Source: Planktothrix pseudagardhii (GTDB taxonomy: Bacteria > Cyanobacteriota > Cyanobacteriia > Cyanobacteriales > Microcoleaceae). Taken from it: DNA of 64,000 nucleotides. Below the pieces are notes generated by a model. The model did no database searches and was not told the origin of the DNA. It saw only the letters and a program-made list of their open reading frames with translations. Below are positions 1 to 64,000 of the stretch, piece after piece. The DNA lies in the NCBI RefSeq assembly GCF_904830925.1, contig NZ_LR882967.1:3298106-3362105 (forward strand). The letters run 5' to 3'. Made by a program: the position numbers and the translations under genes. Positions within the stretch are counted from its first letter, which is position 1, and the number at the start of each line of letters is the position of its first letter.

Positions 1-1
1 T

Positions 2-449
2 GTCACCAGTTTAAGCAATGCAAGTGACGGAACTTGGCAGTTTTCTAACGATAATGGCAACAATTGGACAACATTTGGGGCAGTAACAGACAGTTCAGCG
101 ACTCTTTTAAGTAATACAGCCTTAGTTCGATTTGTTCCAAATGCCAACTTTAACGGTAATGTCAGCCTCACTTATCGAGGATGGGATGGCACCAGTGGCA
201 GCAATGGACAAACGGGTGTGAATGTCAGCACCAATGGAGGAATAACAGCTTTTAGTACCGCCACAGCTACCTCTAATTTAAGTATTACTAATATTAACGA
301 CGCTCCTACAGGAACAGTTAGTATTACAGGAACAGCAACACAAAACCAAATTTTAACCGCCACCAATACCTTAGCGGATGCAGATGGTTTAGGAACATTA
401 AATTATCAATGGCAAGAGTCAGGCGATAATGGAGTCAACTGGACAGATA
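2..449 (+). pseudogene. Upstream in-window portion of the giant VCBS/RTX adhesin gene. It enters from before the window and is split from its continuation by an IS630-family insertion.
   Basis: The open frame runs from position 2 and encodes the same GTWQ..NGxxWT / NDAPTGTVSITGTATQNQILTATNTLADADGLGTLNYQWQ repeat sequence as the 1638-11363 ORF. The frame is broken exactly at a TA dinucleotide, where the IS begins. Joining 449 to 1639 restores ...NWTD|ISGATNN..., which matches the internal repeat consensus. Confidence 0.7.
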
Positions 450-1636
450 AGCTGTTGTGTATTTAAACTGTGATTATAGCATTACCTTTGTTTTTAAGTT
501 TACGTCCCCATTTAATAGATAACTGTCCTTCATTTAAAAGCTGATGTAATAAACACTCTAGCTCATCAACTGATTTAAAGAGTCGATGAGCTATATATTC
601 TTTAGCTGAATGCCAGACTAATTCAATTAAATTATAATCTGGACTATATGCTGGAAGAAATTCTAAATAGACATTCGGCATTTCTGCTTTAATTTTTTCT
701 AGGTACTCTTCTTTTTTGTGAAAACTTGCATTGTCAAGAATAATCAGGATCTTAGCTCCTTTTTCTACAAATTCTTCTGCTTGATTTCCCGCTAATACCC
801 ATTCATAAATTAGCTCTTGATAAAAACTTTTTAACACTTGATAAAAATTATCTGCATTTCCTTTATCCAGAAATTCTACAAATCTTTTTTTATCCGAGTA
901 CCTCAATCCTCCCATCACATTAACTCTTCCTTTCCTCCTGTCTCCTCTAATCTGTTTCCTCTTCCCTTTTTTACACCAATTCTTTCTTTTTATCACTCTT
1001 AAATTAAATCCACTTTCATCCCAAAACCATACCTGTAATTGTTCTGGACTTTCTTTTGCTATTTTCAAATATTCTTCTATTTTATCTTTAAATAATTTTC
1101 TTTTTTCTGGATCTCTTTTCTCTTCTAAGCTATACTTTGCCCACAAATAAACATACTTTTTTTCCTTTAATATCTTTCTCACTTGTGAACTACTTAATTT
1201 GATTCCTGTGATTTGTTCTAAATAAGTTGCCAATCTTTCTCCTGTCCATCTCCCAAATTCATATCCTAATTCTTCCGGTTCTTTTTCTACTGTTTCTAAT
1301 AATATCTCTATATATTTGTCTGTGGCTTTTCTATAATTTCCTTTCATTCTTTCATCTTTTAGGCTTTCTAATTTGTCAGGGTCTCCATGTACACACCAAT
1401 AACATACTTTGTTTAATGAGCAGCCCAAAAACTTGGCAATTTCACTTTGCTTTTTACCATCATTTAGCAATAATAAAATCAAGATTCTTTCTCGGATTTG
1501 TCCATTTTCTTCCTCTTTCAATCTTTTCTGTAGTTTCTCTACTTGCTTTTCATTTAAATGATTTTTAGCAGGCATCTTTTGATTGATTTTTCTAAACTTG
1601 GTTTTTCATTATACCCTATTTAGATGCTTAACAGCT
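450..1636 (-). mobile_element. IS630-family (Tc1/mariner-like) insertion sequence, about 1.19 kb, flanked by a TA target-site duplication.
   Basis: A single transposase ORF fills the element. Its ends are imperfect inverted repeats (AGCTGTTGTGTAT... and ...AGCATCTAAGCAGCT-like, sharing the AGCTGTT terminus). A TA lies directly on each side, at 448-449 and 1637-1638. Removing the element and one TA restores the adhesin reading frame. Confidence 0.85.
463..1575 (-). CDS. IS630-family DDE transposase (370 aa).
   Basis: The N-terminus has a helix-turn-helix region (KQSEIAKFLGCSLNKVCYW). The C-terminal DDE-type domain carries IS630/Tc1 hallmarks (WFWDESGFNL ... ILDNASFHK ... YSPDYNLIELVW). Size and organisation are typical of the family. 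Confidence 0.85.
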   Translation of the reverse strand: MPAKNHLNEKQVEKLQKRLKEEENGQIRERILILLLLNDGKKQSEIAKFLGCSLNKVCYWCVHGDPDKLESLKDERMKGNYRKATDKYIEILLETVEKEPEELGYEFGRWTGERLATYLEQITGIKLSSSQVRKILKEKKYVYLWAKYSLEEKRDPEKRKLFKDKIEEYLKIAKESPEQLQVWFWDESGFNLRVIKRKNWCKKGKRKQIRGDRRKGRVNVMGGLRYSDKKRFVEFLDKGNADNFYQVLKSFYQELIYEWVLAGNQAEEFVEKGAKILIILDNASFHKKEEYLEKIKAEMPNVYLEFLPAYSPDYNLIELVWHSAKEYIAHRLFKSVDELECLLHQLLNEGQLSIKWGRKLKNKGNAIITV

Positions 1637-1637
1637 T

Positions 1638-4600
1638 ATTAGTGGAGCGACTAATAATACTTTGACCTTATCTCAAACACAAGTGGGGAAAACGGTACAA
1701 GTAAAAGTTAGTTATACTGACCTATTAGGAACAGCAGAAACAGTTAATAGTAGTCCAACTGCTGTAGTTACTAATATTAACGACGCTCCTACAGGAACAG
1801 TTAGTATTACAGGAACAGCAACACAAAACCAAATTTTAACCGCCACAAATACCTTAGCAGATGTTGATGGTTTAGGAACATTAAATTATCAATGGCAACA
1901 GTCAGCAGATAATGGAGTCACCTGGACTAATATTAGTGGAGCGACTAATAATACTTTCACCTTATCTCAAGCACAAGTTGGGAAAAAGGTACAAGTAAAA
2001 GTTAGTTATACTGACTTATTAGGAACAGCAGAAACAGTTAATAGTAGTCCAACTGCTGTAGTTACTAATGTTAACGACTTACCGACAGGTAATGTTAGTA
2101 TTACAGGAACAGCAACACAAAACCAAATTTTAACCGCCACCAATACTTTAGCGGATGTTGATGGTTTAGGAACGTTTAATTATCAATGGCAAGAGTCCTC
2201 AGATAATGGAGTCACCTGGACTAATATTAGTGGAGCGACTAATAATACTTTCACCTTATCTCAAGCACAAGTTGGGAAAAAGGTACAGGTAAAAGTTAGT
2301 TATACAGACCTATTAGGAACAGCAGAAACGGTTAATAGTAGTTCGACTTCTGTGATTTCTGGACTTTTGAATAATGCTCCTACAGGAACAGTTAATATTG
2401 CGGGTACAGCAAAACAAAATCAAACCTTAACGGCAACCAATACCTTAGCAGATGCAGATGGTTTAGGAACGTTTAATTATCAATGGCAAGAGTCCTCAGA
2501 TAATGGAGTCACCTGGACTAATATTAGTGGAGCGACTAATAATACGTTCACCTTATCTCAAGCACAAGTAGGGAAAACGGTACAAGTAAAAGTTAGTTAT
2601 ACAGACCTATTAGGAACAGCAGAAACGGTTAATAGTAGTCCAACTTCTGTGGTTACTAATATTAACGACGCTCCTACAGGAACAGTTAATATTACAGGAA
2701 CAGCGACACAAAACCAAATTTTAACGGCAACCAATACCTTAGCAGATGCAGATGGTTTAGGAACATTAAATTATCAATGGCAAGAGTCATCAGATAATGG
2801 AGTCACCTGGACTAATATTAGTGGAGCGACTAATAATACTTTTACCTTATCTCAAGCACAAGTTGGGAAAACGGTACAAGTAAAAGTTAGTTATACAGAC
2901 CTATTAGGAACAGCAGAAACAGTTAATAGTAGTTCGACTTCTGTGGTTTCTGGACTTTTGAATAATGCTCCTACAGGAACAGTTAATATTGCGGGTACAG
3001 CAACACAAAACCAAATTTTAACGGCAACCAATACCTTAGCAGATGTTGATGGTTTAGGAACGTTTAATTATCAATGGCAAGAGTCAGCCGATAATGGAGT
3101 CACCTGGACTAATATTAGTGGCGCGACTAATAATACTTTTGCCTTATCTCAAACACAAGTTGGGAAAAAGGTACAAGTAAAAGTTAGTTATACTGACCTA
3201 TTAGGGACAGCAGAAACAGTTAATAGTTCACCTACAACTACCGTTACTAATGTTAACGACTTACCCACAGGTAATGTTAGTATTACAGGAACAGCGACAC
3301 AAAACCAAATTTTAACGGCAACCAATACCTTAGCAGATGTTGATGGTTTAGGAACATTAAATTATCAATGGCAAGAGTCAGGCGATAATGGAGTCACCTG
3401 GACGAATATTAATGGAGCGACTAATAATACTTTCACCTTATCTCAAACACAAGTAGGGAAAAAGGTACAGGTCAAAGTTAGTTATACTGACCTATTAGGA
3501 ACAGCAGAAACAGTTAATAGTAGTCCGACTTCTGTGGTTACTAATATTAACGACGCTCCTACAGGAACAGTTAATATTACAGGAACAGCAACACAAAACC
3601 AAATTTTAACCGCAACCAATACCTTAGCAGATGCAGATGGTTTAGGAACATTAAATTATCAATGGCAAGAGTCAGCCGATAATGGAGTTACCTGGACAGA
3701 TATTAGTGGAGCAACTAATAATACTTTTGCCTTATCTCAAGCACAAGTTGGGAAAAAAGTACAGGTCAAAGTTAGTTATACCGATGGACAAGGGACAGTA
3801 GAAACTGTTAATAGTAGTCCGACTTCTGTGGTTACTAATATTAACGACGCTCCTACAGGAACAGTTAATATTACAGGAACAGCAACACAAAACCAAATTT
3901 TAACCGCAACCAATACCTTAGCAGATGCAGATGGTTTAGGAACATTAAATTATCAATGGCAAGAGTCAGCCGATAATGGAGTTACCTGGACAGATATTAG
4001 TGGAGCAACTAATAATACTTTTGCCTTATCTCAAGCACAAGTGGGGAAAAAGGTACAGGTCAAAGTTAGTTATACAGACCTATTAGGAACAGCAGAAACG
4101 GTTAATAGTTCACCTACAACTACCGTTACTAATGTTAACGACTTACCCACAGGTAATGTTAGTATTACAGGAACAGCAACCCAAAACCAAATTTTAACCG
4201 CCACTAATACCTTAGCGGATGCAGATGGTTTAGGAACATTAAATTATCAATGGCAAGAGTCAGCCGATAATGGAGTCACCTGGACTAATATTAGTGGAGC
4301 GACTAATAATACGTTTACCTTATCTCAAACACAAGTGGGGAAAAAGGTACAGGTCAAAGTTAGTTATACTGACCTATTAGGGACAGCAGAAACGGTTAAT
4401 AGTAGTCCGACTTCTGTGGTTACTAATATTAACGACGCTCCTACAGGAACAGTTAATATTACAGGAACAGCGACACAAAACCAAATTTTAACGGCAACCA
4501 ATACCTTAGCAGATGCAGATGGTTTAGGTACTTTTAATTATCAATGGCAACAGTCATCTGATAATGGAGTCACCTGGACTAATATTAGTGGAGCGACTAA

Positions 4601-5300
4601 TAATACTTTGACCTTATCTCAAACCCAAGTGGGGAAAAAGGTACAGGTCAAAGTTAGTTATACTGACCTATTAGGGACAGCAGAAACGGTTAATAGTAGT
4701 CCGACTTCTGTGGTTACTAATATTAACGACGCTCCTACAGGAACAGTTAATATTACAGGAACAGCGACCCAAAATCAAACCTTAACCGCCACAAATACCT
4801 TAGCAGATGCAGATGGTTTAGGTACTTTTAATTATCAATGGCAACAGTCAGCCGATAATGGAGTCACCTGGACTAATATTAGTGGAGCGACTAATAATAC
4901 GTTCACCTTATCTCAAACACAAGTTGGGAAAAAGGTACAAGTAAAAGTTAGTTATACAGACCTATTAGGAACAGCAGAAACGGTTAATAGTTCACCTACA
5001 ACTACCGTTACTAATGTTAACGACTTACCCACAGGTAATGTTAGTATTACAGGGACAGCAAAACAAAATCAAACCTTAACGGCAACAAATACCTTAGCAG
5101 ATGTTGATGGTTTAGGAACATTAAATTATCAATGGCAACAGTCAGCCGATAATGGAGTCACCTGGACTAATATTAGTGGAGCGACTAATAATACGTTCAC
5201 CTTATCTCAAACACAAGTGGGGAAAAAGGTACAGGTCAAAGTTAGTTATACAGACCTATTAGGAACACAAGAAACGGTTAATAGTACACCCACAGCTACC
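1638..5300 (+). repeat. Array of about 12 near-identical 297-bp (99-aa) tandem repeats (VCBS-like adhesion repeat). Two more copies lie upstream of the IS.
   Basis: The motif GTTACTAATATTAACGACGCTCCTACAGG recurs every 297 bp (for example 1780 and 2077). The protein consensus is NDAPTGTVNITGTATQNQILTATNTLADADGLGTLNYQWQESADNGVTWTNISGATNNTFTLSQAQVGKKVQVKVSYTDLLGTAETVNSSPTSVVTNI. Confidence 0.85.
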
Positions 5301-8300
5301 GTTACTAATGTCACTGCCGTTAACCATGCTCCCGTATTAGATAATACCAACTTCACCTATAGCCTCACCCCTATTAACGAAGATGACAGCAACTCCAGTG
5401 GGGATACTGTCGGGAATCTTATTCCTCCACCTTTAGGTATCAAAGAAAACACCAACGTCTCCCTCCCCGGTGTTTACAGAAGTTCCGTCACCACAGCCGA
5501 CTTTGACAAAGATGGGGACACCGACATCCTACTCACGGGCAAAGATGGTTTTAATAACCGCATCAGCAAAATCTATAGCAACAATGGCAGTGGCGGTTTT
5601 AGCGAAAACACCAACATCTCCCTCACCGGTGTTTACAGAAGTTCCGTTACCACAGCCGACTTTGACAAAGATGGGTACACCGACATCCTGCTCACGGGCT
5701 CCTCTAGTTCTGGCCCCATCAGCAAAATCTATAGCAACAACGGCAGTGGCGGTTTTAGCGAAAACACCAACATCTCCCTCACCGGTGTTATATGGAGTTC
5801 CGTCGCCACCGCTGACTTCGACAATGATGGGGACACCGACATCCTGCTCACGGGCCAGGATGGTTCTGATAACCCCATCAGCAAAATCTATAGCAACAAC
5901 GGCAGTGGCGGTTTTAGCCTCAACACCAACGTCTCCCTCACGGGTGTTCGCTATAGTTCCGTCACCACCGCCGACTTTGACAAAGATGGGGACACCGATA
6001 TCCTGCTCACGGGCCGGGATAGTTCTAAGAAACCCATCAGCCAAATCTATAGCAACAACGGCAGTGGCGGTTTTAGCGAAAACACTAAGGTCTCCCTCAT
6101 CGGTGTTGACAGAAGTTCCGTCACCACCGCCGACTTTGACTCTGATGGGGACACCGACATCCTACTCACGGGCTACGCTGGTTATAATAACCCCATCAGC
6201 CAAATCTATAGCAACAACGGCAGTGGCGGTTTTAGCGAAAACACCAACATCTCCCTCACCGGTGTTTACAGAAGTTCCGTCACCACAGCCGACTTTGACA
6301 AAGATGGGTACACCGACATCCTGCTCACGGGCTTGGATGGTTATGGCCCCATCAGCCAAATCTATAGCAACAACGGCAGTGGCGGTTTTAGCCTCAACAC
6401 CAACGTCTCCCTCACGGGTGTTCGCTATAGTTCCGTCACCACCGCCGACTTTGACAAAGATGGGGACACCGACATCCTGCTCACGGGCAAGGATAGTTCT
6501 AGTAACCCCATCAGCAAAATCTATAACCATCTTTTCCCGATATCCGATGTAGACACCACCACCATCACCGAAGCCATTGCTATCACTGCTGCCGACAATA
6601 ACGGCACCTGGCAATATTCCACCGACAACGGCACAACCTGGACAAACTTCCCCGTTGTCAGCAACAGTAACGCCCTATTATTAGATCCGAGTAACAAAGT
6701 CCGCTTCCAACCCAACGCTGACTACAACGGGACTATTACCACTGCCCTCACCTTCCGCGCCTGGGATCAGTCCACAGGTACAGCCGGAACTACAGCCGAC
6801 ACTCGCATTAACGGCGGTACAACAGCCTTTAGCACCAACACCGCCACCGCCTCCATTGTGGTAACAGCCTTTAACAATACTCCCACTGCCACGGACAAAA
6901 CCCTAACCGTTAACGAAGACAACAACTACACCTTTACGACGGCGGACTTCGGTTTCAGTGATGTAGACACCACAGATACCCTAGCATCAATAAAAATCAC
7001 CCAACTGCCCACAGTGGGGACATTACAACTGAATGGCACTGCTGTTGCAGCTAACCAAGTGATCTCTGCTGTTGATATTCCCAGCTTAGTCTTCACCCCA
7101 GTTGCTAATGCTAACGGTAGCAGTTATGCCAACTTCAAGTTCACCGTTAATGACGGCATTATTGATAGTGTGGCAGCTAATACAATTACTATTGATGTTA
7201 CTGCCGTTAATGATATCCCTGTATTAAATACAGCTATTACCGCCCAGACCGCCAATCCAGATAGCAATTTCAATCTGAATATTGTTAATAACTTTAGCGA
7301 TATTGATGCAGGGGATAGTTTAACCTATAGCGCCACCTTAGCGGATGGTACAACCTTACCCAGTTGGTTAACTTTCAACACCACAACCGGAACATTTACC
7401 GGAAAACCCACTAATGCAGATCTCGGTAATCTTACTATCAAAGTTACAGCTAAAGATAGTAGTAATACTACAGTTGAAAACAGTTTCCAACTGACGGTTA
7501 ATAATACCAATACTCCGCCCACAGCCGCCAACAAAACCCTAACCGTTAACGAAGACAACAACTACACCTTTACGACGGCGGACTTCGGTTTCAGTGATGT
7601 AGACACCACAGATACCCTAGCATCAATAAAAATCACCCAACTGCCCACAGTGGGGACATTACAACTGAATGGCACTGCTGTTACAGCTAACCAAGTGATC
7701 ACTGCTGCTGATATTCCCAGCTTAGTCTTCACCCCAGTTGCCAATGCTAACGGTAGCAGTTATGCCAACTTCAAGTTCACCGTTAATGACGGCATTATTG
7801 ATAGTGTGACAGCTAATACAATTACTATTAATGTTATTGCCGTTAATGACTTACCCACAGGGAATATTAGTATTACAGGAACAGCCGAACAAAACCAAAT
7901 TTTAACGGCAACAAATACCTTAGCGGATGCAGATGGTTTAGGAACGTTTAATTATCAATGGCAAGAGTCAGCAGATAATGGAGTCACCTGGACTAATATT
8001 AGTGGAGCAACTAATAATACGTTTACCTTATCTCAAACCCAAGTAGGGAAAAAGGTACAGGTAAAAGTTAGTTATACCGATGGACAAGGAACCAAAGAAA
8101 CCGTTAATAGTAACCCAACCAATGCAGTCCTTTTGGGGGATATTATCGTCACCAAAGACACAGATAACGGTAAGGGAGATACCGAAGGAACTCTGAGTTG
8201 GGCGATAGACAGAGCCAATAAGAGCCCTGGAGCCGATACCATCAAACTCAATACCGATGTGCGTCTGAATTTTGGCGACGATGTGATACGGATGTGGAGT

Positions 8301-11300
8301 TTGATTGATAGCGATATGACTGTTGATGGGCAAGGACATACCATCAATGGGGATAATAATAATGATGGTACTGCGGATCAAGATGACCGTCCGATTTTCT
8401 TTGTCAAATCAGGGAATGTGAAATTTAAGAACCTGACCCTGAAAAACGCAGTTGCTAAGGGAGGCGATGGCTATAACTCCGGTGGTGGTGCGGGGATGGG
8501 AGGGGCACTGTTTATTTATCAAGGGAATGTCACGGTTGATGGGGTGAAGTTTGAGGGGAATGAAGCTAGAGGTGGTAATGGTACAGGGGGCAACGAGCAG
8601 TTTGGTGGTGGAATTGGGTTGCAGAAGATAGCAGCTAACAACGGTAGCAATGGTGGCTACGGTAGGAAGGGCATCAACGGCAGGAACGGCGAATGGGGCG
8701 ACAACGGCGGCAACGGCGGCGAAGGCGGCTGGGGCGGCTGGGGCGGCAGTGGCGGCAAAGGCGGCGAAGGCGGCAGAGGCGGCATCGGCGGCGACGATGC
8801 CATCGTCGGCATCGGCGGCAGTGGCGGCAAAGGCGGCGAAGGCGGCAGTGGCGGCTTCGGCGGCAGAGGCGGCTTCGGCGGCAAAGGTGGCAGAGGCGGC
8901 ATCGGCGGCAGAGAGGGCATCAGCGGCGTTGAAGGCACCGGCGGCCTTGGCGGCAGAGGCGGCTTCGGCAGCGGCGGCGGCAATGGCGGCAGTGGCGGCA
9001 TCGGCAGCGACGGCAGTGGCGGCTTGAGCAACTACGGCGGCAGAGGCGGCTTCGGCGGCGGCAGTGGCGGCATCGGTGGCAGCGACCTCATCTTTGGCGG
9101 TGCAGGGATGGGAGGAGCGATTTTTGTCCGGGAAGGCAACCTCACCATCACAGGCTCCAGTTTCTCAAATTCCAGAGCCGTTGGAGGATCAGGAACTGAC
9201 GATCGTGTCACCTCCGATGATGGACAAGGGTTTGGAGGAGCTATATTTGCCATCACCCAAGCAACGATAGATGCTCAGAAGGCGATTAATGACCAAGGTT
9301 TACCCACCTCACCCCCAACCGTCACCATTAGCAGTGACACCACCTTCTCAGGGAACTATGCCTTCAATGCAGCCACCAAAACTCAAGACTTTCAAGGAAC
9401 TAACCTTAACACTTATGCTGTGTTCAGTGGCGATATTAAAGTTGCCACCCCCGCAGCTATCTCCCAAACCATCAAAGCCAAAGCTTTAGATGGCCCCATC
9501 TCTGGAGCCACAGCCTTCCTAGACACCAACTTCAACCGCACCCAAGATAGCGATGAACCTGGTGCAACCACAGATGCTGCGGGTAATTTCACCCTGGAGA
9601 TTGCGGGTAACTTCGACCTCAACAGCAATGGCACTCTCGACTTCGATGAAGGGGAATATGTGGTCGTCGGTGGCACCGATGCCATTACCGGACAAGCCTT
9701 TACAGGCACACTGCGGGCAGTTCCCGGTTCTACGGTAGTTACCCCTCTAACGACTTTAATTTCTACCCTCGTCGATACAGGACTCACCCCAGAAGCATCC
9801 GAAACCCAAGTCAAAACTGCTTTGGGACTCCCCAGCACCATTAATTTAGCCACCTTTGATGCCATCGCAGCCGCCCAAGCGGGTTCTCCTGAAGGTTTAG
9901 CGGTGTTAGCGGCACAAGTGGCAGTGCAAACCCTGATTAGTCAAATCAGTAACTCCCTGCAAACGGTTATCGGTGTTAGCAGTAATAGCTTAGATGCTCA
10001 GGTGACTGGGAATCTAGCCCAACTCCTGCAAAGTGGCAGTTTCAATCTCAGTGATAGCACAGCGATTCAAACTTTGATTACTAACACAGTTGGTAATATA
10101 AACAGTTTATTAGCAGAGGTAGACCCAGCAGACAACACTATTAACCTAGAGGCGATTACCAACAATGCGGCTCAATTATCCCAAGTGATTGCCGCCAGTA
10201 ACCAGCAAATCCTGACCTCCACCACCACTGATGGCATCTTCCAAGCCCAAAAAGTCGCCCAAACCAGCGTCACAGAAGATTTAAGTGCCGCCTTCAGTGG
10301 TACAAAATCCTTTGACGAAGTCGTAGCTGAGAATACTGGAGAAGCCCTAACCACTCAAATTGCTACCACCACCATCGATACTTCTGTTATTGACCAACCC
10401 CCAACAGATCCCAACAACCCAGACACAGGAGGAACCATCATTGATAACGGTAACATTGACCCGAATCAAGAGGTTATTAATAGTAGCACCGTTGGGTTAA
10501 TAAATTCCGTTAATCCCACAACTCCAACTCCCTCAACTCCCACCCCAAAAACAACAAATCCCTCATCCCTGAGCGACCCCATCGAACAATTTATCGCTCG
10601 GAAAAATCTAACCTCCATTCCCACCAGTAACCCCCCCGATGACCTGCTCTTAGGAGATGAGCGTCCCAACTCCCTCAGTGGTGGTATCGGTCAAGATACC
10701 CTACTCGGTTATGGTGAAGTTGATTTCCTCTCAGGAAACCTAGGTCAAGATGTGATTTATGGTTTCCTTGGAAACGACCTAATTTATGGTGGAGCCGATG
10801 AAGACTGGGTGGGAGGCGGTAAAGACAATGACCTGATTTTCGGAGGTTTAGGAAACGATACCCTCAGTGGCGATTTAGGCAATGATACCGTATTAGGAGA
10901 AGTTGGAAACGACCTGTTAGTTGGTCATACTGGAGAAGATCTGTTGTCAGGAGGTACAGGGAACGATAACCTTTACGGTGGCGACGATAACGATCTGATT
11001 CATGGCGGTCAAGGCGACGATTTTGTAGATGGAAGTAACGGCGATGATTTAGTCACAGGAGATTTAGGCAATGATACCCTTAATGGTGGAGTCGGAACAG
11101 ATTCCCTCATTGGCGGTCAAGGAGCCGATATCTTTATGTTAAATCCGGGTGAAAATGGTGATTTTATCCTAGATTTTGTTGGAGGTAAGGATCTGTTAAA
11201 ATTGACGCAAAATTATAATTTTAATCAGCTTACCATCCTTCAAGGGAGTGGAACTCAAGCCGGAAATACCTTGATTCAAGTCGCAGCCAATAATGAACTT

Positions 11301-11363
11301 TTAGCCACTTTAATCGGTGTTCCTGCTAACTCAATTACCGCTAATTCTTTTACCCTTAATTAA
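1638..11363 (+). CDS. Giant secreted repeat adhesin, continuation after the IS (about 3240 aa in the window). Domains in order: VCBS-like tandem repeats, FG-GAP propeller, cadherin-like and dystroglycan-type Ig-like domains, parallel beta-helix region, Gly-rich region, C-terminal RTX calcium-binding repeats.
   Basis: One continuous ORF. The ORF track starts it at an internal TTG at 1662, but the frame is open from 1638. The domain order is read directly from the translation. The C-terminal GGxGxDxLx nonapeptides (about 18) and the non-repeat tail are typical of T1SS substrates. Confidence 0.8.
   Translation: [3241 protein letters not shown]
5440..6535 (+). repeat. Seven FG-GAP repeats of about 53 aa each, predicted to form a 7-bladed integrin-alpha-like beta-propeller.
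   Basis: There are seven copies of ...[27 protein letters not shown]...[18 protein letters not shown]..., each with the Ca-binding-like DxDxDG signature (DFDKDGDTD). Confidence 0.8.
6886..7843 (+). repeat. Two nearly identical copies (about 320 bp each; 6886-7210 and 7519-7843) of a cadherin-like domain. A dystroglycan-type putative Ig domain lies between them.
   Basis: The sequence ACCCTAACCGTTAACGAAGACAACAACTACACCTTTACGACGGCGGACTTCGG...CAACTGAATGGCACTGCTGTT is identical at about 6899 and about 7532. The protein reads [49 protein letters not shown]...FKFTVNDG. The interdomain [30 protein letters not shown] is a He_PIG/CADG-type motif. Confidence 0.7.
8690..9075 (+). repeat. GGC-rich, low-complexity region of about 390 bp encoding GG-x-GG-x glycine repeats. 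Local GC far exceeds the 40% background.
   Basis: The DNA is GGCGGCNNNGGCGGC 15-nt units encoding [29 protein letters not shown].... Antisense frames translate as PPLPP artefacts. Confidence 0.8.
10640..11150 (+). repeat. RTX (hemolysin-type) calcium-binding nonapeptide repeats.
   Basis: The translation reads [73 protein letters not shown]..., with GGxGxDxLx periodicity. Confidence 0.8.
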
Positions 11364-11374
11364 CGAAGAAATCC

Positions 11375-11425
11375 CGAAACCCGGTTTCTTCAAGAAATCG
11401 GGTTTCTTTAACAATTCCTAACAAC
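11375..11425 (+). terminator. Candidate rho-independent terminator after the adhesin gene.
   Basis: The GAAACCCG...CGGGTTTC inverted repeat is followed by a T-rich run (TTTCTTTAAC). It starts 12 nt after the stop codon. Confidence 0.4.
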
Positions 11426-11439
11426 TTCAACATTTTTTT

Positions 11440-12261
11440 ATGCTCCATCATCGTTACCTTTATTTAACCGGACTTCCTTGCTCTGGGATGTTTTTTGTTA
11501 GTCAACTGTTAGCCCAACATCCTGAAATTAATAGTAATTATTTGCGATCGCCTCTTTGTGACTTACTGCTGAACTTTCGCAACTTTTTGACCACTAACCC
11601 CGAATTAATTAACCAATTAAATCAGGATTTTAAGGGGACAATGGAGCGATCACTCTTAGGAATGAGAGGGTTTATCAACGGATGGTCTGAACCGATCTCT
11701 CAACCTTGGATTGTTGATTTTCATCCCCAATGGTTGGAGCATTTAGAGTTAGTTAATTTAATTGATCCTGATTTTAAAATGGTTATTTTTGTCAGAGAAT
11801 TAGGTCAAATCTATGGTGCGATAGAAACACAACATCAAAAAACATTACTATTAGATTTTCCTGATAAATTAGCTTCTATTTCACGAGTAGAACGCGCTCA
11901 AAAATTATTTATTCCTCCAGGGATTATCGGTTCAAGTCTCAAGGCTTTAGAACAAATTCAAGACTTAGAAATTAGTTTACAGGAACGATTATTTTATGTC
12001 GTTTACGAGCATTTAATGACGAATCCTCAAGAAGTCTTAACAGAATTATTCAGTTGGTTAAACCTCCAACCCATTACACCGAATTTAACCTTAATTAATT
12101 TTGAATTATCTAATTATTCCCAGTCTTTTGGTAAATATGTCGAAGAACCCTATAATCCCCATCAGCCATTAGTGAATTATCTGCTACCCAAACGTTTTGA
12201 AACCACAATTCAACAGAATTTTACTTGGTTTTATCAAACGTTTTACCCCGGTTTATTGTAA
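11440..12261 (+). CDS. Sulfotransferase-family-like protein with divergent PAPS-binding motifs.
   Basis: The N-terminal LTGLPCSGMFFVSQLLAQHPEI resembles the 5'-PSB loop (PKSGTT-like) of sulfotransferases. A later IFVRELGQIYGAIET resembles the 3'-PB RDPRD..S motif. The assignment is tentative. Confidence 0.4.
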   Translation: MLHHRYLYLTGLPCSGMFFVSQLLAQHPEINSNYLRSPLCDLLLNFRNFLTTNPELINQLNQDFKGTMERSLLGMRGFINGWSEPISQPWIVDFHPQWLEHLELVNLIDPDFKMVIFVRELGQIYGAIETQHQKTLLLDFPDKLASISRVERAQKLFIPPGIIGSSLKALEQIQDLEISLQERLFYVVYEHLMTNPQEVLTELFSWLNLQPITPNLTLINFELSNYSQSFGKYVEEPYNPHQPLVNYLLPKRFETTIQQNFTWFYQTFYPGLL

Positions 12262-12299
12262 TTCTCTATGTTTTGTTAACTATTCCCTGCTATAACCCT

Positions 12300-13040
12300 A
12301 TGACTTTAAATCCTCTCATTCTGCATCAAGGATGTTCTCTAACCCTCAAACGCACAACTCCCGATGATGCTATTTTTCTATTTGAAAAAATGTATTCTTG
12401 TTATGAATTTATGCGTTTATTTCGTTTGAATGATACAGCAGAAACCGTAGAAGAAGTTAGAGAAAAATTAATCAGAAGATCCCGTTTAACACCTGCTGAA
12501 AGTGGTTATTTAGAATGTTTAATGATTCATAAACATCATGGCATCATTGGAATTATTGCCGCCGCCGACTATAGTGCTCTCCATAAAAGGGCTGAACTGT
12601 TAATTGGAATTTTTGAAGAAAAATATCGTTCTATTTCCTATGGGATTGAAGCGGGTTTATTAATGACAGATTTAATTTTTAATGCCTATCATTTACATCG
12701 CTATTATGCCTATTGTTATGGTTATAACCATCCTGTCCATGCAGCTTTAATTACCGCAGGATTTCAATTAGAAGGAATCATGAAAGAACATTTATATGAT
12801 CCGATCGCTCAACAATATATTGATCTGCACATTTATGCTATGAATGAAACTCAGATGCGACAAAATCCTCGGATTTCTCGTTTATCTAAACGATTAGTTG
12901 GGCGTGATATTACCCAACCTTTAACAGCACCCCTTCCTCCTCCTGATGAATCAAAAATTCCGGGTCTGGGTCGTATTTCCCCATCAGAAAATCAACCTTA
13001 TTTTGCTAAATCAGGAATACTTAAACGAATAAGTTCTTAA
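12300..13040 (+). CDS. GNAT-family N-acetyltransferase (RimJ/RimL-like).
   Basis: The C-terminal ...HPVHAALITAGFQLEGIMKEHLYDP...QYIDLHIYAM is the classic GNAT motif B and C-terminal region. The in-frame ATG at 12300 is a more plausible start than the overlapping upstream start at 12225. Confidence 0.6.
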   Translation: MTLNPLILHQGCSLTLKRTTPDDAIFLFEKMYSCYEFMRLFRLNDTAETVEEVREKLIRRSRLTPAESGYLECLMIHKHHGIIGIIAAADYSALHKRAELLIGIFEEKYRSISYGIEAGLLMTDLIFNAYHLHRYYAYCYGYNHPVHAALITAGFQLEGIMKEHLYDPIAQQYIDLHIYAMNETQMRQNPRISRLSKRLVGRDITQPLTAPLPPPDESKIPGLGRISPSENQPYFAKSGILKRISS

Positions 13041-13129
13041 TTATTTTAGAGTGTTGTCGCAATTACCAACCTTAGATAGATTTTAATTCCACTCAATTTG
13101 ACTAACATCAGTAACGACGCATGAGTTCA

Positions 13130-13320
13130 AAAGTCTGACGATTAGCCCAAGGCACAACAATCCTGGTCGGTTTGTTTATCGCATTATCGATTATTATTCC
13201 TTCTTTGAAAGCGGGAGATTTAGTCCAATTATTGGGTATTAGTGGGGTAGCAATTGGGTTTGCCTTTCGAGATATTTTACAGAATTTCTTGGCAGGTATT
13301 TTAATTTTATTATTTGTAGC
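13130..13320 (+). pseudogene. Fragment of a small-conductance mechanosensitive channel (MscS) gene, pore-lining TM3 region only.
   Basis: The frame encodes ...AQGTTILVGLFIALSIIIPSLKAGDLVQLLGISGVAIGFAFRDILQNFLAGILILLFV, the MscS TM3 signature. No start or downstream beta domain is present. It is truncated where the ATPase remnant begins. Confidence 0.5.
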
Positions 13321-13626
13321 GGAGTTCTCAACCGTTTAGCCAGCACATCAATCGCTTCTGTTGTGATCAGATTTTCTAGTTGCCAAACTCGCCCGACTTT
13401 TATCCACTGACAAAGATTTGGAAACCAAAATCTTGCCACCTTTCCTCAAGGTCTCTTGTAGCCGTCGCAGCGTTAAAGTTTTGCCACAACCCACCACTCC
13501 AGACAGAGCAATCAGTTTTCCTGAAGCAATCGCTGCCTTAATTTCTTTGAACAACTGCCGCAGTTGCTCAGTTTCGTAATAACCAGCCCGTCGAAAATCC
13601 TTGACCAAGCCATAAAATTCCATCAC
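13239..13626 (-). pseudogene. Remnant of an ExeA/AAA_22-type ATPase gene (transposon-associated ATPase) with an internal deletion or frameshift.
   Basis: ORF 13348-13626 encodes the N-terminus MMEFYGL...FRRAGYYETEQL...LIALSGVVGCGKT (Walker A). ORF 13239-13439 encodes a C-terminal-like ...TTEAIDVLAKRLRTPLQI. The central ATPase core is missing. Confidence 0.5.
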
Positions 13627-13864
13627 TGAGCGTCAACATTCCCTGTCCTCTCGTCCGGTTTTAAAGTAAGCTGCTACGCAGCTTATTCTTGCCTGACTTG
13701 TTAATAAAAATGGAAACATCAGAAACATAATAGAAACATTGAAAAATTTTATTGACACTCCCAGGAAGCAGATGCCAAAATGATTCGCATCCATTAGACA
13801 TCTCCAAAATAGAAAAAAGGAGGGGTAAAAAGATGATAAAATTAAATTTTACCCCGGATTAGAG

Positions 13865-14785
13865 ATGAGTAAATTAAGAGACTATCTGGACAAGAATCCC
13901 CAGCAAGCAAAAAGGCTATTAGGGATGGAATATGAACAGATGATAGAACTCATTCAAGCTGCGGAGTTATTAGAAGAAGAAAAACGACAGGAAAAAGAAA
14001 AAACTAAAATCAGGTTGATTAAAGCAGGTGGGGGTCGTCGGCAGAAATTATCTGTGGAGGAACAAATCTTACTGACTCTAATTTATCTGCATCAAATGCC
14101 GACATTTCAAATGTTAGGGTTACAGTTTGAAGTCAGTGAATCAACAGCGAATGATATTTTCCATAACTGGATAAAAATCTTGAGAGAATTACTACCAGCG
14201 AGTTTGCTAGAGCAAGTAAAAAAAAACGAGAGTGATTGGGAGTGGGTAGAAAAAATTCTGGTGGAATTTGAGTTAGTAGTAGATAGCTATGAACAGCCCA
14301 GGGAAAGACCAACAGACAATGAAGAGCAGAAAAAATATTACTCAGGAAAGAAAAAGACACATACCTTTAAAAATCAAGTCATTGTCATGCCAAATGGAAA
14401 AGAAATAGTGGATGTAGCTGTGGGTTATACCGGAGCAACAAGTGATCTGAAATTGTGGAGAGAAAGAAGCCAGGAATTGGGGAATAATCAAAAATACAGA
14501 GGGGATAAAGCTTATGTAGGAGAAACAGCAATTAATACACCGTATAAGAAACCGAGGAATCAAGAGATGTCGGCGGAAAAGCGAGAAGAAAATCGGTTAA
14601 AAGCCCAACAAAGGATTGTAGTTGAACATTTAATAAGACTGATAAAAATTTATCGAGTTGCTTCAGAAAGATTTCGGTTAAAGAGGCAAAATTATGAAGC
14701 AGTAATCTTGACAGTATGTGGATTAATAAGATGGCGAATAGGAGCGATTGTATTACCATCTAAGAATTGCCCAGAATTCTTTTGA
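13865..14785 (+). CDS. IS5-family (DDE_Tnp_4 / Harbinger-like) transposase.
   Basis: The central motifs YSGKKKTHTFKNQVIV...VAVGYTGATSD...YRGDKAYVGE...NTPYKKPRNQEMSAEKREENRLKAQQRIVVEHLIRLIKIYR fit DDE_Tnp_4. A short GGGGTAAAA...TTTTACCCC inverted repeat sits just upstream (13826-13858). Confidence 0.75.
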   Translation: MSKLRDYLDKNPQQAKRLLGMEYEQMIELIQAAELLEEEKRQEKEKTKIRLIKAGGGRRQKLSVEEQILLTLIYLHQMPTFQMLGLQFEVSESTANDIFHNWIKILRELLPASLLEQVKKNESDWEWVEKILVEFELVVDSYEQPRERPTDNEEQKKYYSGKKKTHTFKNQVIVMPNGKEIVDVAVGYTGATSDLKLWRERSQELGNNQKYRGDKAYVGETAINTPYKKPRNQEMSAEKREENRLKAQQRIVVEHLIRLIKIYRVASERFRLKRQNYEAVILTVCGLIRWRIGAIVLPSKNCPEFF

Positions 14786-14830
14786 GAAATAATTGTATAT
14801 CAGAGATAAAATTCATTAGTTATTATTAAT

Positions 14831-15295
14831 GTGACTGAAAAAGCCTATGAATCCGTTACTTTTGGAGAAGCCGGCACAGGAGTGCTAGAGATTCCAAAAG
14901 TAGCGATAGAGGGCATTTGGAGATTTTCGGAGATGTCTAGTGGTGAAAGTGATCAAGTTGCATTAGCGGAAATCGGGGACTGGTTGAAGCGATGGCTAGA
15001 GGCTGTGAATATTTCTCTAACCGATAAAACCCAGTTCGAGGAAGCAACGCGCCATTTACAGTTCGCCATCTTGGTGACAGTGTTAGCGAATCGGTTAAGC
15101 TTTGTGCTTGACCACCTCAGTGCTTTAATGCGATCGCAGGTGATCGACTTTCACGACACTAGCTTATCCCTGGTCAATCGCCCACCACGAGACTATTTAG
15201 CCATTGTCCCTTCGTCACCAGTGGGCAATATCCTCGGCTTTCGATATACCAGCGATCGCCGCCTGCTGGGCAGTTATAATGATGGAAGGAGTTAG
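14831..15295 (+). CDS. Hypothetical protein, possibly a fragment.
   Basis: This is an ORF only. I recognise no motif. It lies in the IS/fragment-rich region. Confidence 0.25.
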   Translation: MTEKAYESVTFGEAGTGVLEIPKVAIEGIWRFSEMSSGESDQVALAEIGDWLKRWLEAVNISLTDKTQFEEATRHLQFAILVTVLANRLSFVLDHLSALMRSQVIDFHDTSLSLVNRPPRDYLAIVPSSPVGNILGFRYTSDRRLLGSYNDGRS

Positions 15296-15647
15296 CATTC
15301 TCGCCCTAGTTTTTTCGCCGTTAGTCATCGGAATATTCAGTAACGACACTGAAGTCATAGCAACCACTACTACCATTCTGCGTATTCATATTTTTTACCA
15401 AGCTGGCGATGCTATTTTTATGATTTACCGAGCCGCTTTGGTGGGATTAAATGATACTTTTTATGTGCGAAATATTAGTTTATTAGGCGGTTGGTTTGTA
15501 ATGATACCTGTTTCATTATTACTAACAAGCGTTATGTCTTTCGGCGTAGTAGGGGCTTGGCTTAAACTAACCCTTAATGTGTTAATCAGTGCGATATTCT
15601 ACGCAGGACGTTTTCACTTTAAATTGAGAGATAGAATAAACAATTGA
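15290..15647 (+). pseudogene. C-terminal fragment of a MATE-family efflux transporter gene.
   Basis: ...ILALVFSPLVIGIFSNDTEVIATTTTILRIHIFYQAGDAIFMIYRAALVGLNDTFYVRNISLLGGWFVMIPVSLLL... matches the last TM helices of NorM/DinF-type MATE proteins. The N-terminal two-thirds are absent. Confidence 0.6.
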
Positions 15648-15880
15648 GAAAAGTTAAAAACTGATTTTGATGTATTTTTACAAATCCTCTTTAATGTTTA
15701 TTTAAGCCGCGGGAAATTGGAATCTATTCAAAATGATAAACTGGTTGTTCAATGTCATACAATGTTCGGGATGATAACGTACCAACTTCTCAATCAGATT
15801 ATCAAATCGGTTCATACCCGGTTTTAAGGCAGAACGAGATAAACGATATAATGGCATCGGGACAGGAACCCCCTTCAAAT

Positions 15881-16999
15881 TCAGGGCTGTTTCATTTTCC
15901 CAAATTGGGGAGTCAAATTGAGTCCCCAATTTTTAGGAATGAGGCGAAAAAGTTGTCCTTCTGTTATTGATACAAAACCCCAACTTCTGAAAAGATTGAT
16001 TACCAGAGTTTTAAGAGTTGAAAAGTTGCTAGCTGCTTGAAAGTTACGAATTCGGCTTTTATCTTCTTGAAAAATTACATCTTTTACCCAATGGTATTGA
16101 TTCTCAATCCCCCAATGTCCTTTAATGATTTGAGCTAAGGTTTGAGCTTCGTTAACGGCACTACTGATATAATATACTTTTTCTTGATAGGGTTTTTTTC
16201 CTCTGTTGCCACTTCTTTCTATCTGAATCACAAGTTTCAGATGTTTCCAGCCTTTGTGAAAGTTGTTATTGACTTGATAAATGGAAACTTTTCGAGTCAC
16301 TTTTCTGCCATGGCTGTGTTCATGAGTCACATCTACACTCACAGGATTTTCACTTTTTATTACCGCTTCAACTTGCTCATATAACTTTTTTTGATTTTTC
16401 TTTAAAGCCATTATATAATCATTCCCGCTCTCAATAACTAGGGCAGCAGTTTTCTGATTACAGTGCAACGCATCAAAGGTTATTACTTTTCTTTTTAACT
16501 GGCAATCCCTTACTATCTTTTGGGCTTGGCTGATTTCTGATTCTTTTTTGTTCTCCATCTTTCTCAGGTTTAATACGCATCCTGTTCTTTGACTAAACAG
16601 TGCAACAATCATCACAAAATTTTGGGATTTATCTCCAAAATCTTTGAGAGTGCTTCTCAGGCTTTTTCCATCTACTGCTAACCAATCTAGTTCTTCTTGA
16701 TGCGGATAATTACAAGTAGCCCATTCATTAAATATCTCAATTAAATTTAACCAATCTACTCCTTGTATTACTCTTCTTATTGTTGAGTATGATGGCAGTT
16801 TTTCTAGCTTGATTTTTAAAACTTGACTCAGTTGGTATTGATTGATTTTCGCAAAATTTTCGAGTTCTCTGTACCCTAAATTTCTCGACATTAGCCCCAA
16901 AATGACTATTAATAATACTAGCCATATTGGATGCCTTGTTCCCTGGGCTTTCCGGTAATCCTTGACTTTTTTCAGTTTTTCTATTAGAGTTGTTAGCAT
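15881..16999 (-). CDS. ISAs1-family transposase (H-repeat-associated, DDE_Tnp_1 with N-terminal DDE_Tnp_1_assoc domain).
   Basis: The N-terminus KDYRKAQGTRHPIWLVLLIVILGLMSRNLGYRELENFAKIN is the ISAs1-associated domain. The DDE core includes ...LAVDGKSLRS...ITFDALHCNQK...HWGIENQYHWVKDVIFQEDKSR. Confidence 0.8.
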   Translation of the reverse strand: MLTTLIEKLKKVKDYRKAQGTRHPIWLVLLIVILGLMSRNLGYRELENFAKINQYQLSQVLKIKLEKLPSYSTIRRVIQGVDWLNLIEIFNEWATCNYPHQEELDWLAVDGKSLRSTLKDFGDKSQNFVMIVALFSQRTGCVLNLRKMENKKESEISQAQKIVRDCQLKRKVITFDALHCNQKTAALVIESGNDYIMALKKNQKKLYEQVEAVIKSENPVSVDVTHEHSHGRKVTRKVSIYQVNNNFHKGWKHLKLVIQIERSGNRGKKPYQEKVYYISSAVNEAQTLAQIIKGHWGIENQYHWVKDVIFQEDKSRIRNFQAASNFSTLKTLVINLFRSWGFVSITEGQLFRLIPKNWGLNLTPQFGKMKQP

Positions 17000-17253
17000 C
17001 TTTATTTTTACAAAAAAATCAGCGACCGCTTTTGATTTTATCAGCTAGCAATCGCTATTTCTTTACTCTTTTCCCCCCGACTTTGAAACAGCCCTGGTTC
17101 AAGTCGGGGGTGATGCCTGTTATGAAAATTATGGAGGGTGTGAGCATTTCCTCTCTAGCAGAGCTAATGCTAGAGCAATGGGCATTGGCTCTGCTCCAGT
17201 CAGCATCCCCATCCACTGAACTCGATGACAGTATGGAGGAAATCGCTCTATGA
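16990..17253 (+). pseudogene. Probable 3' remnant of an upstream biosynthetic gene cut off by the ISAs1 insertion. Its stop overlaps the NRPS start codon (ATGA).
   Basis: The ORF ends ...SISSLAELMLEQWALALLQSASPSTELDDSMEEIAL. Its TGA overlaps the ATG of the NRPS at 17250-17253. Its 5' part runs into the ISAs1 element, so only the last 65 or so codons can be native. Confidence 0.3.
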
Positions 17254-20200
17254 ACCTTAAGCAATTTGTAGCTGAACTCGCCCTAGCTGGTGTGAAGTTG
17301 TGGGTCGAAGACGACCAGTTGCGCGTGCGGGCACCAAAGAAGGTACTGACACCAGAGGTACGTAATTTATTGGCATTGCATAAGGCAGAACTTGTAAAGT
17401 TGCTACAGAACAGCAATGCGATCGCCAATGATACTGACCTACCCCTTCTAAGAGTTTCGCGAACTGGTAACTTGCCTCTGTCTTTTGCCCAAGAAGGACT
17501 GTGGTTCTTGAGCCAGTTGGAGCCAACTAACCCCTTCTACAACGTACCACTAGCTCTGCGACTTAATGGTTCTCTCAACGTTGTCGCTTTAGAGAAAAGC
17601 CTCAACAAGATAATTCAACGCCACGAGGTCTTACGCACCAACTTCACAACGGTTGAGGGGCAACCCGTTCAGGTTATTGCTCTTGGCTTGACCTTGAGTG
17701 TGCAAGTCATAGATTTGAGTGAGCTACCTGAGAGTGAAAGAGAAATTGCTTGGGGGCTAAAAGCCAGGGCACAAATCCAGCAACCCTTTGACCTCAGTAG
17801 CTCTGGGTTGATTCAAGCTTCTGTGCTAAAGCTAACACCGACAGAACATATCTTGTTACTAACAATACATCACATTGTCTGGGATGCTCCTTCAGAGGGC
17901 GTATTGGTCAAGGAGTTAGCAGCTTTCTACACAGCCTACTGCAATGACTTGCTACCAGAGCTACCAGAGCTACCGATTCAGTACGCCGACTTTGCTGTTT
18001 GGCAGCGGCAGTGGTTACAGGAAGACATACTAGAGTCTCAACTTGCTTATTGGAAGCAACAACTGTCTGGTGCGCCAGAAATATTGGAACTGCCAACTGA
18101 CCGAGTGCGAAAAGCAACTCAAACGTTTCGAGGGGCGTGTCACCGACAAGCACTCTCAAAAGAACTAACAGAGGCTTTGATGATTTTAAGTCAACGCAAA
18201 GGAGTTACTCTGTTTATGACGCTGTTGGCGGCGCTCTTCACATTGCTTTACCGTTATACAGAGCAGACCGATATTTGCGTAGGCACGCCTTACGCAGGCC
18301 GGGAGCGCCGTGAGCTTCAGGGATTGATTGGATTGTTTCTCAATACGTTGGTTCTGCGGACTGATATATCAGGTAATCCGAGTTTTGAGGAGCTACTCTC
18401 AAGAGTCCGGGACGTGGCTTTGGGAGCATACGCTCATCATGACCTACCGTTTGAAAAGTTATTAGAACAATTGCAGCCAGCGCGTAACTTAAGCTACACA
18501 CCGTATTTCCAAGTGAGGTTTGTGCTTTACCCAGCGATGCAGATAGACATGGAAGGCTTAACGGTGAGTCCAGTAGCGGTAGAAACAGCTACGGCGAAGT
18601 TGGATTTGTTTGTAGCTTTCGTCAACAGCGACTCTGGACTAATCGGGACGTGGGAATACAATACTGACTTGTTTGATGCCAGTACGATCAATCGCATGGC
18701 TCAACATTTTCAGACCTTACTAGAGGGAATTGTTGCTAATCCTCAACAGAAGGTTTCAGAATTGCCATTGCTCACAGAGCCAGAGCGACACCAGCTATTA
18801 GTAGAGTGGAACAACGCCACAAAAGAGTATCCCTTCAATAAGTGTATCCACCAGTTATTTGAGGAACAGGTGGAGCGATCGCCTGATGCTATTGCGGTGG
18901 TTTTTGAAGGGGAGCAACTGACCTACCAAGATTTGAACCAACGGGCGAACAGAATAGCACATCACTTGAAAACTCTAGGTGTGGAGCCAGAAGTGCTGGT
19001 GGGCATCTACGTTGATCGCTCCTTAGAGATGGTAGTGAGTCTACTTGGCATCCTCAAAACTGGAGGGGCTTATGTGCCTTTAGACCCATCCTATCCCAAA
19101 GAGCGCTTAGCGTTCATGTTGCAAAATTCACAACCAAAGGTGTTGTTGACTCAGGAGTGCTTGATAACAGAACTGCCTGAACATACGGCACAAGTTGTTT
19201 GCTTAGATACAGATAGGCATCTCATTGCTCAACACTCAGAAGAAAATTTAAACCAAACAGCAACAGTTGCTAATTTAGCCTATGTCATTTATACCTCTGG
19301 CTCAACGGGAAAGCCAAAGGGAGTACAGGTGACACACGCTAATTTGTGTCACTATGCCCAAGCAATGAGTCAAGTGCTAAATATCACAGCAGAAGATGTA
19401 TATTTGCACACCGCATCGATTGCTTTCTCATCTTCTGTCAGACAGTTGATCGTGCCTCTGGCTAGTGGGGCAACTGTCAAAATTGCAACTTCTGAACAGA
19501 GAAAAGACCCACAATCACTATTTACGACAATTAAACAACATAGTGTGACAGTTATTGATATTGTCCCCTCTTATTGGCGTAACTGCATTCATACACTTGC
19601 TAGCTTAGAACCTGTTACGAAACAAGCACTGTTAGATAACAAACTGCGTTTAATTGTGTCGGCGAGCGAACCGCTGCTGTCCGATCTTCCTACTCAGTGG
19701 ACGTTTGGTTTTCAGCACAAAGCACGATTAATCAATATGTTTGGTCAAACTGAAACTTGTGGAATTGTTGCCACTTATCCAATTCCGGCACAACAGGATG
19801 AGCCAATCAAAATTGTCCCTATCGGTCGCCCGATCACCAACACACAAATTTATCTGCTCGACTGCCATCTGCAACCAGTCCCTGTTGGTGTACCTGGGGA
19901 AGTGCATATTGGTGGTTTTGGACTGGCGCGAGGCTACCTCAACAGCCCAGAATTGACAAAAGAAAAATTCATCCCCAACCCCTTTAGCCAAGAAGAAGGA
20001 ACACGCCTCTACAAAACCGGGGACAATGCCCGCTACCTTCCAGACGGTAACATTGAGTTCCTTGGTCGGCTGGATCGTCAAGTGAAGATTCGCGGTTTCC
20101 GTATTGAACTCGGAGAAATCGAAGCAGCGCTAGCTCAACACCCAGAGGTACGGGAGACAGTAGTTTTAGCAAGGGATGACCAACCAGATAACAAACGACT

Positions 20201-21503
20201 GGTAGCTTATGTTGTTCCCAACCATGAACCTCCTGCCACCATTGAACTGCGGCACTTCCTCCAACAAAAGCTCCCAGACTACATGGTGCCGGGAGCCTTT
20301 GTGATGCTTTCTTCTTTACCTCTCACCCCCAATGGTAAGGTAGACCGTCGCGCCTTGGAGACACCAGATACGGAATTAAGTAACTCAATGGGCTTTGTCC
20401 CTCCCCGTGACACAGTTGAACAGCAACTACAGCAAATTTGGTCAGAGGTTTTGAAGCTTCCGACTGTTGGAATGAAGGATAACTTCTTTACTTTCGGAGG
20501 TCATTCTCTTTTAGCTGTACTCTTAATGGCTCAAATTTCGCGGCATTTTGGGAAAAATCTGCCCATAGCAACGCTTTTCTCTAGCCCAACTATCGAACAG
20601 CTAGCTAGTTGTCTTCGATCCGAAACTCATTCCTTGCCTTGGTCTCCTTTGGTAGCAATTCAGTCTGGCACCGAGAAGCGACCTTTCTTCTTTGTGCCTG
20701 GAGTTGGGGGAAATGTGATTTACTTATATGAGCTAGCGCGTCATCTTGGATCTGAGCAACCCTTCTACGGTCTGCAAGCACGGGGACTGGATGGCGAATC
20801 AGAGCCTTTTACACAGTTGGAAGAGATAGCCACCTACTATATTGAAGCAATACAGACAGTTCAGCCCTCTGGTCCGTACCTGCTGGGAGGGCATTCGTTT
20901 GGAGGTGTAGTTGCCTTTGAGATGGCAACTCAGTTGCTCAAACAGGGGCATGAGGTCGCTCTACTTGCAATTATTGACGTTGTTGCGCCAATTGTTGCTA
21001 ATAAGCCGAATTATTCTGATGAAGATGAGGTGGCATATCTTTTTGATTTTGCCAGCTATATTGAATATATGTTCTCCCTCAAGTTGGAGGTATCTAAAGA
21101 AACTCTTGCTTCCCTATCTCAGGAGGAGCAATTGAACTATCTCAAAGAACGGTTGATACGGGTCAATTTGCTACCCCCTGATGCGGGAATAGGGTTAGTA
21201 CGGGGGCTAGTGCAAGTATACATTGCGTCCCTGAAAGCTCATCGTGCTTATTTGCCTTCGGGGCTGCAACAAGCTCCCATTACTCTTTTCCGTTCTAGTG
21301 AGGTTGATGTATTTGAGGGTGATACAGAAGAGTTGAAACAAAGGCGAAAAGAACCTGCTTTGGGCTGGAACGAGTTTTCTTCTACTATAGACATTCATGT
21401 TGTTCCAGGGAACCATAGCACCATGATGCAACAGCCGCACGTACAGGTGTTAGCCACACAACTTCTCTCTTGCCTAAAGCAAACACAGGCTCCATTGGCT
21501 TAG
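17250..21503 (+). CDS. Single-module nonribosomal peptide synthetase: N-terminal TubC-type docking domain, then C, A, T (PCP) and TE domains.
   Basis: Docking domain: MNLKQFVAELALAGVKLWVEDDQLRVRAPKKVLTPEVRNLLALHKAELVKLL. C domain: HHIVWDA motif near 17868. A domain: A3 LAYVIYTSGSTGKPKGV near 19290, A5 NMFGQTE, A7 YKTGDNARY, A8 GRLDRQVKIRGFRIELGEIE, A10 PNGKVDRRAL. T domain: FFTFGGHSLLAV, Ser near 20503. TE: GGHSFGG near 20889, with a C-terminal GNHSTMM His. Confidence 0.85.
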   Translation: MNLKQFVAELALAGVKLWVEDDQLRVRAPKKVLTPEVRNLLALHKAELVKLLQNSNAIANDTDLPLLRVSRTGNLPLSFAQEGLWFLSQLEPTNPFYNVPLALRLNGSLNVVALEKSLNKIIQRHEVLRTNFTTVEGQPVQVIALGLTLSVQVIDLSELPESEREIAWGLKARAQIQQPFDLSSSGLIQASVLKLTPTEHILLLTIHHIVWDAPSEGVLVKELAAFYTAYCNDLLPELPELPIQYADFAVWQRQWLQEDILESQLAYWKQQLSGAPEILELPTDRVRKATQTFRGACHRQALSKELTEALMILSQRKGVTLFMTLLAALFTLLYRYTEQTDICVGTPYAGRERRELQGLIGLFLNTLVLRTDISGNPSFEELLSRVRDVALGAYAHHDLPFEKLLEQLQPARNLSYTPYFQVRFVLYPAMQIDMEGLTVSPVAVETATAKLDLFVAFVNSDSGLIGTWEYNTDLFDASTINRMAQHFQTLLEGIVANPQQKVSELPLLTEPERHQLLVEWNNATKEYPFNKCIHQLFEEQVERSPDAIAVVFEGEQLTYQDLNQRANRIAHHLKTLGVEPEVLVGIYVDRSLEMVVSLLGILKTGGAYVPLDPSYPKERLAFMLQNSQPKVLLTQECLITELPEHTAQVVCLDTDRHLIAQHSEENLNQTATVANLAYVIYTSGSTGKPKGVQVTHANLCHYAQAMSQVLNITAEDVYLHTASIAFSSSVRQLIVPLASGATVKIATSEQRKDPQSLFTTIKQHSVTVIDIVPSYWRNCIHTLASLEPVTKQALLDNKLRLIVSASEPLLSDLPTQWTFGFQHKARLINMFGQTETCGIVATYPIPAQQDEPIKIVPIGRPITNTQIYLLDCHLQPVPVGVPGEVHIGGFGLARGYLNSPELTKEKFIPNPFSQEEGTRLYKTGDNARYLPDGNIEFLGRLDRQVKIRGFRIELGEIEAALAQHPEVRETVVLARDDQPDNKRLVAYVVPNHEPPATIELRHFLQQKLPDYMVPGAFVMLSSLPLTPNGKVDRRALETPDTELSNSMGFVPPRDTVEQQLQQIWSEVLKLPTVGMKDNFFTFGGHSLLAVLLMAQISRHFGKNLPIATLFSSPTIEQLASCLRSETHSLPWSPLVAIQSGTEKRPFFFVPGVGGNVIYLYELARHLGSEQPFYGLQARGLDGESEPFTQLEEIATYYIEAIQTVQPSGPYLLGGHSFGGVVAFEMATQLLKQGHEVALLAIIDVVAPIVANKPNYSDEDEVAYLFDFASYIEYMFSLKLEVSKETLASLSQEEQLNYLKERLIRVNLLPPDAGIGLVRGLVQVYIASLKAHRAYLPSGLQQAPITLFRSSEVDVFEGDTEELKQRRKEPALGWNEFSSTIDIHVVPGNHSTMMQQPHVQVLATQLLSCLKQTQAPLA

Positions 21504-21577
21504 TAATTGGTCTGTTAAGTGGAAATTTTTGAGGTAATTAACAAGCTCTTTCATTTGACTAAAAAAGCTCAATCATT

Positions 21578-22549
21578 ATGAAAATAGGAATTTTCGACTC
21601 GAATCACAATCTACCCTTGCTAGTAGAACCTGACACAAAACGCGAATCGTCTAATTTTGATTATCTCCTTTCATGGTACAAAGATAATAGTGAACTTTTA
21701 TCAAACAAAATTTTGAAACACGGAGCGATTCTTTTTCGAGGTTTTGATGTCAATACAATCTTAGCTTTTGAAAAATTCGTTAAATCTATTTCAGGTAATT
21801 TAATAGATTATGTTGATGGAAATTCTCCCCGAACCCAACTAGCTAGTGGTATTTATACTTCAACTGAATATCCAGCTGAATACTCCATTAGTTTGCATAA
21901 TGAGTTATCCTACTCTAGCCAATGGCCAGACCAACTCTATTTTTGCTGTATTACTGCGCCTAAAGAGGGCGGAGAAACACCAATTGCTGATAGTCGCCAA
22001 ATCCTCAAAAGTCTTAACCCAAAGATTGTGGAAAAGTTCACACTTAAACAAGTGAAGTATATCCGCAATTTACCTAGTAGTAATGGCATGGGAGTTTCAT
22101 GGCAAGATGCTTTTAAAACTTCAGATAAGTCCCTAGTAGAAGAGCATAATAGAAAAGCTGGTATGGATTTTGAGTGGAAGAAGGATGGAGGATTGCGATT
22201 AAGCCAGATTCGTCCTGCTATTGCAACTCATCCTCGTACAGATGAACAAGTTTGGTTTAATCAAGCCGATCTATTTCATCCATCTACTCTTCCTAAAAAT
22301 ATCTACGAAGCTATGATGTTTTATTTTGACGGTAACGAAGAGGAACTCCCTCACTATGCTTGCTTTGGCGACAATACTCCAATTGATGTTTCAATGCTAG
22401 ATGAAATTAGAGAAACTATTGGTAAACAAACTGTTGTTTTTCCTTGGCGGGAGGGTGATGTTCTAGTCATAGATAATATGTTAGTTTGTCATGGACGAAG
22501 ACCGTTTTTTGGTTCGAGAAAAATTTTGATTTCTATGTCACAATTCTGA
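21578..22549 (+). CDS. Fe(II)/2-oxoglutarate-dependent oxygenase of the TauD/clavaminate-synthase-like family. Probably an amino-acid beta-hydroxylase (VioC/AsnO/SyrP-like).
   Basis: The HxE facial triad start (SLHNELSY) and the C-terminal DNMLVCHGRRPF (second His plus 2OG-binding Arg) are typical of the CAS-like branch of PF02668. The gene sits between NRPS genes. Confidence 0.7.
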   Translation: MKIGIFDSNHNLPLLVEPDTKRESSNFDYLLSWYKDNSELLSNKILKHGAILFRGFDVNTILAFEKFVKSISGNLIDYVDGNSPRTQLASGIYTSTEYPAEYSISLHNELSYSSQWPDQLYFCCITAPKEGGETPIADSRQILKSLNPKIVEKFTLKQVKYIRNLPSSNGMGVSWQDAFKTSDKSLVEEHNRKAGMDFEWKKDGGLRLSQIRPAIATHPRTDEQVWFNQADLFHPSTLPKNIYEAMMFYFDGNEEELPHYACFGDNTPIDVSMLDEIRETIGKQTVVFPWREGDVLVIDNMLVCHGRRPFFGSRKILISMSQF

Positions 22550-22574
22550 TTATCTTAGCTATAAGTGTAAGTAG

Positions 22575-24356
22575 ATGTATCAATTCCAAGAGTCTCTTCC
22601 AAAACTACCTTTGCCCAAACTCTCAGACACCTGCGCTCGTTATATCGAGATGGTAACACCGCTGTTGAGTGACACAGAATTAGAGCGAACTAAGACCGCC
22701 GTAAGGGAATTTCAACAAGGGAGTGGAGTCGAACTACAGAAGCAATTGGAGATGATTGACCGCTCAACTAATACTAACTATTTACAACAATTTAAAGAGG
22801 AAACCTATTTAGAAATGCGGTCTTCACAACTAAATATGAGAAGCACAGGGGTGGCTTCGCCCGTCTTGACAACCTCGAAATATTCCTTTACCCGCATTGT
22901 CGCCATCATAATTTTTAATACCCTCCAATTCCACCTGAAAATCAAATATCGGGAACTAGAGCCAGATCGCGATGTATTTCAACGAAACAAACCTCCCCTT
23001 TGTATGGCTCAGTATGACAATTTGTTTGGCAGTGCGCGAATTCCTGGAATCAAATGTGACAGCTTTCAAAGGGCGAAAAATTCTGAGCATATTGTGGTCA
23101 TCCGACGGGATACGTTTTACGTCTTAAAGTTGCTCCCAGGGGATACGTTACCGTCGGTGGAAGCTGTAGCACAGCAAATTGATTGGATTCTGGAAAATAC
23201 TCATCCAGGGGAACTTCCTGTGGGAGTGCTGACATCTCTCCCCAGAGAACAGTGGGCAACAGTTCGCTCCTACCTCACGAACCTAGATGCAGAAAACGCT
23301 TGCTCTCTAGAACTATTGGATAGCGCCTTATTTGTTGTCTGTTTAGACGAAATAACGCCTCCCGATTTGGAAAGGCTAGCAAGAACTGCCTTTACTGGAG
23401 ATGGTGGGCGAAACCGATGGTTCGATAAACCTATTCGGCTCGTTTTTAACTCTGAGGGTCAGTTCGCTGTAACAATTGAACACAGTAATGTCGATGGTTA
23501 TCCGGTAGCACGGTTGATAAGCGAGGTCAACCGGGAGCTTGAACCCCTTGAAGAATCCCTTACATCCTCCAGTTCAGTCGAACTCGAACCCCCACAGCGA
23601 CTGTGGTGGAAATTAGACCAGAAACTCCGAGAAGAAGTAGCTCAAGCATTAACAGATGCAGAGTGTCTGAGCGAACAAATTCAGATGGGGATAATAATTT
23701 TCGACGAATTTGGGTCAGACTTTATCCAGCAACATGGTTTAATTGCTGATGCTGTGTTTCTCCTGTCGCTACAGATTGCTTACACTCGCCTGCATGGTAA
23801 GATTACTACTAGCGCTTGGCAAGCTGTACACAACAGAACCTTCCGGTACGGGCGGCACGACTACGCCTTAGTAGTTACACCCGAATCTGTAGAACTCATT
23901 CAAGCCTTTACTGAGGGAGCTTCAGACGAAGTGCGATATCGGACTCTAAAACGTGCTGTTAACGCTCATTTATGGCGAGTGTTTAACACTAAAAACGGGC
24001 AGGGAGTGGTCATGCACCTTTATGCGCTTTATAACTTAGCTCGCTATAAAGGCAGCAGTGTTCTCGATATTTTTCAAGATAAAACCTTTGAAGAAGTTAT
24101 CTTAGACCCAAGCTTCTCCGCTTCTGCCCTAAGTAATAAAATGGGTGTAGAGATAGCCTGCCCCAGTCCATGTCGCGACTATGGAATCGGCTATGTCATC
24201 GATCGCAACAAGATTACCTTTGCTGTAACGAGTAAACATCTACAGCCGGAAGATTTCATCGCTCTTGTCAAGCAGTGTCTTTCAGAAATCGGAAAATTGT
24301 TAATAGAGCAACGACACCCAGATTCCAATATAAGAATACATTCATCACCACAATGA
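22575..24356 (+). CDS. Choline/carnitine O-acyltransferase family protein (593 aa).
   Basis: The N-terminal LPKLPLPKLSDTCARYIEMVTPLL matches the conserved LPxLPVPxLxxTLxxYL start of carnitine acyltransferases. The catalytic-His region TIEHSNVDGYPVARL matches the EHSxxDG motif. Length fits the family. Confidence 0.7.
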   Translation: MYQFQESLPKLPLPKLSDTCARYIEMVTPLLSDTELERTKTAVREFQQGSGVELQKQLEMIDRSTNTNYLQQFKEETYLEMRSSQLNMRSTGVASPVLTTSKYSFTRIVAIIIFNTLQFHLKIKYRELEPDRDVFQRNKPPLCMAQYDNLFGSARIPGIKCDSFQRAKNSEHIVVIRRDTFYVLKLLPGDTLPSVEAVAQQIDWILENTHPGELPVGVLTSLPREQWATVRSYLTNLDAENACSLELLDSALFVVCLDEITPPDLERLARTAFTGDGGRNRWFDKPIRLVFNSEGQFAVTIEHSNVDGYPVARLISEVNRELEPLEESLTSSSSVELEPPQRLWWKLDQKLREEVAQALTDAECLSEQIQMGIIIFDEFGSDFIQQHGLIADAVFLLSLQIAYTRLHGKITTSAWQAVHNRTFRYGRHDYALVVTPESVELIQAFTEGASDEVRYRTLKRAVNAHLWRVFNTKNGQGVVMHLYALYNLARYKGSSVLDIFQDKTFEEVILDPSFSASALSNKMGVEIACPSPCRDYGIGYVIDRNKITFAVTSKHLQPEDFIALVKQCLSEIGKLLIEQRHPDSNIRIHSSPQ

Positions 24357-24366
24357 GCTTTGAAAA

Positions 24367-25512
24367 ATGGACTTTTCATGGACAGAGGAACAAATTCAGT
24401 TTAGAGAGAAGATTGTTAAATTCGCCCAACAAGAGTTGCAATCAAATCTAATTGACCTAGATTGGCGAGAAGAATTTAACCGAGAAAGTTGGGAAAAATG
24501 TGGGAAATTTGGTCTGATCGGTCTGCCAATTCCTGAACATTATGGGGGAACTGGGACAGATATTCTTACAACGATTTGTGCCTTGGAAGCTTTAGGTTAT
24601 GGTTGTAAAGACAATGGTCTAATCTTTGCCATCAACGCTCATATATGGGCTGGCGAAATACCGATTTTAACCTTTGGCACCGAAGCTCAAAAACAAAAGT
24701 ATCTCCCCAAACTCTGTAGCGGTGAATTCATTGGCGCTCATGGGGCAAGTGAACCAGAAGCAGGTTCGGATATTTACAATCTTAAGACTACTGCCAAAAT
24801 ACAGGGAGACAAGTACATCTTAAATGGTGTTAAGAATTGGGTCACAAATGGTCCAGTTGCTGACCTTTACATTGTATTTGCGAATGTCGCTCCCGAAAAA
24901 GGAAAACGGGGAATTACTGGATTTATCGTCGAAAAAGATTTTGCCGGAGTCGCGATCAATCGTAAAATTTCCAAAATGGGTTTAAGAACGACTCAGTTAG
25001 GTGAACTGTTCCTAGAAAATTGTGAAGTGCCGAGTGAAAATCGTCTTGGTCAAGAGGGTTCGGGACTTGCTATCTTTAATCACAGTATGGAATGGGAGCG
25101 AGGATTCATTCTTGCCAGTGCGATCGGGACTATGGAACGTCTGTTAGAAAGCTGCATTCAATATGCTAGGAAGCGCCAGCAATTTGGTCAATCGATTGGA
25201 AAATTTCAGTTAGTTAGCAGCAAAATTGTTGACATGAAGATGCGACTTGAAACAGCTAGAGCGCTGCTGTATAAAGTAGGATGGTTAAAAAATAATAAAA
25301 AAACGGCGATTATGGAAGCGGCAATGGCAAAACTTTATATTAGTGAATCTTGGGTGCAGTCCTGCCTTGATGCAATTCAGATTCATGGTGGTTATGGCTA
25401 TCTAACTGAGTTAGAACTAGAACGAGAATTAAGGGATGCGTTAGGGAGCAAGCTTTATTCAGGAACCTCTGAGATTCAGTACCAAATAATTGCCCAATTT
25501 ATGGGATTATAG
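24367..25512 (+). CDS. Acyl-CoA dehydrogenase-family flavoprotein. Predicted carrier-protein-tethered prolyl oxidase (PltE/RedW/CloN3/AnaB-like).
   Basis: It has the ACAD fold (MDFSWTEEQ..., GASEPEAGSD, C-terminal ...QIHGGYGY...). It is 381 aa, sits immediately upstream of a stand-alone A domain and a stand-alone PCP, and the stops and starts are closely spaced. Confidence 0.75.
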   Translation: MDFSWTEEQIQFREKIVKFAQQELQSNLIDLDWREEFNRESWEKCGKFGLIGLPIPEHYGGTGTDILTTICALEALGYGCKDNGLIFAINAHIWAGEIPILTFGTEAQKQKYLPKLCSGEFIGAHGASEPEAGSDIYNLKTTAKIQGDKYILNGVKNWVTNGPVADLYIVFANVAPEKGKRGITGFIVEKDFAGVAINRKISKMGLRTTQLGELFLENCEVPSENRLGQEGSGLAIFNHSMEWERGFILASAIGTMERLLESCIQYARKRQQFGQSIGKFQLVSSKIVDMKMRLETARALLYKVGWLKNNKKTAIMEAAMAKLYISESWVQSCLDAIQIHGGYGYLTELELERELRDALGSKLYSGTSEIQYQIIAQFMGL

Positions 25513-25624
25513 AGGGTGATTTTTTGTTTACGCGAGAGCATTTGCGAGATTACGAGACAACGCTGCGGCGCGCTACGAAGAATTGGTACGAATTCATCTC
25601 GCTGTATTATCGTTTGAACATTCT

Positions 25625-27244
25625 ATGGAAGACAGCCCAAAACCCATGCCGTATCTACTGCAACAGCTTTTAGAAATTAGTGCCAAGCAATATCCAGACC
25701 GGGAAGCTGTAATCTATAAAAATAGCAGCATCACGTATCGGGAGTTAGACCAAGTTTCTAATCAGTTAGCCCACCTCTTGATAAGTTGCGGGATATCAAG
25801 AGGCGATCGCGTCGGCATTTACGTGAACAAATCCATTGAAGCAGTCATTGCCATTTTCGGTATCCTTAAAGCTGGATCTGTCTACGTTCCCCTAGACCCC
25901 TTAGCTCCTGCGAAGCGGATAGGCTTTATCATTGACAATTGCCAGATGAAGGCTTTGGTGAGTACCCATAAAAAGATAGCCAGCCTTCAACTGCCAAACA
26001 CCTCTGGTGTCCAGTGCCTGGTACTCGCTGACGATGAAGCACAACAGGACACGGGTAATCTGTCAAATGTCAGGATGGTGTCTTGGCAAGAGGTGTTGCA
26101 AGCACCGCCAAACCCATCACCACCCAGCAATTTGATTGAAGACGATCTTGCCTACATTCTCTACACATCCGGCTCCACTGGCACTCCCAAAGGGGTGATG
26201 ATTAGCCATCGAGCTTCTCTAACCTTTGTCAACTGGGCTTATGATTGCTTTCAGGTACAAAGGAGCGATCGCGTTTCCAATCACGCCCCACTTCATTTCG
26301 ATCTTTCCATCTTTGATATCTTCACCACTATCAAAGCAGGTGCGACTGTCATTCTGGTACCACCGGAACTCTCAGTGTTTCCCAGAAACCTCGCTCAGTT
26401 TATTGAAGAACAACAAATTACCATCTGGTATTCTGTCCCTTCAGTGCTGAGACAGCTAATTGTTTACGGCAACCTGCATCAGGCTCAATTTCCCCATATT
26501 CGGACGATTTTGTTTGCGGGGGAAGTGTTCCCAGTTAAATACCTGCGTCAACTTATGGAGTTGCTACCGCAAGCCAACTACTATAATCTCTACGGACCCA
26601 CAGAAACAAATGTCTGTACTTACTATCCGGTAAAGGAAATTCCTCCTGAAGAGGTAAGAACTCTGCCCATTGGCAAAGCTTGTGCCAACACAGAGGTATT
26701 TGCCGTCAATGAACACAAAGAAATTACCAAACCAGGAGAAGTTGGGGAACTTTACGTGCGTAGCCCCTCCTTAATGAAAGGATACTGGGGAAATCATGAC
26801 AAAACCCAACAGGCTCTCACACCTTTCCCCGTACCAGGTTGCGGATGGTTAGAAAAAGTTTACCGAACTGGGGATTTAGTGAAACTCAATTCTGATGGCA
26901 ACTATATTTATTTAGGTCGTCGCGATAACCAGATTAAGAGCCGAGGATACCGAATTGAACTGGATGAAATTGAAACGACGCTATACGCTCATCCTGCAAT
27001 TGTTGAAGCAGCCGTAATTGCTATTCCCGATGAGGAAATCGGCAAGAAAATCAAGGCTATAATTGCCACACAGGATGGAAATAATCTCAAAAAGAGCGAT
27101 GTAGAATATTTTTGTGCACAGCGTCTACCTAAATACATGATACCGGAGCTAATTGAGTTTCGTTCTGGGTTACCTAAAACCCCTACAGGCAAGATTGACA
27201 AAACCTTACTGCGTACCGAAGAACTTCAAGAGAATTCAAAATAG
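25625..27244 (+). CDS. Free-standing adenylation enzyme (amino-acid adenylation domain). Predicted L-proline activating (PltF/RedM/CloN4/AnaC-like).
   Basis: Core motifs: YTSGSTGTPKGV (A3), FDLSIFDIF (A4, Asp present), NLYGPTETNV (A5), YRTGDLVKL (A7), GRRDNQIKSRGYRIELDEIE (A8), PKTPTGKIDK (A10). The hand-aligned specificity residues are about D-L-F-Y-L-A-L-V-C-K. The ATG at 25625 is preferred over the TTG at 25583. Confidence 0.75.
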   Translation: MEDSPKPMPYLLQQLLEISAKQYPDREAVIYKNSSITYRELDQVSNQLAHLLISCGISRGDRVGIYVNKSIEAVIAIFGILKAGSVYVPLDPLAPAKRIGFIIDNCQMKALVSTHKKIASLQLPNTSGVQCLVLADDEAQQDTGNLSNVRMVSWQEVLQAPPNPSPPSNLIEDDLAYILYTSGSTGTPKGVMISHRASLTFVNWAYDCFQVQRSDRVSNHAPLHFDLSIFDIFTTIKAGATVILVPPELSVFPRNLAQFIEEQQITIWYSVPSVLRQLIVYGNLHQAQFPHIRTILFAGEVFPVKYLRQLMELLPQANYYNLYGPTETNVCTYYPVKEIPPEEVRTLPIGKACANTEVFAVNEHKEITKPGEVGELYVRSPSLMKGYWGNHDKTQQALTPFPVPGCGWLEKVYRTGDLVKLNSDGNYIYLGRRDNQIKSRGYRIELDEIETTLYAHPAIVEAAVIAIPDEEIGKKIKAIIATQDGNNLKKSDVEYFCAQRLPKYMIPELIEFRSGLPKTPTGKIDKTLLRTEELQENSK

Positions 27245-27263
27245 TTCAATAAGGAGATTGATA

Positions 27264-27533
27264 ATGACCGCCGTAAACAAGTACACGGAAGCACAGATAG
27301 AACAGATAATTAAAGAGCATATTGTCCAAAATTTCATGTACGATAGACCCGATATGGTTTTATCAAATGATTTGTCCATAATCGAAGAAGGACTGGTTGA
27401 CTCGCTGGGCATTTTTCGACTGGCTAGCTTTCTGGAAGAAAAGTTTGGTATTACCTTAAATCCAGAAGAATTCTTACTGGAGAATTTTGAAACAGTTAAC
27501 GTTATCAAATCTTTCGTTATCAGCAGACTGTAA
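27264..27533 (+). CDS. Free-standing peptidyl/acyl carrier protein (89 aa).
   Basis: The phosphopantetheine attachment motif is EEGLVDSLGIFRL. A strong RBS AAGGAG lies 8 nt upstream of the ATG. The gene directly follows the A enzyme. Confidence 0.75.
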   Translation: MTAVNKYTEAQIEQIIKEHIVQNFMYDRPDMVLSNDLSIIEEGLVDSLGIFRLASFLEEKFGITLNPEEFLLENFETVNVIKSFVISRL

Positions 27534-27647
27534 CAGTTGTTGCTGCCAATTTCTAACTACCTGCTAGGTTAGATTTTTACAGGCTACGCCATCAAAATCT
27601 ACTTTGACCAAATTAGCTGAAGTTTTAAACAGGCAAACGTTGACGGC

Positions 27648-29015
27648 TCAACCTATGCGTGAATCAGGCAGTTGCTCGGCGACAACCAGAGGTTCATCTT
27701 TCAATGTTCCGGACACCTGCACCGCAAGCACTACCACTCTTATTGCTGCGAACATTGATAGAGCCAACCATAAGAGATGATTGCTCTGATAATGCCATGC
27801 CATGACTGCTAAGGGCGCAAATCCAAACATTGCTCCGCTTAAAGTAGCGTTACGTATAAAATGCCCTTGGGCTAAACCTGCAAAGTATCCATCCAGTATC
27901 ATAGCAATTGAACTAAATCCCAGTCTGGAGAGTAGCCAAGAAACATAGATTTTAACAAGTTCCTTCACTTCACTATGATTGGTTAATAACCCAAAGACTG
28001 TATTCGGGAACAGGATAGACACTCCAGAACAAATTAATGCCGCCAGTAGGCTGGTTGAGACTGCCACCTGCAATAGGGGCAACAATCGATCTATTGTTTG
28101 TTTGCCTTTAAAATTTCCACCCAAAGTCTCGGTAGCAAATCCTATTCCTTCAAAAAAGTAACTGGAAAGCATTATTACTTGTAAGAGTAAGGCATTTTCA
28201 GCCAGGATAGTTGTCCCCATTGCAGAACTTAGAGCCGTGAAAAAGGTGGCGACGAACATATTAGCCGAAGACCTGATAAAGAGATTGCCGTTCAGGGTAA
28301 AAGTCGCTTTAAATGCGCTGGCATCCCAAAACTTTCTGGCTGCACTTCGAGCTTCCTTCCACTCGATATTGAGACTCGCCAAAATTATGCCTACTACTAA
28401 CACCAGATACTGGCTAATTGCCTGAGACAGTCCCGCCCCCGTGCTTGCCCAGTCCCAACGGACAATAAACAGGTAGTCGAACACAACATTAGCTGCATTG
28501 CCTACTAGGGTCATCAGCAACACAAAGCCACTCATTTCTCGTCCGAGAAACCACCCAATCAGAACAAAATTGACGACAACCGCAGGCGCTCCCCAAATTC
28601 GGGCATTGAAATAGTCAATACCTGAAGCCTTAACCTCTGGAGTCACGCTCATTAGACCAAACCACAACTGTTGCAGAGGATATTGCAACAACAGAAGCAG
28701 TCCGCCTATACCCAGTCCGATTAAAGCATTACGCAGTCCCACCAGCAGCATATCTTCGGTGTCATCCCGTCCCACCGCTTGCGCTGTCACTCCAGTGGTT
28801 CCCATGCGTAAAAAGTTCACAATGAAATAGGTGAAGTTAAACAGAGTGGTAGAGAGAGTAACCCCTGCTAAGTGATGGATTTCGGTTAGATGGCCCAGGA
28901 ACGCTAAGCTGATTGTCCCAGCCAGAGGCTCCATAATATTGGACAGGACATTGATGAAAGCTAGTCTAAAGAAGCGAGAAAGGAAGTCGTACCTATTTGG
29001 GAGTGTTATGTTCAT
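27648..29015 (-). CDS. MATE-family efflux transporter, a putative exporter of the cluster product.
   Basis: It has 12 predicted TM helices. The N-terminus ...INVLSNIMEPLAGTISLAFLGHL is typical of NorM/DinF MATE proteins. It is convergent with the biosynthetic genes. Confidence 0.7.
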   Translation of the reverse strand: MNITLPNRYDFLSRFFRLAFINVLSNIMEPLAGTISLAFLGHLTEIHHLAGVTLSTTLFNFTYFIVNFLRMGTTGVTAQAVGRDDTEDMLLVGLRNALIGLGIGGLLLLLQYPLQQLWFGLMSVTPEVKASGIDYFNARIWGAPAVVVNFVLIGWFLGREMSGFVLLMTLVGNAANVVFDYLFIVRWDWASTGAGLSQAISQYLVLVVGIILASLNIEWKEARSAARKFWDASAFKATFTLNGNLFIRSSANMFVATFFTALSSAMGTTILAENALLLQVIMLSSYFFEGIGFATETLGGNFKGKQTIDRLLPLLQVAVSTSLLAALICSGVSILFPNTVFGLLTNHSEVKELVKIYVSWLLSRLGFSSIAMILDGYFAGLAQGHFIRNATLSGAMFGFAPLAVMAWHYQSNHLLWLALSMFAAIRVVVLAVQVSGTLKDEPLVVAEQLPDSRIG

Positions 29016-29039
29016 GGATTTAGGTTCTCCTGTACCTAT

Positions 29040-29600
29040 GGTGATAAGTAAATCTTATAAAGAAAGACAAGCTAGTAGCTTTTCACGCATCATCTCAAAA
29101 TTTTTGAAGCCATAGCTTTGACGAAGAATTAATTTGATCCGGTTGTTTAATCCCTCCATGACTCCACTGGTTGTTCGATTAATAAAATAATGGCAAATAT
29201 CGGGAAGATGGTGTTTAAGAGTTTGGGCGGCTGACGGGGTGACAAAGAAGCTAGAAGGTAGACTGAATCAACATCATAGCTCTCTGACCTCTTTGAAAAA
29301 AAGGGATCTTATTGCATTTAGTTCTCATTAATTGTTGAGCCAAGTCTGCCCAAATTTCCATTCCAGCTATCCATAAAAGCCCATATTGACAAGACCAAAA
29401 GTTGCTGTGCCGTTGAACACTCCGCCCTAATTCTTGAAGGCGGTTGATATATTTTTGTTGCCCAAGTTGTTTGATTTTTAATCCTTGTAAGGCTTTTATG
29501 GTATAAGCGATGGCGCTAGCCGCGCCTGCTGGCGCATCGCTATCAATAAAACCAGACGGGTTAAGCGTCGCCCCTACGATGCACGGTAATTATTGTCACA
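29040..29600 (-). mobile_element. Degraded ISL3-family transposase remnant with no intact ORF.
   Basis: The minus-strand translation near 29050-29240 gives ...HLPDICHYFINRTTSGVMEGLNNRIKLILRQSYGFKNFEMMREKLLACL. This matches the conserved ISL3 transposase C-terminus (..EGxNNKIKxxKRxxYGFRNFxxFRxRIL..). Upstream coding is interrupted by stops. Confidence 0.5.
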
Positions 29601-29620
29601 ATTGATTTAGACTGACTATA

Positions 29621-30616
29621 TCAACCTAAAACTTTTTCTAAAGCTTGCTGAAGAACCTCTACCCCAGCACCCGGAAGATGGGCATTTTCACTAATATATC
29701 GTTTCCAAGCTTTTGTTCCCGGTTGTCCAGCAAAAAGTTCTAATAAATGGCGAGTAATACTATTCAATTTTACCCCTTTTTGTAACCAATATTCAAGATA
29801 AGGATACATCGCTTCTATGACTTCTCGGCGAGTGAGGGGGGGTGTTTTTTCTCCATAGATTTCTTGATCAGCTATTGCAAATAAATAGGGGTGATCATAA
29901 GCAGCACGTCCTATCATAACTGCATCCACAAATTGCAATTGTTCTTTGACTTCTGTTAAGGTTTTAAACCCCCCATTAATTTCAATCAATAAATGGGGAA
30001 ATTCTTGTTTTAATTGATGTACTTCTTGATAGCGTAATGGGGGAATGGTGCGGTTTTCTTTCGGACTTAAACCCTGTAACCAAGCTTTGCGAGCATGAAC
30101 GGTAAAATGTTGACATCCGGCTTCAGAAACAATTCTAACAAAATCCGCCATATCTTCATAACGATCCCGATCATCAATGCCAATTCGATGCTTAACGGTG
30201 ACAGGAATTTGAACAACTTTTTGCATCGCTTTTATGGCTTGTGCAACTAATTCTGGTTGCGCCATTAAACAAGCCCCAAAATTGCCATTTTGAACGCGAT
30301 CACTGGGACAGCCTACGTTTAAATTAACCTGATCATATCCCCAATCTTCTGCTATTTTAGCGCAGGTCGCAAGATGATGAGGATGATCTCCTCCTAACTG
30401 TAAAACTAAGGGTTTTTCTTCAGGAGAAAAGCTCAATAATTTTTCATGATCTCCATGCAAAATCGCTGCGGTTGTCACCATTTCCGTATAAAGTAACGTT
30501 CGCCGGGTGATTTGTCGCATAAAATAACGATAATGGCGATCAGTGCGATCCATCATGGGAGCAATACTGAGGGGATAGCTTTGATTTAAGGTTGAAATTG
30601 ATCTCAGATTGTTCAT
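29621..30616 (-). CDS. dusA: tRNA-dihydrouridine synthase A.
   Basis: ...LSIAPMMDRTDRHYRYFMRQITRRTLLYTEMVTTAAILHGD... matches DusA (FSVAPMLDWTDRHCRYF...TEMVTT). The catalytic Cys lies in NVGCPSD. The start is probably the internal ATG near 30616 rather than the overlapping upstream start. Confidence 0.8.
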   Translation of the reverse strand: MNNLRSISTLNQSYPLSIAPMMDRTDRHYRYFMRQITRRTLLYTEMVTTAAILHGDHEKLLSFSPEEKPLVLQLGGDHPHHLATCAKIAEDWGYDQVNLNVGCPSDRVQNGNFGACLMAQPELVAQAIKAMQKVVQIPVTVKHRIGIDDRDRYEDMADFVRIVSEAGCQHFTVHARKAWLQGLSPKENRTIPPLRYQEVHQLKQEFPHLLIEINGGFKTLTEVKEQLQFVDAVMIGRAAYDHPYLFAIADQEIYGEKTPPLTRREVIEAMYPYLEYWLQKGVKLNSITRHLLELFAGQPGTKAWKRYISENAHLPGAGVEVLQQALEKVLG

Positions 30617-30621
30617 GAAAT

Positions 30622-33129
30622 TTAGGATTTTGTTGCTTTTAATTCTAAGGTTATTCTGATCTTTCCACTGATTGAAGTTGGAGGTTGCCAAGTTAACAGC
30701 GATCGTCGAATTTGATCAATGATTATCGCTTGTTTTTGATTATCATCTAAATCTAAATTAGAGTCAAGGTCATCAAAAATTGCTCGTTGGACATTGCCTT
30801 GATCAACAATCATTTCAAAACTGACTTTTCCATTAATTGGAATCGATAAATTTAACCCCTGTAAATAACGATTTAAGTCATCTAAAAGGGCGCGATCGCT
30901 AATTCCGGTTAGTTGAACCACTGCAATAGTAGAACCCGTATTTCTAGCTGCCTGAAGCCTTGTATCGAGTCTATCTGCACCTTGAAATGGAGAGGGTGCA
31001 GGCGCAAGTTCTGGGCTTCGTTGACTACTATAATTATTGTAACCCGATGCTGAACGAACTCGTCCTATAGGCATTGAATTTGTAGATTGAAGTTGAAGGG
31101 TTGCAGGTGTGCCAAAAATTCCCTCATAACTGACACCTTCGGGTAATTCTACAGGAACTTCTACGGTATGACGGGTTCCATTTGGATTAACTCGAACTTC
31201 TTCGCTCACAGCAACAAATGCCGTATAATTTGATAATAATTGATACGATAAAGCGGTGCGTGTTACTGCGTCAACTCCAGATTTTGTTTCACCGGAAAAC
31301 ATTTGATTCATCAGTTCTTTGATTTTAGACCGTCCCCACAATTTAGCAATGGCAATATTACCAGATTCCTTCGTATTAACGACTGGAAAATTAACAGGTA
31401 AGGTTTGTTCATAGCGATCGCCGTTTGCTGTGGTTCCTGTAATTTTTAATAAGCCATTGCGTCGATCTAATTTACGTCCAAATAAAACTAAAGGTTGATT
31501 ATCAAATAAATCTGATAAGGTGATGGGGTAAATTTCCGGTTTTAATCCTTCCCCTTGCCAACTAATTTCAATATCGGTTAAAATGGGATTATTAATCTGT
31601 TTAAAAAAGGTTTCCACAACGGTTTGAGTAGGTTCATCTTGACGAACAATTTGTACTGTTCCTCGTCCCATTTCTCCTAAACGATTTAATAAAAATCGAT
31701 TGACTGAACTTCCCACCCCAAAACAATAAAATCGATTTCCAGGTTTAAGTTTATTTTGCACTTCTGCAATGACTTCGGAATCATTTCCAATATAACCATC
31801 GGTGAGTAAAACAATACTGCGTAACCGACCCGTTGGAGGTGAAGGGAAACGCATCACCGCTTGAATACCATTTAATAATTCTGTACCGCCATTAGCTTCT
31901 AATTGATTAATATAATTGAGTGCTTTTTCTCGGTTAGCCGGGGTATTTTCTAGGGGAGTTTCGGATAACGTATTAGTCGTATTTGCAAAATCAATAATGG
32001 TAAAGGTATCTTCAGTATTTAATCCTTGAATAAACCGTTTCATTAATTCTTTGGATTTTGTTAAGGGTTCACCTTCTTGAGAACCGGAAGTATCCATTAA
32101 AAAAATAACGTCTTTGGGAATAATTTGATTAGGATTATAACGAATTGCAGGTAACAGATAAGTGGCAAAATGTCCCCCTTGTTGATCCGCTTCTGTTAAG
32201 ACCGTTGCTCTTGTATTTTCTCCTGAAATTTGATATCTTAGAATTAGATCCTTATTCGGAATTTTATCCGATTCATCTAAACGAACAAAAACTCGATTTC
32301 CTTGTTGTTGGGTAATAATTTTATGGGAAGTTGAACGAATATTTTCAATAGGAATACCTGCATCTATTTCAAGATTAACTTGAATTTTATGGTCTGATTT
32401 TGTATTAGGATCAATAATAGGCGGTGTAATCCGATCTGCATCGGGGACTTGATTCGTATTGGGTTGATTTTTATCAATTAATTGACCCGGAATATAACGG
32501 GGGCCAACCACCATCGGAAAAACAAATTCATAATCTCCCCCTTCAAATTTTAATTGATCAATATAGCGAATCGTTACGGATATTTGCTCACCCGGTTGAA
32601 TATTGGCTACAGACTGAGTAAAAATATTATCTCGTTCCTGTTCTAATAAAGCTGCGGTGCGACCTTGATCTTTAGCACGTTGATAGATTTCTCTCGCACC
32701 TTCTTTGGTTTCAATTCTCGATTTAATCGTGCGATCGCCAATTTTGATTACCATTTGATCAATGGCGGCTTGATCAGGAAGGGGAAACACATAAATCGCT
32801 TCTAAAGGTTCTTTAAACGGATTTTCAAAGGTTTGAGAAACTTCTACTTCAGAAAGATTTCCTGAAATTTTAGCTTTAACCTGGGTTTTTTTGAGGGGAA
32901 AAACTTGAGTTTGAGTAGGAGATTGAACATATAATCCTCCTACAGGTTTCTCAGATAATTGTTGAGGAAATTGTGCTAATTTTAACGTTGAGGATTGCTG
33001 TTCCAACTGTTGAACAGGACTCGCCAATGTGGGAGAAGTATTCCCGATAAAATTGAAACCGCTAAAAATCAGAATTCCCCAGGAAAGTCTTGCTAAAGTC
33101 AATAAAGAGTTCATGAATAAGACTGCCAT
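30622..33129 (-). CDS. Secreted VIT (vault inter-alpha-trypsin) plus von Willebrand factor A domain protein.
   Basis: It has a signal peptide and a VIT domain (...IGDRTIKSRIETKEGAREIYQRAKDQGRTAALLEQ...). The VWA MIDAS region is VIFLMDTSGSQEGEPL...TFTIIDFANT. Confidence 0.75.
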   Translation of the reverse strand: MAVLFMNSLLTLARLSWGILIFSGFNFIGNTSPTLASPVQQLEQQSSTLKLAQFPQQLSEKPVGGLYVQSPTQTQVFPLKKTQVKAKISGNLSEVEVSQTFENPFKEPLEAIYVFPLPDQAAIDQMVIKIGDRTIKSRIETKEGAREIYQRAKDQGRTAALLEQERDNIFTQSVANIQPGEQISVTIRYIDQLKFEGGDYEFVFPMVVGPRYIPGQLIDKNQPNTNQVPDADRITPPIIDPNTKSDHKIQVNLEIDAGIPIENIRSTSHKIITQQQGNRVFVRLDESDKIPNKDLILRYQISGENTRATVLTEADQQGGHFATYLLPAIRYNPNQIIPKDVIFLMDTSGSQEGEPLTKSKELMKRFIQGLNTEDTFTIIDFANTTNTLSETPLENTPANREKALNYINQLEANGGTELLNGIQAVMRFPSPPTGRLRSIVLLTDGYIGNDSEVIAEVQNKLKPGNRFYCFGVGSSVNRFLLNRLGEMGRGTVQIVRQDEPTQTVVETFFKQINNPILTDIEISWQGEGLKPEIYPITLSDLFDNQPLVLFGRKLDRRNGLLKITGTTANGDRYEQTLPVNFPVVNTKESGNIAIAKLWGRSKIKELMNQMFSGETKSGVDAVTRTALSYQLLSNYTAFVAVSEEVRVNPNGTRHTVEVPVELPEGVSYEGIFGTPATLQLQSTNSMPIGRVRSASGYNNYSSQRSPELAPAPSPFQGADRLDTRLQAARNTGSTIAVVQLTGISDRALLDDLNRYLQGLNLSIPINGKVSFEMIVDQGNVQRAIFDDLDSNLDLDDNQKQAIIIDQIRRSLLTWQPPTSISGKIRITLELKATKS

Positions 33130-33404
33130 TATTTAAGTTACAATATGAATCAGGTCTATGAACTAAGACCTAATAAGGATCATAAACGTTCCTGAGCTAC
33201 ATTACTTTTTAGCATTCAGAAGACTTCTGTAGGGACAGCTACAGCTTGCACCTACAATTCATGATTCTATCGTGTTTTGTCCGATATCCTTCCTCAAATT
33301 TTGAATTAAACTCTGGATCAGGTCAGTAAACCCCTATAATTAAAAATTAGGTTAGGAATAGAATTGCTATAGTACGTTCTCTCAAAATTAATTATTGATT
33401 TCCA

Positions 33405-34598
33405 ATGGTTCACAAGACTCCCCCTATTCGTATTTTTATAAGTACCGGAGAAGTTTCCGGTGATTTACAAGGATCACTGTTAATTGAAGCTTTATTCAGA
33501 CAAGCTAAAAAGGCAGGAATATTAATACAAATTATCGCATTAGGGGGAGAAAAAATGGCATCAGCAGGAGCCAAATTATTAGGGAATACCACAGGAATTG
33601 GTTCCGTTGGAATTTTAGAATCTATCCCCTATATTATCCCGACCTATTTAATGCAAAAACAAGTCAAACACTATTTAAAAGAGCATCCTCCTGATTTAGT
33701 TATTTTAATTGATTATATGGGGCCAAATATTGGGATGGGAAATTTTATTAAACATAACTTGCCAACAATTCCTATTTTTTATTATATTGCGCCGCAAGAA
33801 TGGGTATGGTCGTTGGGTTCAAAAAGTACAGCACAAATTGTTAAACTAACGAATCGTATTCTTGCCATTTTTCCTGAAGAAGCACGTTATTTTCAATCAA
33901 AAGGTGCGAAGGTGACATGGGTTGGTCATCCCCTATTAGACCGGATGAAAACAGCACCAAGTCGAGAAGAATCTCGCCGAAAATTAGGCATTCAACCGGA
34001 TGAAATTGCGATCGCTTTACTTCCGGCTTCTCGATGGCAAGAAATTAAATATTTAATGCCCATATTATTTGAAGCGGCTCAACAAATTCAAGCTAAAATA
34101 CCCCAGGTAAAATTTTGGATTCCCTTATCTTTACCTGAGTATAAAATAGCGATTGAAACAGCTATAAAAACCTATCAATTGAATGCCGTTTTAGTTTCAA
34201 CAACGAGTTACTATCAAACCTTAGAAGTCTTATCTGCCGCCGATTTAGCGATCGCAAAATCAGGAACAGTTAACTTAGAAATTGCCTTATTAAAGGTTCC
34301 CCAAGTTGTCGTTTATCGAGTCAGTGCTTTAACGGCTTGGGTCGCTCGTCATCTCCTGAAATTTTCGATTCCGTTTATGTCCCCGACTAATTTAGTGCAA
34401 ATGCAAGCCATTGTTCCTGAATTATTACAAGAAAAAGCCACTCCCGAAAATATCGTTCAAGAGGCGATAGAATTATTAACAAATCCACAAAAACGACAAG
34501 AAATGTTAAATCAGTATCAACAGATGAAGCAAGCGTTAGGAGAGGAGGGAGTGTGCGATCGCGCAGCTTTAGAAATTCTTAAGAGTCTCTCCCTGTAA
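33405..34598 (+). CDS. lpxB: Lipid-A-disaccharide synthase.
   Basis: The N-terminal RIFISTGEVSGDLQGSLLIEAL matches the LpxB signature. Length is about 390 aa. Confidence 0.8.
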   Translation: MVHKTPPIRIFISTGEVSGDLQGSLLIEALFRQAKKAGILIQIIALGGEKMASAGAKLLGNTTGIGSVGILESIPYIIPTYLMQKQVKHYLKEHPPDLVILIDYMGPNIGMGNFIKHNLPTIPIFYYIAPQEWVWSLGSKSTAQIVKLTNRILAIFPEEARYFQSKGAKVTWVGHPLLDRMKTAPSREESRRKLGIQPDEIAIALLPASRWQEIKYLMPILFEAAQQIQAKIPQVKFWIPLSLPEYKIAIETAIKTYQLNAVLVSTTSYYQTLEVLSAADLAIAKSGTVNLEIALLKVPQVVVYRVSALTAWVARHLLKFSIPFMSPTNLVQMQAIVPELLQEKATPENIVQEAIELLTNPQKRQEMLNQYQQMKQALGEEGVCDRAALEILKSLSL

Positions 34599-34640
34599 GC
34601 AACTCTTAATTTTTGTTTTTTACCGAATTGCTGTAAAATA

Positions 34641-35105
34641 GTGATCAATAAACGATTTAGAAGGATAATTCCCTTGCCTATTATCGTAATTCAAGAGTTA
34701 ACCCCAAGCCAAGTACAAGATTTAGAGCAACTTTATAAACAAGGATGGTGGAGTCATCAACGCACCTCAAAAGACATCCAAAAAATGCTAAATCACTCCG
34801 ATATTATAATCGGTCTAGTAGACTCTGATACCCAAAAATTAATCGGATTTACAAGAGTTTTAACAGATTATACCTATCGAGCCTTAATTTGGGATGTTTT
34901 AGTGGAGAGTTCCTATCAAAATCAAGGATTAGGGAAAAAATTAATCGATGAAATTCTGACTCATCCCGCTTTAAAAGATGTGGAAGCTTTTCTATTAATG
35001 TGTTTACCTGAAATGGTTCCTTTTTATGAAAAACTAGGGTTTCATTTATCCGATAGTGTCAAATTAATGAGTCTCGAAAATACAACTCATTATGGGGAAT
35101 TTTAA
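34641..35105 (+). CDS. GNAT-family N-acetyltransferase.
   Basis: The acetyl-CoA binding motif is QNQGLGKKLIDEIL. Confidence 0.6.
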   Translation: MINKRFRRIIPLPIIVIQELTPSQVQDLEQLYKQGWWSHQRTSKDIQKMLNHSDIIIGLVDSDTQKLIGFTRVLTDYTYRALIWDVLVESSYQNQGLGKKLIDEILTHPALKDVEAFLLMCLPEMVPFYEKLGFHLSDSVKLMSLENTTHYGEF

Positions 35106-35234
35106 GAAAAACTAGGGAATAGATAAAAAAATAGGAATCAGACAGAAGTCTCATTCCTCAAGCATAAATAAACTGATATTGAAACCTATTCCTTGTTCGG
35201 TGTTCCCTGTTCGGTGTTCCCTACAAGATGGAAT

Positions 35235-36065
35235 TTATTTTTCAAAATTGGAAGGACTATCAACCTCATCATCAGAATAGTCTACGGGTCGATATTCAAC
35301 ATAATCAGTTGAATTCGTGTTGCGATTGCGATCTTCAGAATAACGATATTCTGAAGAAGAAGAAGAAGAAGAGGAGGGACGACGACGAGAACGGGGTGTT
35401 TCAGAAACGGCCCAATCCTCTTTCTCTACTGAAGGTGATGCGGGAGGACGGTTAGGACGCTTTCTAGCCGATCTTTCTTCCCGTTCTCTGGGGGGTTCTC
35501 CCCAGTCAGATGCAGTGTCAGGACGAGATTCAGGACGGGGACGACGCTTGCGAGGACGATCTTCTACCGGAGGATAGTCAACACTGCTATTTTTGCGGCT
35601 AGAGGGACGCCGACGGACAGCATCATCGTCATAGCTATCGGCTCTACTTAAACGAGTATCCCGACTCCCGCGAATTTGACGAGCCATGGGCATATATTCG
35701 TCGGTGGGTTCGAGTTCGTCTAATTCTGCATCGACCCGATAAACGTTACTGACATAGCGTTCATCATCCACAATGGGGGCTCGTTCTTTAGCTTGGACAA
35801 CGGCAATTCCTCTGAGGCGAATACTTTCCACCGCAAAGAAAATCGCACTTCCCGTTAATAAAAATTGACCAAACGCTAGAATGGGATCAAGTCGCCATCC
35901 CTGAAAGAGCAGAATCCCGCCACAAAGTAACCCGATGGCCGCAAAGAAAATATCATGATCCCGTGCCAGTTTTGGACGCCAGGAACGCAGGAAATATAAT
36001 CCAGCACCAGCAACCGCGAGGATAATCCCGACTAAGCTGCTGAAATTTAAACCTAAATTAACCAT
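35235..36065 (-). CDS. ycf66: Ycf66-family membrane protein with an acidic, Ser/Arg-rich C-terminal tail.
   Basis: MVNLGLNFSSLVGIILAVAGAGLYFLRSWRPKLARDHDIFFAAIGLLCGGILLFQGW matches the conserved cyanobacterial Ycf66 N-terminus. Confidence 0.7.
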   Translation of the reverse strand: MVNLGLNFSSLVGIILAVAGAGLYFLRSWRPKLARDHDIFFAAIGLLCGGILLFQGWRLDPILAFGQFLLTGSAIFFAVESIRLRGIAVVQAKERAPIVDDERYVSNVYRVDAELDELEPTDEYMPMARQIRGSRDTRLSRADSYDDDAVRRRPSSRKNSSVDYPPVEDRPRKRRPRPESRPDTASDWGEPPREREERSARKRPNRPPASPSVEKEDWAVSETPRSRRRPSSSSSSSSEYRYSEDRNRNTNSTDYVEYRPVDYSDDEVDSPSNFEK

Positions 36066-36266
36066 TATTCGTTCTCCTATGCCAGTCCTATCTTAGCGAG
36101 TTCTCTTGAGAATCTCTACTGATCGGCACTTCTGGATGGGTATTGTTGGCAAAATAAACAGGAGGGGCTAGGGATTCAGATTAAGTTCTGACTTCTTAGC
36201 CCCTAAGTTTATCGGTTTAACAAGGATTTTGGCAAGTGTACCAAGACTTGTCTCCAGAGAGTCGGT

Positions 36267-36386
36267 CTAGGAACGAATGATTTTATCCTTCTGGCTGATA
36301 AAAATCAGACCGACGGTGGCGGGAATCACCACAATCAGAATTCCAGCCAGCAAACTATAGAAAAAGTTCATCAATGAAGGTGTCAT
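36267..36386 (-). CDS. psbX: Photosystem II PsbX-like small subunit (39 aa). The 60-aa ORF track misses it.
   Basis: The translation MTPSLMNFFYSLLAGILIVVIPATVGLIFISQKDKIIRS has one TM helix. The MTPSL...ISQKDKI.RS pattern matches cyanobacterial PsbX. Confidence 0.6.
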   Translation of the reverse strand: MTPSLMNFFYSLLAGILIVVIPATVGLIFISQKDKIIRS

Positions 36387-36588
36387 AACAAATGCGATCC
36401 TTGTCTTAGAATAATTTCTTGGTCTACTATTTTAACAATACTTGACACTCCATCGTCCTAGAAAGGCGATAATTCTGAGTTAATCCCGTTTTCGGTTAAA
36501 ATCTGGGGCAGCCATTCCCCGGTTTCTGAGAAAATACCCCAAAACCGTTAAAATTAATCTCAGAAGCAGTAACAAAACTTAAAATATT

Positions 36589-36879
36589 TTGTCTCATCTT
36601 ATGAATACAACCATTTTAATGTGGGGTTTAGGCTTAATTCTAGGTTTAATGACGTTTTTGTTTATTTTCAGAATCGTCCTAACGTGGTATCCCCAAGTCA
36701 ATCAACAGCGTTTTCCTTTCAACTTGATTGTTTGGCCGACAGAACCCTTTTTAGTCGTCACCCGTAAAATCGTTCCTCCTTTGGGAGGTGTAGATATCAC
36801 CCCGATTATCTGGGTGGGGATTTTCAGTCTGCTGCGGGAAATGCTCCTTGGTCAACAGGGACTATTACGAATGCTGTAA
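36589..36879 (+). CDS. YggT/Ycf19-family membrane protein.
   Basis: ...FRIVLTWYPQVN....PFNLIVWPTEPFLVVTRKIVPPLGGVDITPIIWVGIFSLLRE is the YGGT family signature. Confidence 0.7.
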   Translation: MSHLMNTTILMWGLGLILGLMTFLFIFRIVLTWYPQVNQQRFPFNLIVWPTEPFLVVTRKIVPPLGGVDITPIIWVGIFSLLREMLLGQQGLLRML

Positions 36880-36945
36880 CAACCCCTGTAAAAGGCTGGG
36901 AACTCAACCCATATTGTTTTCTAGCTTTTGCCTTTTGCAAACGTC

Positions 36946-37305
36946 CTAATTTTCGTAATAGGTGTAACTCCCACCGTCGCAGACATTAACTCCTGATTGA
37001 ATTAATTCACCCCGTCCGACACTGCCATCATCACTAGGGCCTAATACCCCTTTGAAATCATAGTGGCAATCTTCACGGCCATCATCAATCGTGATTTCCG
37101 TTGACTCTCCTGGGGGAAGAACATCAACTCCCAAAATATCTTCTTCCCAATCACTGGTACTTGGAGGCGAAGCATAGAATGATTCTAAAGTTCGACTGGT
37201 ACCGTTAACGAGAGTGAATTTTACACTTTGAGTCTGGGCTTTCGCTTCAGTTGCAAATAAACTCAGGAGCAAGGTTAGTCCAATTAATACTCTAAATTTC
37301 AACAT
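36946..37305 (-). CDS. Small secreted hypothetical protein.
   Basis: It has an N-terminal signal peptide (MLKFRVLIGLTLLLSLFATEAKA). I recognise no other motif. Confidence 0.4.
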   Translation of the reverse strand: MLKFRVLIGLTLLLSLFATEAKAQTQSVKFTLVNGTSRTLESFYASPPSTSDWEEDILGVDVLPPGESTEITIDDGREDCHYDFKGVLGPSDDGSVGRGELIQSGVNVCDGGSYTYYEN

Positions 37306-37544
37306 GGGTGATAATCCGGTAGAAATTATAGTTGAGTTTATAACAACACAACGACCCTGAACATCCGAGAATTTACTTAACTTTGAGATTGTGGCCTATT
37401 CACCCCAGAGGGTGAGATTGTAAGCTTTTAATATTATTATAGAAGGATTGAATTAAACGGCTGAATCAAAAAGGTGTATTATGTCCGATATCTTGGCGGT
37501 TTTGCCTTGAATCTTCATAACAACTCTATTGTCTAAGCCTATTT

Positions 37545-39209
37545 ATGTTACGCCGAATTATTCAATTTTTCAAACGACTGATTCAACGCCTGTTTGGGAA
37601 ACAGCCCTCTCCTCCATCCCCAACTTCCGAAGCCATTCCTACTCGGACAGATACGGAATATGAAGCACTGTTTCTGCAACTCTTGGACACAGTGCAACAA
37701 GGTGCTAGTCGGGGACAAGTTAAAGGCTGGTTGATTGGGAATAAAGTTCAAGAAGGGGAGTTAGTGGCTTGGTTACAACGCTTTGGAAACCGACTCCTAC
37801 AAACACCTAGCCAACATGAAGAACTCGCACGACGAATGTTACTGTTAGCGAGTTTGGAAATTGGAGAAATAGGAGATATTTCAGCACGCATTGGGAGAAG
37901 TATCTTGGAACAGATAGCTCCACCAACAGAGTCAAAAATCTTAGATAACAGAGAAGCTTATCCAATTATTGATGCGGAATTTGCGGGTGATGGGGTAACG
38001 GTTCCCTCTCCTGCACAACCTTCAGAGAATGTTGGGGTGTATCCAATTATTGAAGCGGAATTTCTGGAAGATGGAGTAACGGTCTCAACGGAGGAAGAAA
38101 CCCCAATTATTGAGGAACCTCTTGTTGATTATCAACCGGAAATTCTGCCAGAAGAAACCCCAATTATTGAGGAACCTCTTGTTGATTATCAACCGGAAAT
38201 TCTGCCAGAAGAAATCCCAATTATTGAGGAACATCCTGTTAATTATCAACCGGAAATTCTGCCAGAAGAAACCCCAATTATTGAGGAACATCCTGTTAAT
38301 TATCAACCGGAAATTCTGCCAGAAGAAATCCCAATTATTGAGGAACATCCTGTTAATTATCAACCGGAAATTCTGCCAGAAGAAACCCCAATTATTGAGG
38401 AACATCCTGTTAATTATCAACCGGAAATTCTGCCAGAAGAAACCCCAATTATTGAGGAACATCTTGTTAATTATCAACCGGAAATTCTGCCAGAAGAAAC
38501 CCCAATTATTGAGGAACATCTTGTTAATTATCAACCGGAAATTCTGCCAGAAGAAACCCCAATTATTGAGAGAACTTCCTCTGAGGTAGAGGAATGGTTT
38601 GAACAAGGCATTAAACAAGATGCAGCCGGGGATTTTGAAGCTGCTTTACTATCCTTTAATACAGCAATTCAACTCCAACCCGATCATATTTGTGTTTGGT
38701 TTTATCGGGGTAATACTCTCAAAAGTTTAGGCCGACTTGAAGAAGCGTTAGACTCCTTTGAACAAGCGATTAGACTGCATCCAGAATATGCTGATGCTTG
38801 GAATAATCGCGGAAGTATCTTAGAGATTTTAAGCCGAATTGAAGAAGCCTTACAATCCTATGAACTGGCTCTGGAGTTAGAACCGAATGATGCCTATGTT
38901 TGGAATAATCGCGGAAATGTGTTGTCCGATTTAGGGAGATTAGAAGAAGCATTAGACTGTTATCAACAAGCCATTGAATTAGAACCCAACTATTTTAATG
39001 CCTTGTATAATCGAGGATTTTCTATGCTCAATTTAGGGAGATTAGAAGAAGGCTTAATTTCTTTTAATCAAGCTCTGGAATTGCAACCTAATGATGCAGA
39101 TGTCTGGTATAATCTGGGTCTAACTTTGCAAGAGTTAGGGCAAACTGAAGAAGCCGTTGCAGCCTTTGAAAAAGCAAAAGAACTGCAACCCGATGAAGAT
39201 GAAAGTTAA
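37545..39209 (+). CDS. TPR-repeat protein with an internal array of 20-aa acidic/proline tandem repeats.
   Basis: The C-terminal half has at least six TPR units (AWNNRGSIL...ALQSYELALELEPN...). The middle has 8 copies of EETPIIEEHPVNYQPEILPE. Confidence 0.7.
   Translation: MLRRIIQFFKRLIQRLFGKQPSPPSPTSEAIPTRTDTEYEALFLQLLDTVQQGASRGQVKGWLIGNKVQEGELVAWLQRFGNRLLQTPSQHEELARRMLLLASLEIGEIGDISARIGRSILEQIAPPTESKILDNREAYPIIDAEFAGDGVTVPSPAQPSENVGVYPIIEAEFLEDGVTVSTEEETPIIEEPLVDYQPEILPEETPIIEEPLVDYQPEILPEEIPIIEEHPVNYQPEILPEETPIIEEHPVNYQPEILPEEIPIIEEHPVNYQPEILPEETPIIEEHPVNYQPEILPEETPIIEEHLVNYQPEILPEETPIIEEHLVNYQPEILPEETPIIERTSSEVEEWFEQGIKQDAAGDFEAALLSFNTAIQLQPDHICVWFYRGNTLKSLGRLEEALDSFEQAIRLHPEYADAWNNRGSILEILSRIEEALQSYELALELEPNDAYVWNNRGNVLSDLGRLEEALDCYQQAIELEPNYFNALYNRGFSMLNLGRLEEGLISFNQALELQPNDADVWYNLGLTLQELGQTEEAVAAFEKAKELQPDEDES
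38095..38570 (+). repeat. Eight near-perfect 60-bp tandem repeats inside the TPR protein gene.
   Basis: GAAACCCCAATTATTGAGGAACATCCTGTTAATTATCAACCGGAAATTCTGCCAGAAGAA recurs with a few point differences. Confidence 0.9.
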
Positions 39210-39344
39210 CCCAATACAATAGGGTGCGTGATCCTTCGCTTCGCTCCCCACAGCGCACGCACTCTATTCGTAATATGAAGTCCTTAAATATTGGCTACAA
39301 ATAATTGTCAGATGGCTAATCACTTTTTCTCACCCCCTATTCCC

Positions 39345-39430
39345 TATTTTCTTTTCCCTTCTGTTCCCGGTTCGTAATTCGTAATTCCCTATTCCCTATT
39401 CCCTATTCCCTATTCCCTGTTCCCTACTAG
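39345..39430. repeat. STRR-like heptanucleotide tandem array (CCCTATT / TTCGTAA units).
   Basis: The array reads TTCGTAATTCGTAATTCCCTATTCCCTATTCCCTATTCCCTATTCCCTGTTCCCTACT. Related GGGAACA arrays lie at 41801-41865, 57511-57530 and 35190-35225. A CAGTTAT x6 array lies at 43571-43610. Confidence 0.8.
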
Positions 39431-39502
39431 ATCTTAAAAATAACCCTTGATTTTCTACCCAGAACACTGCACAATAGTTGAGGTTGAATATCCTAAAATC
39501 TT

Positions 39503-40012
39503 GTGAAACCTTCTGAGGACTTGCATTTTCAATCTTCTTTATCTTTTTCCATTCCTATAAGGATCGTGGCTGTTGTTGCGATCGCCTTTTCCCTCATTAG
39601 TTGTAGCAGTAAATCTGCCGAATGTACAAAACTGATTAGTGCTATTGGTGAAGGTCAAACCTTAGTGGTTAATCTCAGTCCTCAAGGGGATGCAATAACA
39701 ACCCTAAAACTCTCACAACAATTAAATCAAATTTCTCAGGACATTGAAACCTTAAAAATTCAAGATAAACCTTTACAAACCATTCAAAAAAACGCTACCC
39801 AACAATTTAGAGACCTATCCAACAGCCTCAAACAACTCGGTGAAACCTTAACGACTGCGGAGAAAGCCTCTATTACCCCAGAGGGAAAACAACAACTCTT
39901 ACAAGCGCAACAAACCGTCCAAGAAGTCGGAGAAAAAGCCAAACAAACTGCTTCTCAAAATGAAGCTTTATTTAAAGAATTAGTGAATTATTGCCCGAAG
40001 AAAGAAACCTGA
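39503..40012 (+). CDS. Hypothetical lipoprotein.
   Basis: A lipobox (AFSLISC) follows a hydrophobic signal segment. The rest is Q/K/E-rich with coiled-coil character. Confidence 0.4.
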   Translation: MKPSEDLHFQSSLSFSIPIRIVAVVAIAFSLISCSSKSAECTKLISAIGEGQTLVVNLSPQGDAITTLKLSQQLNQISQDIETLKIQDKPLQTIQKNATQQFRDLSNSLKQLGETLTTAEKASITPEGKQQLLQAQQTVQEVGEKAKQTASQNEALFKELVNYCPKKET

Positions 40013-40317
40013 ACAGGGGTATTGACTATTGCCTTTTATTGAGTACCAAGTGCAGAGCCAGAAGCTAATGATTTCCCCTCCCCCTCCTCTTCTCCCCTTG
40101 CTCCCCTTTCCTTCTCCTTGTCCCTAATATTCAAGGTAATAAACTCTTAAGGCTCCATCCGGCAACTACCCCAATAAAAAATGCCCAGAGTTGACCTGTT
40201 TTCAAGATATGGTTCCAAGTTCTGACAAAATCAGCAACAATATCCACATCCACTTGTTGAGCTAAAATCGGGGCTTGGGTTATCAAGTCTAAACTGTGAT
40301 AAAAACTATTAACTCCA

Positions 40318-41790
40318 TCAATAGGATTCAGTATCAGAACCGTGATCATCAAGATTACCTCCGTTGTTGGGTTGAACTTGCAACACCACAAGGGTCATAT
40401 CATCTCCATTTCGATTTCCTGAACCAATAAATTGTTGAACTTGTTCAAACAAATATTCCAGAATCAATTGGGGATTTCTACAATTTTGACACGCCCAATG
40501 AAAAGCTTTACTAAGATTTTCCTCATCAAAGCGATCGCCCCGTTGATTCATAGCATCGGTAAATCCATCCGTATAATAAATTAGGGTATCCCCAGGAGAA
40601 AGTTGGATTTGAGCTTCATAATAGCAACTATCCGCATCTAAACCAATCAACATTCCCAGAGTATCTAACCGTCGAATAGTATTCGTTGCTACTTGCCATA
40701 ATAACGGGGGATGGTGAGCGGCATTGCTATAGGACAACATTCGAGTTGCCGGATCATATTCTGAATAGAATAACGTCACAAAGCGGTTAGAGTTTTCTAA
40801 ATCCGCATACATGACTTGATTCAAATGCCCCAAAATTTGAGCCGGAGAATGGCGGTTTAGAACTTCAGCCCGCAGCATTCCCCGTGTCATGGTCATAATT
40901 AAACCCGCCGGAACTCCTTTACCCATGACATCCCCAATCACAATACTCCAGCGTTCATCCTGATGAATAGAGGGATGATCACCCCGTTTGTCAAAATTAG
41001 AGGGAATAAAATCATAATAATCCCCACCCACTCGGTTAGCCGTTTGACATTGGGCAGCAATATCTAAACCGGGGATAGTCGGGCATTTTCGAGGTAGTAA
41101 TTGTAACTGAATTTCTGCCCCAATTTCTAACTCTCGATCTAAGCGTTCTTTTTCCCGCAGGGATGTTGCTAACTCATCATTAGCGATCGCAACGGCGGTT
41201 TGATCCGCGACTAATCGAATTAATTTTTGACGGGTCGGTGTCCAAACGTAATTGGCATCATGACTAAAAACATATAGCCGTCCCCGTTCCGTATTATTGA
41301 CCAAAATTGGTGTGCCAAATAGCTGCACATCAGAACCCAGGTAGCGACTCACCTGATAATCTAAATTCGCTGTATAGGTTTGTAAAGCCGATTCAGACAA
41401 GTCTCCCAGGCTGGTTTTTGGCATCAACGAGATTTGTCGGGTCACAGTTTCAATTGCTTGTCGAATATCTTGACACTGGCGTCCTTCCTGACAATGGAGC
41501 CGTTGAAATCGGACTTGTCCGTTGGGTTTAAATAGGACTAATGCTCCCCCATCGGCATCTGTTACCCGACTGGCTACTAAGGGAGTTAACTCTAAAAATT
41601 GATTCAGGTTGTTGAAGCTACGCAGGGCATACCCCAAGGAACTTAACAACTCGTTCACGTTTTGCTGTTCTCGATGCAAACGCGCCACCAGTTCTTTCAG
41701 GGTGAAAACTGGTGTGGTCTCTGGTGTTGCAGAACCCGAAATCGAGTCAGCAAATTGATCGGAGCGTCTGGGTAGGGGCAAGGCTGTCAT
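40318..41790 (-). CDS. GAF-domain-containing PP2C/SpoIIE-family serine phosphatase (RsbU-like).
   Basis: The C-terminal PPM domain has ...IVIGDVMGKGVPAGLIMTMTRGMLR... and ...TLIYYTDGFTDA.... The start is probably the internal ATG (MTALPLPRR) at 41790, which leaves the heptamer array outside the CDS. Confidence 0.7.
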   Translation of the reverse strand: MTALPLPRRSDQFADSISGSATPETTPVFTLKELVARLHREQQNVNELLSSLGYALRSFNNLNQFLELTPLVASRVTDADGGALVLFKPNGQVRFQRLHCQEGRQCQDIRQAIETVTRQISLMPKTSLGDLSESALQTYTANLDYQVSRYLGSDVQLFGTPILVNNTERGRLYVFSHDANYVWTPTRQKLIRLVADQTAVAIANDELATSLREKERLDRELEIGAEIQLQLLPRKCPTIPGLDIAAQCQTANRVGGDYYDFIPSNFDKRGDHPSIHQDERWSIVIGDVMGKGVPAGLIMTMTRGMLRAEVLNRHSPAQILGHLNQVMYADLENSNRFVTLFYSEYDPATRMLSYSNAAHHPPLLWQVATNTIRRLDTLGMLIGLDADSCYYEAQIQLSPGDTLIYYTDGFTDAMNQRGDRFDEENLSKAFHWACQNCRNPQLILEYLFEQVQQFIGSGNRNGDDMTLVVLQVQPNNGGNLDDHGSDTESY

Positions 41791-41963
41791 GTTCAGTTTG
41801 AGGGAACAGGGAACAGGGAACAGGGGGCAGGGAGCAGGGGGAGCAGGGGGAGCAGGGGGAGCAGTGACCGCAGGGGAGAAATAATTAATTTCTGACTTCT
41901 GACTGCTGACTGCTTCTTTGCACTCTGCACATTCTTCCCTCACACTTTACATCTTTCATATCT

Positions 41964-43541
41964 CTACCCACTTAAGAGGGCTTCAATGAACTCGTAGCTG
42001 GAAAAGGGGCGCAAATCTTCGATACTTTCCCCAACTCCGATAAATCGAATCGGTAAGCCGAGTTGTTGGACAATCGCTAGGGCAACACCACCTTTAGCAG
42101 TTCCATCAAGTTTTGTCAAGACCACCCCACTGAGTTGAGCAACTTCAGAAAAAACTTCCGCCTGTCGTAACCCATTTTGGCCCAAGGTAGAATCTAAAAC
42201 TAATAATGATTGTATTTTGGCTTCTGGGGCGCGTTTATCAATCACTCGACGGATTTTATTGAGTTCCTCCATTAAATTCTTTTTATTTTGCAAGCGGCCG
42301 GCTGTATCAATAATTAATAATTCTGTATTTCGGGCTCTGGCTGCTTCAATGGCATCATAAACCACCGCCGCCGGATCGGTATTTTTTCCGGGGTTCGCCA
42401 CGACTTCAACGCCACTGCGATCGCCCCAAACTTTCACCTGATCAACGGCTGCTGCTCGAAAGGTATCTCCAGCAGCAATTAAACACCGATAATCGGATTT
42501 TTGGGCTAAATGGGCAATTTTGCCAATCGTTGTGGTTTTCCCGGCTCCATTGACTCCGGTGACTAACCAAATATTTAAGGTATCTTTCTCTGGTGCAAAG
42601 GTAATGGGATACCCCTTTTCAAAGGGTTCTTCTAAAATTCCCCTTAAAATTTGTTTGAGATAAGCGATCGCTTGTTCTGGGGGTAAGGCTTCTTGGCGGA
42701 GTTTACTTTGTAACGCTTCAATCACGCGATCCGTTGCGGCTACACCCACATCCGCTTGTAATAGCATGGATTCAATTTCATCAACAGCTTGTTGATTTAA
42801 GGGGCCTTGACCAACAATCGCTTTTAATTGGTTGAGTAAGTTGCGTCGTGTCCGTCCTAACGCTTTCCAGAGTTTCTGTAACCAGGTAATTTCTTCTAAA
42901 GCAACTTCATCGGGACGACGACCTTGATCCGCTAAGACCTGGGCCGACCACATAAACATCTCATCAAACACCATTCCTGCGTTTGAGGATGCCGTTTCGC
43001 TGGGTTCGGGTTCTTCTTCCTCAATGGCGGTTTCTTTTAACCGTTCCACCCTGGCTTGACGTTCCGTAGCTGCTGTTGCCCAAAATGGCAAGGGTTCGGA
43101 CGTTTCTAGGGTTTCTGACTGAGTTGTATCGGTTTGAGGGGTGACAACGGGTTCGGGTACTTTTACGTCCGTTTCAGCTACTTCTACAACCGTTTCAATA
43201 CTCGCTTCCGCCTCTGGTATTTCTGGGGTTAAAACCGTTGGTTCAACTTCCGGCTCTGTGATAGCTTCGGGTTCAGGTTCAGGTTCAGGTTCGGGTTCAG
43301 GTTCAGGTTCGGGTTCGGGTTCAGGTTCGGGTTCCTGTTGTTTTTGAATATTTTGATAAGCCGCTTTTGCCCACTGTAAATAATCTTCAGCAATTTGAGG
43401 TGCGGGTGGAGACGCGCTCGTCTCTACGGCTGTTTCAGTCGGTTTCTCTACCTTTTCAGGTTCAGATTTAACCTCTGGTTGTGACTCCTGAGTTTGATCC
43501 GTTTTTTCATTAAATTGACGACGAAACCAATTAAATACCAT
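41964..43541 (-). CDS. ftsY: Signal recognition particle receptor FtsY with an acidic (EP)n N-terminal region.
   Basis: The NG domain has ...IWLVTGVNGAGKTTTIGKIA...DTAGRLQNKKNLMEEL...VLTKLDGTAKGG.... The (EPEPEP)x10 segment is encoded by GGTTCAGGTTCGGGTTC repeats at about 43255-43335. Confidence 0.85.
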   Translation of the reverse strand: MVFNWFRRQFNEKTDQTQESQPEVKSEPEKVEKPTETAVETSASPPAPQIAEDYLQWAKAAYQNIQKQQEPEPEPEPEPEPEPEPEPEPEPEAITEPEVEPTVLTPEIPEAEASIETVVEVAETDVKVPEPVVTPQTDTTQSETLETSEPLPFWATAATERQARVERLKETAIEEEEPEPSETASSNAGMVFDEMFMWSAQVLADQGRRPDEVALEEITWLQKLWKALGRTRRNLLNQLKAIVGQGPLNQQAVDEIESMLLQADVGVAATDRVIEALQSKLRQEALPPEQAIAYLKQILRGILEEPFEKGYPITFAPEKDTLNIWLVTGVNGAGKTTTIGKIAHLAQKSDYRCLIAAGDTFRAAAVDQVKVWGDRSGVEVVANPGKNTDPAAVVYDAIEAARARNTELLIIDTAGRLQNKKNLMEELNKIRRVIDKRAPEAKIQSLLVLDSTLGQNGLRQAEVFSEVAQLSGVVLTKLDGTAKGGVALAIVQQLGLPIRFIGVGESIEDLRPFSSYEFIEALLSG

Positions 43542-43670
43542 AGGATTTATTTAATATTTGTTGGCTGGAATCAGTTATCAGTTATCAGTTATCAGTTATC
43601 AGTTATCAGGATAAGAGGGAACAGTTTGGGTTTTGAGAAATCCCCCTGAAATTATGATAGCTGTTGACGG

Positions 43671-44312
43671 TTAACTCTCAACTGTTAATTCTGGAACAGT
43701 CGTTTTTAATTTATCGACAAATCGACGTAGAACACCATTAATAAAGCGATAACTTTCTTCATCGCTGTAGCGTTTTGCCAGTTCAATCGCTTCATTAATT
43801 GCCACTTGTTCTTTTAAGTTTAAATACATTAATTCGGCAACGGCAATTCGTAAAATATCTCGATCAATACGGGCGAGTCGATTCAGTTGCCAATCTACCA
43901 TAGCATCGGTTAACAACTGATCAATTTCAGCTTTATGGCTATTGACTTGAATTAAAATATCAAGGGCATAATCCCGGACTTCTTGTTGATTTGCCAGTTG
44001 AACTAATTCCGGTAATTCCAGGGCGGTACTTAAGCGATTAATCGCGCCTTGAACTAATTCAATGGCTTCATGTACCATCGCTCGTGCAATGTCTAAATCA
44101 TTCGCCCGAATTTGGCTTCCTAAAAGGCGATCGCTACTGCGTTGTAACTCAGAAACAGCCGTTTCTAAAGATTCTTGACCTTCAGCAGTCAAGGTTCTGA
44201 CAGCAGCAATTAAAACATCATGTAATTCTTGAGGTTCTAGGCGCTCTGAAGTTGCTGGGAGTTGACTAATTCCCAGTAAAGCGAGTTCACGAGCAGTACG
44301 ACGAGCTTGCAT
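43671..44312 (-). CDS. nusB: Transcription antitermination factor NusB.
   Basis: It reads MQARRTARELALLGISQLP...LNRLARIDRDILRIAVAELMY.... Size is typical. Confidence 0.8.
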   Translation of the reverse strand: MQARRTARELALLGISQLPATSERLEPQELHDVLIAAVRTLTAEGQESLETAVSELQRSSDRLLGSQIRANDLDIARAMVHEAIELVQGAINRLSTALELPELVQLANQQEVRDYALDILIQVNSHKAEIDQLLTDAMVDWQLNRLARIDRDILRIAVAELMYLNLKEQVAINEAIELAKRYSDEESYRFINGVLRRFVDKLKTTVPELTVES

Positions 44313-44524
44313 AAGTTTAAGAATTTAAGAATAAGGAATAGGGAACCACAACATTAAAGAAGAATCCCTGAAAATTCAGGAAAAATTTAGAATTTTTCAC
44401 ACTTTAATGAGTGTAAAAACTTGAAATTGGAATCACCACTTTAGTCTAGTCAAAAAAATAAGGGGTTATTATTAGGGAATTTTCCCCAACCCTTGAACGT
44501 TTAATGAATCTAAACTCTAATCCG

Positions 44525-45397
44525 TTAATTTTCACTAATCCCAACGCCCTCATCTTCTAGGACAATAGATTGCAATCTATTTTCGCTGGGAAGAAGGGGT
44601 TCTAATTTAGGATTGGGTTTAGGAGGAAGAGCTTTTACCGATGAGGATGTTGAATTAACAATCCCACCAGATACGATAATTTTAAACGCATCTTCTACTG
44701 AAAGAGTGAGGTTGAGTACCTCATGTTCTGGAACAATAGCATACCATCCACTGGTGGGGTTCGGGGTAGTGGGAATAAACACACTCACCATTTCCTCAGA
44801 CAATTCTGACTGGATATCGCGGTTGACCGAACCCGTTACAAAAGCCAGTGACCAAACTCCTCGACGGGGATATTCAACTAAAACCACACGACGAAATTTA
44901 TCATTAGAATCTCGTAAAAGGGTTTCTAAAAGTTGTTTGAGAGTTTTGTAAACCGAACCCGCTAAGGGAATGGCTTGTAAGATTTTTTCGCTCACAGCCA
45001 AAAGCCACTGTCCAGCAATATTGCGAGCCATTAAACCGATAAATAATATCCCTAACAGGGGTACTGCCAACCCGACCAAAACATTAAGCAGGTTGACTAA
45101 AATCGGATGCAAACCATCAAAGGGATTAATTTGCTTAGGAATGCGGGTCAGAAACTCAATCACAGAACTGGAGATGGTGATGGTCAACCAAATCGTGGTT
45201 GCCAAAGGAATCACGACCAACAGACCTGCAATCAAGTCATTTTTTAAGTCCTGCTTCAAGCGTTGGAACACAGAGCGTCCACTCTCCTGTTTATCTAAGG
45301 GGCTGATACTTATTGTTAACGATTGTAAAGAATCATTGCAAGTACAAGCATTGTACCCAGGCTCCTCAACTCGGTCTGTACCACAAAATGGGTTCAA
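44525..45397 (-). CDS. DUF502-family membrane protein.
   Basis: ...FRRVVLVEYPRRGVWSLAFVTGSV...GWYAIVPEHEVLNL... is characteristic of DUF502. The true start may be an internal Met. Confidence 0.55.
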   Translation of the reverse strand: MNPFCGTDRVEEPGYNACTCNDSLQSLTISISPLDKQESGRSVFQRLKQDLKNDLIAGLLVVIPLATTIWLTITISSSVIEFLTRIPKQINPFDGLHPILVNLLNVLVGLAVPLLGILFIGLMARNIAGQWLLAVSEKILQAIPLAGSVYKTLKQLLETLLRDSNDKFRRVVLVEYPRRGVWSLAFVTGSVNRDIQSELSEEMVSVFIPTTPNPTSGWYAIVPEHEVLNLTLSVEDAFKIIVSGGIVNSTSSSVKALPPKPNPKLEPLLPSENRLQSIVLEDEGVGISEN

Positions 45398-45607
45398 ATC
45401 GATTTAAAAGGGTTGAGAGATAATTTATTTATTATGTCAGCTTTTGTATATTCTGAAACAAAAGTCGGTTTTCTCGTCAACTTCTGCGGCTTTCTGGTTT
45501 CAAAAGTCCTCCTCACCTTTTGTTCTTCCCGACAACCGACACCCAAATTTAACCACAAAAAAACGCCCTCCTTTCGGAGAGCGTCTTTTGTTAGCGTGGG
45601 TTAAAAA

Positions 45608-46690
45608 TTAACCGTTGATAGAAGGGGCAACTAAAGCCACAGGAGTCAATGCACCGGATGCTAAATCTAAGGGGAAGTTATGGACGTTGCGTTCGTGCAT
45701 GGCTTCAATCCCTAAGTTGGCACGGTTGATCACATCCGCCCAGGTATTGATCACGCGACCTTCTGAATCCAGTAAGGACTGGTTAAAGTTAAAACCATTC
45801 AGATTGAAAGCGAAGCAAGCCACCGCCAGAGAGGCACACCAGATGCCCACTACAGGCCAAGCTCCCAATAAGAAGTGTAAGCTGCGGCTGTTGTTGAAAC
45901 TGGCATATTGGAAGATTAAACGTCCAAAGTAACCGTGGGCTGCAACAATATTGTAGGTTTCTCCTTCTTGACCGAATTTGTAACCACAGTTTAAAGATTC
46001 GTTTTCGGTGGTTTCACGAACTAAAGAAGAAGTCACTAACGATCCGTGCATTGCACAGAATAAAGCACCACCAAAAATTCCCATTACACCCAACATATGT
46101 AAGGGGTGCATTAAAACGTTATGTTCGGCTTGCAGAACGAGCATAAAGTTGAATGTGCCGGAAATTCCCAGGGGTAAACCATCGGAGAAAGAACCTTGAC
46201 CGATGGAATAAATCAGCAACACCGCAGTTGCAGCCGCCACAGGAGCACTATAGGCAACGGCGATCCAAGGTCTCATTCCTAAGCGATAGGAGAGTTCCCA
46301 CTCTCGACCCATGTAACAAAAGATGCCGATCAGGAAGTGAAAGACAATCAATTGGTAAGGGCCACCGTTATAAAGCCATTCATCGACGTTAGCGGCTTCC
46401 CAGATGGGATAAAAGTGCAAACCAATTGCATTGGAACTCGGTACCACCGCAGCCGAGATGATGTTATTTCCGTAGAGCAGTGAACCGGACACGGGTTCGC
46501 GGATGCCGTCGATATCAACGGGGGGTGCAGCAACGAAAGCCAGAACGAAACAGATGGTAGCAGCAAGCAGAGTTGGAATCATCAGAATCCCAAACCAACC
46601 CACATAGAGGCGGTTTTCGGTGCTGGTGATCCAGTTGCACAACCGCTCCCATGGGTTTCCTCTTAACTGCTGTTGAATGGTTGTTGTCAT
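45608..46690 (-). CDS. psbA: Photosystem II reaction-centre protein D1.
   Basis: The ORF is a full-length D1 (360 aa): ...[23 protein letters not shown]...[35 protein letters not shown]..., including the C-terminal extension. Confidence 0.95.
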
Positions 46691-46895
46691 TGGAGTTATG
46701 TATTGCGTATGTATTTTTCGAGGTTCGGTGTCTCGTTATTTGGTTTTATAACCATATAGTTATAATAACCTACTGTTAAAGATTTGTCGAGCCGTTTATA
46801 TTAATATTTCCTTGTATTGAAGTTTTTTATATTAAAAAAAGTAATATGATTGCACACCCGACACCCTACTTAACAGGCAAGATGCCTGTTCCACG

Positions 46896-48299
46896 CTATA
46901 CCATTTCTTCCAGTTCCTTACCTCGTGTTTCCTTGATGAGTAGGAGAACAAAAAATAGAGAAATCGCCGCCGCCGTTGCATATAAACCGTAAGCAAACCC
47001 TAACCCCACATCCTTAAGGGGCGGAAACGTTGTGGAGACCACGAAATTAGCGATCCATTGGGCTGTAGCTGCCACGGAAAGAGCGGCACCGCGAATCCGA
47101 TTATTAAACATTTCTCCTAACATCACCCACACCACCGGCCCCCAAGAAAAGCCGAAACAAAAAACGTAGATATTCGCAGCGAATAGGGCAATGAGTCCAG
47201 CGTTTCCGGTTAAATTGGGATTTCCAGCCGCATCTAGGGGCGCACTTCCAAACACAGTCGCCAGAGTTCCTAACGTGATGGTCATGCCAATCGAACCCAG
47301 AATCAATAACGGTTTGCGGCCAAACTTATCCACCACAGAAATAGCAACGAGGGTAGTAATAATATTGGTCACACTGGTAATTACCGTAATCCACAAAGAA
47401 TCCTGTTCAGAAAAGCCCACAGCTTGCCACAACACACTGCTGTAATAGAAAATTACGTTAATTCCCACTAACTGTTGCAGCACGGATAACCCTGTTCCGA
47501 TCCATACCACAGGTAATAGTCCGTGACGACCCAGCAAATCTGACAATCGAGGCTTGGTTTCTCGCACCACCGAAGCCCGGATTTCCATCACTTTAGTTTG
47601 AGTATCTCCCCCAACCACTCGCGCTAAGATCACCTCAGCTTCTGCTTCTCGACCTTGAGCGACTAAATAACGGGGAGATTCAGGAATTTTCAATGATCCA
47701 ATTCCGTAGAGGATAGCCGGAGGGATCTCTGTCCAAAACATCCAACGCCAAGCCGGAATATTAAACCAAAACGGGGCTTCGGCACTTCCAGCCCCTAACG
47801 CAATAAAATAGTCACAAAGTAACGCGGCAAAAATACCGATCACAATCGCAAGTTGTTGGAGAGAACCGAGGCGACCCCGCAGATGGGCTGGTGAGACTTC
47901 TGCAATATAAGCTGGAGCAATTACACTCGCCGCCCCAACGGCTAACCCGCCCACTAATCGCCAAACCATGAAATCCCAAATGGTGAATGCAATACCAGAG
48001 CCCACCGCACTCATTAAGAACAGTCCAGCAGCCGAGATCATGACTTTAATTCGTCCGTAGCGATCAGCGATCTGGCCCGCAAAGAAGGCTCCGACGGCTG
48101 ACCCCAATAAAGCAGAAGAGACTGCCAATCCGATTTGTGAACTATTGGCTTGAAACTCTTTCCCTAATGCTCCGACAGCACCATTAATGACGGCGGTATC
48201 AAAACCAAATAAGAAACCGCCAAGGGCTGCCACAATTGCCAGCATCAGCACATAATAAGCACTGGGTTGATTTAAAGCAGGAGGATGGTGAACCGTCAT
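46896..48299 (-). CDS. MFS sugar porter (glucose/fructose:H+ symporter, GlcP-like).
   Basis: It has 12 TM helices and the sugar-porter signatures GRIKVMISAAG, PESPRYL and ...GPVVWVMLGEMFNNRIRG.... Confidence 0.75.
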   Translation of the reverse strand: MTVHHPPALNQPSAYYVLMLAIVAALGGFLFGFDTAVINGAVGALGKEFQANSSQIGLAVSSALLGSAVGAFFAGQIADRYGRIKVMISAAGLFLMSAVGSGIAFTIWDFMVWRLVGGLAVGAASVIAPAYIAEVSPAHLRGRLGSLQQLAIVIGIFAALLCDYFIALGAGSAEAPFWFNIPAWRWMFWTEIPPAILYGIGSLKIPESPRYLVAQGREAEAEVILARVVGGDTQTKVMEIRASVVRETKPRLSDLLGRHGLLPVVWIGTGLSVLQQLVGINVIFYYSSVLWQAVGFSEQDSLWITVITSVTNIITTLVAISVVDKFGRKPLLILGSIGMTITLGTLATVFGSAPLDAAGNPNLTGNAGLIALFAANIYVFCFGFSWGPVVWVMLGEMFNNRIRGAALSVAATAQWIANFVVSTTFPPLKDVGLGFAYGLYATAAAISLFFVLLLIKETRGKELEEMV

Positions 48300-48658
48300 T
48301 TTTTTTGTTAAGGTTCATTAATTTGTGGCTATAGAAATATTGTTTCAGTTCCACAGGTAGACGCACATCAATCTTTAGACTTATCTTTCTGAAACCTATC
48401 TTTTTCTTTTGGTGAAGAAATATTAGCAATTCTCAGTGATACCCAACTTCGAGAAAATATTATTAACAATGCTTTTGTCTGCGCCCAACAATAGGATTAG
48501 GATGAGATGGAAGTCATGCTATTGAGAGAGGAAAGGCTCAACGATGATAGTTTACCTTATAAAAGAAATGATTGGTCTATCATACTATCTGCTCTGGAAA
48601 TGCGCTCTCATGGCTGGAAGAGTGCATTTTTATTGTGAATTTATCTTAAATGAAAGGG

Positions 48659-49468
48659 TTATTTTAAATTCAGAAAATGATTTAAGGCAAGAACGACTTT
48701 TGGGGGCCATCGTCTAACGGTTTTCACCCAATCAATATTTTTATATCGGGGATCAAGTCCAACTACAGCTACCCAATTACTTTCCGCTTCTCCGGGTTTT
48801 CCCATATCCCATAAACAGGCGGTTAATGCGGCTCGCATATCGGCAAAATTGGGATATTTCCGCACTAAATTTTTCATGATTTTAATCGCTGCTTCCGGTT
48901 GTCCGACTTGATATAATGTTAAGGCATAATTGGCACGGGCAAAGGAATAGTTTTTATCTAAATCACTGGCGGTTTGATAATCTAAAAGGGCTTCTTCCCA
49001 TTTTCCTAATCCTGCTTCAGCATTCCCTCGATTATTATAGGCGATCGCATCATTGGGGTTTATTTCTAAGACTTTATTATAGTCTGCAATCGCTTTTTCC
49101 CATTCTCCTAATCCTTCATAGGCGACTCCTCGGTTTAAATAGGAATCAGGAAAATCAGGTGCTAATTCTAGGGATTGATTATAATCAGAAATCGCTTCAT
49201 GAAGTTTATTTTGACTGACTCTAACATTGCCTCGGTTACTCCACATCGCCGGATTTTGGGGATATTGATTAATAATTTCTGTCCAGTAGGTTTCTGCTTG
49301 AGCAAATTCACCGGTTTGAGTGGCTGTAAACGCTTGCTGAAGCATCCCATCCAAAGTGGAAGACAGGGGTAGATTTTCGGCCCACAGAGGGGCGACATTT
49401 CCCCAAGTCAGGACGAGGATACTCAATAATAGAGTTAAACTCAGGCAAAATTGGCGAATTTTAGGCAT
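48659..49468 (-). CDS. Secreted TPR-repeat protein.
   Basis: A signal peptide is followed by five TPR units (WSNRGNVRVSQNKLHEAISDYNQSLELAPDF...). Confidence 0.65.
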   Translation of the reverse strand: MPKIRQFCLSLTLLLSILVLTWGNVAPLWAENLPLSSTLDGMLQQAFTATQTGEFAQAETYWTEIINQYPQNPAMWSNRGNVRVSQNKLHEAISDYNQSLELAPDFPDSYLNRGVAYEGLGEWEKAIADYNKVLEINPNDAIAYNNRGNAEAGLGKWEEALLDYQTASDLDKNYSFARANYALTLYQVGQPEAAIKIMKNLVRKYPNFADMRAALTACLWDMGKPGEAESNWVAVVGLDPRYKNIDWVKTVRRWPPKVVLALNHFLNLK

Positions 49469-49653
49469 GAACTGAAATAAGCAAGCTGAAATAACACCAT
49501 TGTACTCAAAGGGGGGGTAAAATCCTTGCTGAAGGATGGGGTAGTCCGTGGACTGTATTTACACACCCTATGGGGAATTTTATCCTTTTCAGTGCCATCT
49601 CGTGAGACAATAAGATGTTAACTCTTAAATGAATAAAGGTTTAACAAGACAAT

Positions 49654-49992
49654 ATGGTCGCTAAAATTCAGTTTTCAAGAGGTATTGATGAAGATGCAAT
49701 TCCTGATGTGCGCCTAACTCGTTCACGAGATGGGAGTCAAGGAACAGCAACATTTTATTTCCTCAATCCTAAAGCATTAGCGGATGATTCTACGGAAGAA
49801 ATCACGGGAATGTATATGATTGATGATGATGGGGAAATCATAACCCGTGAGGTTAAAGCTAAGTTTATTAATGGAAAACCTACGGAAATTGAAGCGATCC
49901 ATTTAATGAAATCTCCCGAAGAATGGGAACGTTTTATGTTGTTTATGAAACGTTATGCAGAAGCGAATGGGTTAGAATTTAGTAAATCCTAA
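49654..49992 (+). CDS. psb28: Photosystem II assembly factor Psb28.
   Basis: The 112-aa product begins [36 protein letters not shown]..., the conserved Psb28 N-terminus. Confidence 0.85.
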
Positions 49993-50081
49993 TTTCTCAG
50001 GAGTTAGAAGTTAAATTCTATAAGAAATAGAGAAAGTTTGGCTTCTAACTTCTCATCGGTGTTGTTCTGGATCTACAGTTT

Positions 50082-50588
50082 ATGAATTCAACCATTCCTC
50101 ATCCAGATAGTTCAGAAATTCAGGTTAATTGTGCTGTCATTACAGTCAGTGATACTCGCACTCCAGAAACGGATAAAAGCGGCCAATTAATTCAGCAGTT
50201 TTTACAGAATGCAGGTTATCCTATTCGGCATTATCAAATTGTTAAAGATGAACCGACGGAAATCACAGAATTATTGAAAACCCTATGTCAAATTCCTGAA
50301 CTGAATGCTTGTATTTTCAATGGGGGTACGGGAATTTCGCCACGAGATACCACCTATGATGCCATTGAGACATTATTAGAAAAAACCTTACCCGGTTTTG
50401 GGGAAATTTTTAGAACATTGAGTTATGCTGAAATAGGCTCAAGGGCGATGGCTTCTCGTGCTGTTGCTGGCGTTTGTCAAGGAAAATTAATTTTTTCAGT
50501 TCCAGGGTCTTCTAATGCAGTGAAGTTAGCAATGGAACAATTAATTATACCCGAATTAGCTCATTTAGTTAAAGTCTTAAATCAATAG
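50082..50588 (+). CDS. mogA: Molybdenum cofactor biosynthesis protein MogA/MoaB.
   Basis: The GGTGISPRDTTYDAIETLLEK...FGEIFRTLSYAEIGSRAMASRAVAG motifs are the MoaB/MogA signatures. Confidence 0.75.
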   Translation: MNSTIPHPDSSEIQVNCAVITVSDTRTPETDKSGQLIQQFLQNAGYPIRHYQIVKDEPTEITELLKTLCQIPELNACIFNGGTGISPRDTTYDAIETLLEKTLPGFGEIFRTLSYAEIGSRAMASRAVAGVCQGKLIFSVPGSSNAVKLAMEQLIIPELAHLVKVLNQ

Positions 50589-50627
50589 AAATTTTGTTTC
50601 TGAAGTCTATCTTTTTCTTAAATTTAA

Positions 50628-50766
50628 TATGAAATCCTTCAATCGACGCTACAGATTATAACCCTAAACCCCACATAGAGACGCGCCTGGGCGAAGCTAT
50701 GCCGAAGGCTATTGGCGCGTCTCTACACAATACGGATGCGTAACAAACATTTAAGGATTTCATATA
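50628..50766. mobile_element. Small palindromic MITE-like element, copy 1 (139 bp).
   Basis: It has terminal inverted repeats TATGAAATCCTT...AAGGATTTCATA and an internal long stem (TAGAGACGCGCC...GGCGCGTCTCTA). A second copy with the same arms lies at 59556-59671. Confidence 0.6.
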
Positions 50767-50777
50767 AGATTACCTTC

Positions 50778-53700
50778 TCAAGCAACACGGGTATAAATAC
50801 TTTTTCCCTGACCAAAATAAGAATCGTAAACGTGTTGATATACCTCTTGACATTTCTGCTGATATAATTCCGTTGAGTAACGCTGGGGTAAGCGATCTAA
50901 AATCTCCTCAACTGTTAGTTGTACCGCCGCACGGGTTCGCTGTCGCTTGCGCCAGTCCAACACCAATTTTTCCCGTTTGAGGGTTTCTAATAACTGTTGG
51001 GCGACCTTCTTAACGTCTTGCTTCTCTTTTTCTGTTAAATCAATATTGGGTTTCGTCAGTAAATCTAAAATTGCTAATTCTTCCTCTTCCAGATTTTCCG
51101 AAATAGCCCGTTGATCTTCAATATTTAATTCTTGGGCAAATTCTACTAAATCTTGAAAGAATGTTTCGATATTGCGACAACCTGCATTATATTCATCTAT
51201 CATTTGCTGAAACTTGTTTAAATAATTCATCCGGCTTTTATTAAGATTAACCATCTGGGTTAGCTTGATGCTAATTTGTCCTTTAAGTTTTTCGGCTTCC
51301 GTGCGTTGATAACCTGTGGCAAATTTAGCCTTCAATGCTTCAAAATCAACTTGACTTAAATCGATGATTTGTTCAGATTCAGAAATCACATATTTTAAAG
51401 TTCCAATGGATTGATCTAAAATTTCCTCAACGGCTTGTTTCACTTCTGAGATATCGACTGCTGGTGTTAACGAACGAATGCGATCGCTAATTACAGTAAA
51501 TAGATACTGCATTGAGGTAAAATCATCAGCAACGGGATCAGGTAGAATTGCTTTATACAGTTTAATTACATTTCTAACGAGGGCAAAATAACGCTGTTTG
51601 GATTCCTCATTAATTAGAATAGCTTCTCCTGCATCACAGATTAATTTAATGCGTTCAAATACTGGCGCAGATTGCAGTTTTTCTAAATTAATTTCTCGTT
51701 CTGTACAAAAATTAGTCGCTTCTAATATTGCCTTTCGCAACTCTTCTATTAATGCCGTTTTTGCTTGTACTGGGGTGTCTCCTTCTTGGACTCCTCCGCC
51801 AGAAGCTGAACCATAAATGGCTAAGGCTTTTTGCAAGTTGCAAAATACGCCAATATAATCAACAATTAACCCATTAACTTTATCTTTAAATACCCGATTT
51901 GCTCTGGCGATGGTTTGCATTAAGGTATGGTTCAACATCGGTTTATCGAGGTAAATGGTTGAACAACTGGGAACATCAAAACCCGTAATCCACATCGCAC
52001 AAACAAACACAATTCGCAGGGGATGATCTGCATCTTTGAATTTTTCGTCTAATTCTTCATTAACTAACCGTTTTCGGTGGGGTTGAATGTCTAAATTTTT
52101 TTTCTGAAATGCGTCTATTTCATTCTGAGATTGAGAAATGATCACCGCCATATCGGTTGTTTGCATATAATTAATCTGTGCTTCCAGACGTTCTCGTTCT
52201 GGGGCTTCTGCGGTGTCTAATTGACTTTGTAAGGTGGTTAAATATTGTTGCCAATATGCCTGTACTTTGTTGTACATTTTAACGGCTGTAAAGCGGTCAA
52301 TGGAAATCACCATTGCTTTTCCTTGGTGTCCCCGTCCTAAAAAATGAGTAACAATATCTTGGGCAATTGTTTCTAACCGTTCATCACGGGTAATTAAATG
52401 ATATTCCCGCGAAAATTCCCGTTCTAATTTATGTTCTGCTTCTTCATCTAAATTAGCAGATTCTATCGCGTAGGCTATATTTTCATTGACTTCTGTATTG
52501 GTTATTTGTAATTGTGGAATGCGGTTTTCATAATATAATGGAACTGTGGCGTTATCTTCGATGGATTGTTTGAAATTATAAACACTAATATAATCGCCAA
52601 ACTCTCGTTTAGTGGCTTCTTCTCCAATCATTAAGGGTGTACCCGTAAAACCAATAAATCCAGCGTTGGGTAAGGCGCGTCTCATATTTTTTGCAAAGGT
52701 ATCATATTGGCTGCGGTGGGCTTCATCTGCGATAACAATCACATCTTCTCGGTCGGAAAGTTGCGGATAGTTTTCGCCTTTAGCGGTGCGGAATTTCTGA
52801 ATTAATGTAAAAATATAACGGTGATCTTCTTGTAACAGTTGTTTTAAATGGTCGCTACTTTTCGCCCTAACTTCTTTTTCGGGTTCGGTAACAGCGCCCG
52901 TTTTGGCGAAATTTTTATAAATTTGGTTGTCTAAATCATCTCGGTCGGTGATAATAACAAACGTCCAATTTCCGGTAATTTGGCGATGCACTTTTTGAGA
53001 AAAGAACTGCATCGAAAAGCTTTTACCGCTTCCTTGGGTATGCCAAAATACCCCTAAACGTCCTTGATTTTCCCGAATTTGTTTAACGGCTTCTATGGCA
53101 TTATTAACACCGAGATATTGATGATTTTTGGCGACAAGTTTAATAATTTGCCCTTTTTCTTCACTAAATAACGTAAAGTTTTCGATAATATCTAATAATT
53201 TATTTTTCTCGCAGGTTCCCCGAATCATGGTATCGAGAGAAATAATCCCTGTTTCCCCTTCTGAGTTGATTTTTTTCCATTCGGCGAAGTGTTCCCAATT
53301 GGCGGTAACGCTACCAATACGGCTATCTGACCCATTGGAGAAGATAACAATTCCGTTATACCAAAACAGTTGAGGAATAGTGTTTCTATAATCACAGAAG
53401 TTATCCTGATAAGCTAAATCTAAGCGTTTATAATGGGCTTTTAATTCAATAAATAATAGGGGAATTCCGTTTACAAAACCAATTAAATCAGCGCGGCGAG
53501 TGTACATTTCCCCGGATACCCAGAATTGAGAGGCGAGGAAAAAGTCGTTTTCCGTTGGGGTTTTCCAGTTGATAATTTGGACTTTTTCGGTAATTTCTTC
53601 GTTGTCGGTGTTGCGGTAGGTGACGTTTACGCCATCTTTGAGGAGTTTATAAATTTCGCGGTTAGCGTTAGCGAGGCTTAAGGCGCTTCTGTCACTAATG

Positions 53701-53927
53701 AGTTTTTCAATAGCAAGGTTAATGGCTTCGGTGGGGAGGGTGGGGTTGAGTTTTTCTAAGGCGGGGCGCAGTTTGGAAATTAGCACAACTTCGGCTTTTG
53801 TTTCTCGTCCTAATGTGCTGTTATTGCCGATTTTTTCAGAATAGCAATTAGCGGTGGTATAGCCGAGTTGTTCAAAAAGTTTAAGGGTTTCGAGTTCTAG
53901 GGCTGGTTCTGAGTCTGGGTTAAGCAT
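50778..53927 (-). CDS. hsdR: Type I restriction enzyme R subunit.
   Basis: It is 1049 aa with an N-terminal nuclease region and SF2 helicase motifs (...WHTQGSGKSFSM..., DEAH-like IADEAHRSQ, QTIARANR). It lies downstream of hsdS and hsdM on the same strand. Confidence 0.9.
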   Translation of the reverse strand: MLNPDSEPALELETLKLFEQLGYTTANCYSEKIGNNSTLGRETKAEVVLISKLRPALEKLNPTLPTEAINLAIEKLISDRSALSLANANREIYKLLKDGVNVTYRNTDNEEITEKVQIINWKTPTENDFFLASQFWVSGEMYTRRADLIGFVNGIPLLFIELKAHYKRLDLAYQDNFCDYRNTIPQLFWYNGIVIFSNGSDSRIGSVTANWEHFAEWKKINSEGETGIISLDTMIRGTCEKNKLLDIIENFTLFSEEKGQIIKLVAKNHQYLGVNNAIEAVKQIRENQGRLGVFWHTQGSGKSFSMQFFSQKVHRQITGNWTFVIITDRDDLDNQIYKNFAKTGAVTEPEKEVRAKSSDHLKQLLQEDHRYIFTLIQKFRTAKGENYPQLSDREDVIVIADEAHRSQYDTFAKNMRRALPNAGFIGFTGTPLMIGEEATKREFGDYISVYNFKQSIEDNATVPLYYENRIPQLQITNTEVNENIAYAIESANLDEEAEHKLEREFSREYHLITRDERLETIAQDIVTHFLGRGHQGKAMVISIDRFTAVKMYNKVQAYWQQYLTTLQSQLDTAEAPERERLEAQINYMQTTDMAVIISQSQNEIDAFQKKNLDIQPHRKRLVNEELDEKFKDADHPLRIVFVCAMWITGFDVPSCSTIYLDKPMLNHTLMQTIARANRVFKDKVNGLIVDYIGVFCNLQKALAIYGSASGGGVQEGDTPVQAKTALIEELRKAILEATNFCTEREINLEKLQSAPVFERIKLICDAGEAILINEESKQRYFALVRNVIKLYKAILPDPVADDFTSMQYLFTVISDRIRSLTPAVDISEVKQAVEEILDQSIGTLKYVISESEQIIDLSQVDFEALKAKFATGYQRTEAEKLKGQISIKLTQMVNLNKSRMNYLNKFQQMIDEYNAGCRNIETFFQDLVEFAQELNIEDQRAISENLEEEELAILDLLTKPNIDLTEKEKQDVKKVAQQLLETLKREKLVLDWRKRQRTRAAVQLTVEEILDRLPQRYSTELYQQKCQEVYQHVYDSYFGQGKSIYTRVA

Positions 53928-54146
53928 ATTAATTTTAAAGGTTAGATTTTAGGCATTTTCGGGGTAGTCGATTTTAAGCTGGTAGGTCATAGGGGAATAA
54001 TGGGGTTTGTAATTAGTGGTTTAAGCAGCAATGTTTCCGGTGTTGATGTCGAGGTTTTCAACATCTATTTCACCGGAGATGAGTTTGGGGAGGAGGAGAT
54101 CGCGGGTTTGGCGAAGATTTGCATTTTTAAGCTTCAGATGTTTAAC

Positions 54147-55163
54147 CTAAGTTAAAAGACTATCGATAATGTTGTTAAATTGTTTCAATAGTATTTCTCT
54201 GGGGACAATTACAGGAATACGATTTAGATTAGTTTGGTTAATTTTAGGTTGGGCTGCACCTGTAATGTATCCAGAAATATCTAAATCTGACATAAATAAG
54301 TACAAATAATTTGTTGATATTGGTTCTTTTCCCTGGATAACATGAGTATGATTGTTAGCCCAAAATTTTTCATCAACTAATTGTAGAACAGGATGCCTAT
54401 CTTTTGTAATTACACTGCCATCTTCTGCCACTAATAAATATCTACCTTCAAAAATATAGTTATTGATGTAATCAAAAATTTTAGCCGCACCATAGTATGG
54501 ATATTTCCCCTGAATCTTAGCTCTCTGGAGCGATGAAAGAGGCTTCCTTTTCTTGTCAAAATTCAGTGAGACTTCGCCGAAATTTTTAACTTCCCAACCT
54601 TCAGGAATTAAACCCAATTCTGAATCAACCATTTTGACTTGTTCGTGTCCGGGGAAACGGAAGTTAACGAACCATTCACGATAGAGCGATCGCGCCATTT
54701 CTTCTAATATCTTTATTCGCCGCGTATTGTTTTCGATTAGGTCATCATAAGTTGAGAGAATAGCAGCAATTTTGCGTTGTATTGGGAGAGGAGGAAACCT
54801 AACAGGGATTGTATGAATATGGTTTCTGTTCAATGTTGGATTTGCTGCACCACAATCATACTGCTCTAAATGTAGAGTTTGAAGGAAATAGTATGCAAAC
54901 TTTTCATGGTTTCCGTGAAAATCTTTTACCCAAAGCGTAGTGTCAGTCGGCCAAAAATCCTGAGTAGCAAAAAAAACCGTACCCAGGGTTCCTTTTCTAC
55001 CTATAACAACACCAGGAGCTTTCACTTTAAAATCGCTATGTTTACCACCAAAGCCAGATGAAAAAATTACATCATATTTTCCAGGTGTTAATTCTTTCTT
55101 GGTGATATCAAAGCCTCTTTGAAAGGTAATTAATTCACCTAGATTTGCTTCTTTCCAATTCAT
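54147..55163 (-). CDS. hsdS: Type I restriction-modification specificity subunit (338 aa, shorter than a typical two-TRD subunit).
   Basis: It has target-recognition-domain architecture with conserved central and C-terminal helices (..[40 protein letters not shown]...). It sits between hsdM and hsdR. Confidence 0.75.
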
Positions 55164-55191
55164 TAAATTTATCCTTTTCCCTCATTAACTT

Positions 55192-55605
55192 TTAAGAACT
55201 AGCATCAATGACCAACTGTTTAAACAAAGAAACTGAAATAATTTTAGTATCTTCCCAGGTTTTTACTTCAGTTAAATCTCTATCTCCTGTAATCAAAAAA
55301 TCAGCCTTAGCCACCACAGCACAAGCCAGAAACTTAGCATCTTTTCTATCTCTAGGGAAATCTACCTCAACATTTACTTCTAAAACTGTAGTAAATTGCT
55401 CTATAAAAGTTAACCACTCTGTCCGTATTTCTTCCGTTAAAGGAAACTTGGGACGATTTAAAACTTCCTTGTATTCAGTTAAAATCTCTGGTGATATAAT
55501 CCATTCATAATTAGGATGATCAGCCACAAACTGAATCACAATTCTCGGATTGCGTCCTTTTAGAACAGCAGATACTAAGACATTGGTATCAATAATAACT
55601 TTCAT
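55192..55605 (-). CDS. PIN-domain ribonuclease toxin (PIN_3 / TIGR00305-type).
   Basis: The N-terminus MKVIIDTNVLVSAVL and the C-terminal acidic residues (...ADFLITGDRDL) are PIN signatures. The start overlaps the upstream small ORF by 4 nt (ATGA). Confidence 0.7.
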   Translation of the reverse strand: MKVIIDTNVLVSAVLKGRNPRIVIQFVADHPNYEWIISPEILTEYKEVLNRPKFPLTEEIRTEWLTFIEQFTTVLEVNVEVDFPRDRKDAKFLACAVVAKADFLITGDRDLTEVKTWEDTKIISVSLFKQLVIDASS

Positions 55606-55841
55606 TCTCCTCTACGATAAGCCTCAATTTCTGCGGTAATTTCTTCTTCAGTAATATCTTCTACTCCTGGTAAAGCCTGGGTGCGGTCAAATAATTCTCG
55701 TAACTTTCGACTCATTTCTGCACGGGGATTTTCTTCTGCTAAAATAATCACCTCTACTCGCTGTCCAGGTTGAAAAGGTAAATCTGATAAAATCACCTGT
55801 TTCGGGTCTTCTATCGTGATGTAAGCTTTATAAGCATTCAT
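55602..55841 (-). CDS. Putative antitoxin partner of the PIN toxin (79 aa, family unrecognised).
   Basis: This is a small acidic ORF. Its stop overlaps the PIN start, the classical toxin-antitoxin gene-pair geometry. Confidence 0.5.
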   Translation of the reverse strand: MNAYKAYITIEDPKQVILSDLPFQPGQRVEVIILAEENPRAEMSRKLRELFDRTQALPGVEDITEEEITAEIEAYRRGE

Positions 55842-55909
55842 AAATAGTTCCTCTTAATTAACGGCTGAAAGTTTAATCTCATTTTCCTTAACTTAATTAT
55901 ACTCATCCC

Positions 55910-57469
55910 TCAAACCCCTAAAATTTGCGCGATATTCTCAGCAATTCGTTCTTCTAACTCCCTCGCCTCAACATTTAAACTCTCCAATTCCTCATTCAAT
56001 TCTTCCAACTTTTCAGCAAAATCAAAATCCTCCACCGGACGTTCGGCGACGCCCACATAACGCCCAGGATTCAAACTCCAACCCTGCGCCTCAATTTCCG
56101 CCCTTGTCGCCACCCGACATAACCCCGCCACATCTTGATAAGCTCCTTCTGGAAAATAAGTATCGAGTAAAATTTTACTGCCATTTTTTGTGTCCGGTGC
56201 TTCCCCTCGGTACAATCTCACAATATTAGAAATAAATTCTACCTGTTCATCCGTAAACTCGCGGTGGGCGCGGTCAATTTGTCGGTAAATGTGCCGCGCA
56301 TCAATAAATAACACCTTTTCTTTGCGATGGGTTTTCGCCTTTCCTTTATCGAAAAACCACAAGGTACAAGGCAACGTTACCGTATAAAAGAAATTAGAAC
56401 TAACGGCAATCATCACATCCACCGCCCCCGTTTTAATCAATTCCTGCCGAATTTCTAACTCAGAACCCCGTGCATCCGAAGCAGAATTCGCCATCACAAA
56501 CCCCGCCCGTCCCGTAGGATTTAAAGCCGTATAAAATAACTGAATCCACAGATAATTCCCATTGTCTACCTTCGGTTTAGCAAACGGAAATCTAGGATCA
56601 TTTTCCAATCGTTCCTTATCCACTCCATCCACATTAAACGGGGGATTTGCCATCACAAAATCAAACTGTTCTACGCAGTTGTGAATATCCTCATAATAAG
56701 TATTTCCCTGGCGAATATTCCGTAAACCCGAAACCCCATGAACCGCCAAGTTCATCTGACACAATTTAACAGTTCCTTCCGTCTTTTCCTGACCATAAAC
56801 ACTAATAGCAGTATTCGGGTCACGTCCTAACTTTTCCCTGACTCGCATCGCACTTTGCACAAACATTCCCCCCGCCCCACAAGCCGGGTCAAGAATCAAT
56901 CCATGATACGGTTCTATTACTTCTACAATTAACTTAACCACCGAAATCGGCGTAAAAAATTCCCCGCCTTTTTGTCCTTCCTTTTGGGCAAAATTACCCA
57001 AAAAATATTGATAAATTTCCCCAAAGGCATCCTCACCAATTTCTGCTAATTTAATTCGATTAAACGTTTTTAATAACTCTCGCAGCGTTGGTTTTTCTAA
57101 TCGATTATAATCTTTCAGTAAAATTCCTTTTAATTCTTCATTTTCATCTTCTATCGCTTTCATCGCTTGATTAATGGCTGTACCAATATCTTCAGCTTCC
57201 GGCAAATTCAGCAAATAATCAAACCGGGCTTTTTCTGTTAAAAATAACGCCCCTTTCGCCTGATAGTCCAGCTTTCCCACACTGCGGCGACGGGTACTCA
57301 CCCCCGCTAATTCTTGTTCAACCAAACTGAATTTATAATCCGCATAACGTAAGAAAATCAGCCCCAATACGGGTACAGAATATTCCGAGGGTTTGAGTTT
57401 GGAATTCGCCCGCAGTTCATCGGCGGCTTCCCAAAGACGTTTTTCGAGTTCGGTATAATTAGCAGGCAT
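55910..57469 (-). CDS. hsdM: Type I restriction-modification N6-adenine DNA methyltransferase.
   Basis: It has the HsdM N-terminal domain, the AdoMet motif ([12 protein letters not shown]) and the catalytic NPPF ([11 protein letters not shown]). Confidence 0.9.
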
Positions 57470-57562
57470 TTATCAATCGTTAATCGTACAATTATTGTAT
57501 AGCGCTACGCGCAAGGGAACAGGGAACAGTAAGAATTGAAAGGGTTTTATGGAACATATCAA

Positions 57563-59416
57563 TTATCGAGATACAGGTTTAACCTGTTCTAAAAATTGTT
57601 GTAATTCCTCCCCTTCAATGACTTCTGTTTTCAATACTTTGCCAGCAATTTCATCTAATAATTCTCGGTTGTAATTCAAAATTGCTAACGCTTTTTGATG
57701 AGCATTATTAACAATATCTTTCACCTCATCATCAATGGCTTCTGCGGTTTTTTCACTCATGGGACGGCGAAGATTAGCATCAGCATTACCTAAAAAATTA
57801 TTCTGTTTGGCTTTTTCATAAGCTAAGGGTCCCAAGGCTTTACTCATGCCATAATTAAGTACCATTCTTTCGGCTAATTCCGTAGCCCGTTGTAGGTCAT
57901 CCGATGCGCCATTGGTAACAGTTCCAAAGATTAATTCTTCAGCAGCCCGTCCCCCTAATAGCATGGCAATTTGTTCGCGGAATTCCAGTTCATCCATTAA
58001 AAAACGGTCTTCCGTTGGCATTCTTAAGGTATATCCTAACGCGGACATTCCCCTGGGTACAATGGAAATTTTAGTCACTTTTCCCCCTCCCGGCATTAAC
58101 GCCCCGACTATCGCATGACCAACTTCATGATAGGCGACAATTTTCTTCTCTTTTTCATTCAACACACGGCTGCGTTTTTCTAACCCAGCAACCACCCGTT
58201 CAATGGCTTCATAAAAATCCTCTTGCTTCACCGTTTTTCGTTGATTTCTAGCCGCTAATAAAGCAGCTTCATTGACTAAATTCGCTAATTCTGCCCCCCC
58301 AAAACCTGGGGTTCTTGTGGCAACAGCGTGTAAATCAACATCCGTTTCTAATTTAACTTTTTTAACGTAAATATCTAAAACGGCTTTGCGTCCGGCTAAG
58401 TCGGGTCTGTCTACTAAAACCTGTCTATCAAAGCGCCCAGGACGTAATAATGCCGCGTCTAAAGCTTCGGGACGGTTAGTTGCGGCTAAGACAATTACCG
58501 TTGCATCTCCCACTCCAAACCCATCCATTTCTGTTAATAATTGGTTCAGGGTTTGTTCTCGTTCATCACTACTGCCACTTTGGAAACTGCCACTACTTCT
58601 GGATTTACCAATGGCATCTAATTCATCAATAAAAATAATACAAGGAGCTTTCTTTTTCGCCTGTTCAAATAAGTCTCGAACTCTCGCCGCACCCGTTCCC
58701 ACAAATAACTCAATAAATTCCGAACCAGATATACTAAAAAAGGGAACTCCGGCTTCTCCGGCTACGGCTTTTGCTAATAGAGTTTTTCCGGTTCCGGGGG
58801 GGCCGACTAATAACACACCTTTGGGAATTTTAGCTCCAATTTCCGTAAACCGTTGGGGATTTTTTAAGAAATCCACAATTTCTGCTAATTCGGTTTTGGC
58901 TTCGTCTACTCCGGCGACATCTGCAAAGGTAATATTATCCGTTTGACCTTTAACATAAACTTTAGCTTTACTTTTATTAATGGATAATGATCCTTGGGGA
59001 TCTCGTTTCATGAAATATTGAAACGCCACGACTAAAATTAAAGGGGGAATCACCCAATTTAAAATAACACTTAACCAACTTTGTTTCGGGGGTGGAGAAG
59101 CGGCAAATTCAACTCCTTTGGCTTCTAAACGTTTGGGAAGTTCTAAATCAAAAATCGGGGTGGTGGATAAGATGCTTTCAGGTTGATTATTGTCTGCTTT
59201 GATTTGGTAAAGGATTTCGTTTTCTCCGACTAAAACTTTGGAGACTTTACCATCTTCAATTTGTTGGATAAAAAAACTATAGGGAACTTTAGGAAAACGA
59301 GGACGAGTCAGTTGAGGAAACAACCAATTTCCGATTAAAATCACCCCGGCTGAGATTAATAAAATCTGGGCAACTTTTTGAGAACTGGGTAATTTAGGTC
59401 TTTTTTTAATCTTCAT
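57563..59416 (-). CDS. ftsH: ATP-dependent zinc metalloprotease FtsH (paralog 1).
   Basis: It has an N-terminal TM region, an AAA module ([33 protein letters not shown]) and the HEVGHA zinc motif. Confidence 0.9.
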   Translation of the reverse strand: MKIKKRPKLPSSQKVAQILLISAGVILIGNWLFPQLTRPRFPKVPYSFFIQQIEDGKVSKVLVGENEILYQIKADNNQPESILSTTPIFDLELPKRLEAKGVEFAASPPPKQSWLSVILNWVIPPLILVVAFQYFMKRDPQGSLSINKSKAKVYVKGQTDNITFADVAGVDEAKTELAEIVDFLKNPQRFTEIGAKIPKGVLLVGPPGTGKTLLAKAVAGEAGVPFFSISGSEFIELFVGTGAARVRDLFEQAKKKAPCIIFIDELDAIGKSRSSGSFQSGSSDEREQTLNQLLTEMDGFGVGDATVIVLAATNRPEALDAALLRPGRFDRQVLVDRPDLAGRKAVLDIYVKKVKLETDVDLHAVATRTPGFGGAELANLVNEAALLAARNQRKTVKQEDFYEAIERVVAGLEKRSRVLNEKEKKIVAYHEVGHAIVGALMPGGGKVTKISIVPRGMSALGYTLRMPTEDRFLMDELEFREQIAMLLGGRAAEELIFGTVTNGASDDLQRATELAERMVLNYGMSKALGPLAYEKAKQNNFLGNADANLRRPMSEKTAEAIDDEVKDIVNNAHQKALAILNYNRELLDEIAGKVLKTEVIEGEELQQFLEQVKPVSR

Positions 59417-59555
59417 AAAATTTTACTCTGGTTTGCTCTGGTTGGCTTTGATTTTCTCTCATACCAGCCTAGTAAGTTGTTAAGCAGCACGCCCTTTTGA
59501 TTTTTTATACCTGCATTATAGAAATAATAGCATCATCTGGATAGCTTTTCTGTCA

Positions 59556-59671
59556 GATGAAATCCTGAAATCGGTGCTACAGATTATAACCCTAAACCCC
59601 GCGTAGAGACGTTGTATGCAACGTCTCTACGCGGGAATGGATGCGTAGCAAACATTTAAAGATTTCATATC
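59556..59671. mobile_element. Small palindromic MITE-like element, copy 2 (about 116 bp).
   Basis: It has the same arms as copy 1 (GATGAAATCCTGAAATCGGTGCTACAGATTATAACCCTAAACCCC ... GGATGCGTAGCAAACATTTAAAGATTTCATATC). The internal stem is CGCGTAGAGACGTTG/CAACGTCTCTACGCG. It lies in the ftsH / 59821-ORF divergent intergenic region. Confidence 0.6.
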
Positions 59672-59820
59672 AGATACTCTTCAAGACTGTCGGGAGTATT
59701 GCCAACTGTGTCGCACAGCAGATATAATTCATTGGGATTGATCCATTGTGTTAGACTTTACAGATCATAATCGGTGCATAATCAGTCAATAAATCTTATT
59801 CTTAATCAGCCCCATAGATA

Positions 59821-60888
59821 ATGAGTAATCATGTAGAATTGCCTATTTTTCTGGATGAGGTATCATTACCAGAAACCCTTCCTCCCCTAATGATAGTTGC
59901 ATTTACGCGCCCCGATTTGCTGTCACAGGTTCTTCCAGCAATTAGGCAGCAATCTTTACTACCACAAAATATTATTGCCTTTGTTGATGGCCCACGGAAG
60001 GCAGATGACGAACCCTTGATTCGGCAGTGTATTGAGTTACTAAAAGCATTTTCCACATTTATACCCGTTCATATCGTCGCCAGAACAAAAAACTTAGGGT
60101 GCGACCAAAACGTAATTTCAGGTTTGACAGAGGTTTTTTCGACTTACGATTCTCTGGTATATTTAGAAGATGATACAGTTCCCAACCCTCATTTTTATGA
60201 TCGGATGTGCCGACTTTTATCAGCCTATCGTGACTGCCAACAAGTGGGTTCAGTCAGCGCTTATGCCAACTTCCCTTCAGAATGTGATGAACTGTTATCA
60301 AAAGATTTTATGATATCTAACCGTTTATTTTCTTGGGGTTTTGGGACTTGGCGCGATCGCTGGAATGAACTCAATTTAGCCCATCAACCAGCACAATACA
60401 ATCCGTTTGGTAGCTTTTATAAAATTCCAGCAACTAAACAGACGAAAATGACAATGATCAATCAATTTTGGCTGGAAAAAAAACAACAAACAGATTGGGT
60501 AATTACATTTACAGTAGCATCTTTATATCATCAAAAGGTACATATAATTCCGACTACTTCCTTGGTTTACAATATCGGATTTGGACATCCTGAATCTAAA
60601 ACCTATAAAGGGCAAGAGGAGGCGTGGGTAAATTCAAGGTACGATGCCGAGTTTTGTCCGAATAGCTTACCCTCTAATCTTGAATTGTCTGACTGTCTAA
60701 AACTCGACCCAGAAAACGTTGAACTAGCAGAACACTTATGGAAAAATTGTATATGGCTAAGTCCATCGGCTCTAGTTTATTTGTTGCAGAAATATGGTAG
60801 CTTCAGGAGTATGATTTTATTCCTAAAAATTTTCGTAACTCGTTTGCCTGTTCTGTTGAGGCGCTGGCGCAATGGACTACCGATATAA
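59821..60888 (+). CDS. Hypothetical protein, possibly a GT-A-fold glycosyltransferase-like protein.
   Basis: The N-terminal LMIVAFTRPDLLSQVLPAIRQQ resembles the Rossmann-like start of GT-A transferases. A DxD-like motif sits at YLEDDTVP. The assignment is tentative. Confidence 0.3.
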   Translation: MSNHVELPIFLDEVSLPETLPPLMIVAFTRPDLLSQVLPAIRQQSLLPQNIIAFVDGPRKADDEPLIRQCIELLKAFSTFIPVHIVARTKNLGCDQNVISGLTEVFSTYDSLVYLEDDTVPNPHFYDRMCRLLSAYRDCQQVGSVSAYANFPSECDELLSKDFMISNRLFSWGFGTWRDRWNELNLAHQPAQYNPFGSFYKIPATKQTKMTMINQFWLEKKQQTDWVITFTVASLYHQKVHIIPTTSLVYNIGFGHPESKTYKGQEEAWVNSRYDAEFCPNSLPSNLELSDCLKLDPENVELAEHLWKNCIWLSPSALVYLLQKYGSFRSMILFLKIFVTRLPVLLRRWRNGLPI

Positions 60889-60975
60889 TAATCTGGGGTT
60901 CAATCAGGGTTTATTTGTCCATTCCCTATTCCCTGGTAGAACCAGGGAACGAGGCGTCGAGGCGTATGAGATCAA

Positions 60976-62874
60976 TTATGCGATCGCGGCGGGAATTTTA
61001 CCCTCATACTTAACTTGATTTAACAAATGTTGCAAATTGTCCCCTTCAATGACTTCCGTTTGTAAGATTTGTTGGGCAATTTGTTCCATTAACTCTTTAT
61101 TTTGATTCAGGATATCTAGGGCAACTTCATGGGCTTGTTCAACCAATTGTTTAACCTCATCATCAATCGCTTTTGCTGTTTCATCGCTGACATAACGACG
61201 AGGATTCATCATCATATTATCGCCGAGAAAATTGTTTTGTTGACCCTTTTCATAAGCCAACGGCCCTAATACTTTACTCATCCCATAACTGGTGACCATG
61301 CGTTCAGCTAAATCCGTCGCCCGTTGTAAGTCATTTGTTGCCCCTGTGGTAATACTTCCAAACACCACTTCTTCGGCAGAACGTCCCCCTAATAAGGTGG
61401 CAATTTCGGCTTTCATTTCTTCTTCACTGAGCAAGAAACGGTCTTCGGTTGGCAGTTGTAAGGTATATCCTAATGCAGCCATTCCGCGTGGCACAATGGA
61501 GATTTTAGCCACTTTATTTTGACCAGAAACAACAGCGCCAACAATCGCGTGACCGACTTCATGATAAGCCACAATTTTCTTCTCTTTTTCATTGAGAACA
61601 CGGGATTTTTTTTCTAACCCCGCAACTACCCGTTCAATGGCTTCTGCAAAGTCCGCTTGGCTGACGGTTTCCCGTTTATTTCGAGCGGCTAATAAGGCAG
61701 CTTCATTAACTAAATTGGCTAAATCTGCCCCTGCAAAACCGGGGGTACGAGTGGCGATCGCTTTTAAGTCAACATCCGTCCCAATTTTAACTTTTTTAGC
61801 ATAGATTTCTAAAATTAGTAACCGACCGGATAAATCAGGACGATCCACTAAAACTTGACGATCAAATCGACCGGGACGCAGTAAGGCGGGGTCTAACGTT
61901 TCCGGGCGGTTTGTAGCCGCTAAAACGATTACCGTTGCTTGTCCGGCTGCAAACCCATCCATTTCGGTTAATAACTGGTTTAGGGTTTGTTCTCGTTCAT
62001 CATTTCCCCCATACATTCCGCCACTCGACCGTGATTTTCCAATGGCATCTAATTCATCAATAAAGATAATACAAGGGGCTTTCTTTTTGGCTTGTTCAAA
62101 TAAATCTCGAACCCGCGCTGCCCCTGCGCCAACGAACAATTCGACGAATTCTGAACCCGAAATGCTAAAGAATGGAACACCCGCTTCTCCGGCTACGGCT
62201 TTAGCTAATAAGGTTTTTCCGGTTCCAGGAGGGCCGACTAATAATACGCCTTTAGGAATTCTGGCTCCGATTTGTAAAAATCGTTGGGGAGTCTTAAGAA
62301 ATTCCACCACTTCTTCTAATTCGGTTTTGGCTTCTTCAACCCCTGCCACATCTTTGAACGTGACTTTTGTGGCATCATTTTCCACATAAACTTTGGCTTT
62401 ACTCTTACTAATGGAAAGTGCCCCTTGTGGCCCTCCAATTCCTCCCCCTCGGCTTTGTAAGAATTGTCCGACAGCCACCCAAATTCCCACAAAAATTAAG
62501 GGGGGAACTACCCAACCAATTAAACTCGAAAACCAAGTATTCTGAGGAGGTGGGGCAGCCGCAAATTCAACGCCTTTGGCTTCTAAACGTTTGGGTAAAT
62601 CCATATCAAAAATCGGAGTTGTTGATAGGATTTGTCCCGGTTTTTCCTGTTCTCCTTTTACTAAATAGCGAATTTGATCTTGACTGAGATAAACTTGGGA
62701 AACTTGCCCATCTTCCACTTGTTCAATAAATAAACTATAGGGAACACGAGGAATTTGTGGCCCGAATAATCCGGGTAATGTCAGGTTAGCAATTAAGAAG
62801 ATTACACCCAACCAAAATAAAATACTTCCGATGGGAAGATTTCGGGGAAATTTAGGTTTGTCTTTTACACTCAT
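60976..62874 (-). CDS. ftsH: ATP-dependent zinc metalloprotease FtsH (paralog 2).
   Basis: The architecture and motifs match paralog 1, at about 75% identity with a distinct N-terminal/periplasmic region. Confidence 0.9.
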
Positions 62875-63351
62875 GGTATTTAATTAAAGGTTGACTCATT
62901 AAAGGCGTACAGTTTCAAATCAGAGAACGCTCATAATTTAGTTGATTTTAATGGACTTTTGGGATAAACCTCAGAAATAAATTTCCAGGGGACAGGGTAG
63001 AGATTCGGTTTAAGGTTGACAGTAATCTCTTTTGCCTCCTGTCTGCTTTCATATTGGCATAATCTCATGTTTCTATGTTCCTGTAAGGCTCTCCCCAATG
63101 ATCTATAATGTTCACCATAGCGTGATTTCCCTAATCGGTGGGGTGAGGGCAGGCTCATCAAAGGATCGTTTTTTGACACTTGACAAGAGTGAACACAGGA
63201 TCATCTATTGGGCATGATTGCCCGTACAATTACTGTTGTAAAAATAAACTAATTATTGGGTTTTTATTAAAAATTACATCAATTTCTTGACTTAGATTTA
63301 ATTTTGTATCAAATTAGAAGATAGGATTCTGGCTAGACAGAGGAGATTAAA

Positions 63352-63858
63352 ATGCCAACGATTAATTCAACGTGGGATGACTTAATCACCCAATGCGACG
63401 GACGATATTTAACCAATGCAGAACTCAAACCTCTGCATCAGTATGTTCAGACCTTAAATGCTCGAACTAAAACCTATGAAGTGTTGCGGGTAAAATCAGC
63501 AGGTTTAATCAAACAAGCTCTGAAGAAATTCATGCTGTCTCATCCAGAAATCATGCAAAAGCATTCCAAACGCTGTGTTTATGATATGTCGATGACGATG
63601 TGTTTGATGTCTGTTGCCTTGTTACGCGATGACCCTCACTTTTTTAAGGAATCTTTAATGCTGTGGCTGGCAAATATTTTAGCTGCCCACGAAAAAAATG
63701 TCCAGTGCCTTCAAGCTTATACCTATCTTCAAGAAAGCCTACAAGAACAATTACCTAGTGTCTGTAACCAGTTATTAAAACCCTATATGGATATTGTTTT
63801 AGAAGTGTTAGATACTCCCCCTAAACTGATGGCAAATGTTCAACGAAGTGGTGTTTAA
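63352..63858 (+). CDS. Phycobilisome-protein-family (globin-like) paralog of uncertain function.
   Basis: The N-terminal ...LITQCDGRYLTNAELKPLHQYV resembles the phycobiliprotein start (..ITQADAQGRFLSxxELQxL..). It has about 168 aa of helical globin-like sequence. No canonical bilin-attachment context is evident. Confidence 0.4.
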   Translation: MPTINSTWDDLITQCDGRYLTNAELKPLHQYVQTLNARTKTYEVLRVKSAGLIKQALKKFMLSHPEIMQKHSKRCVYDMSMTMCLMSVALLRDDPHFFKESLMLWLANILAAHEKNVQCLQAYTYLQESLQEQLPSVCNQLLKPYMDIVLEVLDTPPKLMANVQRSGV

Positions 63859-64000
63859 AACGGATTGATTGTTGATTTTTTTCAGGGTGTTCCTTCGTTC
63901 CCAGCCACAGGAATGATATTTTCAATCCTCATACAATAGCAGGTAAATTCAGGCTGATTTGGAATATTAATGCACACAGGAGTTTAATTTATTTATGACG

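Follow-up and report, generated by a model that had tools for sequence, protein, structure and literature searches.

An IS630-family insertion sequence interrupts a giant RTX-type repeat gene in Planktothrix pseudagardhii

We found that a giant gene encoding an RTX/cadherin-like repeat protein, at the left edge of the window (the whole stretch of 64,000 nucleotides that was analysed), is interrupted by an IS630-family insertion sequence of 1187 bp, whose transposase gene runs antisense to the interrupted gene. This is a real and clean loss-of-function insertion; the element is of a known kind and the insertional knockout is an ordinary one. In our opinion, the locus represents a strain-specific, simple loss-of-function allele of recent origin, which arose by transposition of an IS630-family element into a TA dinucleotide (probability roughly 0.9). 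What the DNA shows directly is the anatomy of the locus, the family of the element, the duplicated TA, the uninterrupted site in a relative and the intact state of every part.

Structure and family of the inserted element

The two junctions read ...AACTGGACAGA-TA-[AGCTGTTGTGTATTT ... AGATGCTTAACAGCT]-TA-TTAGTGGAGCG... (Table 1). A preliminary description of this DNA had placed the element at 440-1645; an element of 1187 bp is indeed present, but that span takes in a few flanking bases. The TA duplication reported at the same time was confirmed, since a single TA is found at the empty sites described below. The terminal pair 447-467/1619-1639 is the longest inverted repeat of the region (21 nt including the TA, 81%, imperfect). 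The element is compact, with 1113 of its 1187 bp taken up by the transposase ORF, and carries no passenger genes. Its GC content is 31%, compared to 45% for the interrupted gene.

Table 1. Coordinates of the interrupted gene and of the inserted element (positions in the window)
Feature	Position	Strand	Basis or remarks
Upstream gene half, giant RTX/cadherin-like repeat protein	2-449	+	Stop-free frame, open from the window edge
Tandem array, 13 units x 294 nt (98 aa, Ig-like)	293-5303	+	TRF and unit table
Left TA copy of the target-site duplication	448-449		Junction sequence; single TA at paralogous/orthologous empty sites
Insertion sequence	450-1636	-	Same 1187-bp ends AGCTGTT...AACAGCT in independent copies elsewhere
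Terminal inverted repeat, transposase-distal end	450-467		Inverted-repeat pair 447-467/1619-1639
Transposase, 370 aa, only long ORF of the element	463-1575	-	HTH_23/HTH_32/HTH_33, then DDE_3
Premature TAA stop of the upstream half	464-466	+	ORF 218-466 ends ...NWTDKLLCI, then stop
Terminal inverted repeat, transposase-proximal end	1619-1636		Inverted repeat and ends of other copies
Right TA copy of the target-site duplication	1637-1638		Junction sequence
Downstream gene half	1639-11363	+	Rest of array, FG-GAP, cadherin-like/He_PIG, Gly-rich region, C-terminal RTX nonapeptide repeats

The element belongs to the IS630 family, as had been proposed. The NCBIfam equivalog profile NF033545 (transpos_IS630) matches the transposase with 268.9 bits (cut-off 100; E 5.8e-80), and the alignment covers residues 29-349 of the protein and positions 1-297 of the 299 in the profile. 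The single long ORF also bears out the earlier statement that the element carries one DDE transposase: residues 181-339 match Pfam DDE_3 (7.6e-36), preceded by the helix-turn-helix domains HTH_23 (26-60), HTH_32 (60-136) and HTH_33 (106-165). D186, D281 and E318, the last of which falls in a YSPDYNLIE motif, are candidates for the catalytic acidic triad; each of the three is retained by at least 99% of 111 homologues.

We read 22 other copies of the element at 17 distinct occupied sites; their sources are the genomes of Planktothrix sp. FACHB-1365 and Planktothrix sp. PCC 11201, one MAG and metagenomes. Each of the 17 sites starts with TA followed by AGCTGTT (one of them with an N in the flank), and the 14 sites that were read to the far end each hold 1187 bp and end with AACAGCT followed by TA, in unrelated flanks. 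Independent copies are 95-97.7% identical in nucleotides to the window element. The copy of FACHB-1365 shares 97.7% of its DNA over the whole 1187 bp and 99.7% of its protein, and the codons of the two transposases differ by 24 synonymous and 1 non-synonymous changes. The window transposase is intact and under purifying selection, and the many copies at varied sites in related genomes together with the 24:1 synonymous excess lend indirect support to transposition activity. Compared to the copies of FACHB-1365 and PCC 11201, ends and TA flanks are identical and only the insertion site differs; no record of the present copy in the giant RTX gene came to light.

Beyond the TA, the flanks of the distinct sites revealed no clear consensus for a target preference; a TC after the right-hand TA occurs in the window and in 4 of the 5 sites of one copy set, and in none of the other set. 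The plasmid collection that we searched held no close copy, only Nostoc IS630 elements of about 74% identity. Using blastn and tblastn, no further copy of the element was detected within the 64-kb window. Two more IS elements are present in the window, within 16 kb.

Among the insertion sequences of this genus, IS element group 17 is a Planktothrix IS630 group with a transposase gene of 1113 nt, of which a single genome may carry as many as 57 copies (Entfellner et al. 2022, PMC9366434). The transposase gene of the window has the same length, and its tentative assignment to group 17 is based on the family and the gene length in the table of that paper, not from a sequence comparison. The element resembles ISY100 (ISTcSa) of Synechocystis sp. 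PCC 6803 and IS630 of Shigella sonnei in having one transposase with HTH and DDE domains, short terminal inverted repeats, a size near 1 kb and insertion into TA, which is thereby duplicated (PMC2170065). Unlike these two, it represents a separate lineage with a 370-aa protein.

The interrupted gene and its empty site

Judging from colinearity with P. tepida PCC 9214, the gene starts about 1.3 kb beyond the left edge of the window. The repeat array was found by TRF with a period of 294, 12.4 copies and 90% matches, starting exactly at 1637. The element interrupts unit 1 of the 13 at nucleotide 157 of the unit, in agreement with the earlier claim of an insertion inside a repeat unit. When 450-1638 is deleted, a single frame stays open for 3390 codons, beginning at the window start and closing with the stop at 11363, and the rejoined stretch reads ...DNGVNWTDISGATNNTLTL...; precise restoration of the site would read GATATTAG. 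The rebuilt unit 1 is a normal 98-aa unit, 94.9% identical to unit 2. The prediction that removal of the element and one TA restores the frame was therefore correct. Moreover, the uninterrupted site occurs in 10 other units of the same gene (at most 2 mismatches over 33 nt). In two of the units, at 3692 and 3986, the sequence across the insertion point shows no mismatch at all, whereas chance would yield no such unit, and a single TA is present there. The listed 3233-aa ORF starting from a TTG at 1662 is a mechanical call and forms part of the downstream half.

The gene product is probably a giant RTX-type surface protein that is secreted by a type I system. PF00353 (HemolysinCabind, 7.4e-21) matches four stretches near the C-terminus of the downstream half, and further domains of the gene are Cadherin_3/4, He_PIG, Big_9 and FG-GAP repeats, beside the 98-aa Ig-like units. 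Genes for type I secretion (ABC transporter, membrane fusion protein, TolC-like) were not found among the window ORFs of at least 150 aa downstream of the gene. Cognate type I secretion genes need not adjoin the gene of their substrate. The name adhesin, used in the preliminary description, is a reasonable label in that the RTX, cadherin-like, FG-GAP and Ig-like domains fit it, but a role in adhesion is suggested by this domain content only.

In P. tepida PCC 9214, the positional orthologue is uninterrupted at the insertion point, where it reads TGGACTAATATTAGTGG with a single TA. It is an intact gene of 2910 aa (L013:1192-9924) with a DUF4347 domain at its N-terminus, and positions 11-444 of the window align with L013 2494-2927 at 94.5% identity. 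More distant relatives are colinear as well, since the loci L026, L059 and L063 encode DNGV(T/N)WTDI(S/G)G without a break. Hence, the two halves are not separate genes. While the neighbouring DNA is 99.75-100% identical to PCC 9214, the interrupted gene reaches 90-96%. As identity to the orthologue within the gene is no higher than 90-94%, its orthology rests on position and colinearity. In PCC 9214, two giant RTX genes lie in tandem, and their 3' ends share 98% identity with that of the gene in the window; gene conversion with a tandem paralogue of the kind seen in PCC 9214 may have occurred. For the PCC 9214 locus there is also an older draft (L014), in which most of the array is missing. 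It was rejected as evidence for a deletion and taken as a collapsed assembly, because its NRPS region and that of L013 are 100% identical.

Consequence and age of the insertion

We propose that a Planktothrix IS630-family copy transposed by cut-and-paste, the usual route in this family, into the TA of a GA-TA-TT sequence in repeat 1 of the tandem array (13 repeats, each of 98 aa), within a gene of about 3800 codons. The TA would have been duplicated when the staggered joints were repaired. The 1189 added bases shift the frame, and translation from the native start would then end at the premature TAA, which lies five codons into the element. The predicted product is an N-terminal fragment of about 585 aa (a length inferred from the orthologue), which would lack the C-terminal RTX region. 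Type I secretion signals normally sit in this region. The remaining 9.7 kb of the gene are most likely silent, because the first 6.6 kb contain no ATG and a promoter could not be recognised. The first in-frame ATG 3' of the element is at 8292, and promoter-like sites are at chance level (7 compared to 7.9 in shuffles), with none at the IS end. An outward-reading promoter that drives the 3' half was considered and dropped for this reason. Nevertheless, the open 9.7-kb 3' part could mean continued use. The 5' end of the gene, outside the window, may bear further lesions or none.

The insertion looks young, since the target duplication, the inverted repeats and the transposase are intact and both gene halves are free of stops. 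There is no stop codon in the 10,170 nt of the rejoined gene, where 3.3% of the possible substitutions would create one, and about one stop gain would be expected per 0.3% of neutral divergence. Furthermore, the insertion is absent from PCC 9214 despite the 99.75% identity of the neighbouring DNA. All of this is consistent with the word recent in the preliminary description. From these observations we infer when the insertion took place, that the protein is lost and that the insertion has no regulatory role. The insertion is known from one assembly, and it may or may not be fixed in the culture and in every chromosome copy.

For annotation, two seemingly unrelated ORFs and a transposase become one disrupted gene of about 3800 codons, for which a pseudogene entry carrying a mobile-element feature is appropriate. 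The strain is probably devoid of this giant RTX surface protein, and such a loss could bear on differences in attachment or lifestyle among tropical Planktothrix strains. It has been shown that mcy (microcystin synthetase) genes of Planktothrix are inactivated by ISPlag1 and other insertion sequences (PMC9366434). As in that case, a resident IS has caused a strain-specific knockout of a large non-essential gene, although the mcy case involves the IS701 family and another target gene. The window thus adds one further case to the gene inactivations by insertion sequences in this IS-rich cyanobacterial genus.

Alternative readings of the locus

The preliminary description had also called the insertion potentially reversible and likened it to a phase-variation switch. 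Departure of the IS at a useful frequency would restore the surface protein and give rise to a mixed adhesive and non-adhesive population. The parts for such a reversal are all intact, namely the target duplication, the inverted repeats, the transposase and both gene halves. The IS could leave by precise excision; recombination between the flanking 294-bp repeats, which would delete the IS together with whole units and restore the frame, seems the more plausible route. The 165-nt arm at 285-449 matches 13 downstream sites with 86-96% identity and exact runs of 20-79 nt, and each deletion from the arm to a downstream site would comprise 1189 nt plus a multiple of 3 and be in frame. Reversible IS variation of surface structures has been documented for other families, with IS492 in epsG, IS256 in icaC, and ISXo1 and ISXo2 in Xanthomonas (bioRxiv 10.1101/2023.04.27.538605; PMC2816298). 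Similar to the window element, IS492 in epsG of Pseudoalteromonas atlantica, IS256 in icaC of staphylococci and ISXo in LPS genes of Xanthomonas oryzae disable a surface or matrix gene. In contrast to the window element, however, reversion by precise excision was observed experimentally in these systems, and the IS families differ (bioRxiv 10.1101/2023.04.27.538605).

At the present locus, neither heterogeneity, reversion nor recurrence is evident. Scanning of metagenome contigs with a pattern for the occupied and the empty junction gave 0 matches. ISY100 is cleaved two bases inside its 5' ends (PMC2170065). If this cleavage, established for the one IS630 member whose chemistry was checked, is assumed for the window element, simple rejoining would leave a footprint of TA, 2 nt and TA, that is about 4 extra bases, so that the gene would remain out of frame. 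Our literature search for precise excision of bacterial IS630 members retrieved no report, the matches being piggyBac, Paramecium and IS5. Moreover, in an IS-rich genus, random transposition would be expected to produce just such a single insertion in a single genome. We therefore regard the terms reversible and switch as unsupported and the reading behind them as very improbable.

In a related form of this idea, the IS in unit 1 would act as an off-switch that is reversed by RecA-type recombination of the 165-nt arm with downstream units, not by the transposase through precise excision, or chromosome copies with an occupied and an empty site would segregate in a polyploid filament. If true, a population could thereby alternate between attached and planktonic states. 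This appears very improbable to us. The locus would gain greater interest only if reversion or recurrent insertions in the gene were shown.

Alternatively, the lesion could be old and fixed, the gene having been dispensable beforehand or being kept for another reason, with its 3' part expressed separately or serving as a gene-conversion donor for a tandem paralogue. The tandem pair of PCC 9214 and its 98% identical 3' ends fit this view, since a paralogue could supply the function and homogenise the sequence, and so does the greater divergence of the gene than of its flanks from PCC 9214. An old lesion is, however, hard to reconcile with a perfect target duplication, with 3390 codons free of stops and frameshifts, with the lack of an evident start codon or promoter for the 3' part, and with the missing insertion in a 99.75% identical relative. 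We give it hardly any credence and favour a recent, simple knockout.

Finally, the 294-nt gene repeats and an IS with multiple copies in the genus both pose difficulties for assembly, as the older draft of the PCC 9214 locus illustrates, but misplacement of a repeated IS by the assembler within the repetitive gene can practically be dismissed, since a misjoin would not yield a TA duplication beside exact element ends, nor flanks that rejoin as a perfect in-frame repeat unit.

Boundaries and family of the inserted element

Overall, our data indicate that the IS630 insertion is real and well-bounded. We infer that it knocks out the gene for a giant surface protein of RTX type; the strain itself is close to Planktothrix tepida PCC 9214. 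The window sequence reads ...GGAGTCAACTGGACAGA-TA-AGCTGTTGTGTATTTAAAC ... TAGATGCTTAACAGCT-TA-TTAGTGGAGCGACT..., and the terminal pair of the element is the longest inverted repeat of the region. The block length and TA flanks of the preliminary description were recovered (see table).

Features of the window
Feature	Position	Strand	Size and content
Inserted block (IS)	450-1636		1187 bp
TA flanks of the IS	448-449 and 1637-1638		
Terminal inverted repeats of the IS	447-467 / 1619-1639		21 nt, 81%
Transposase, only long ORF in the IS	463-1575	minus	370 aa
Glycine-rich low-complexity stretch in the giant protein	8697-9084		GGxGG units, 9-nt period, ~43 copies (Tandem Repeats Finder)
Second IS	13524-14943		
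Transposase of the second IS	13865-14785	plus	306 aa; DDE_Tnp_4/HTH_Tnp_4
Inverted repeats of the second IS	13791-13809 / 14925-14943		
Third transposase	15881-16999	minus	372 aa; DDE_Tnp_1 + DDE_Tnp_1_assoc, ISAs1-like
Small secondary-metabolite cluster	17250-29015		
Type I restriction-modification system, complete	50778-57469	minus	HsdR 1049 aa, HsdS 338 aa, HsdM 519 aa

Other copies of the element set its ends independently of the window. We read 22 of them, from Planktothrix sp. FACHB-1365, Planktothrix sp. PCC 11201, a MAG and several freshwater metagenomes, representing 17 distinct occupied sites. All 17 begin TA-AGCTGTT (one with an N in the flank), and the 14 followed to the far end are each exactly 1187 bp and terminate AACAGCT-TA, with flanks that are unrelated apart from the TA. 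The MAG, labelled Candidatus Obscuribacterales, carries copies that are ~95% identical (L022 and L023; DATNRE010000337.1 and DATNRE010000103.1); either Planktothrix contigs were binned wrongly or the element was transferred horizontally.

Assignment to IS630 with one DDE transposase, as originally proposed, holds: on the NCBIfam IS630 equivalog model the ORF reaches 268.9 bits, with the cut-off at 100, and its domains come in the expected order (HTH_23, HTH_32, HTH_33, then DDE_3). The residues D186, D281 and E318, the last within a YSPDYNLIE motif, are kept in at least 99% of 111 homologues. A protein search gave more than 1000 cyanobacterial relatives, almost all of 370 aa, with a Planktothrix cluster closest; the FACHB-1365 copy differs by one residue. 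Codon differences between lineages are overwhelmingly synonymous (synonymous to non-synonymous 24:1 against FACHB-1365 and 32:6 against the metagenome type), which points to a transposase maintained as functional. Both the element and this kind of event are already known. A comparison of 13 Planktothrix genomes described an IS630 group whose transposase gene is 1113 nt long, as here; two lineage-2 strains carried 3-9 copies of it and a lineage-3 strain carried 57 (PMC9366434).

The interrupted gene and its empty sites

From the window edge onward, the upstream frame has no stop until it has entered the IS, where it ends five codons in (...NWTDKLLCI, stop at 464-466). When 450-1638 is removed in silico, the flanks fuse across DNGVNWTDISGATNNTLTL into one open frame of 3390 codons ending at 11363. 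A 294-nt tandem repeat of 12.4 copies (Tandem Repeats Finder) begins precisely at 1637, the first base past the IS; adding the 157 nt that precede the IS brings the array to 13 units of 98 aa, the first of which holds the IS. After restoration, unit 1 is 94.9% identical to unit 2, bearing out the claim of an in-frame repeat unit. The rebuilt 33-nt site is matched with at most two mismatches by ten other units; of these, the units at 3692 and 3986 show no mismatch across the insertion point and carry a single TA.

The site is also empty in relatives. PCC 9214 (GCA_904830955) has an exact match to the adjacent sulfotransferase-like protein and 99.75% DNA identity across the adjacent NRPS gene. 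In its orthologous locus, L013, positions 2494-2927 align to window 11-444 and those from 2931 to the window from 1637; the two halves are therefore colinear, and the uninterrupted site, GTCACCTGGACTAATATTAGTGGAGCA, lies within an intact 2910-aa gene with a DUF4347 domain at its beginning. This colinearity would place the gene start ~1.3 kb beyond the left window edge and predicts a product of ~3800 aa. In metagenomic relatives further removed (L026, L059 and L063), ...DNGV(T/N)WTDI(S/G)G... is likewise encoded without a break.

PCC 9214 carries two giant RTX genes in tandem, of 3132 aa and 2910 aa (L013:1-918 and L013:1192-9924). Since window 10446-11421 shares 98% identity with the 3' end of the first, a paralogue may also sit directly left of the window. 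The giant gene is 90-96% identical between window and PCC 9214, against 99.75-100% for the flanks; gene conversion between the tandem genes could lie behind this.

Elsewhere the protein has FG-GAP repeats, cadherin-like and He_PIG domains and, at the C-terminal end, RTX nonapeptide repeats; a glycine-rich stretch separates a predicted beta-helix-like region from the C-terminal part. Giant surface proteins secreted by type I systems are built in this way. The proposed name adhesin fits this content, and the adhesive role itself is a fair guess from it. No type I secretion genes were found in the 52 kb downstream of the gene.

Age, reversibility and consequences

The target duplication, inverted repeats and transposase are all intact, the insertion is missing in a relative differing by 0.25% in flanking DNA (PCC 9214), and neither gene half has a stop codon in 10,170 nt. 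As 3.3% of all single-base changes in the gene create stops, one is expected per ~0.3% of neutral divergence. These observations are consistent with the suggested recent insertion, which would be young by this measure.

It had also been suggested that the IS acts as a reversible, phase-variation-like switch of the surface protein. The present data lend this no support, and we consider it highly improbable. In ISY100, another IS630 member, cleavage by the transposase is exact at the 3' ends and falls two bases inward from the 5' ends (PMC2170065); rejoining of a donor cut in this way would leave TA, a couple of bases and TA, about four extra bases, and the gene still out of frame. Our literature search turned up no report that a bacterial IS630 member excises precisely, whereas reversions are documented in other families, for IS492, IS256 and ISXo elements (bioRxiv 10.1101/2023.04.27.538605; PMC2816298). 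A metagenome collection scanned for both junction states contained neither the occupied nor the empty junction. In favour of reversion, the position in a tandem array offers a route overlooked in the preliminary description. The part of unit 1 that precedes the IS (165 nt) has 13 homologous partners downstream (86-96% identity, exact runs of 20-79 nt), and by computed geometry recombination with any of them deletes the IS together with whole units and regains the frame. Reversion without precise excision is thus mechanistically possible.

For the interrupted gene, translation from the native start would halt after ~585 aa, a length taken from the orthologue. RTX proteins have their type I secretion signals in the C-terminal region, and this fragment would lack it. 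The 3233-aa ORF beginning at TTG 1662 was called mechanically, and an in-frame ATG first occurs at 8292; promoter-like sites for the 3' part are no commoner than in shuffled sequence, with none at the IS end. Two small genes (sulfotransferase-like and GNAT) follow 77 nt downstream on the same strand and could be subject to a polar effect. The chief use of these results is that the locus should be annotated as a single disrupted gene.

Neighbouring features

The window holds three IS elements within 17 kb. At the position of the second, P. tepida PCC 9214 loci hold 1583 nt of a 714- or 895-aa ORF with no assigned function, and the arrangement resembles a replacement or deletion associated with the IS. 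The third transposase occupies the corresponding position in PCC 9214 and hence predates the strain split. The secondary-metabolite cluster, conserved in PCC 9214, comprises a 1417-aa NRPS module (TubC_N docking domain, C-A-PCP-TE), a TauD-family dioxygenase, a carnitine-type acyltransferase, an acyl-CoA dehydrogenase, a stand-alone AMP-binding enzyme and a MatE exporter. The restriction-modification system is followed by two FtsH paralogues.

Follow-up and report, generated by a model that had tools for sequence, protein, structure and literature searches.

A probably horizontally acquired and IS-eroded accessory island between the GNAT and dusA genes of Planktothrix pseudagardhii

The window analysed here, a 64,000-nucleotide (64-kb) stretch of the genome of Planktothrix pseudagardhii (Lineage 3), contains an accessory island in the 22-bp spacer of two convergent genes, GNAT (stop at 13040) and dusA (stop at 29621; Table 1). 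A preliminary description had listed an MscS fragment, a two-piece AAA-ATPase remnant, an IS5-family transposase, a hypothetical ORF, a MATE fragment, an ISAs1 transposase, an NRPS cluster and an ISL3 remnant, and each was found where it had been placed. Several could be identified more precisely, and three features had been overlooked, namely the chimeric nature of one ORF, the 5' truncation of the cluster and a fourth mobile-element type, the TniB-like remnant.

Table 1 Features of the accessory island, in window coordinates
Feature	Position	Strand	Basis or remark
Whole island, 16,568 bp	13045-29612		Limits from contiguous empty site in L001
MscS-family channel fragment limited to TM2/TM3, both ends truncated	13143-13339	+	Structure and family matches
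TniB-like AAA ATPase remnant, two pieces	13311-13626	-	tblastn with 323-aa plasmid ATPases
No assigned feature, 168 bp	13627-13794	.	Absent from P. tepida
IS5-like insertion sequence, intact, ~1.15 kb	13795-14939	+	Transposase ORF 13865-14785
Chimeric ORF	14831-15295		First 36 codons in IS5-like right end, bulk is helicase stub
pPIWI-RE DinG-like defence helicase C-terminal stub, ~108 codons	14940-15262	+	P. tepida homology
MATE transporter C-terminal fragment	15258-15647	+	Pfam MatE E 1.3e-6
ISAs1-family insertion sequence, 1,215 bp	15883-17097	-	Transposase ORF 15881-16999
Upstream PKS 3' remnant, 46 codons + stop	17114-17253	+	Carrier-domain end and C-terminal docking tail
Biosynthetic cluster	17250-29015		NRPS, TauD, Carn_acyltransf, ACAD, adenylation enzyme, carrier protein, MATE
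NRPS termination module (TubC_N docking, C, A, T, TE)	17250-21503	+	Pfam
TauD-family dioxygenase	21578-22549	+	Pfam; 91.6% aa identical to Microcoleus L073
Choline/carnitine-type acyltransferase	22575-24356	+	Pfam; 87.5% aa identical to Microcoleus L073
ACAD-type flavoprotein	24367-25512	+	Pfam
Stand-alone adenylation enzyme	25625-27244	+	Pfam
Carrier protein	27264-27533	+	Pfam
MATE exporter, intact	27648-29015	-	Pfam MatE; NCBIfam GntT-type MATE 654 bits
ISL3 transposase 3' stub, no intact ORF	29023-29201	-	Profiles and DNA match
No assigned feature	29202-29612

The left part of the island is a mosaic of gene pieces. The MscS fragment matched the TM3 region of YnaI/MscS in a PDB search (E 0.003), with MscS-family channels making up nearly all of the 32 matches listed to E = 1, and positions 91-128 of the NCBIfam MscS model (E 0.0065). 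The ATPase remnant is indeed in two pieces and could be narrowed down to a TniB-like ATPase of a plasmid-type transposon: amino acids 5-87 lie at 13626-13378 and 214-236 at 13379-13311, with a 126-aa internal deletion, a 3' truncation and the Walker A motif GVVGCGKT. By tblastn it is 82% and 77% identical to the 323-aa ATPases (Nostocales pHT582-1, Gloeothece plasmids), which belong to plasmid resolvase/DDE-transposase/ATPase modules. In the adjoining 168 bp, about 25 minus-strand codons bear a faint resemblance to the C-terminus of the partner DDE transposase when compared by eye (LLTSQARISCVAAYFKTGREDREC against LLAQTLSKKVILERVRHYFKQRRENKDAD, both running to the stop), a likeness that is not significant in tblastn. 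The IS5-like transposase matches DDE_Tnp_4 (E 6e-31) and HTH_Tnp_4 (E 1e-18), and the element has inverted repeats at 13791-13809 and 14925-14943; copies ~92.6% identical, with the ends TAGACATCTCC and GGAGATGTCTA, occur on six P. agardhii plasmids. The hypothetical ORF is real, but proved to be chimeric, joining the right end of the IS5-like element to a helicase stub. This stub is 97.8% identical to positions 2058-2381 of the P. tepida locus (L076), a stretch within a 900-aa reading frame that matches PADLOC PprDinG (E 3.6e-69) and Pfam pPIWI_RE_Z; the full-length homologue (1179 aa) is on Aulosira laxa plasmid2, with homologues on Nostocales plasmids. The MATE fragment covers positions 297-396 of 396 in TIGR00797.

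The two insertion sequences next to the cluster differ in their state of preservation. The ISAs1 transposase scores 260 bits against NF033564 (cut-off 70) and contains DDE_Tnp_1 and DDE_Tnp_1_assoc, and the terminal repeats of the element (CAGGGCTGTTTCA and TGAAACAGCCCTG) are common to four metagenome copies with unrelated flanks. The ISL3 remnant without an intact ORF was confirmed, its recognisable part being only ~180 bp and comprising the last ~50 residues (NF033550 positions 319-368 of 370, E 1e-13; PF01610, E 5.6e-14). At the DNA level it matches the 3' ends of ISL3 elements on Gloeothece plasmids (75-77%) over 29023-29201 only, and the six-frame translations of 29190-29615 gave no family match.

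The NRPS cluster reported earlier is present, but corresponds to the 3' half of a toxin-type cluster of the hybrid PKS-NRPS kind, with the PKS cut to 46 codons beside ISAs1. In Microcoleus L073, a PKS of >2,200 aa directly precedes the orthologous NRPS and overlaps its start by 4 bp; the remnant shares 87% aa and ~93% nt identity with the final codons of this PKS, and the homology begins 14-17 bp from the ISAs1 end. The NRPS (dS 0.15 and 92% aa identity against its Microcoleus orthologue) retains its N-terminal TubC-type docking domain. DNA homology to Microcoleus L073 stops near 24282-24305, within the last acyltransferase codons. The closest relatives of the next two genes (ACAD 84-87%, A 76-79%) are in ACAD/FAD-halogenase/A cassettes on other cyanobacterial contigs, and the same type of MATE exporter (58% identity) adjoins Carn_acyltransf genes in L079 and L085. 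Cassettes that convert prolyl-carrier-protein to the pyrrole-2-carboxyl form are exemplified by PltF/PltL/PltE (pyoluteorin) and Bmp1-4 (bromopyrroles), and these have a stand-alone adenylation enzyme, a small carrier protein and an ACAD-type flavoprotein side by side, as does the island. By the logic of PltE/PltF/PltL, the three genes look like a predicted prolyl-carrier to pyrrole-2-carboxyl cassette. In the closest homologous cassettes, however, an FAD-dependent halogenase lies between ACAD and A, whereas here there is none, only a 112 bp gap. Our literature search found no description of a pyrrole-type cassette linked to a carnitine-acyltransferase-like enzyme.

The island limits follow from an empty site in the closest island-free relative, a Planktothrix MAG (L001) with a dusA product 94% identical in amino acids. 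On a single 59.6-kb contig of this MAG, VWA, dusA, GNAT, sulfotransferase and adhesin genes are uninterrupted, with the GNAT and dusA stop codons 22 bp apart. In blastn, positions 883-6115 of L001rc correspond to window 7843-13048 and positions 6114-11033 to window 29617-34576; base-by-base comparison puts the break after TTAT and before ATATCAAC. The accessory stretch proposed between core regions is thus borne out, its borders shifting from 13080 and 29600 to 13045 and 29612. Direct repeats, suggested as a check, are absent from the borders in this comparison, as are att-like direct repeats, and there is no convincing target-site duplication around the island or any IS element. As had been stated, there is no tRNA (whole 64-kb window) and no integrase or recombinase domain, either in the island ORFs or in six-frame translations of 15640-15885 and 29190-29615, the two largest stretches without assignment. 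Outside L001, GNAT-dusA adjacency is absent from outgroups, and in other Planktothrix the region downstream of dusA falls into three different housekeeping neighbourhoods. The polarity of the change as an insertion is based on a single empty site, which belongs to a metagenome-assembled genome.

Absence from relatives extends to L001 but not to P. tepida PCC 9214, which carries the island at the same site in complete and draft assemblies, with 99.8% identity over window 15258-34356. The two islands are one IS and three deletions apart, all in the left mosaic. Since the strains diverged (0.2% here), P. pseudagardhii has gained the IS5-like element, which is missing from P. tepida at the same position and is specific to the present strain at this site, and has lost ~1.5 kb of the helicase gene and a 1.3-kb piece holding another IS. 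P. tepida has lost the ATPase 5' end, and has ~300 bp more of the MATE fragment and a 985-bp DUF772 IS. These differences indicate that decay is ongoing and are direct evidence for the repeated IS insertion and deletion postulated for this site. The preliminary description held that a gene order conserved across relatives, fragments included, would imply an old, stable arrangement; the order is conserved from the MATE fragment rightwards in P. tepida, so the arrangement predates the split of the two African isolates and is not very recent in one strain. The next relative has no island at all. Neither strain has a disrupted ORF among the seven of the cluster, and the two differ by 7 synonymous and 11 non-synonymous changes in the NRPS, TauD and acyltransferase genes and by 6 and 2 in the rest of the cluster, too few for demonstrating relaxed selection. 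As a side observation, the two 'species' are almost identical in this region.

Several lines of evidence point to a foreign origin of the cluster. Over 7,170 bp (window 17114-24282), DNA identity to Microcoleus L073 is 93.0%, and the flanking core genes are ~87-88% identical to the nearest other Planktothrix; that the NRPS-TauD-acyltransferase segment is closer to another genus than the core genes are within Planktothrix argues for horizontal acquisition. The core-gene benchmark was the flanking genes against L001; dusA in non-Planktothrix genera is at most 76% identical (aa), and no Microcoleus dusA was close enough for retrieval. Between the cluster and Microcoleus, dS is 0.13-0.24; this does not exceed the values for the flanking core genes against L001 (0.13-0.31) and is consistent with an acquisition roughly coinciding with the L001 split or postdating it. 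Composition, for which a GC and codon-usage check had been suggested earlier, deviates mildly, GC3 being 0.42-0.46 in the large cluster genes against 0.20-0.30 in GNAT, sulfotransferase, dusA, VWA and lpxB, a modest shift that overlaps some other window genes. HIP1 motifs are as dense within the island (0.36 per kb) as beyond it (0.40 per kb), indicating a cyanobacterial donor.

We consider it likely that this is a lineage-specific accessory island, acquired horizontally and subsequently degraded in situ by insertion sequences. In the ancestor of the P. pseudagardhii/P. tepida lineage, GNAT and dusA would have converged over a 22-bp spacer, as they still do in L001. Foreign cyanobacterial DNA would have entered this spacer, presumably when plasmid DNA or DNA taken up by transformation recombined illegitimately or with the help of homology, independently of a dedicated integrase or transposon. 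Part of it is the hybrid PKS-NRPS cluster, the NRPS-TauD-acyltransferase core being joined to the ACAD/adenylation/carrier cassette and the MATE exporter, and the remaining island is debris: TniB-like ATPase, pPIWI-RE DinG-like helicase (plasmid-type mobile/defence genes), MscS and MATE pieces. ISAs1 occupies the expected place of the upstream PKS, and ISL3 at the other edge is itself reduced to a stub. The truncations may have arisen via IS-adjacent deletion or recombination between IS copies, which would account for the lack of any IS with a matching target duplication. The missing PKS part might instead have been relocated elsewhere by IS recombination; in a protein search for it, even the query's own Microcoleus protein was absent from the results.

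Import of the cluster on a composite transposon, in which two copies of one IS would have mobilised it and inserted beside dusA, had been offered earlier and is contradicted by the data. The island has IS on both sides of the cargo as such a transposon would, but ISAs1 and ISL3 are of different families, ISL3 is a stub without its 5' end and catalytic region, and target duplications are lacking around the pair as around the island. Each of the three IS is present only once in the 64-kb window, no further copy of ISAs1 or ISL3 occurs in the comparison loci, and neither of these two flanks the cluster in Microcoleus. Moreover, a truncated PKS stands at the start of the segment between them, which means that the left IS cut the cluster and did not carry it; we regard this route as highly improbable. 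A wrongly joined block, from assembly or binning, has a negligible probability: IS-rich regions are prone to misassembly, and in the older P. tepida draft a collapsed IS has left a gap of a single N, but both border junctions recur in three independent assemblies of two strains (the window, PacBio-closed LR882970 and draft LN889812), and HIP1 motifs are found throughout island and flanks alike.

An island ancestral to the clade and cleanly deleted in L001 is unlikely. It would suit the single empty site, the outgroups without GNAT-dusA adjacency and the stable presence in two strains that come from different countries and were isolated at an interval of 18 years (PMC9366434). The deletion, however, must have removed exactly 16,568 bp and left the 22-bp spacer intact with no border repeat; the cluster dS to another genus does not exceed the core dS to L001; and IS, gene stubs, plasmid-type genes and a GC3 shift are typical of acquired DNA. 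It is possible, if somewhat doubtful, that the mosaic was assembled elsewhere, e.g. on a plasmid, and captured once, with only strain-specific changes in place. The closest DNA relatives of the IS5-like element, TniB-like ATPase and DinG-like helicase are on cyanobacterial plasmids, Lineage-3 strains have one to four plasmids (PMC9366434), and the outermost MscS and ISL3 stubs are truncated exactly at the borders, as for a random fragment. PLSDB plasmids, on the other hand, lack the acyltransferase and this ISAs1, and none of the comparison loci has a donor arrangement with these junctions. Such a capture differs from acquisition followed by erosion in place in the number of entry events only, and the data may fit either one-piece arrival or stepwise accretion of the mosaic.

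Islands with integrases and tRNAs, and the dusA elements of Proteobacteria, similarly place an accessory block (by dusA in the latter), absent from relatives, compositionally deviant and with mobility genes. The dusA-specific integrases of Proteobacteria target the 5' end of dusA. The present island differs from these in its insertion in the dusA 3' spacer, and from integrase/tRNA islands in lacking an integrase, a tRNA and att-like direct repeats. Within Planktothrix, the apt-oci-mdn genomic island is likewise defined by size, mobile elements at its edges and compositional bias (PMC5259702). The cluster itself is probably PNL3, an orphan NRPS cluster of 11.3 kb with no database similarity, found in PCC 9214 only (Pancrace et al. 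2017, PMC5259702); here, the stretch from NRPS through MATE measures 11.8 kb. Relatives of the cluster now available in Microcoleus reveal a truncated hybrid PKS-NRPS rather than a complete NRPS cluster.

Entfellner et al. 2022 (PMC9366434) closed the No713 and PCC 9214 genomes, treated seven named pathways and mentioned 'unknown NRPS/PKS genes' in Lineage 3; the island, its empty site, the Microcoleus-like origin and the PKS truncation are not described there. The mcy, apn and aer clusters reported for the same genus and genomes are associated with ISPlr1 and other IS of the same kinds, including ISAs1-family elements, and mcy and apn are likewise cut or left as remnants (mcyT, apnE) (PMC9366434). 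No general IS enrichment near clusters was found in that study; the 16.6 kb of this island, by contrast, hold three IS types. With 282 IS copies making up 3.7% of the chromosome (PMC9366434), the island is a real but ordinary example for an IS-rich lineage. Deprived of its PKS partner, the cluster would be unable to make its original product.

A scan for DusA with one genome per species returned 72 loci, in which the closest relatives of the window dusA are all Planktothrix and DusA of other genera reaches at most 76% protein identity. The closest locus (L001, from a Planktothrix MAG; DusA 94% identical in amino acids) carries lpxB, VIT/VWA, dusA, GNAT, sulfotransferase and adhesin genes, all contiguous on one 59.6-kb contig, and in blastn it matches the window from 7843 to 13048 and then directly from 29617 to 34576. 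Base-by-base reading of the L001 spacer (...TAA TTAT/ATATCAAC...) shows the window interrupted after TTAT (13044) and before ATATCAAC (29613), and the island, an insertion relative to L001, therefore measures 16,568 bp. It occupies a 22-bp spacer separating two converging stop codons, those of GNAT and dusA. The alignment to relatives proposed in the preliminary description thus finds the island missing from L001 at an otherwise syntenic site and present in P. tepida PCC 9214, which makes it a genomic island in the broad sense. It had been placed between two core regions, and L001 does keep both sides joined, but the adhesin/GNAT side is core only in the lineage of the window and in L001. The adhesin-like gene itself (3,233 aa) holds 12.4 tandem copies of a 294-bp unit plus a second array with periods of 159, 315 and 474 bp and a 45-bp GGC-rich array; because the P. 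tepida allele encodes 2,910 aa, its repeat number varies between near-identical strains. Beyond the island, a 57-bp unit is repeated 8.5 times at 97% identity within another coding region, and relatives differ in its copy number, judging by staggered blast matches.

An integrase-type genomic island would have a tyrosine or serine recombinase gene at its edge and a tRNA, tmRNA or att site with direct repeats. In contrast, no tRNA or tmRNA was detected in the 64-kb window and no recombinase domain in the island ORFs or in six-frame translations of its two largest unassigned stretches, in agreement with the earlier observation that neither tRNA nor integrase is present. No target-site duplication surrounds the island, the spacer sequence TTAT/ATATCAAC is not duplicated at its borders, and no border repeats were reported by the repeat finder. 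The suggested search for border direct repeats yielded nothing beyond an imperfect 9-mer just inside the ends (TTTAGAGTG at 13045-13053, TTTAGACTG at 29600-29608), the sole border repeat, and an 11-mer whose order is swapped between the ends, both judged to be due to chance. Repeated IS-mediated insertion and deletion at one hotspot had also been envisaged. The hotspot was weakened by six further Planktothrix-like loci that keep lpxB-VWA-dusA and carry three other housekeeping gene sets downstream (IspD with a family-9 glycosyltransferase; CobQ; CobW with HupE), with no likeness to anything in the window; since these represent three different arrangements, within the genus the 3' side of dusA marks a break in synteny and not a landing site that its members share. 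In Planktothrix GU0601_MAG3 a TnpB/IS605-OrfB gene is inserted ~1.7 kb downstream of dusA relative to PCC 11201 (L066 12752-13882 versus L006), and a frameshift in its dusA and VWA genes appears in the tblastn output.

The other part of that proposal was borne out, IS gain and deletions being strain-specific. Strains No713 (the source of the window) and PCC 9214 constitute Lineage 3, and both genomes were closed by Entfellner et al. 2022 (PMC9366434); No713 carries 282 IS copies, 3.7% of its chromosome (Entfellner et al. 2022, PMC9366434). In P. tepida PCC 9214 the island lies at the same site in both independent assemblies, closed (LR882970) and draft (LN889812), and from 15258 to at least 34356 the window is 99.8% identical to it, a stretch that runs from the MATE fragment through ISAs1, the PKS stub and the entire cluster to the ISL3 stub and the flanking core DNA. 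To the left, window positions 13544-14938, comprising the 5' part of the ATPase, 168 bp without assignment and the IS5-like element, are missing in P. tepida and replaced by 1,560 bp of a long reading frame, and an extra 1,284 bp, including a DUF772-type IS, separate the helicase stub there from the MATE fragment. That IS is 985 bp long in the closed genome (L077 14127-15111) and a single N in the draft (L078 14127), which illustrates concretely how short-read assembly can collapse an IS. Neither strain's left mosaic is ancestral to the other, each having lost something the other keeps, and at least one IS insertion and three deletions must therefore have occurred since the split of two strains that differ by 0.2% here. 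All seven cluster ORFs are intact in both strains, and the differences between them are too few to test for relaxed selection. The acyltransferase gene holds 11 of the 29 cluster mismatches, and five of its six amino acid differences fall within 28 residues (aa 338-365, window 23586-23669), a patch that may reflect gene conversion or recombination; the window protein is 100% identical to WP_254174000 (P. pseudagardhii) and 99% identical to that of PCC 9214.

All elements named in the preliminary description were recovered by ORF listing and Pfam/NCBIfam scans. The IS5-like transposase ORF is intact and matches Pfam DDE_Tnp_4 and HTH_Tnp_4 strongly, with scores of 79.8 and 26.7 bits against NCBIfam IS5 models, below their cut-offs of 140 and 110; its copies on six P. 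agardhii plasmids are named only 'transposase family protein' in RefSeq. These copies are ~92.6% identical, have unrelated flanks and share the ends TAGACATCTCC...GGAGATGTCTA. In the window the inverted repeats measure 19 nt when counted to 13791 and 14943, four bases beyond those ends, to which they may extend. Its target duplication is ambiguous, being TA or none in the window, and a 3-bp model fits two of three plasmid copies and not the window copy. The ISAs1 transposase ORF is likewise intact (NF033564, 260 bits against a cut-off of 70), and the element ends in 13-bp perfect terminal repeats common to the metagenome copies, whose flanks are unrelated; an exact-pattern scan of the metagenomes for its end gave no match, and no copy was present in the plasmid collection. 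ISAs1 elements generate direct target duplications of 8-10 bp. None was found around this element, the flanks agreeing, after a 1-nt shift, at no more than six of nine positions, as chance alone could produce. The ISL3 piece appears to be a remnant and not a transposition-capable member, with only the last ~50 codons (~180 bp) recognisable (NF033550 model positions 319-368 of 370; 51 bits against a cut-off of 180). No further copies of ISAs1, the IS5-like element or ISL3 were found in the window or the compared loci.

Positions in the window of the island, its elements and the repeat-bearing genes nearby
Feature	Position	Remarks
Adhesin-like gene	1662-11363	repeats at 1637-6525 and 8697-9000
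Island	13045-29612	
IS5-like element	13795-14939	limits by comparison with six P. agardhii plasmid copies
Composite ORF	14831-15295	
Unassigned stretches	15640-15885, 29190-29615	two largest of the island
ISAs1 element	15883-17097	limits fixed by four metagenome copies found in a protein-based scan
Biosynthetic cluster	17250-29015	
PF00755 acyltransferase	22575-24356	
ACAD/adenylation enzyme cassette	24367-27533	
MATE exporter	27648-29015	
57-bp tandem repeat	38094-38580	inside ORF 37545-39209

In the debris left of the MATE fragment, the MscS piece corresponds to TM3, the helix that lines the pore in the solved structures of YnaI/MscS channels. The AAA remnant, in two parts and with a Walker A motif, matches the 323-aa ATPase of the pHT582-1 module with 82% identity to residues 5-87 and 83% to residues 214-236. 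Plasmids of Nostocales and Gloeothece carry this ATPase as the last gene of a resolvase/DDE-transposase/ATPase module, and in pHT582-1 it overlaps the end of the 552-aa transposase gene, which the resolvase gene precedes. Because it is orthologous to the last gene of such modules, the remnant is identified as a TniB-like transposition ATPase, and it is the trace of a fourth kind of mobile element in the island. The ORF previously listed as hypothetical is present but composite, beginning inside the right end of the IS5-like element and continuing from 14940 as a C-terminal-ward stub of a defence helicase, which retains only ~108 codons of the P. tepida copy. The long P. tepida frame matches PADLOC PprDinG (PDLC02422; E 3.6e-69, profile positions 97-608 of 930) and Pfam pPIWI_RE_Z, and a full-length homologue of 1,179 aa is carried by Aulosira laxa plasmid2; other genes of the pPIWI-RE defence system are absent. 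The ISL3, MscS, MATE, ATPase and helicase pieces are all truncated.

The core of the cluster has close relatives outside the genus. A protein search with the acyltransferase found such relatives in two Microcoleus genomes (88% and 85% amino acid identity), followed by Nostoc and others. The Microcoleus sp. D2_18a_B4 locus runs PKS (>2,200 aa), NRPS, TauD, acyltransferase and methyltransferase, the NRPS (1,416 aa) having the same domain order as that of the window, and window positions 17114-24282 are 93.0% identical to this locus over 7,170 bp. Homology starts in the last 46 PKS codons, 14-17 bp from the ISAs1 end, and ends within the last acyltransferase codons. Synonymous divergence from Microcoleus is 0.13-0.24 (dN/dS ~0.3); between the core genes and those of L001, the nearest congener, dS is 0.13-0.31. 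The cluster is thus far closer to another genus than the genome background allows, which indicates horizontal transfer of a foreign cluster core roughly at the time the lineage and L001 separated. Composition agrees with transfer, GC3 being 0.42-0.46 in the cluster versus 0.20-0.30 in its neighbours (GC 44.2% versus 41.1% in the rest of the window); in this proposed check two unrelated window genes reach similar values. The HIP1 octamer palindrome GCGATCGC occurs 25 times in the whole window versus 0.38 expected and is evenly spread over island and flanks, and the equal density inside and outside therefore points to a cyanobacterial donor. A Legionella-like host, which GC content had suggested, was rejected on the abundance of HIP1 and on the relatives of dusA. 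Both Microcoleus loci have a tyrosine integrase within a few kb after the related cluster (L073 15273-20891; L074 14472-15464), followed in one genome also by two group II intron reverse transcriptases, and the clusters therefore have mobile surroundings there too.

A TubC-type docking domain requires the C-terminal tail of an upstream synthase. The window NRPS begins with such a domain, and only the C-terminal tail of an upstream PKS survives at the locus; a complete hybrid PKS-NRPS line needs an upstream chain-supplying module, whereas here the PKS, reduced to these 46 codons, is truncated beside ISAs1. When the C-terminal 1,199 aa of the Microcoleus PKS served as query, the best matches reached ≤62% over long stretches and none came from Planktothrix, although the query's own protein was also missing from the matches. 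The island cluster is probably PNL3, an orphan NRPS cluster of 11.3 kb described from PCC 9214 only (Pancrace et al. 2017, PMC5259702).

The right half of the cluster has different affinities. The closest homologues of its ACAD (84-87% identity), stand-alone adenylation enzyme (76-79%) and carrier protein (49%) are in other cyanobacterial contigs (L093-L095), where ACAD, an FAD-dependent halogenase and the adenylation enzyme form cassettes; the window's own protein was not among the matches returned for the adenylation enzyme. Between ACAD and adenylation enzyme the window has a gap of only 112 bp, where the homologous cassettes hold a halogenase of the Trp-halogenase type. By analogy with PltE/PltF/PltL, the three proteins, here with no halogenase, most likely convert prolyl-carrier to pyrrole-2-carboxyl. 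A role of the adenylation enzyme as fatty-acyl-AMP ligase loading a lipid starter was dropped because its homologues are annotated as amino-acid adenylation enzymes or prolyl-carrier ligases and sit in ACAD-halogenase-adenylation cassettes. In two other contigs acyltransferase genes have a MATE of the window's type (58% identity) as neighbour, and in Nostoc the acyltransferase lies beside a carrier protein (54% identity) and an adenylation enzyme; these recurring associations make the right half a plausible functional part of the pathway, and the cluster is a mosaic of sub-clusters recombining between taxa. The window MATE scores 654 bits against the cut-off of 525 of the NCBIfam equivalog 'guanitoxin biosynthesis MATE GntT' with no gnt genes nearby, and this model is probably too general and would mis-name it.

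Choline/carnitine-type acyltransferases (PF00755) are a mainly eukaryotic family. They recur in cyanobacterial PKS/NRPS clusters of Microcoleus, Nostoc and several metagenome contigs (L073, L074, L079, L081 and L085 in addition to the window), next to MATE exporters, carrier proteins, adenylation enzymes or WelO5-type halogenases. No homologue was found in the plasmid collection, and no paper was found that describes what carnitine-acyltransferase-like enzymes do in cyanobacterial pathways. It is conceivable, although quite improbable as a whole, that the island keeps the tailoring half of an undescribed cyanobacterial PKS-NRPS family, exchanged and reshuffled among Microcoleus, Planktothrix, Nostoc and other cyanobacteria, in which the acyltransferase would O-acylate a TauD-hydroxylated residue with the proline-derived pyrrole-2-carboxyl group from the ACAD/adenylation/carrier cassette, and that the truncated Planktothrix copy might still make a small shunt product.

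Misassembly as the source of the mosaic is excluded by three concordant assemblies. Import of the cluster on a composite transposon, as proposed in the preliminary description, is contradicted by the elements themselves: the flanking IS belong to different families (ISAs1 on the left, ISL3 on the right), one of them survives only as a stub, the left IS cuts into the cargo and no target duplication surrounds the unit. An ancestral island that was cleanly lost in L001 would accord with there being only one empty site, but this is unlikely given the exact 22-bp spacer in L001 and the low divergence of the cluster from Microcoleus. Insertion into the lineage of the window is preferred, and the incoming DNA, possibly from a plasmid, may have entered by illegitimate or homology-facilitated recombination. 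The mosaic may have arrived pre-assembled in a single capture or may have grown by stepwise accretion. The truncations could have arisen by IS-adjacent deletions or recombination between IS copies, which would also explain the absence of matching target duplications, and the original product would no longer be made.

The island is a further, well-resolved example of the IS-driven erosion of horizontally acquired secondary-metabolite clusters already documented in the genus. Nothing in it is conceptually new, and of greater interest than the island architecture is a by-product, the family of clusters that contain the acyltransferase. The island provides clean documentation of how such biosynthetic clusters enter bloom-forming cyanobacteria and then decay there: the empty site is exact, a donor-like cluster is present in another genus, and the two sister strains are separated by individual IS and deletion events. 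For genome miners it carries a warning, as the 'orphan NRPS cluster' of Lineage 3 appears to be the tail of a hybrid PKS-NRPS line whose PKS has been lost, and a product predicted from that cluster alone would be wrong. The island also draws attention to a recurrent, uncharacterised pairing of carnitine-acyltransferase-like enzymes with cyanobacterial assembly lines.

Follow-up and report, generated by a model that had tools for sequence, protein, structure and literature searches.

The 148 nt that precede the terminal NRPS gene in a 64,000-nt stretch of Planktothrix pseudagardhii DNA (hereafter, the window) are very probably what remains of a ~6.6-kb PKS gene, which was truncated in an event linked to an ISAs1-family insertion sequence (IS) and accompanied by deletion or rearrangement, leaving the cluster decapitated at its 5′ side. 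The features on which this view is based are summarized in Table 1.

Table 1. Features of the truncated cluster and its surroundings (window coordinates)
Feature	Position	Strand	Basis or remark
MATE efflux transporter C-terminal fragment, left of IS	15204–15647	+	Pfam MatE, TIGR00797
ISAs1-family transposase ORF	15881–16999	−	372 aa; NCBIfam NF033564 and Pfam
ISAs1-family insertion sequence	15882–17096	−	1215 bp; inverted repeats and related copies
IS-derived 5′ part of 87-codon ORF, codons 1–36	16990–17096	+	within IS boundaries
Junction nucleotides GTTCAAGTC, ambiguous origin	17097–17105	+	inverted repeat; read from sequence
Upstream PKS remnant, last 48 codons and stop	17106–17253	+	blastn, tblastn, alignments with L002, L003 and L004
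C-terminal short linear docking motif (SLiM) region STELDDSMEEIAL	17212–17250	+	core MEEIAL conserved in orthologues
GGAGG, Shine-Dalgarno-like sequence for NRPS	17235–17239	+	within MEE codons, 10 nt before ATG
NRPS, 1417 aa: bHD (TubC_N), C, A, T, TE	17250–21503	+	Pfam; intact
Beta-hairpin docking (bHD, TubC_N) domain, residues 4–53	17259–17408	+	PF18563
TauD-family dioxygenase	21578–22549	+	Pfam; syntenic with intact cluster
Carnitine/choline-acyltransferase-like gene	22575–24356	+	Pfam; syntenic with intact cluster up to 24282
Prolyl-PCP dehydrogenase-type ACAD	24367–25512	+	NCBIfam PigA, RedW
Stand-alone A domain	25583–27244	+	Pfam
Free-standing PCP, 89 aa	27264–27533	+	Pfam; without docking tail

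The intact cluster and the PKS remnant

An uninterrupted orthologue, which the sequence-only reading had proposed to seek in related genomes, was found with a PKS gene at this position in two Microcoleus assemblies (L004 and L013), at loci of Microcoleus sp. D2_18a_B4 (JAUBTL010000004.1) and of GCA_036705105.1 (JAUBTS010000003.1). In both, a C-A-T NRPS is followed by a PKS of 2203 aa (KS-AT-DH-cMT-KR-ACP, ending in ...STELDDTMEEIAL), an NRPS of the type TubC_N-C-A-T-TE whose gene overlaps that of the PKS by ATGA, a TauD gene and an acyltransferase gene. Homology to these loci begins exactly at position 17106 of the window, and blastn aligned window 17106–24282 with L013:16462–23636 at 92.96% identity over 7182 nt (93.04% for L004), a block that comprises the PKS tail with its motif, the NRPS with the same ATGA, TauD and the acyltransferase. 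Outside these limits, the right one of which (24282) falls within the 3′-terminal part of the acyltransferase gene, the genes differ. On the upstream side, the Microcoleus cluster continues into the full PKS and the C-A-T NRPS where the window has the IS; on the downstream side, it continues into a methyltransferase, and the window into a prolyl-PCP dehydrogenase/A/PCP cassette. Relative to L013, the C-A-T NRPS and the remainder of the PKS with its ACP serine are missing upstream of the stump, where a MATE fragment and an IS5-type element lie instead, and nucleotide and protein comparison with L004 and L013 detected no other PKS or upstream-NRPS DNA in the 64-kb window. It could be that the 5′ genes are still present at another site in the genome, next to a further IS copy. 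Metagenome scans with a window-specific 24-mer and with a 27-mer common to the window and L004 returned nothing, and hence no IS-free allele of this lineage.

The remnant forms the 3′ part of an ORF of 87 codons (16990–17253, TTG start) and covers helices III–IV of an ACP, the linker and the C-terminal docking motif, with one codon deleted relative to the orthologues. In tblastn, it shares 86.7% identity with the 45 C-terminal residues of the 2203-aa PKS, and it is 64% and 56% identical to the PKS tails upstream of two more distant NRPS orthologues (L002 and L003, respectively). A word-indexed homology search with the 51-aa stump gave nothing, whereas an exhaustive phmmer search of 1.84 billion representative proteins gave seven matches at E ≤ 0.001, and in all six for which a stretch was reported this was the extreme C-terminus; Pfam detected a PP-binding (ACP) domain in each of the four matches that were scanned, in two cases as part of a full PKS module. 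The sequence-only reading had suggested aligning the stump with the C-termini of assembly-line proteins, and it thus matches the extreme C-termini of PKS/ACP proteins only. The fragment is no functional ACP, since the phosphopantetheine serine of the (L)GxDS(L) motif is gone; in the orthologues the motif reads LGLDSL and precedes the breakpoint by 14 residues, but the window does not contain it, and the Pfam PP-binding profile did not match the stump even at E ≤ 10.

The tail of the remnant has the features of a SLiM, which by the definition of PMC9113145 terminates a protein behind its carrier-protein domain and comprises fewer than about 15 residues, acidic ones first and hydrophobic ones next: STELDDSMEEIAL follows ACP helix IV and shows this order of residues. 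The corresponding tails end in ...STELDDTMEEIAL in L004 and L013, whose PKS extends about 30 residues past the PP-binding domain, in ...STEAEDMEEIAL in L003 and in ...STELAEQMEEIAWL in L002. Among the ORFs of the window, none apart from the stump has an acidic docking tail. Judged by its sequence, the stump is the end of a PKS ACP with a short linear docking motif and not an NRPS COM region, which the sequence-only reading had entertained for the lost partner.

The NRPS and its docking domain

The TubC-type docking domain that had been proposed for the N-terminus of the NRPS was confirmed. Residues 4–53 matched Pfam TubC_N (PF18563) with 59.4 bits (cutoff 26; E = 3.8e-16) over profile positions 2–51 of 52, and phmmer retrieved AerJ (8aqq, 8.5e-9), TubC (2jug, 1.8e-7) and also EpoB (5t7z). 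An AF2 model built from a 41-sequence alignment, which is of moderate and not high confidence (mean pLDDT 70), contains a helix at residues 3–12, strands at 16–20 and 23–27, and helices at 35–43 and 45–59. The top 11 matches of this model in the PDB (Foldseek) are all bHD domains, of which 10 superpose with an rmsd of 0.9–3.3 Å over 51–63 columns; the superposition with 2jug gave 8.9 Å. The domain is N-terminal and is connected by a linker of about 20 aa to the Condensation domain, which begins at residue 73, and the pLDDT is low after residue 60.

In the intact pathway, the PKS (KS-AT-DH-cMT-KR-ACP) would pass its chain to the downstream NRPS. The disordered acidic-hydrophobic tail of its ACP (...DDSMEEIAL) would add as a β-strand to the TubC-type β-hairpin of the NRPS, and this SLiM/bHD docking, the mechanism of which is reviewed in PMC9113145, would hold the acyl-S-ACP at the C domain. 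In a tethered SLiM-linker-bHD model (AF2, single sequence without alignment), MEEIAL is predicted as a β-strand and the domain has a pLDDT of 85–89; together with the conservation of the tail in the orthologues, this is indirect evidence that the tail may bind the bHD domain. The ATG of the NRPS (17250–17252) overlaps the TGA of the stump (17251–17253), as had been noted earlier; the two genes would be translationally coupled by this ATGA, with the MEE codons supplying the GGAGG ribosome-binding site. The window domain matches TubC_N and the solved bHD structures and is itself not unusual among the known SLiM/bHD pairs (TubB-TubC, EpoA-EpoB, Kj12B-Kj12C, Bamb_5917-Bamb_5915, AerJ). As in those pairs, the tail of the upstream carrier is acidic-hydrophobic (...EEIAL) and conserved in orthologues, and strand β-2 of the window domain has basic residues (R25 and R27). 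Unlike in those pairs, the tail sits on a carrier fragment without a phosphopantetheine site, and the pair therefore no longer delivers substrate.

The NRPS is intact, and its sequence carries no signal of decay or relaxed selection: it is 91.9% identical to the L004 orthologue at the amino acid level with a dN/dS of 0.29, and the lineage-specific nonsynonymous to synonymous changes are 46:36 in the window and 24:19 in L004 (Fisher p = 1). Nonsynonymous change is not in excess in the NRPS, and the truncation is therefore probably recent relative to the divergence of about 7% from the Microcoleus orthologue.

The insertion sequence and the junction

The transposase belongs to the ISAs1 family, as the sequence-only reading had it, since it matched the equivalog NF033564 with 260 bits (cutoff 70); its Pfam domains are DDE_Tnp_1 and DDE_Tnp_1_assoc. 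The element ends in perfect 13-nt inverted repeats, CAGGGCTGTTTCA, at 15882–15894 and 17084–17096, which are the only two copies of this sequence in the window (0.09 expected by chance), and both the transposase type and these repeats, which bound an element in the range of about 1.2–1.4 kb, are those of the ISAs1 family. Related copies of 1425–1427 bp (L010–L012) start and finish with the same repeats. The window IS aligns with L010 over nt 1–1145 (91%) and over the last ~75 nt, and about 205 bp between these parts are absent; on this comparison, the window IS derives by internal deletion from a longer element of about 1425 bp. Because of this internal deletion, the final ~23 residues of the transposase are replaced, which became apparent when its C-terminus was compared with those of P0121 and P0122. 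No plasmid sequence matched the IS in a megablast search. A sigma-70-like site at 16962–16990 points out of the IS toward the NRPS; the promoter scan found seven such sites in the region, not above the expectation from shuffled sequence (4.7 ± 2.1), and no promoter is claimed.

Because the right end of the IS lies at 17096, codons 1–36 of the 87-codon ORF are IS DNA; they run antisense to the transposase leader and have no homology to the PKS orthologues. The ORF is thus a chimeric reading frame and not a gene, and 16990–17096 belongs to no ancestral gene; of the earlier idea that this ORF is a gene stump cut by the IS, the last 48 codons stand as ancestral and the first 36 do not. The 9 nt at the junction have no match in L004 or L013. 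Together with GGGGG (17106–17110) they mirror nt 10–24 of the IS and form a 10-bp stem with 17074–17083. A P-nucleotide-like origin of the inverted 13-mer 17098–17110 was considered and does not fit, as the duplicate is without the terminal 9 nt. Because these 9 nt are unmatched and one codon is missing just after them, it is ambiguous where exactly the break lies and in which order the events took place.

The sequence-only reading had also called for the boundaries of the element; the inverted repeats were found, but a clean target-site duplication was not, and the DNA on the left side is unrelated. The flanking sequences, TTCAAATT and GTTCAAGT, agree at about 6 of 9 positions when aligned, whereas the related copy L011 has a near-perfect target duplication of 11 bp. 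A C5/G5 run lies 8–9 nt from the IS ends in both flanks, as it does in the related copies. Extended inverted repeats of ~26 nt that include the C5 runs were rejected, since this segment is far more variable among the copies than the IS interior. To the left of the IS, the MATE fragment covers MatE profile positions 76–159 of 161 and TIGR00797 positions 297–396 of 396; it has no homology to L004 or L013, is unrelated to the PKS, and was rejected as a duplicate of the complete MATE gene at 27648–29015 (25% identity). The minus-strand frame 15702–15881 in this flank gave no Pfam, NCBIfam or plasmid tblastn match and is treated as non-coding or of uncertain nature.

Origin of the truncation and fate of the module

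That a translationally coupled upstream partner was truncated at the ISAs1 element, leaving a 5′-decapitated cluster, had been suggested from the sequence-only reading, and the intact PKS of the Microcoleus loci together with the identity of the stump bears this out. The element adjoins the ACP coding sequence in what would be a position ~14 codons downstream of the phosphopantetheine serine. The partner was lost at the IS, but not by the insertion as such. A mere splitting of the PKS, with its 5′ part just across the IS, for which the position of the element is the one argument, is scarcely credible: the left flank (15648–15881) and the DNA further left have no nucleotide or protein similarity to the L004/L013 PKS or upstream NRPS, and the unrelated flank and the missing duplication together show that this is not a simple insertion. 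The missing duplication fits a deletion or recombination after insertion, and the probable cause of the loss is recombination between copies of the IS or a deletion associated with it. It is unlikely, although the C5/G5 runs could mean that the IS entered a pre-existing palindromic junction and the truncation may then precede it, that the 7.2-kb block from stump to acyltransferase arrived already truncated by recombination or horizontal transfer, or was truncated in an earlier event, so that the later IS marks the break without having caused it. Such a history would agree with the end of synteny on both sides of the block, with a neighbourhood that is a patchwork of the MATE fragment and of IS5-type and IS630 elements, with partly similar C5...G5 flanks that resemble the palindromic targets of the related copies, and with junction nucleotides that are not PKS-like. 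However, no more than 9 nt separate the IS inverted repeat from the start of PKS homology, which would be unlikely to happen by chance if the IS had nothing to do with the break; in the putative duplication, 2–3 of 8–9 nt are mismatched, whereas the inverted repeats are perfect; and IS-linked deletions of such clusters are well documented.

As an alternative, the sequence-only reading had offered the free-standing PCP as the present partner of the docking domain. The orphan C-A-T-TE would then condense an acyl group, probably pyrrole-2-carboxyl, with an amino acid in a rewired cluster, and it is consistent with this that the NRPS, TauD, acyltransferase, ACAD, A and PCP genes are all intact, close together and on the same strand, that the NRPS shows no relaxed selection, and that SLiM/bHD interfaces are promiscuous (PMC9113145). 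We nevertheless consider it very improbable. The PCP ends at helix IV (...VIKSFVISRL) without a C-terminal extension or acidic motif, and the one tail of this kind in the window is on the stump. The ACAD/A/PCP cassette (24367–27533) is not within the block that the window has in common with the intact cluster, and the ACAD reached 447 bits with PigA and 400 bits with RedW, in each case less than the equivalog cutoff; by its sequence context the PCP belongs to a prolyl-to-pyrrolyl cassette. In Nostoc CHAB 5844, an A-PCP pair lies directly upstream of an acyltransferase-like gene, which suggests that this enzyme rather than the NRPS is the client. A broader proposal, that the decapitated bHD-C-A-T-TE module has been selected and rewired to make a new small acyl-amino-acid product, with either another SLiM-bearing carrier elsewhere in the genome or the adjacent pyrrolyl-S-PCP without a SLiM as donor, is also quite improbable; in a minor variant of it, translation from internal ATGs would still yield the 48-residue stump peptide, a free SLiM decoy for the docking domain.

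Under the preferred explanation, IS-linked truncation of the PKS gene, the original product can probably no longer be made. Precedents are the deletion of mcy genes in Planktothrix (PMC2464740) as a case of IS-driven deletion of cyanobacterial NRPS/PKS clusters, and IS-rearranged peptide clusters that include the ISAs1-family ISPlr1 (PMC9366434). As in those cases, the genome is of Oscillatoriales type, a transposable element lies at the breakpoint, and flanking or tailoring genes, together with short remnants, have outlasted most megasynthase genes. Unlike in those cases, the cluster is an uncharacterised NRPS-PKS-NRPS with TauD and a carnitine-acyltransferase-like gene, the IS is an internally deleted 1215-bp copy, and the terminal NRPS module survives intact. 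The window is thus an ordinary, well-precedented breakage of a cyanobacterial natural-product cluster, a fresh instance of a known phenomenon that adds one more ISAs1-family case to the erosion of such clusters by IS elements and raises no new question. In genome mining, the cluster should be scored as truncated, as the NRPS, TauD and acyltransferase look complete and the C-A-T NRPS and 2203-aa PKS that fed them are gone; the loci for product discovery are JAUBTL010000004.1 and JAUBTS010000003.1. The stump and the NRPS are also a clean natural case of a SLiM/bHD pair whose tail has outlived its carrier, and they could serve docking studies as a matched peptide and domain.

The upstream gene fragment and its intact orthologue

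The sequence-only reading had proposed that an ISAs1 insertion truncated an upstream partner gene translationally coupled to the docking-domain NRPS. Its statements on the sequence (the 87-codon ORF, the ATGA overlap, the docking domain and the ISAs1-family transposase) are all correct, and its main proposal is borne out by the identity of the stump, which is the tail of a PKS. A word-indexed homology search with the non-IS part of the ORF gave no match. An exhaustive phmmer search, run with the stump against 1.84 billion representative proteins, yielded seven proteins at E ≤ 0.001. For six of these an aligned stretch is reported, and in every case it pairs query residues 6-51 with the extreme C-terminus of the protein; in each of the four that were submitted to a Pfam scan a PP-binding (ACP) domain is present, in two cases inside full PKS modules. 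One match, P0241, is encoded on contig L013 (GCA_036705105.1), which is 99.6% identical to L004, the Microcoleus sp. D2_18a_B4 locus, which was found by scanning genomes with the acyltransferase-like gene as seed.

Both loci carry an uninterrupted orthologous cluster with a 2203-aa PKS (KS-AT-DH-cMT-KR-ACP) 5′ of the NRPS. The order in L013, of which L004 gives a partial view, is a C-A-T NRPS (932 aa), the PKS, a TubC_N-C-A-T-TE NRPS (1416 aa) that has an ATGA overlap with the PKS, TauD, a carnitine-acyltransferase-like gene and a methyltransferase. By blastn, window positions 17106-24282 align with L013:16462-23636 at 92.96% identity over 7182 nt. The orthologous PKS ends in ...LGLDSLMAIELRNRLNNEMGVNLSVMKIMEGVSISSLAEVMLEQWALTQIQSASPSTELDDTMEEIAL before the stop and the window equivalent in GV-MPVMKIMEGVSISSLAELMLEQWALALLQSASPSTELDDSMEEIAL, with 86.7% identity over 45 residues. 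The stump therefore represents the last 48 residues of the PKS, made up of ACP helices III-IV and, after a linker, the C-terminal tail. Missing from the window is the 5′ half of the ACP (...LGLDSLMAIELRNRLNNE), with the phosphopantetheine serine that lies 14 residues before the break.

More distant loci have a corresponding gene 5′ of the NRPS, ending in ...LGLDSLMAIELRSWLNQETGVQLPVMTIMQGPSISQLAELILEELALAKIMVDAPPSTELAEQMEEIAWL in L002 (soil-metagenome contig; NRPS 83% identical) and in ...PVIKIMQGPSISQLAEFILEELAAEIMQDAALSTEAEDMEEIAL in L003 (Leptolyngbyaceae MAG; NRPS 62% identical), where the gene codes for a 3289-aa NRPS-PKS and has an ATGA overlap with the NRPS. The ATGA overlap is thus kept in L003, L004 and L013. 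In the window, GGAGG sits 10 nt 5′ of the NRPS ATG within the MEE codons (ATG GAG GAA) of the stretch 17232-17253, and the same nucleotides therefore encode the docking motif MEE and the NRPS ribosome-binding site.

Features of the window
Feature	Position	Strand	Remarks
IS630 transposase	463-1575	-	5′ of the 3233-aa ORF
Giant adhesin-like secreted protein, 3233 aa	1662-11363		FG-GAP/VCBS, cadherin-like and RTX calcium-binding repeats
IS5-type transposase	13865-14785		left IS flank
154-aa ORF, unassigned	14831-15295		left IS flank
MATE transporter fragment	15204-15647		last ~130 codons; left IS flank
ISAs1-family element, 1215 bp	15882-17096	-	delimited by inverted repeats and ends of L010-L012
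Transposase, 372 aa	15881-16999	-	NCBIfam ISAs1 equivalog 260 bits (cutoff 70); Pfam DDE_Tnp_1 and DDE_Tnp_1_assoc
87-codon ORF	16990-17253	+	TTG start; C-terminus ...STELDDSMEEIAL
NRPS, 1417 aa	ATG at 17250-17252	+	overlaps stump TGA, 17251-17253
Free-standing PCP, 89 aa	27264-27533		ends at helix IV, ...VNVIKSFVISRL, no extension
psbA/psbD-type reaction-centre gene	45608-46690		
hsdR	50778-53927		type I restriction-modification
hsdM	55910-57469		type I restriction-modification
Two FtsH paralogues	57563-59416 and 60976-62874		after hsdM

The ISAs1-family element and the lost 5′ part

The insertion sequence belongs to the well-described ISAs1 family. A perfect inverted 13-mer, CAGGGCTGTTTCA, is present at 15882-15894 and 17084-17096, the only two copies in the window (0.09 expected by chance). 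The closest retrievable relatives by transposase identity, L010 (87%) and L011 and L012 (both 74%), carry the same 13-mer at both ends, and their similarity to the window begins exactly at this repeat; the element therefore spans 1215 bp. Since its right end lies within the 87-codon ORF, codons 1-36 are IS DNA, and the ORF is a chimeric reading frame rather than a gene. A promoter-like site directed outward from the IS does not rise above background. The relatives are 1425-1427 bp long, and the window copy has lost ~205 bp close to the 3′ end of the transposase gene (compared with L010:176-1602); its transposase keeps its length, the last ~23 residues being replaced through this loss, and the copy is of uncertain autonomy.

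The flanks of the element, TTCAAATT on the left and GTTCAAGT on the right, show no clean duplication of a target site, unlike those of the related copy L011, which has an 11-bp near-perfect one, CCTTAT[T/C]AAGG. Searches of the 64-kb window by tblastn with the L004 PKS, and by blastn and tblastx with L013 in full, found no other orthologous PKS or upstream-NRPS sequence and otherwise returned only paralogous A/C-domain matches. Because both a clean duplication and such sequence are absent, the 5′ part of the cluster has been deleted or moved, which is not a simple insertion. At a minimum, the missing part is the C-A-T NRPS together with 98% of the PKS, ~9.4 kb in L013. Directly left of the IS come 234 bp in which no homology was detected, followed by the MATE fragment, whose identity to the complete MATE gene (27648-29015) is only 25%. 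The left flank (13865-15647) is a patchwork that indicates earlier rearrangements.

On the right, 17097-17105 (GTTCAAGTC) has no match to the orthologues, and one codon is absent directly 3′ of the GGGGG run compared with them. Positions 17098-17110 (TTCAAGTCGGGGG), the 13 nt just beyond the right IS end, repeat IS nucleotides 10-24 in inverted orientation (13 matches, a single 1-nt gap), and a perfect 10-bp stem (inverted repeat I17, 17074-17083/17101-17110) holds the terminal inverted repeat in its loop. Possible origins of this inverted copy are the choice of target, a second IS end, a switch of template and an accidental overlap with the GGGGG run of the PKS. A C run of 5-6 nt is located 8-9 nt beyond the transposase-proximal IS end in the window and three related ISAs1 copies (flanks up to the element: CCCCCGACTTGAAC, CCCCCCTTAATAAG, CCCCCCTTATTAAGG and CCCCCCTTTTTAAGG), with a matching G run on the opposite side in the window and L011 (sites compared: window 15868-15881 and 17097-17110; L010:162-175; L011:777-791 and 2217-2240; L012:127-141). 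The pattern suggests an IS target preference for C-run/AT-rich/G-run palindromes.

In Planktothrix, 90% of mcy has been lost by an IS-associated deletion (PMC2464740), and among IS-rearranged cyanobacterial peptide clusters, ISAs1 elements adjoin mcy and sit inside mic (PMC9366434). The window finding is real and adds one more case to this known phenomenon. In practice, the window cluster can be flagged as truncated, and attention is directed to the intact Microcoleus orthologues.

Predicted partners of the docking domain and of the free-standing PCP

The 1417-aa ORF has TubC_N, Condensation, AMP-binding, PP-binding and Thioesterase domains by Pfam, the TubC_N match (59.4 bits, cutoff 26, E 3.8e-16) covering residues 4-53. 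At the sequence level the N-terminal domain matches beta-hairpin docking (bHD) domains of solved structure (AerJ 8aqq, TubC 2jug, EpoB 5t7z, Bamb_5915 6cgo and Kj12A-C). [quoted passage not shown]

The partner of such a domain is an intrinsically disordered motif (SLiM) of <15 residues at the C-terminus of the preceding carrier protein; the final residues of the motif lie as a strand along beta-2, and the contact includes salt bridges and a hydrophobic face. Of such pairs >1400 are known, ACP-borne motifs among them, and the window pair belongs to this well-described family (PMC9113145). Tails 5′ of the NRPS and its orthologues share a closing pattern in which EE is followed by two residues, the first of them hydrophobic, and then by a hydrophobic C-terminus (EEIAL, EEIAWL, EEFFIL; predicted docking peptide SPSTELDDSMEEIAL), and R25 and R27 are located on strand beta-2 of the window domain. 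When the tail was tethered to the domain by a GS linker and folded without an alignment, the domain reached pLDDT 85-89, MEEIAL was a predicted beta-strand and beta-2 was lengthened, a model that is supportive of the predicted tail-domain docking.

The alternative raised earlier, that the docking domain now pairs with the free-standing PCP, fares less well. The PCP has no tail; in a scan of all window ORFs, an acidic-hydrophobic tail of SLiM type occurs on the stump only. It also lies outside the syntenic block, which ends at 24282, 5′ of a cassette (24367-27533) of an ACAD-like gene, a stand-alone A domain and the PCP. The cassette begins 11 nt past the stop of the carnitine-acyltransferase-like gene and is absent from the orthologous Microcoleus cluster, where the methyltransferase takes its place. 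For the ACAD-like gene the nearest families are the L-prolyl-PCP dehydrogenases PigA (447 bits) and RedW (400 bits), both below the equivalog cutoffs, and the cassette looks like a prolyl-to-pyrrolyl-S-PCP cassette of the pyrrole-2-carboxyl type. In Nostoc sp. CHAB 5844, an A-PCP pair stands directly 5′ of the acyltransferase-like gene. Given this context and the end of synteny, the PCP more likely serves the acyltransferase-like enzyme than the NRPS docking domain.

The carnitine/choline-acyltransferase-like gene occurs in varied biosynthetic contexts (window 22575-24356; L005:10001-11737; L006:7525-11761), and in Microcoleus BROC3 it (90% nt identity) lies 3′ of multi-module NRPSs without TubC_N. 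It behaves as a mobile tailoring module, its donors possibly being carrier-protein-bound acyl groups.

State of the surviving genes

The genes from the NRPS through the PCP have all remained intact. Comparison of the window with L004 gives dN/dS values of 0.29 (NRPS), 0.32 (TauD) and 0.30 (acyltransferase), and over the first 608 NRPS codons, with L001 and L002 as outgroups, lineage-specific nonsynonymous:synonymous changes number 46:36 in the window and 24:19 in L004 (Fisher p = 1). Neither measure gives a sign of relaxed constraint, which leaves a recent truncation or continued use of the module as explanations.

Elsewhere in the window, sulfotransferase and GNAT genes lie 3′ of the 3233-aa ORF.

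Follow-up and report, generated by a model that had tools for sequence, protein, structure and literature searches.

Gene content of the locus

Seven intact genes with retained catalytic motifs, six of them co-directional and one convergent, were found in the window, the 64,000-nucleotide stretch of Planktothrix pseudagardhii No713 that was analysed. The gene set and coordinates given in an earlier note were recovered, with open reading frames lying where they had been placed and Pfam assigning matching domains. The eight co-directional genes counted there are reached only if the 3' end of a polyketide synthase (PKS) gene and a halogenase fragment are included, since six are intact; gaps between genes were short or overlapping, as described (−4 to 133 bp). 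The GC content of the cluster was 0.442, compared with 0.393 in the neighbouring chromosome. The locus is a real secondary-metabolite gene cluster of the NRPS type, and its enzyme set is as uncommon as the note had stated, a search having found no published pathway for it.

The first gene (17250–21503, forward strand) encodes an NRPS termination module with TubC_N dock, C, A, T and TE domains (Pfam TubC_N, Condensation, AMP-binding, PP-binding and Thioesterase), carrying the motifs HHIVWDA (C), FGGHSL (T) and GHSFG (TE). Its C domain was the only one detected by Pfam within the 64 kb, in line with the single condensation domain reported before. The specificity code of the A domain, SSRDVAMGIK, is missing the conserved Asp235, and the residue that had been proposed as acceptor is predicted not to be an ordinary alpha-amino acid. 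A TauD-family Fe(II)/2-oxoglutarate oxygenase follows (21578–22549, forward; Pfam 5e-40; PDB At3g21360, 3e-42), in which the triad H107-x-E109...H305 is present. Homologues of this oxygenase at 85–88% identity adjoin NRPS modules with the Asp code DLTKVGHVGK.

The third gene (22575–24356, forward) encodes a protein of the carnitine/choline-acyltransferase fold, hereafter CrAT-like, a gene that is unusual for bacteria, as had been pointed out. It is matched over its full length by Pfam Carn_acyltransf (450 bits, 1e-134) and by CPT2 and CrAT structures in the PDB (1e-50 to 1e-56), and is identical to WP_254174000.1. The EHSxxDG catalytic motif and S-x-S are kept. At the positions of Tyr452, Ser454, Thr465 and Arg518, which we take to be the carnitine carboxylate ligands of the mouse CrAT structure, the protein has W, A, H and M; Lys419 and Lys423, presumably the lysines for the CoA 3'-phosphate in the same structure, are replaced by S and Q. 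Judged by its sequence, it is not a carnitine enzyme.

The remaining forward genes agree with the proline-oxidising trio recognised earlier. The L-prolyl-carrier-protein dehydrogenase of the AnaB/PltE/PigA type (24367–25512, forward; Pfam ACAD) matched AnaB (PDB 4IRN) at 1.1e-176, and the NCBIfam models PigA (447 bits) and RedW (400 bits), each under its cutoff. The stand-alone A enzyme of the proline type (25646–27244, forward, with alternative starts at 25625 and 25583) has a Pfam match and the code DLFYLALVCK, its best stand-alone PDB match being PltF (6O6E, 3.3e-105). The stand-alone PCP (27264–27533, forward; Pfam PP-binding) has 89 aa with its serine in GLVDSLGI. These three proteins are 94%, 91% and 92% identical, respectively, to counterparts encoded on a metagenome contig, L015, where the dehydrogenase gene lies beside a PltA-type halogenase gene. 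Between the dehydrogenase and A genes, the window holds a 33-codon remnant (25527–25625, forward) of such an FADH2-dependent pyrrolyl-S-carrier-protein halogenase, identical at 97 of 100 nt to L015 13056–13155. It encodes FTREHLRDYETTLRRATKNWYEFISLYYRLNIL, approximately residues 355–387 of the 456-aa L015 halogenase, which itself matches Mpy16 (5BUK, 1e-171) and PltA (7e-166), and also ChlB4. The convergent MATE efflux transporter noted earlier was confirmed at 27648–29015 (reverse strand; Pfam MatE; NCBIfam GntT, 654 bits against a cutoff of 525) and is 80% identical to a split MATE gene of L015.

AnaB is the best solved relative of the dehydrogenase (590 bits), and anatoxin-a (ana) clusters carry a MATE gene, like the convergent one here; the dehydrogenase, A, PCP and MATE genes could thus be read as the remnant of an ana cluster from which the PKS genes have disappeared. 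This origin is very improbable. Closer relatives of the dehydrogenase (84–94% identity, against roughly 70% to AnaB) all adjoin PltA-type halogenases and not ana PKS genes, the window itself carries the halogenase scar, and no anaA, anaE–G or cyclase homologues were found within the 64 kb.

Boundaries and mosaic structure

Mobile elements flank the locus on both sides, as the earlier note had stated. In an IS-rich junk zone upstream, a DDE_Tnp_4 transposase gene (13865–14785, forward; Pfam DDE_Tnp_4, 6e-31, and HTH_Tnp_4) lies in a stretch that differs from both assemblies of P. tepida PCC 9214. It is followed by a fragmented MATE pseudogene of two overlapping ORFs (14831–15647, forward; Pfam MatE fragment, 1.3e-6, in 15204–15647), for which tblastn gave no similarity to the downstream MATE gene, and by a second transposase gene (15881–16999, reverse; Pfam DDE_Tnp_1 and DDE_Tnp_1_assoc), which abuts the truncation point and also occurs in PCC 9214. 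Downstream, the C-terminal remnant of an ISL3-family transposase (29055–29267, reverse) was recognised by translation and by PF01610 (3.9e-14), of which only profile positions 188–238 of 240 are matched.

The truncation concerns a type I PKS gene, of which the last 45 codons and the stop remain (17116–17253, forward), with 9 mismatches in 140 nt to positions 4545–4684 of a Microcoleus contig, L001. The remnant encodes PVMKIMEGVSISSLAE...MEEIAL*, the same as the PKS C-terminus, and spans the C-terminal part of the ACP and the docking tail ...ELDDSMEEIAL*; it is in frame, and its ATGA overlap with the NRPS start is kept. Homology to the PKS gene ends abruptly at 17114, the rest of the gene being absent and a transposase standing in its place. 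A hairpin read from the sequence (17074–17110; 10-bp stem, CCCCCGACTT..AAGTCGGGGG) lies directly at this onset of homology and may be an IS end.

Window positions 17114–24282 correspond to L001 4545–11708 in one blastn block of 93% identity. The Microcoleus cluster reads [truncated C]-A-T / KS-AT-DH-cMT-KR-ACP / dock-C-A-T-TE / TauD / CrAT-like / MT. Its NRPS is 92% identical to that of the window at the amino acid level and is encoded after the PKS gene with an ATGA overlap, from which it follows that the dock and C domain of the window NRPS are, by homology, built to accept a polyketide. The Microcoleus starter C domain is truncated before its His motif, and no pyrrolyl cassette was found in the region read, which begins about 10 kb before the PKS gene and ends with the ISL3 transposase located after MT; this joint absence fits pyrrolyl-S-PCP as the donor of that C domain.

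The L015 cluster reads C-A-T-KS-AT-DH-KR-ACP-TE / CrAT-like / dehydrogenase / MT / PltA-type halogenase / A / PCP / MATE. The closest relative of the window changes from the Microcoleus type (type B) to the L015 type (type A) within the final ~100 bp of the gene for the CrAT-like protein, at about 24200–24290. In sliding comparisons, identity to type B fell from 0.93 to 0.4–0.5 at ~24250, and identity to type A rose from 0.73–0.83 to 0.90. The MT and halogenase genes of the L015-type cassette are deleted in the window, leaving the halogenase sequence as a 100-bp in-frame scar. A third lineage, P0002, diverged by 12% from the window, has a CrAT-like protein whose body resembles type B and whose tail resembles type A, and this makes the direction of recombination ambiguous: the window gene order to the right of the NRPS may, from these alignments, be ancestral and Microcoleus the lineage that lost the cassette.

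Across the locus, the window is 99.8% identical to P. tepida PCC 9214, and two named Planktothrix species as well as four environmental assemblies retain the arrangement with its scars. The synteny comparison suggested in the earlier note located the complete gene set only in near-identical Planktothrix DNA (99.7–99.8%); distant relatives each hold half of the set, joined to multimodular synthases. Pancrace et al. (2017, PMC5259702) described an orphan NRPS-class cluster of 11.3 kb, PNL3, in PCC 9214 only among the strains compared, with 'no significant similarity in databases'. Size, class and strain together make PNL3 the very likely identity of the locus. Gene content, coordinates, the truncation, the halogenase scar and the CrAT-like gene do not appear in the portion of that account considered here.

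Possible products of the locus

In the intact ancestors, the A enzyme would load L-proline onto the PCP, and the AnaB-like flavoenzyme would oxidise the prolyl thioester; since pyrrolyl halogenases adjoin its nearest relatives, full oxidation, to pyrrole-2-carbonyl-S-PCP, is most likely. This unit would have been the starter handed to the first C domain of an assembly line, whose terminal NRPS module is predicted to add an unusual, non-alpha-amino building block that the TauD enzyme would hydroxylate on its carrier. The CrAT-like protein would act as an O-acyltransferase or an offloading enzyme that depends on a carrier protein, as do the cAT domains of fungal PKSs. Judging from the intact cassette genes, pyrrolyl-S-PCP is probably still made from proline in Planktothrix.

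A working compact pathway of the seven genes, close to what was first proposed, would use pyrrolyl- or dehydroprolyl-S-PCP as donor for the single C domain, with the in-line A and T domains giving the acceptor, TauD hydroxylating, the CrAT-like enzyme acylating or offloading, TE releasing a small product and MATE exporting it. The intact catalytic motifs, the tight gene spacing and the persistence of the arrangement in several Planktothrix genomes and assemblies are in its favour, as are dN/dS values below 1 against relatives (0.06–0.19 for the pyrrolyl cassette; 0.29–0.45 for the NRPS, TauD and CrAT-like genes) and L015, where a starter C domain is probably supplied by the same cassette, a family precedent for the chemistry. 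However, the C domain and dock are orthologous to a module fed by a PKS ACP, and nothing like the docking tail ...ELDDSMEEIAL is present on the PCP, leaving a non-cognate donor without a docking partner. The PKS and halogenase scars mark the set as left over rather than assembled, the lack of Asp235 means that an alpha-amino nucleophile may be missing from the acceptor, and the whole set is conserved only in near-identical DNA. The scars are also no more diverged (9/140 and 3/100) than the intact genes, so the losses are recent and intact reading frames say little about function. A compact pathway is a real but minor possibility.

Alternatively, the CrAT-like enzyme and not the C domain would use pyrrolyl-S-PCP, forming an ester between pyrrole-2-carbonyl and a hydroxyl, such as that of a cellular polyol or the group that TauD would introduce into the substrate on the T domain, with the C domain idle. 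The CrAT-like gene lies next to the dehydrogenase gene, 10 bp apart in both the window and L015. In two relatives, from Nostoc and a metagenome, the CrAT-like gene comes immediately after an A-PCP pair, with no C or TE in ~10 kb read to either side, and the window PCP is 54% identical to the Nostoc PCP. The loss of the CoA 3'-phosphate lysines and the fungal precedent point the same way. Such esterification is nevertheless unlikely, as the Microcoleus CrAT-like gene occurs without the cassette in the region read, making the enzyme independent of pyrrolyl-S-PCP in the closest relative.

On balance, the locus is probably a mosaic, acquired by horizontal transfer and reduced from a larger hybrid NRPS/PKS pathway, rather than a pathway built to be compact. 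The PKS stub, the halogenase scar and an NRPS dock and C domain suited to a polyketide donor speak against the self-contained pathway of the earlier note. With the natural polyketide donor of the NRPS gone, the most likely outcome is no product at all or a shortened shunt product. Without the chain-building modules, the ancestral product could not be made in Planktothrix; the locus would be silent or yield only a truncated shunt product, for instance a conjugate of pyrrole-2-carbonyl or an ester of the NRPS module's own substrate. As a counterpoint to the remnant reading, the persistence of the scarred arrangement across Planktothrix may mean that the reduced set is kept for the sake of a product. 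A pyrrolyl-X product is possible, given the general tolerance of C-domain donor sites.

Comparison with known systems

The proline-type A enzyme, small PCP and ACAD-fold dehydrogenase are shared with the pathways of pyoluteorin (PltF/PltL/PltE/PltA), marinopyrrole (Mpy16) and anatoxin-a (AnaC/AnaD/AnaB); L015, the intact relative, has a halogenase of the PltA/Mpy16 type as well. In contrast to known pyrrole cassettes, the halogenase of the window is a 33-codon scar, and no PKS or cognate starter C acceptor is left. Oxidation by the dehydrogenase of the locus may stop at the two-electron stage, as with AnaB, or go on to the four-electron stage, pyrrole.

With the SyrP-type beta-hydroxylases of carrier-bound Asp, the oxygenase has in common, on its own sequence and gene context, a stand-alone TauD fold, the H-x-E...H triad and a gene directly after an NRPS module; the module beside it differs in its non-canonical code.

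The durable lead is the CrAT-like family, previously unstudied and recurrent in thiotemplate clusters: all relatives of at least 56% identity with readable context lie in such clusters, of several architectures. Mammalian carnitine acetyl- and palmitoyltransferases and choline acetyltransferase (1NDB, 2H4T, 2FY2) share the full-length fold and the catalytic motifs, but the CrAT-like protein is without their carnitine carboxylate ligands and CoA 3'-phosphate lysines. From gene context, these residue losses and the fungal analogy, we infer that it would depend on a carrier protein. The fungal cAT domains of highly reducing PKSs (Tv6-931; LtbA, PMC10901484) unload ACP-bound acyl chains onto polyols; common to both are the carnitine-acyltransferase fold in a thiotemplate pathway, the conserved His and Ser, and an acceptor that, for the CrAT-like protein, is likewise predicted to be other than carnitine. 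Unlike them, the CrAT-like protein, known from sequence, is bacterial, stand-alone and ~30% identical to the eukaryotic enzymes, and its gene adjoins those for an NRPS or a PCP and is found together with a TE.

Gene content and distribution of the locus

The ORF list and a Pfam scan confirmed the gene calls made at the locus in the earlier note; of its eight co-directional genes, the shared direction stood and the number fell to six intact ones. On the + strand, these were an NRPS of 1417 aa (17250–21503; TubC_N dock, Condensation, AMP-binding, PP-binding and Thioesterase), a TauD-family oxygenase (21578–22549), a protein of the carnitine/choline-acyltransferase fold (CrAT-like; 22575–24356) with a full-length Carn_acyltransf match (450.7 bits, profile positions 1–568 of 574), an acyl-CoA-dehydrogenase-fold protein (24367–25512), a free adenylation (A) enzyme ending at 27244, and a carrier protein (PCP) of 89 aa (27264–27533). 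Spacing between these genes ranged from −4 to 133 bp. A convergent MATE gene (MatE; 27648–29015, − strand) followed.

Mobile elements were found on both sides, as had been proposed. Upstream, Pfam identified two transposases, DDE_Tnp_4 and DDE_Tnp_1, with MATE gene fragments between them. Downstream of the MATE gene, an ISL3 transposase is reduced to its last ~50 residues (29055–29267, − strand), and the ordinary chromosomal genes Dus, a VIT/VWA protein and LpxB come next. GC content was higher in the cluster (0.442) than in the adjacent chromosome (0.393). The upstream MATE fragments (14831–15647) share no similarity with the cluster MATE gene, which rules out a duplicate of it. Promoter and terminator consensus scans of 15600–29700 gave fewer matches than shuffled sequence and carried no information.

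Further upstream, 13041–15257 varied between the window and two assemblies of P. tepida PCC 9214, and also between those assemblies, in IS content and in a gene called at 895 aa versus 714 aa; either IS activity makes this zone variable or the assemblies are at fault. Between it and a giant repeat protein lie genes for a sulfotransferase-family and a GNAT (Acetyltransf_3) protein (11440–13040, + strand), which PCC 9214 retains and which seem to have no connection with the cluster. The giant ORF itself (3233 aa; 1662–11363, + strand) contains FG-GAP, cadherin-like, Ig-like and RTX calcium-binding repeats, and its GC content at 8–10 kb reached 0.54, compared with a window average of 0.415.

WP_254174000.1, a protein of Planktothrix pseudagardhii, has exactly the sequence of the CrAT-like protein; strain No713 of this species is covered by Entfellner et al. 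2022 (PMC9366434). Region 15258–35512 showed 99.8% identity to both PCC 9214 assemblies; four environmental contigs matched at the same level, and gene order did not differ in any of them. Synteny of the gene set outside the strain, a check suggested in the earlier note, went no further: the complete set occurred only in this near-identical Planktothrix DNA. Pancrace et al. 2017 (PMC5259702) describe PNL3 as an 11.3-kb orphan cluster of the NRPS class that PCC 9214 alone possesses among the strains compared, "without significant similarity in databases". Judged by strain, class and size, PNL3 is very likely the locus in the window; our literature search found no characterisation of either.

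Between two compared Planktothrix genomes, 37 differences were counted, 28 of them within the six biosynthetic genes and the MATE gene. In a raw per-site count, 12 of these 28 were non-synonymous and 16 synonymous, four lying at adjacent bases in NRPS codons 273–274. Among near-identical Planktothrix copies, the cluster was about five times more different than the flanking chromosome. In the CrAT-like gene, such differences were concentrated in two short dense patches, one against PCC 9214 (23591–23664, codons 339–364) and one against the environmental contig L011 (23671–23723, codons 366–383), which look like small recombination tracts within one surface region.

The MATE exporter scored 654 bits against the NCBIfam model GntT (NF041358; equivalog cutoff 525), and no gnt biosynthetic genes were found in the window. 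It was treated only as a closely related MATE exporter; exporters from other cyanobacterial alkaloid-type clusters probably also fall within this model.

Gene remnants and mosaic structure

A genome-collection scan with the CrAT-like protein as query revealed a relative in Microcoleus sp. D2_18a_B4 (contig L001). Window positions 17114–24282 corresponded to L001 4545–11708 in a single blastn block of 7170 bp with 93% identity, starting 136 bp upstream of the window NRPS start codon. In Microcoleus, a type I PKS gene ends in an ATGA overlap with the NRPS orthologue (92% aa identity). In the sister strain Microcoleus sp. B9-D4 (L035), this PKS is complete (KS-AT-DH-cMT-KR-ACP, 2203 aa), and the gene before it encodes an NRPS of 932 aa with a C domain cut short ahead of its His motif.

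The window retains the end of such a gene. Positions 17116–17253 encode PVMKIMEGVSISSLAELMLEQWALALLQSASPSTELDDSMEEIAL followed by a stop codon: the last 45 residues of the Microcoleus-type PKS, still in its reading frame and still overlapping the NRPS by ATGA. Homology to the PKS breaks off sharply at a hairpin with a 10-bp stem beside a transposase gene. The NRPS dock and C domain therefore derive from a junction between PKS and NRPS that has lost its PKS half. Apart from the 45 codons of the partner PKS, no PKS and no other upstream donor module or carrier for the NRPS TubC_N was found in the 64-kb window, and the best 120 database matches of the Microcoleus PKS included no close Planktothrix orthologue. 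In L035 (1703–9970), aminotransferase, guanidinoacetate-N-methyltransferase-like and DHDPS-family genes precede the intact cluster, and an upstream 1.7-kb stretch has no called genes.

The right part of the locus resembles a different cluster, which was reached via a database search with the dehydrogenase as query. The metagenome contig L015 carries, in order, a synthase (C-A-T-KS-AT-DH-KR-ACP-TE, 3190 aa), the CrAT-like gene, dehydrogenase, methyltransferase, FADH2 halogenase, A enzyme, PCP and a convergent MATE gene. Amino acid identity to the window was 94% for the dehydrogenase, 91% for A, 92% for the PCP and 80% for MATE, and the gap between the CrAT-like and dehydrogenase genes is 10 bp in both. 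The L015 halogenase matches Mpy16, ChlB4 and PltA with E values of 1e-166 to 1e-171; these enzymes chlorinate pyrrolyl-S-carrier proteins.

In the window, the methyltransferase and most of the halogenase are missing. What remains is 25527–25626, with 97% identity to an internal piece of the L015 halogenase gene and encoding 33 residues in frame. An intact PltA/Mpy16-type halogenase is thus absent from the window and is present in L015 and in two further contigs, L017 and L020. Both remnants diverge from the relatives (9/140 for the PKS, 3/100 for the halogenase) no more than the intact genes do, so the losses are recent and little can be read from the other ORFs being intact.

All three components of a prolyl-carrier-protein oxidation cassette of the Plt/Red/Pig/Ana type were present: a Pro-type A enzyme, an ACAD-fold dehydrogenase and a small PCP. 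For the free A enzyme, the code read was DLFYLALVCK, a Pro code; a literature search for the Pro code strings returned nothing on them. Its best stand-alone PDB match was PltF, an L-proline--carrier-protein ligase (E 3.3e-105). The dehydrogenase matched AnaB (PDB 4IRN, E 1.1e-176), and an identical protein carries the NCBI name L-prolyl-[PCP] dehydrogenase; scores against the NCBIfam models PigA and RedW were under their equivalog cutoffs. The PCP keeps its attachment serine (GLVDSLGI).

The dehydrogenase relatives with readable context (L015, L017 and L020; 84–94% identity) all sit beside PltA-type halogenases, and for this reason full oxidation to pyrrole-2-carbonyl-S-PCP appears favoured over the two-electron AnaB outcome. 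An anatoxin remnant was ruled out by the closer dehydrogenase relatives in halopyrrole clusters together with the halogenase scar; of the ana cluster genes, neither the anaE–G type I PKS, nor the anaA thioesterase, nor the cyclase was found in the window. L017 (4537–14138) and L020 (559–14158), with dehydrogenase relatives of 84–86%, represent another uncharacterised halopyrrole cluster type, composed of dehydrogenase, halogenase, A, second halogenase, PCP, free-standing C domain and DUF3179, without a CrAT-like gene. L017 additionally encodes an OpuAC betaine-binding protein; in L020, the cluster has a gene for an ABC-transporter ATPase next to it.

The two affinities meet within the CrAT-like gene. 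In 100-bp sliding windows, identity up to ~24200 was 0.88–0.95 to Microcoleus and mostly 0.70–0.87 to L015; past this point, L015 was the closer at 0.90 and Microcoleus fell to 0.4–0.5. The CrAT-like gene of Microcoleus is followed by an unrelated methyltransferase, then an ISL3 transposase, and no pyrrolyl cassette was found in L035 in the region read (~10 kb upstream of the PKS gene). Its methyltransferase and that of L015 are non-homologous; the reading of the two as one gene, under which Microcoleus would be a simple deletion derivative, was rejected on this ground.

Either Planktothrix is the recombinant or Microcoleus lost its right arm. The direction is ambiguous because a CrAT-like protein of a third lineage (P0002, on a 5.8-kb contig; 88% identity to the window) combines a Microcoleus-like body with an L015-like tail. 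Whichever the direction, the family is a mosaic, and each intact half is attached to a multimodular synthase.

Proposed ancestral pathway and probable present state of the locus

As read from the intact relatives, a (halo)pyrrolyl-S-PCP would have primed a starter C domain, the chain would then have been built by NRPS-PKS modules and, in one type, by a further NRPS module with TauD, and finishing and release would have fallen to the TE and the CrAT-like enzyme. The first step is supported by Microcoleus, where the cassette is absent and the starter C domain has lost its front part as well. With the starter and PKS modules gone in Planktothrix, the ancestral product cannot be made.

The remaining termination module, C-A-T-TE, has core motifs in all four domains (HHIVWDA, YTSGSTGKPKG, YKTGD, FGGHSL and GHSFG); HHIVWDA is a Gly to Ala variant common to the intact Microcoleus orthologue. 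The A-domain code is SSRDVAMGIK, with FSSSVRQ in place of FDASVWE and without Asp235 (GrsA numbering). The GrsA reference used for comparison reproduced its published code DAWTIAAICK. PDB matches were generic NRPS A domains. The substrate is predicted to be other than a normal alpha-amino acid; malate-like, beta/gamma-amino or betaine-type, and guanidino acids were considered.

TauD keeps the Fe(II) facial triad and the 2OG-binding Arg, as expected of a SyrP-like Asp beta-hydroxylase (H107-N-E109, H305, and R307 in VCHGRRPF, aligned to At3g21360). Its metagenomic homologues (85–88% identity) adjoin Asp-code modules (DLTKVGHVGK), one of which is 61% identical to the window NRPS. This places TauD in a carrier-dependent beta-hydroxylase lineage whose partner module has a changed pocket here: an Asp-activating module occurs only beside these homologues, and not beside the window or Microcoleus TauD, where both codes are SSRDVAMGIK.

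Three outcomes could follow. The remaining genes could give nothing; pyrrolyl-S-PCP could serve the C domain as a non-cognate donor, the model of the earlier note, and a shunt product would result; or an ester could be made by the CrAT-like enzyme. Compared with relatives, dN/dS was 0.06–0.19 for the cassette and 0.29–0.45 for the NRPS, TauD and CrAT-like genes; by NRPS domain, it was highest in the dock (0.39) and 0.05–0.31 in the others. These selection data do not decide between the outcomes.

The earlier observation largely holds, whereas its reading as a self-contained compact pathway finds no support. The locus is best explained as a mosaic, reduced in recent times, of a known cluster kind, pyrrole-primed NRPS/PKS, with one component that is little known in bacteria, the CrAT-like protein. 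For natural-product discovery, this 12-kb Planktothrix fragment is the tail end of an assembly line and of lower priority; the intact cluster of Microcoleus B9-D4 and D2_18a_B4 and the metagenomic halopyrrole cluster of L015 are better targets. In B9-D4, the cluster occupies about 5.9–32.5 kb of JAUBTS010000003.1; the cluster type of L015 is represented by Ga0334949_000552. The locus also provides a clean, datable case of IS elements and recombination within a shared tailoring gene reshuffling cyanobacterial clusters.

The CrAT-like protein

The most useful lead is the CrAT-like family, of which the window subclade is embedded in carrier-protein pathways. About 57 homologues with at least 40% identity were found, eukaryotic enzymes coming next at ~30%; those with a named source are nearly all cyanobacterial, with one from Desulfonema. 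The full-length fold match to PF00755 includes the catalytic His, with IEHSNVDG aligned to eukaryotic YEHSxAEG, and the alignment retains the catalytic EHSxxDG and S-x-S motifs.

The binding residues differ. Tyr452, Ser454, Thr465 and Arg518 of mouse CrAT, which we take to be the carnitine carboxylate ligands, are replaced in the window subclade by Trp, Ala, His and Met, and these residues rule out a true carnitine or choline acyltransferase. Lys419 and Lys423, presumably responsible for binding the CoA 3'-phosphate, are Ser and Gln in the window protein; loss of both suggests a phosphopantetheinyl-carrier donor instead of acyl-CoA. The distant Rivularia/Calothrix clade keeps the carnitine-type residues. 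Its genes lie outside thiotemplate clusters; the neighbour in Calothrix sp. CCY 0018 (L036 8856–11749) is an Fe/2OG amino-acid halogenase or hydroxylase resembling HalD/BesD. The function of this clade may be different from that of the window subclade.

Relatives with at least 56% identity and readable context were all located in thiotemplate clusters. The gene follows PKS/NRPS synthases in Microcoleus, L015 and L002, the last without a TE; in Coleofasciculus (L024), it lies beside KS-AT, an HMG-CoA-synthase cassette and an ACP. In Nostoc sp. CHAB 5844 (L003 983–18250) and a metagenome contig (L023 312–15332), it directly follows an A-PCP pair among chorismate-derived amino-aryl genes. Neighbours there are anthranilate/ADC-synthase-like, class IV aminotransferase, GNAT and HDAC-like deacetylase genes, with chorismate mutase and vanadium haloperoxidase additionally in L023. 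No C or TE was found in the ~10 kb read on each side of either gene, which leaves the CrAT-like protein as the sole candidate release enzyme in these stretches.

As a working model based on context, residue losses and analogy, the CrAT-like protein would be a carrier-protein-dependent O-acyltransferase or offloading enzyme. A broader proposal is possible, and we regard it as rather doubtful: that it represents a previously unrecognised class of stand-alone bacterial enzymes, which would transfer acyl or aroyl groups from carrier proteins, not CoA, to form esters of non-carnitine alcohols, and that the Planktothrix locus would still employ it to make a novel small ester or amide of pyrrole-2-carboxylate (or dehydroproline). 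If these proteins do offload from carrier proteins, bacterial NRPS/PKS engineering would gain a new tool for release or esterification.

A literature search for a bacterial or cyanobacterial enzyme of this kind in a biosynthetic cluster yielded papers on fungal cAT domains only. The lone close homologue from outside cyanobacteria, in Desulfonema magnum (L037 7480–11716), directly follows SDR, inositol-monophosphatase-family and triose-phosphate-isomerase genes, a neighbourhood that hints at a polyol acceptor, as for the fungal domains. Fused to PKSs, fungal cAT domains offload ACP-bound chains onto polyols, and they keep the His and Ser (PMC10901484, PMC10512364) that are also kept in the window CrAT-like protein, whose bacterial class would be their stand-alone counterpart.
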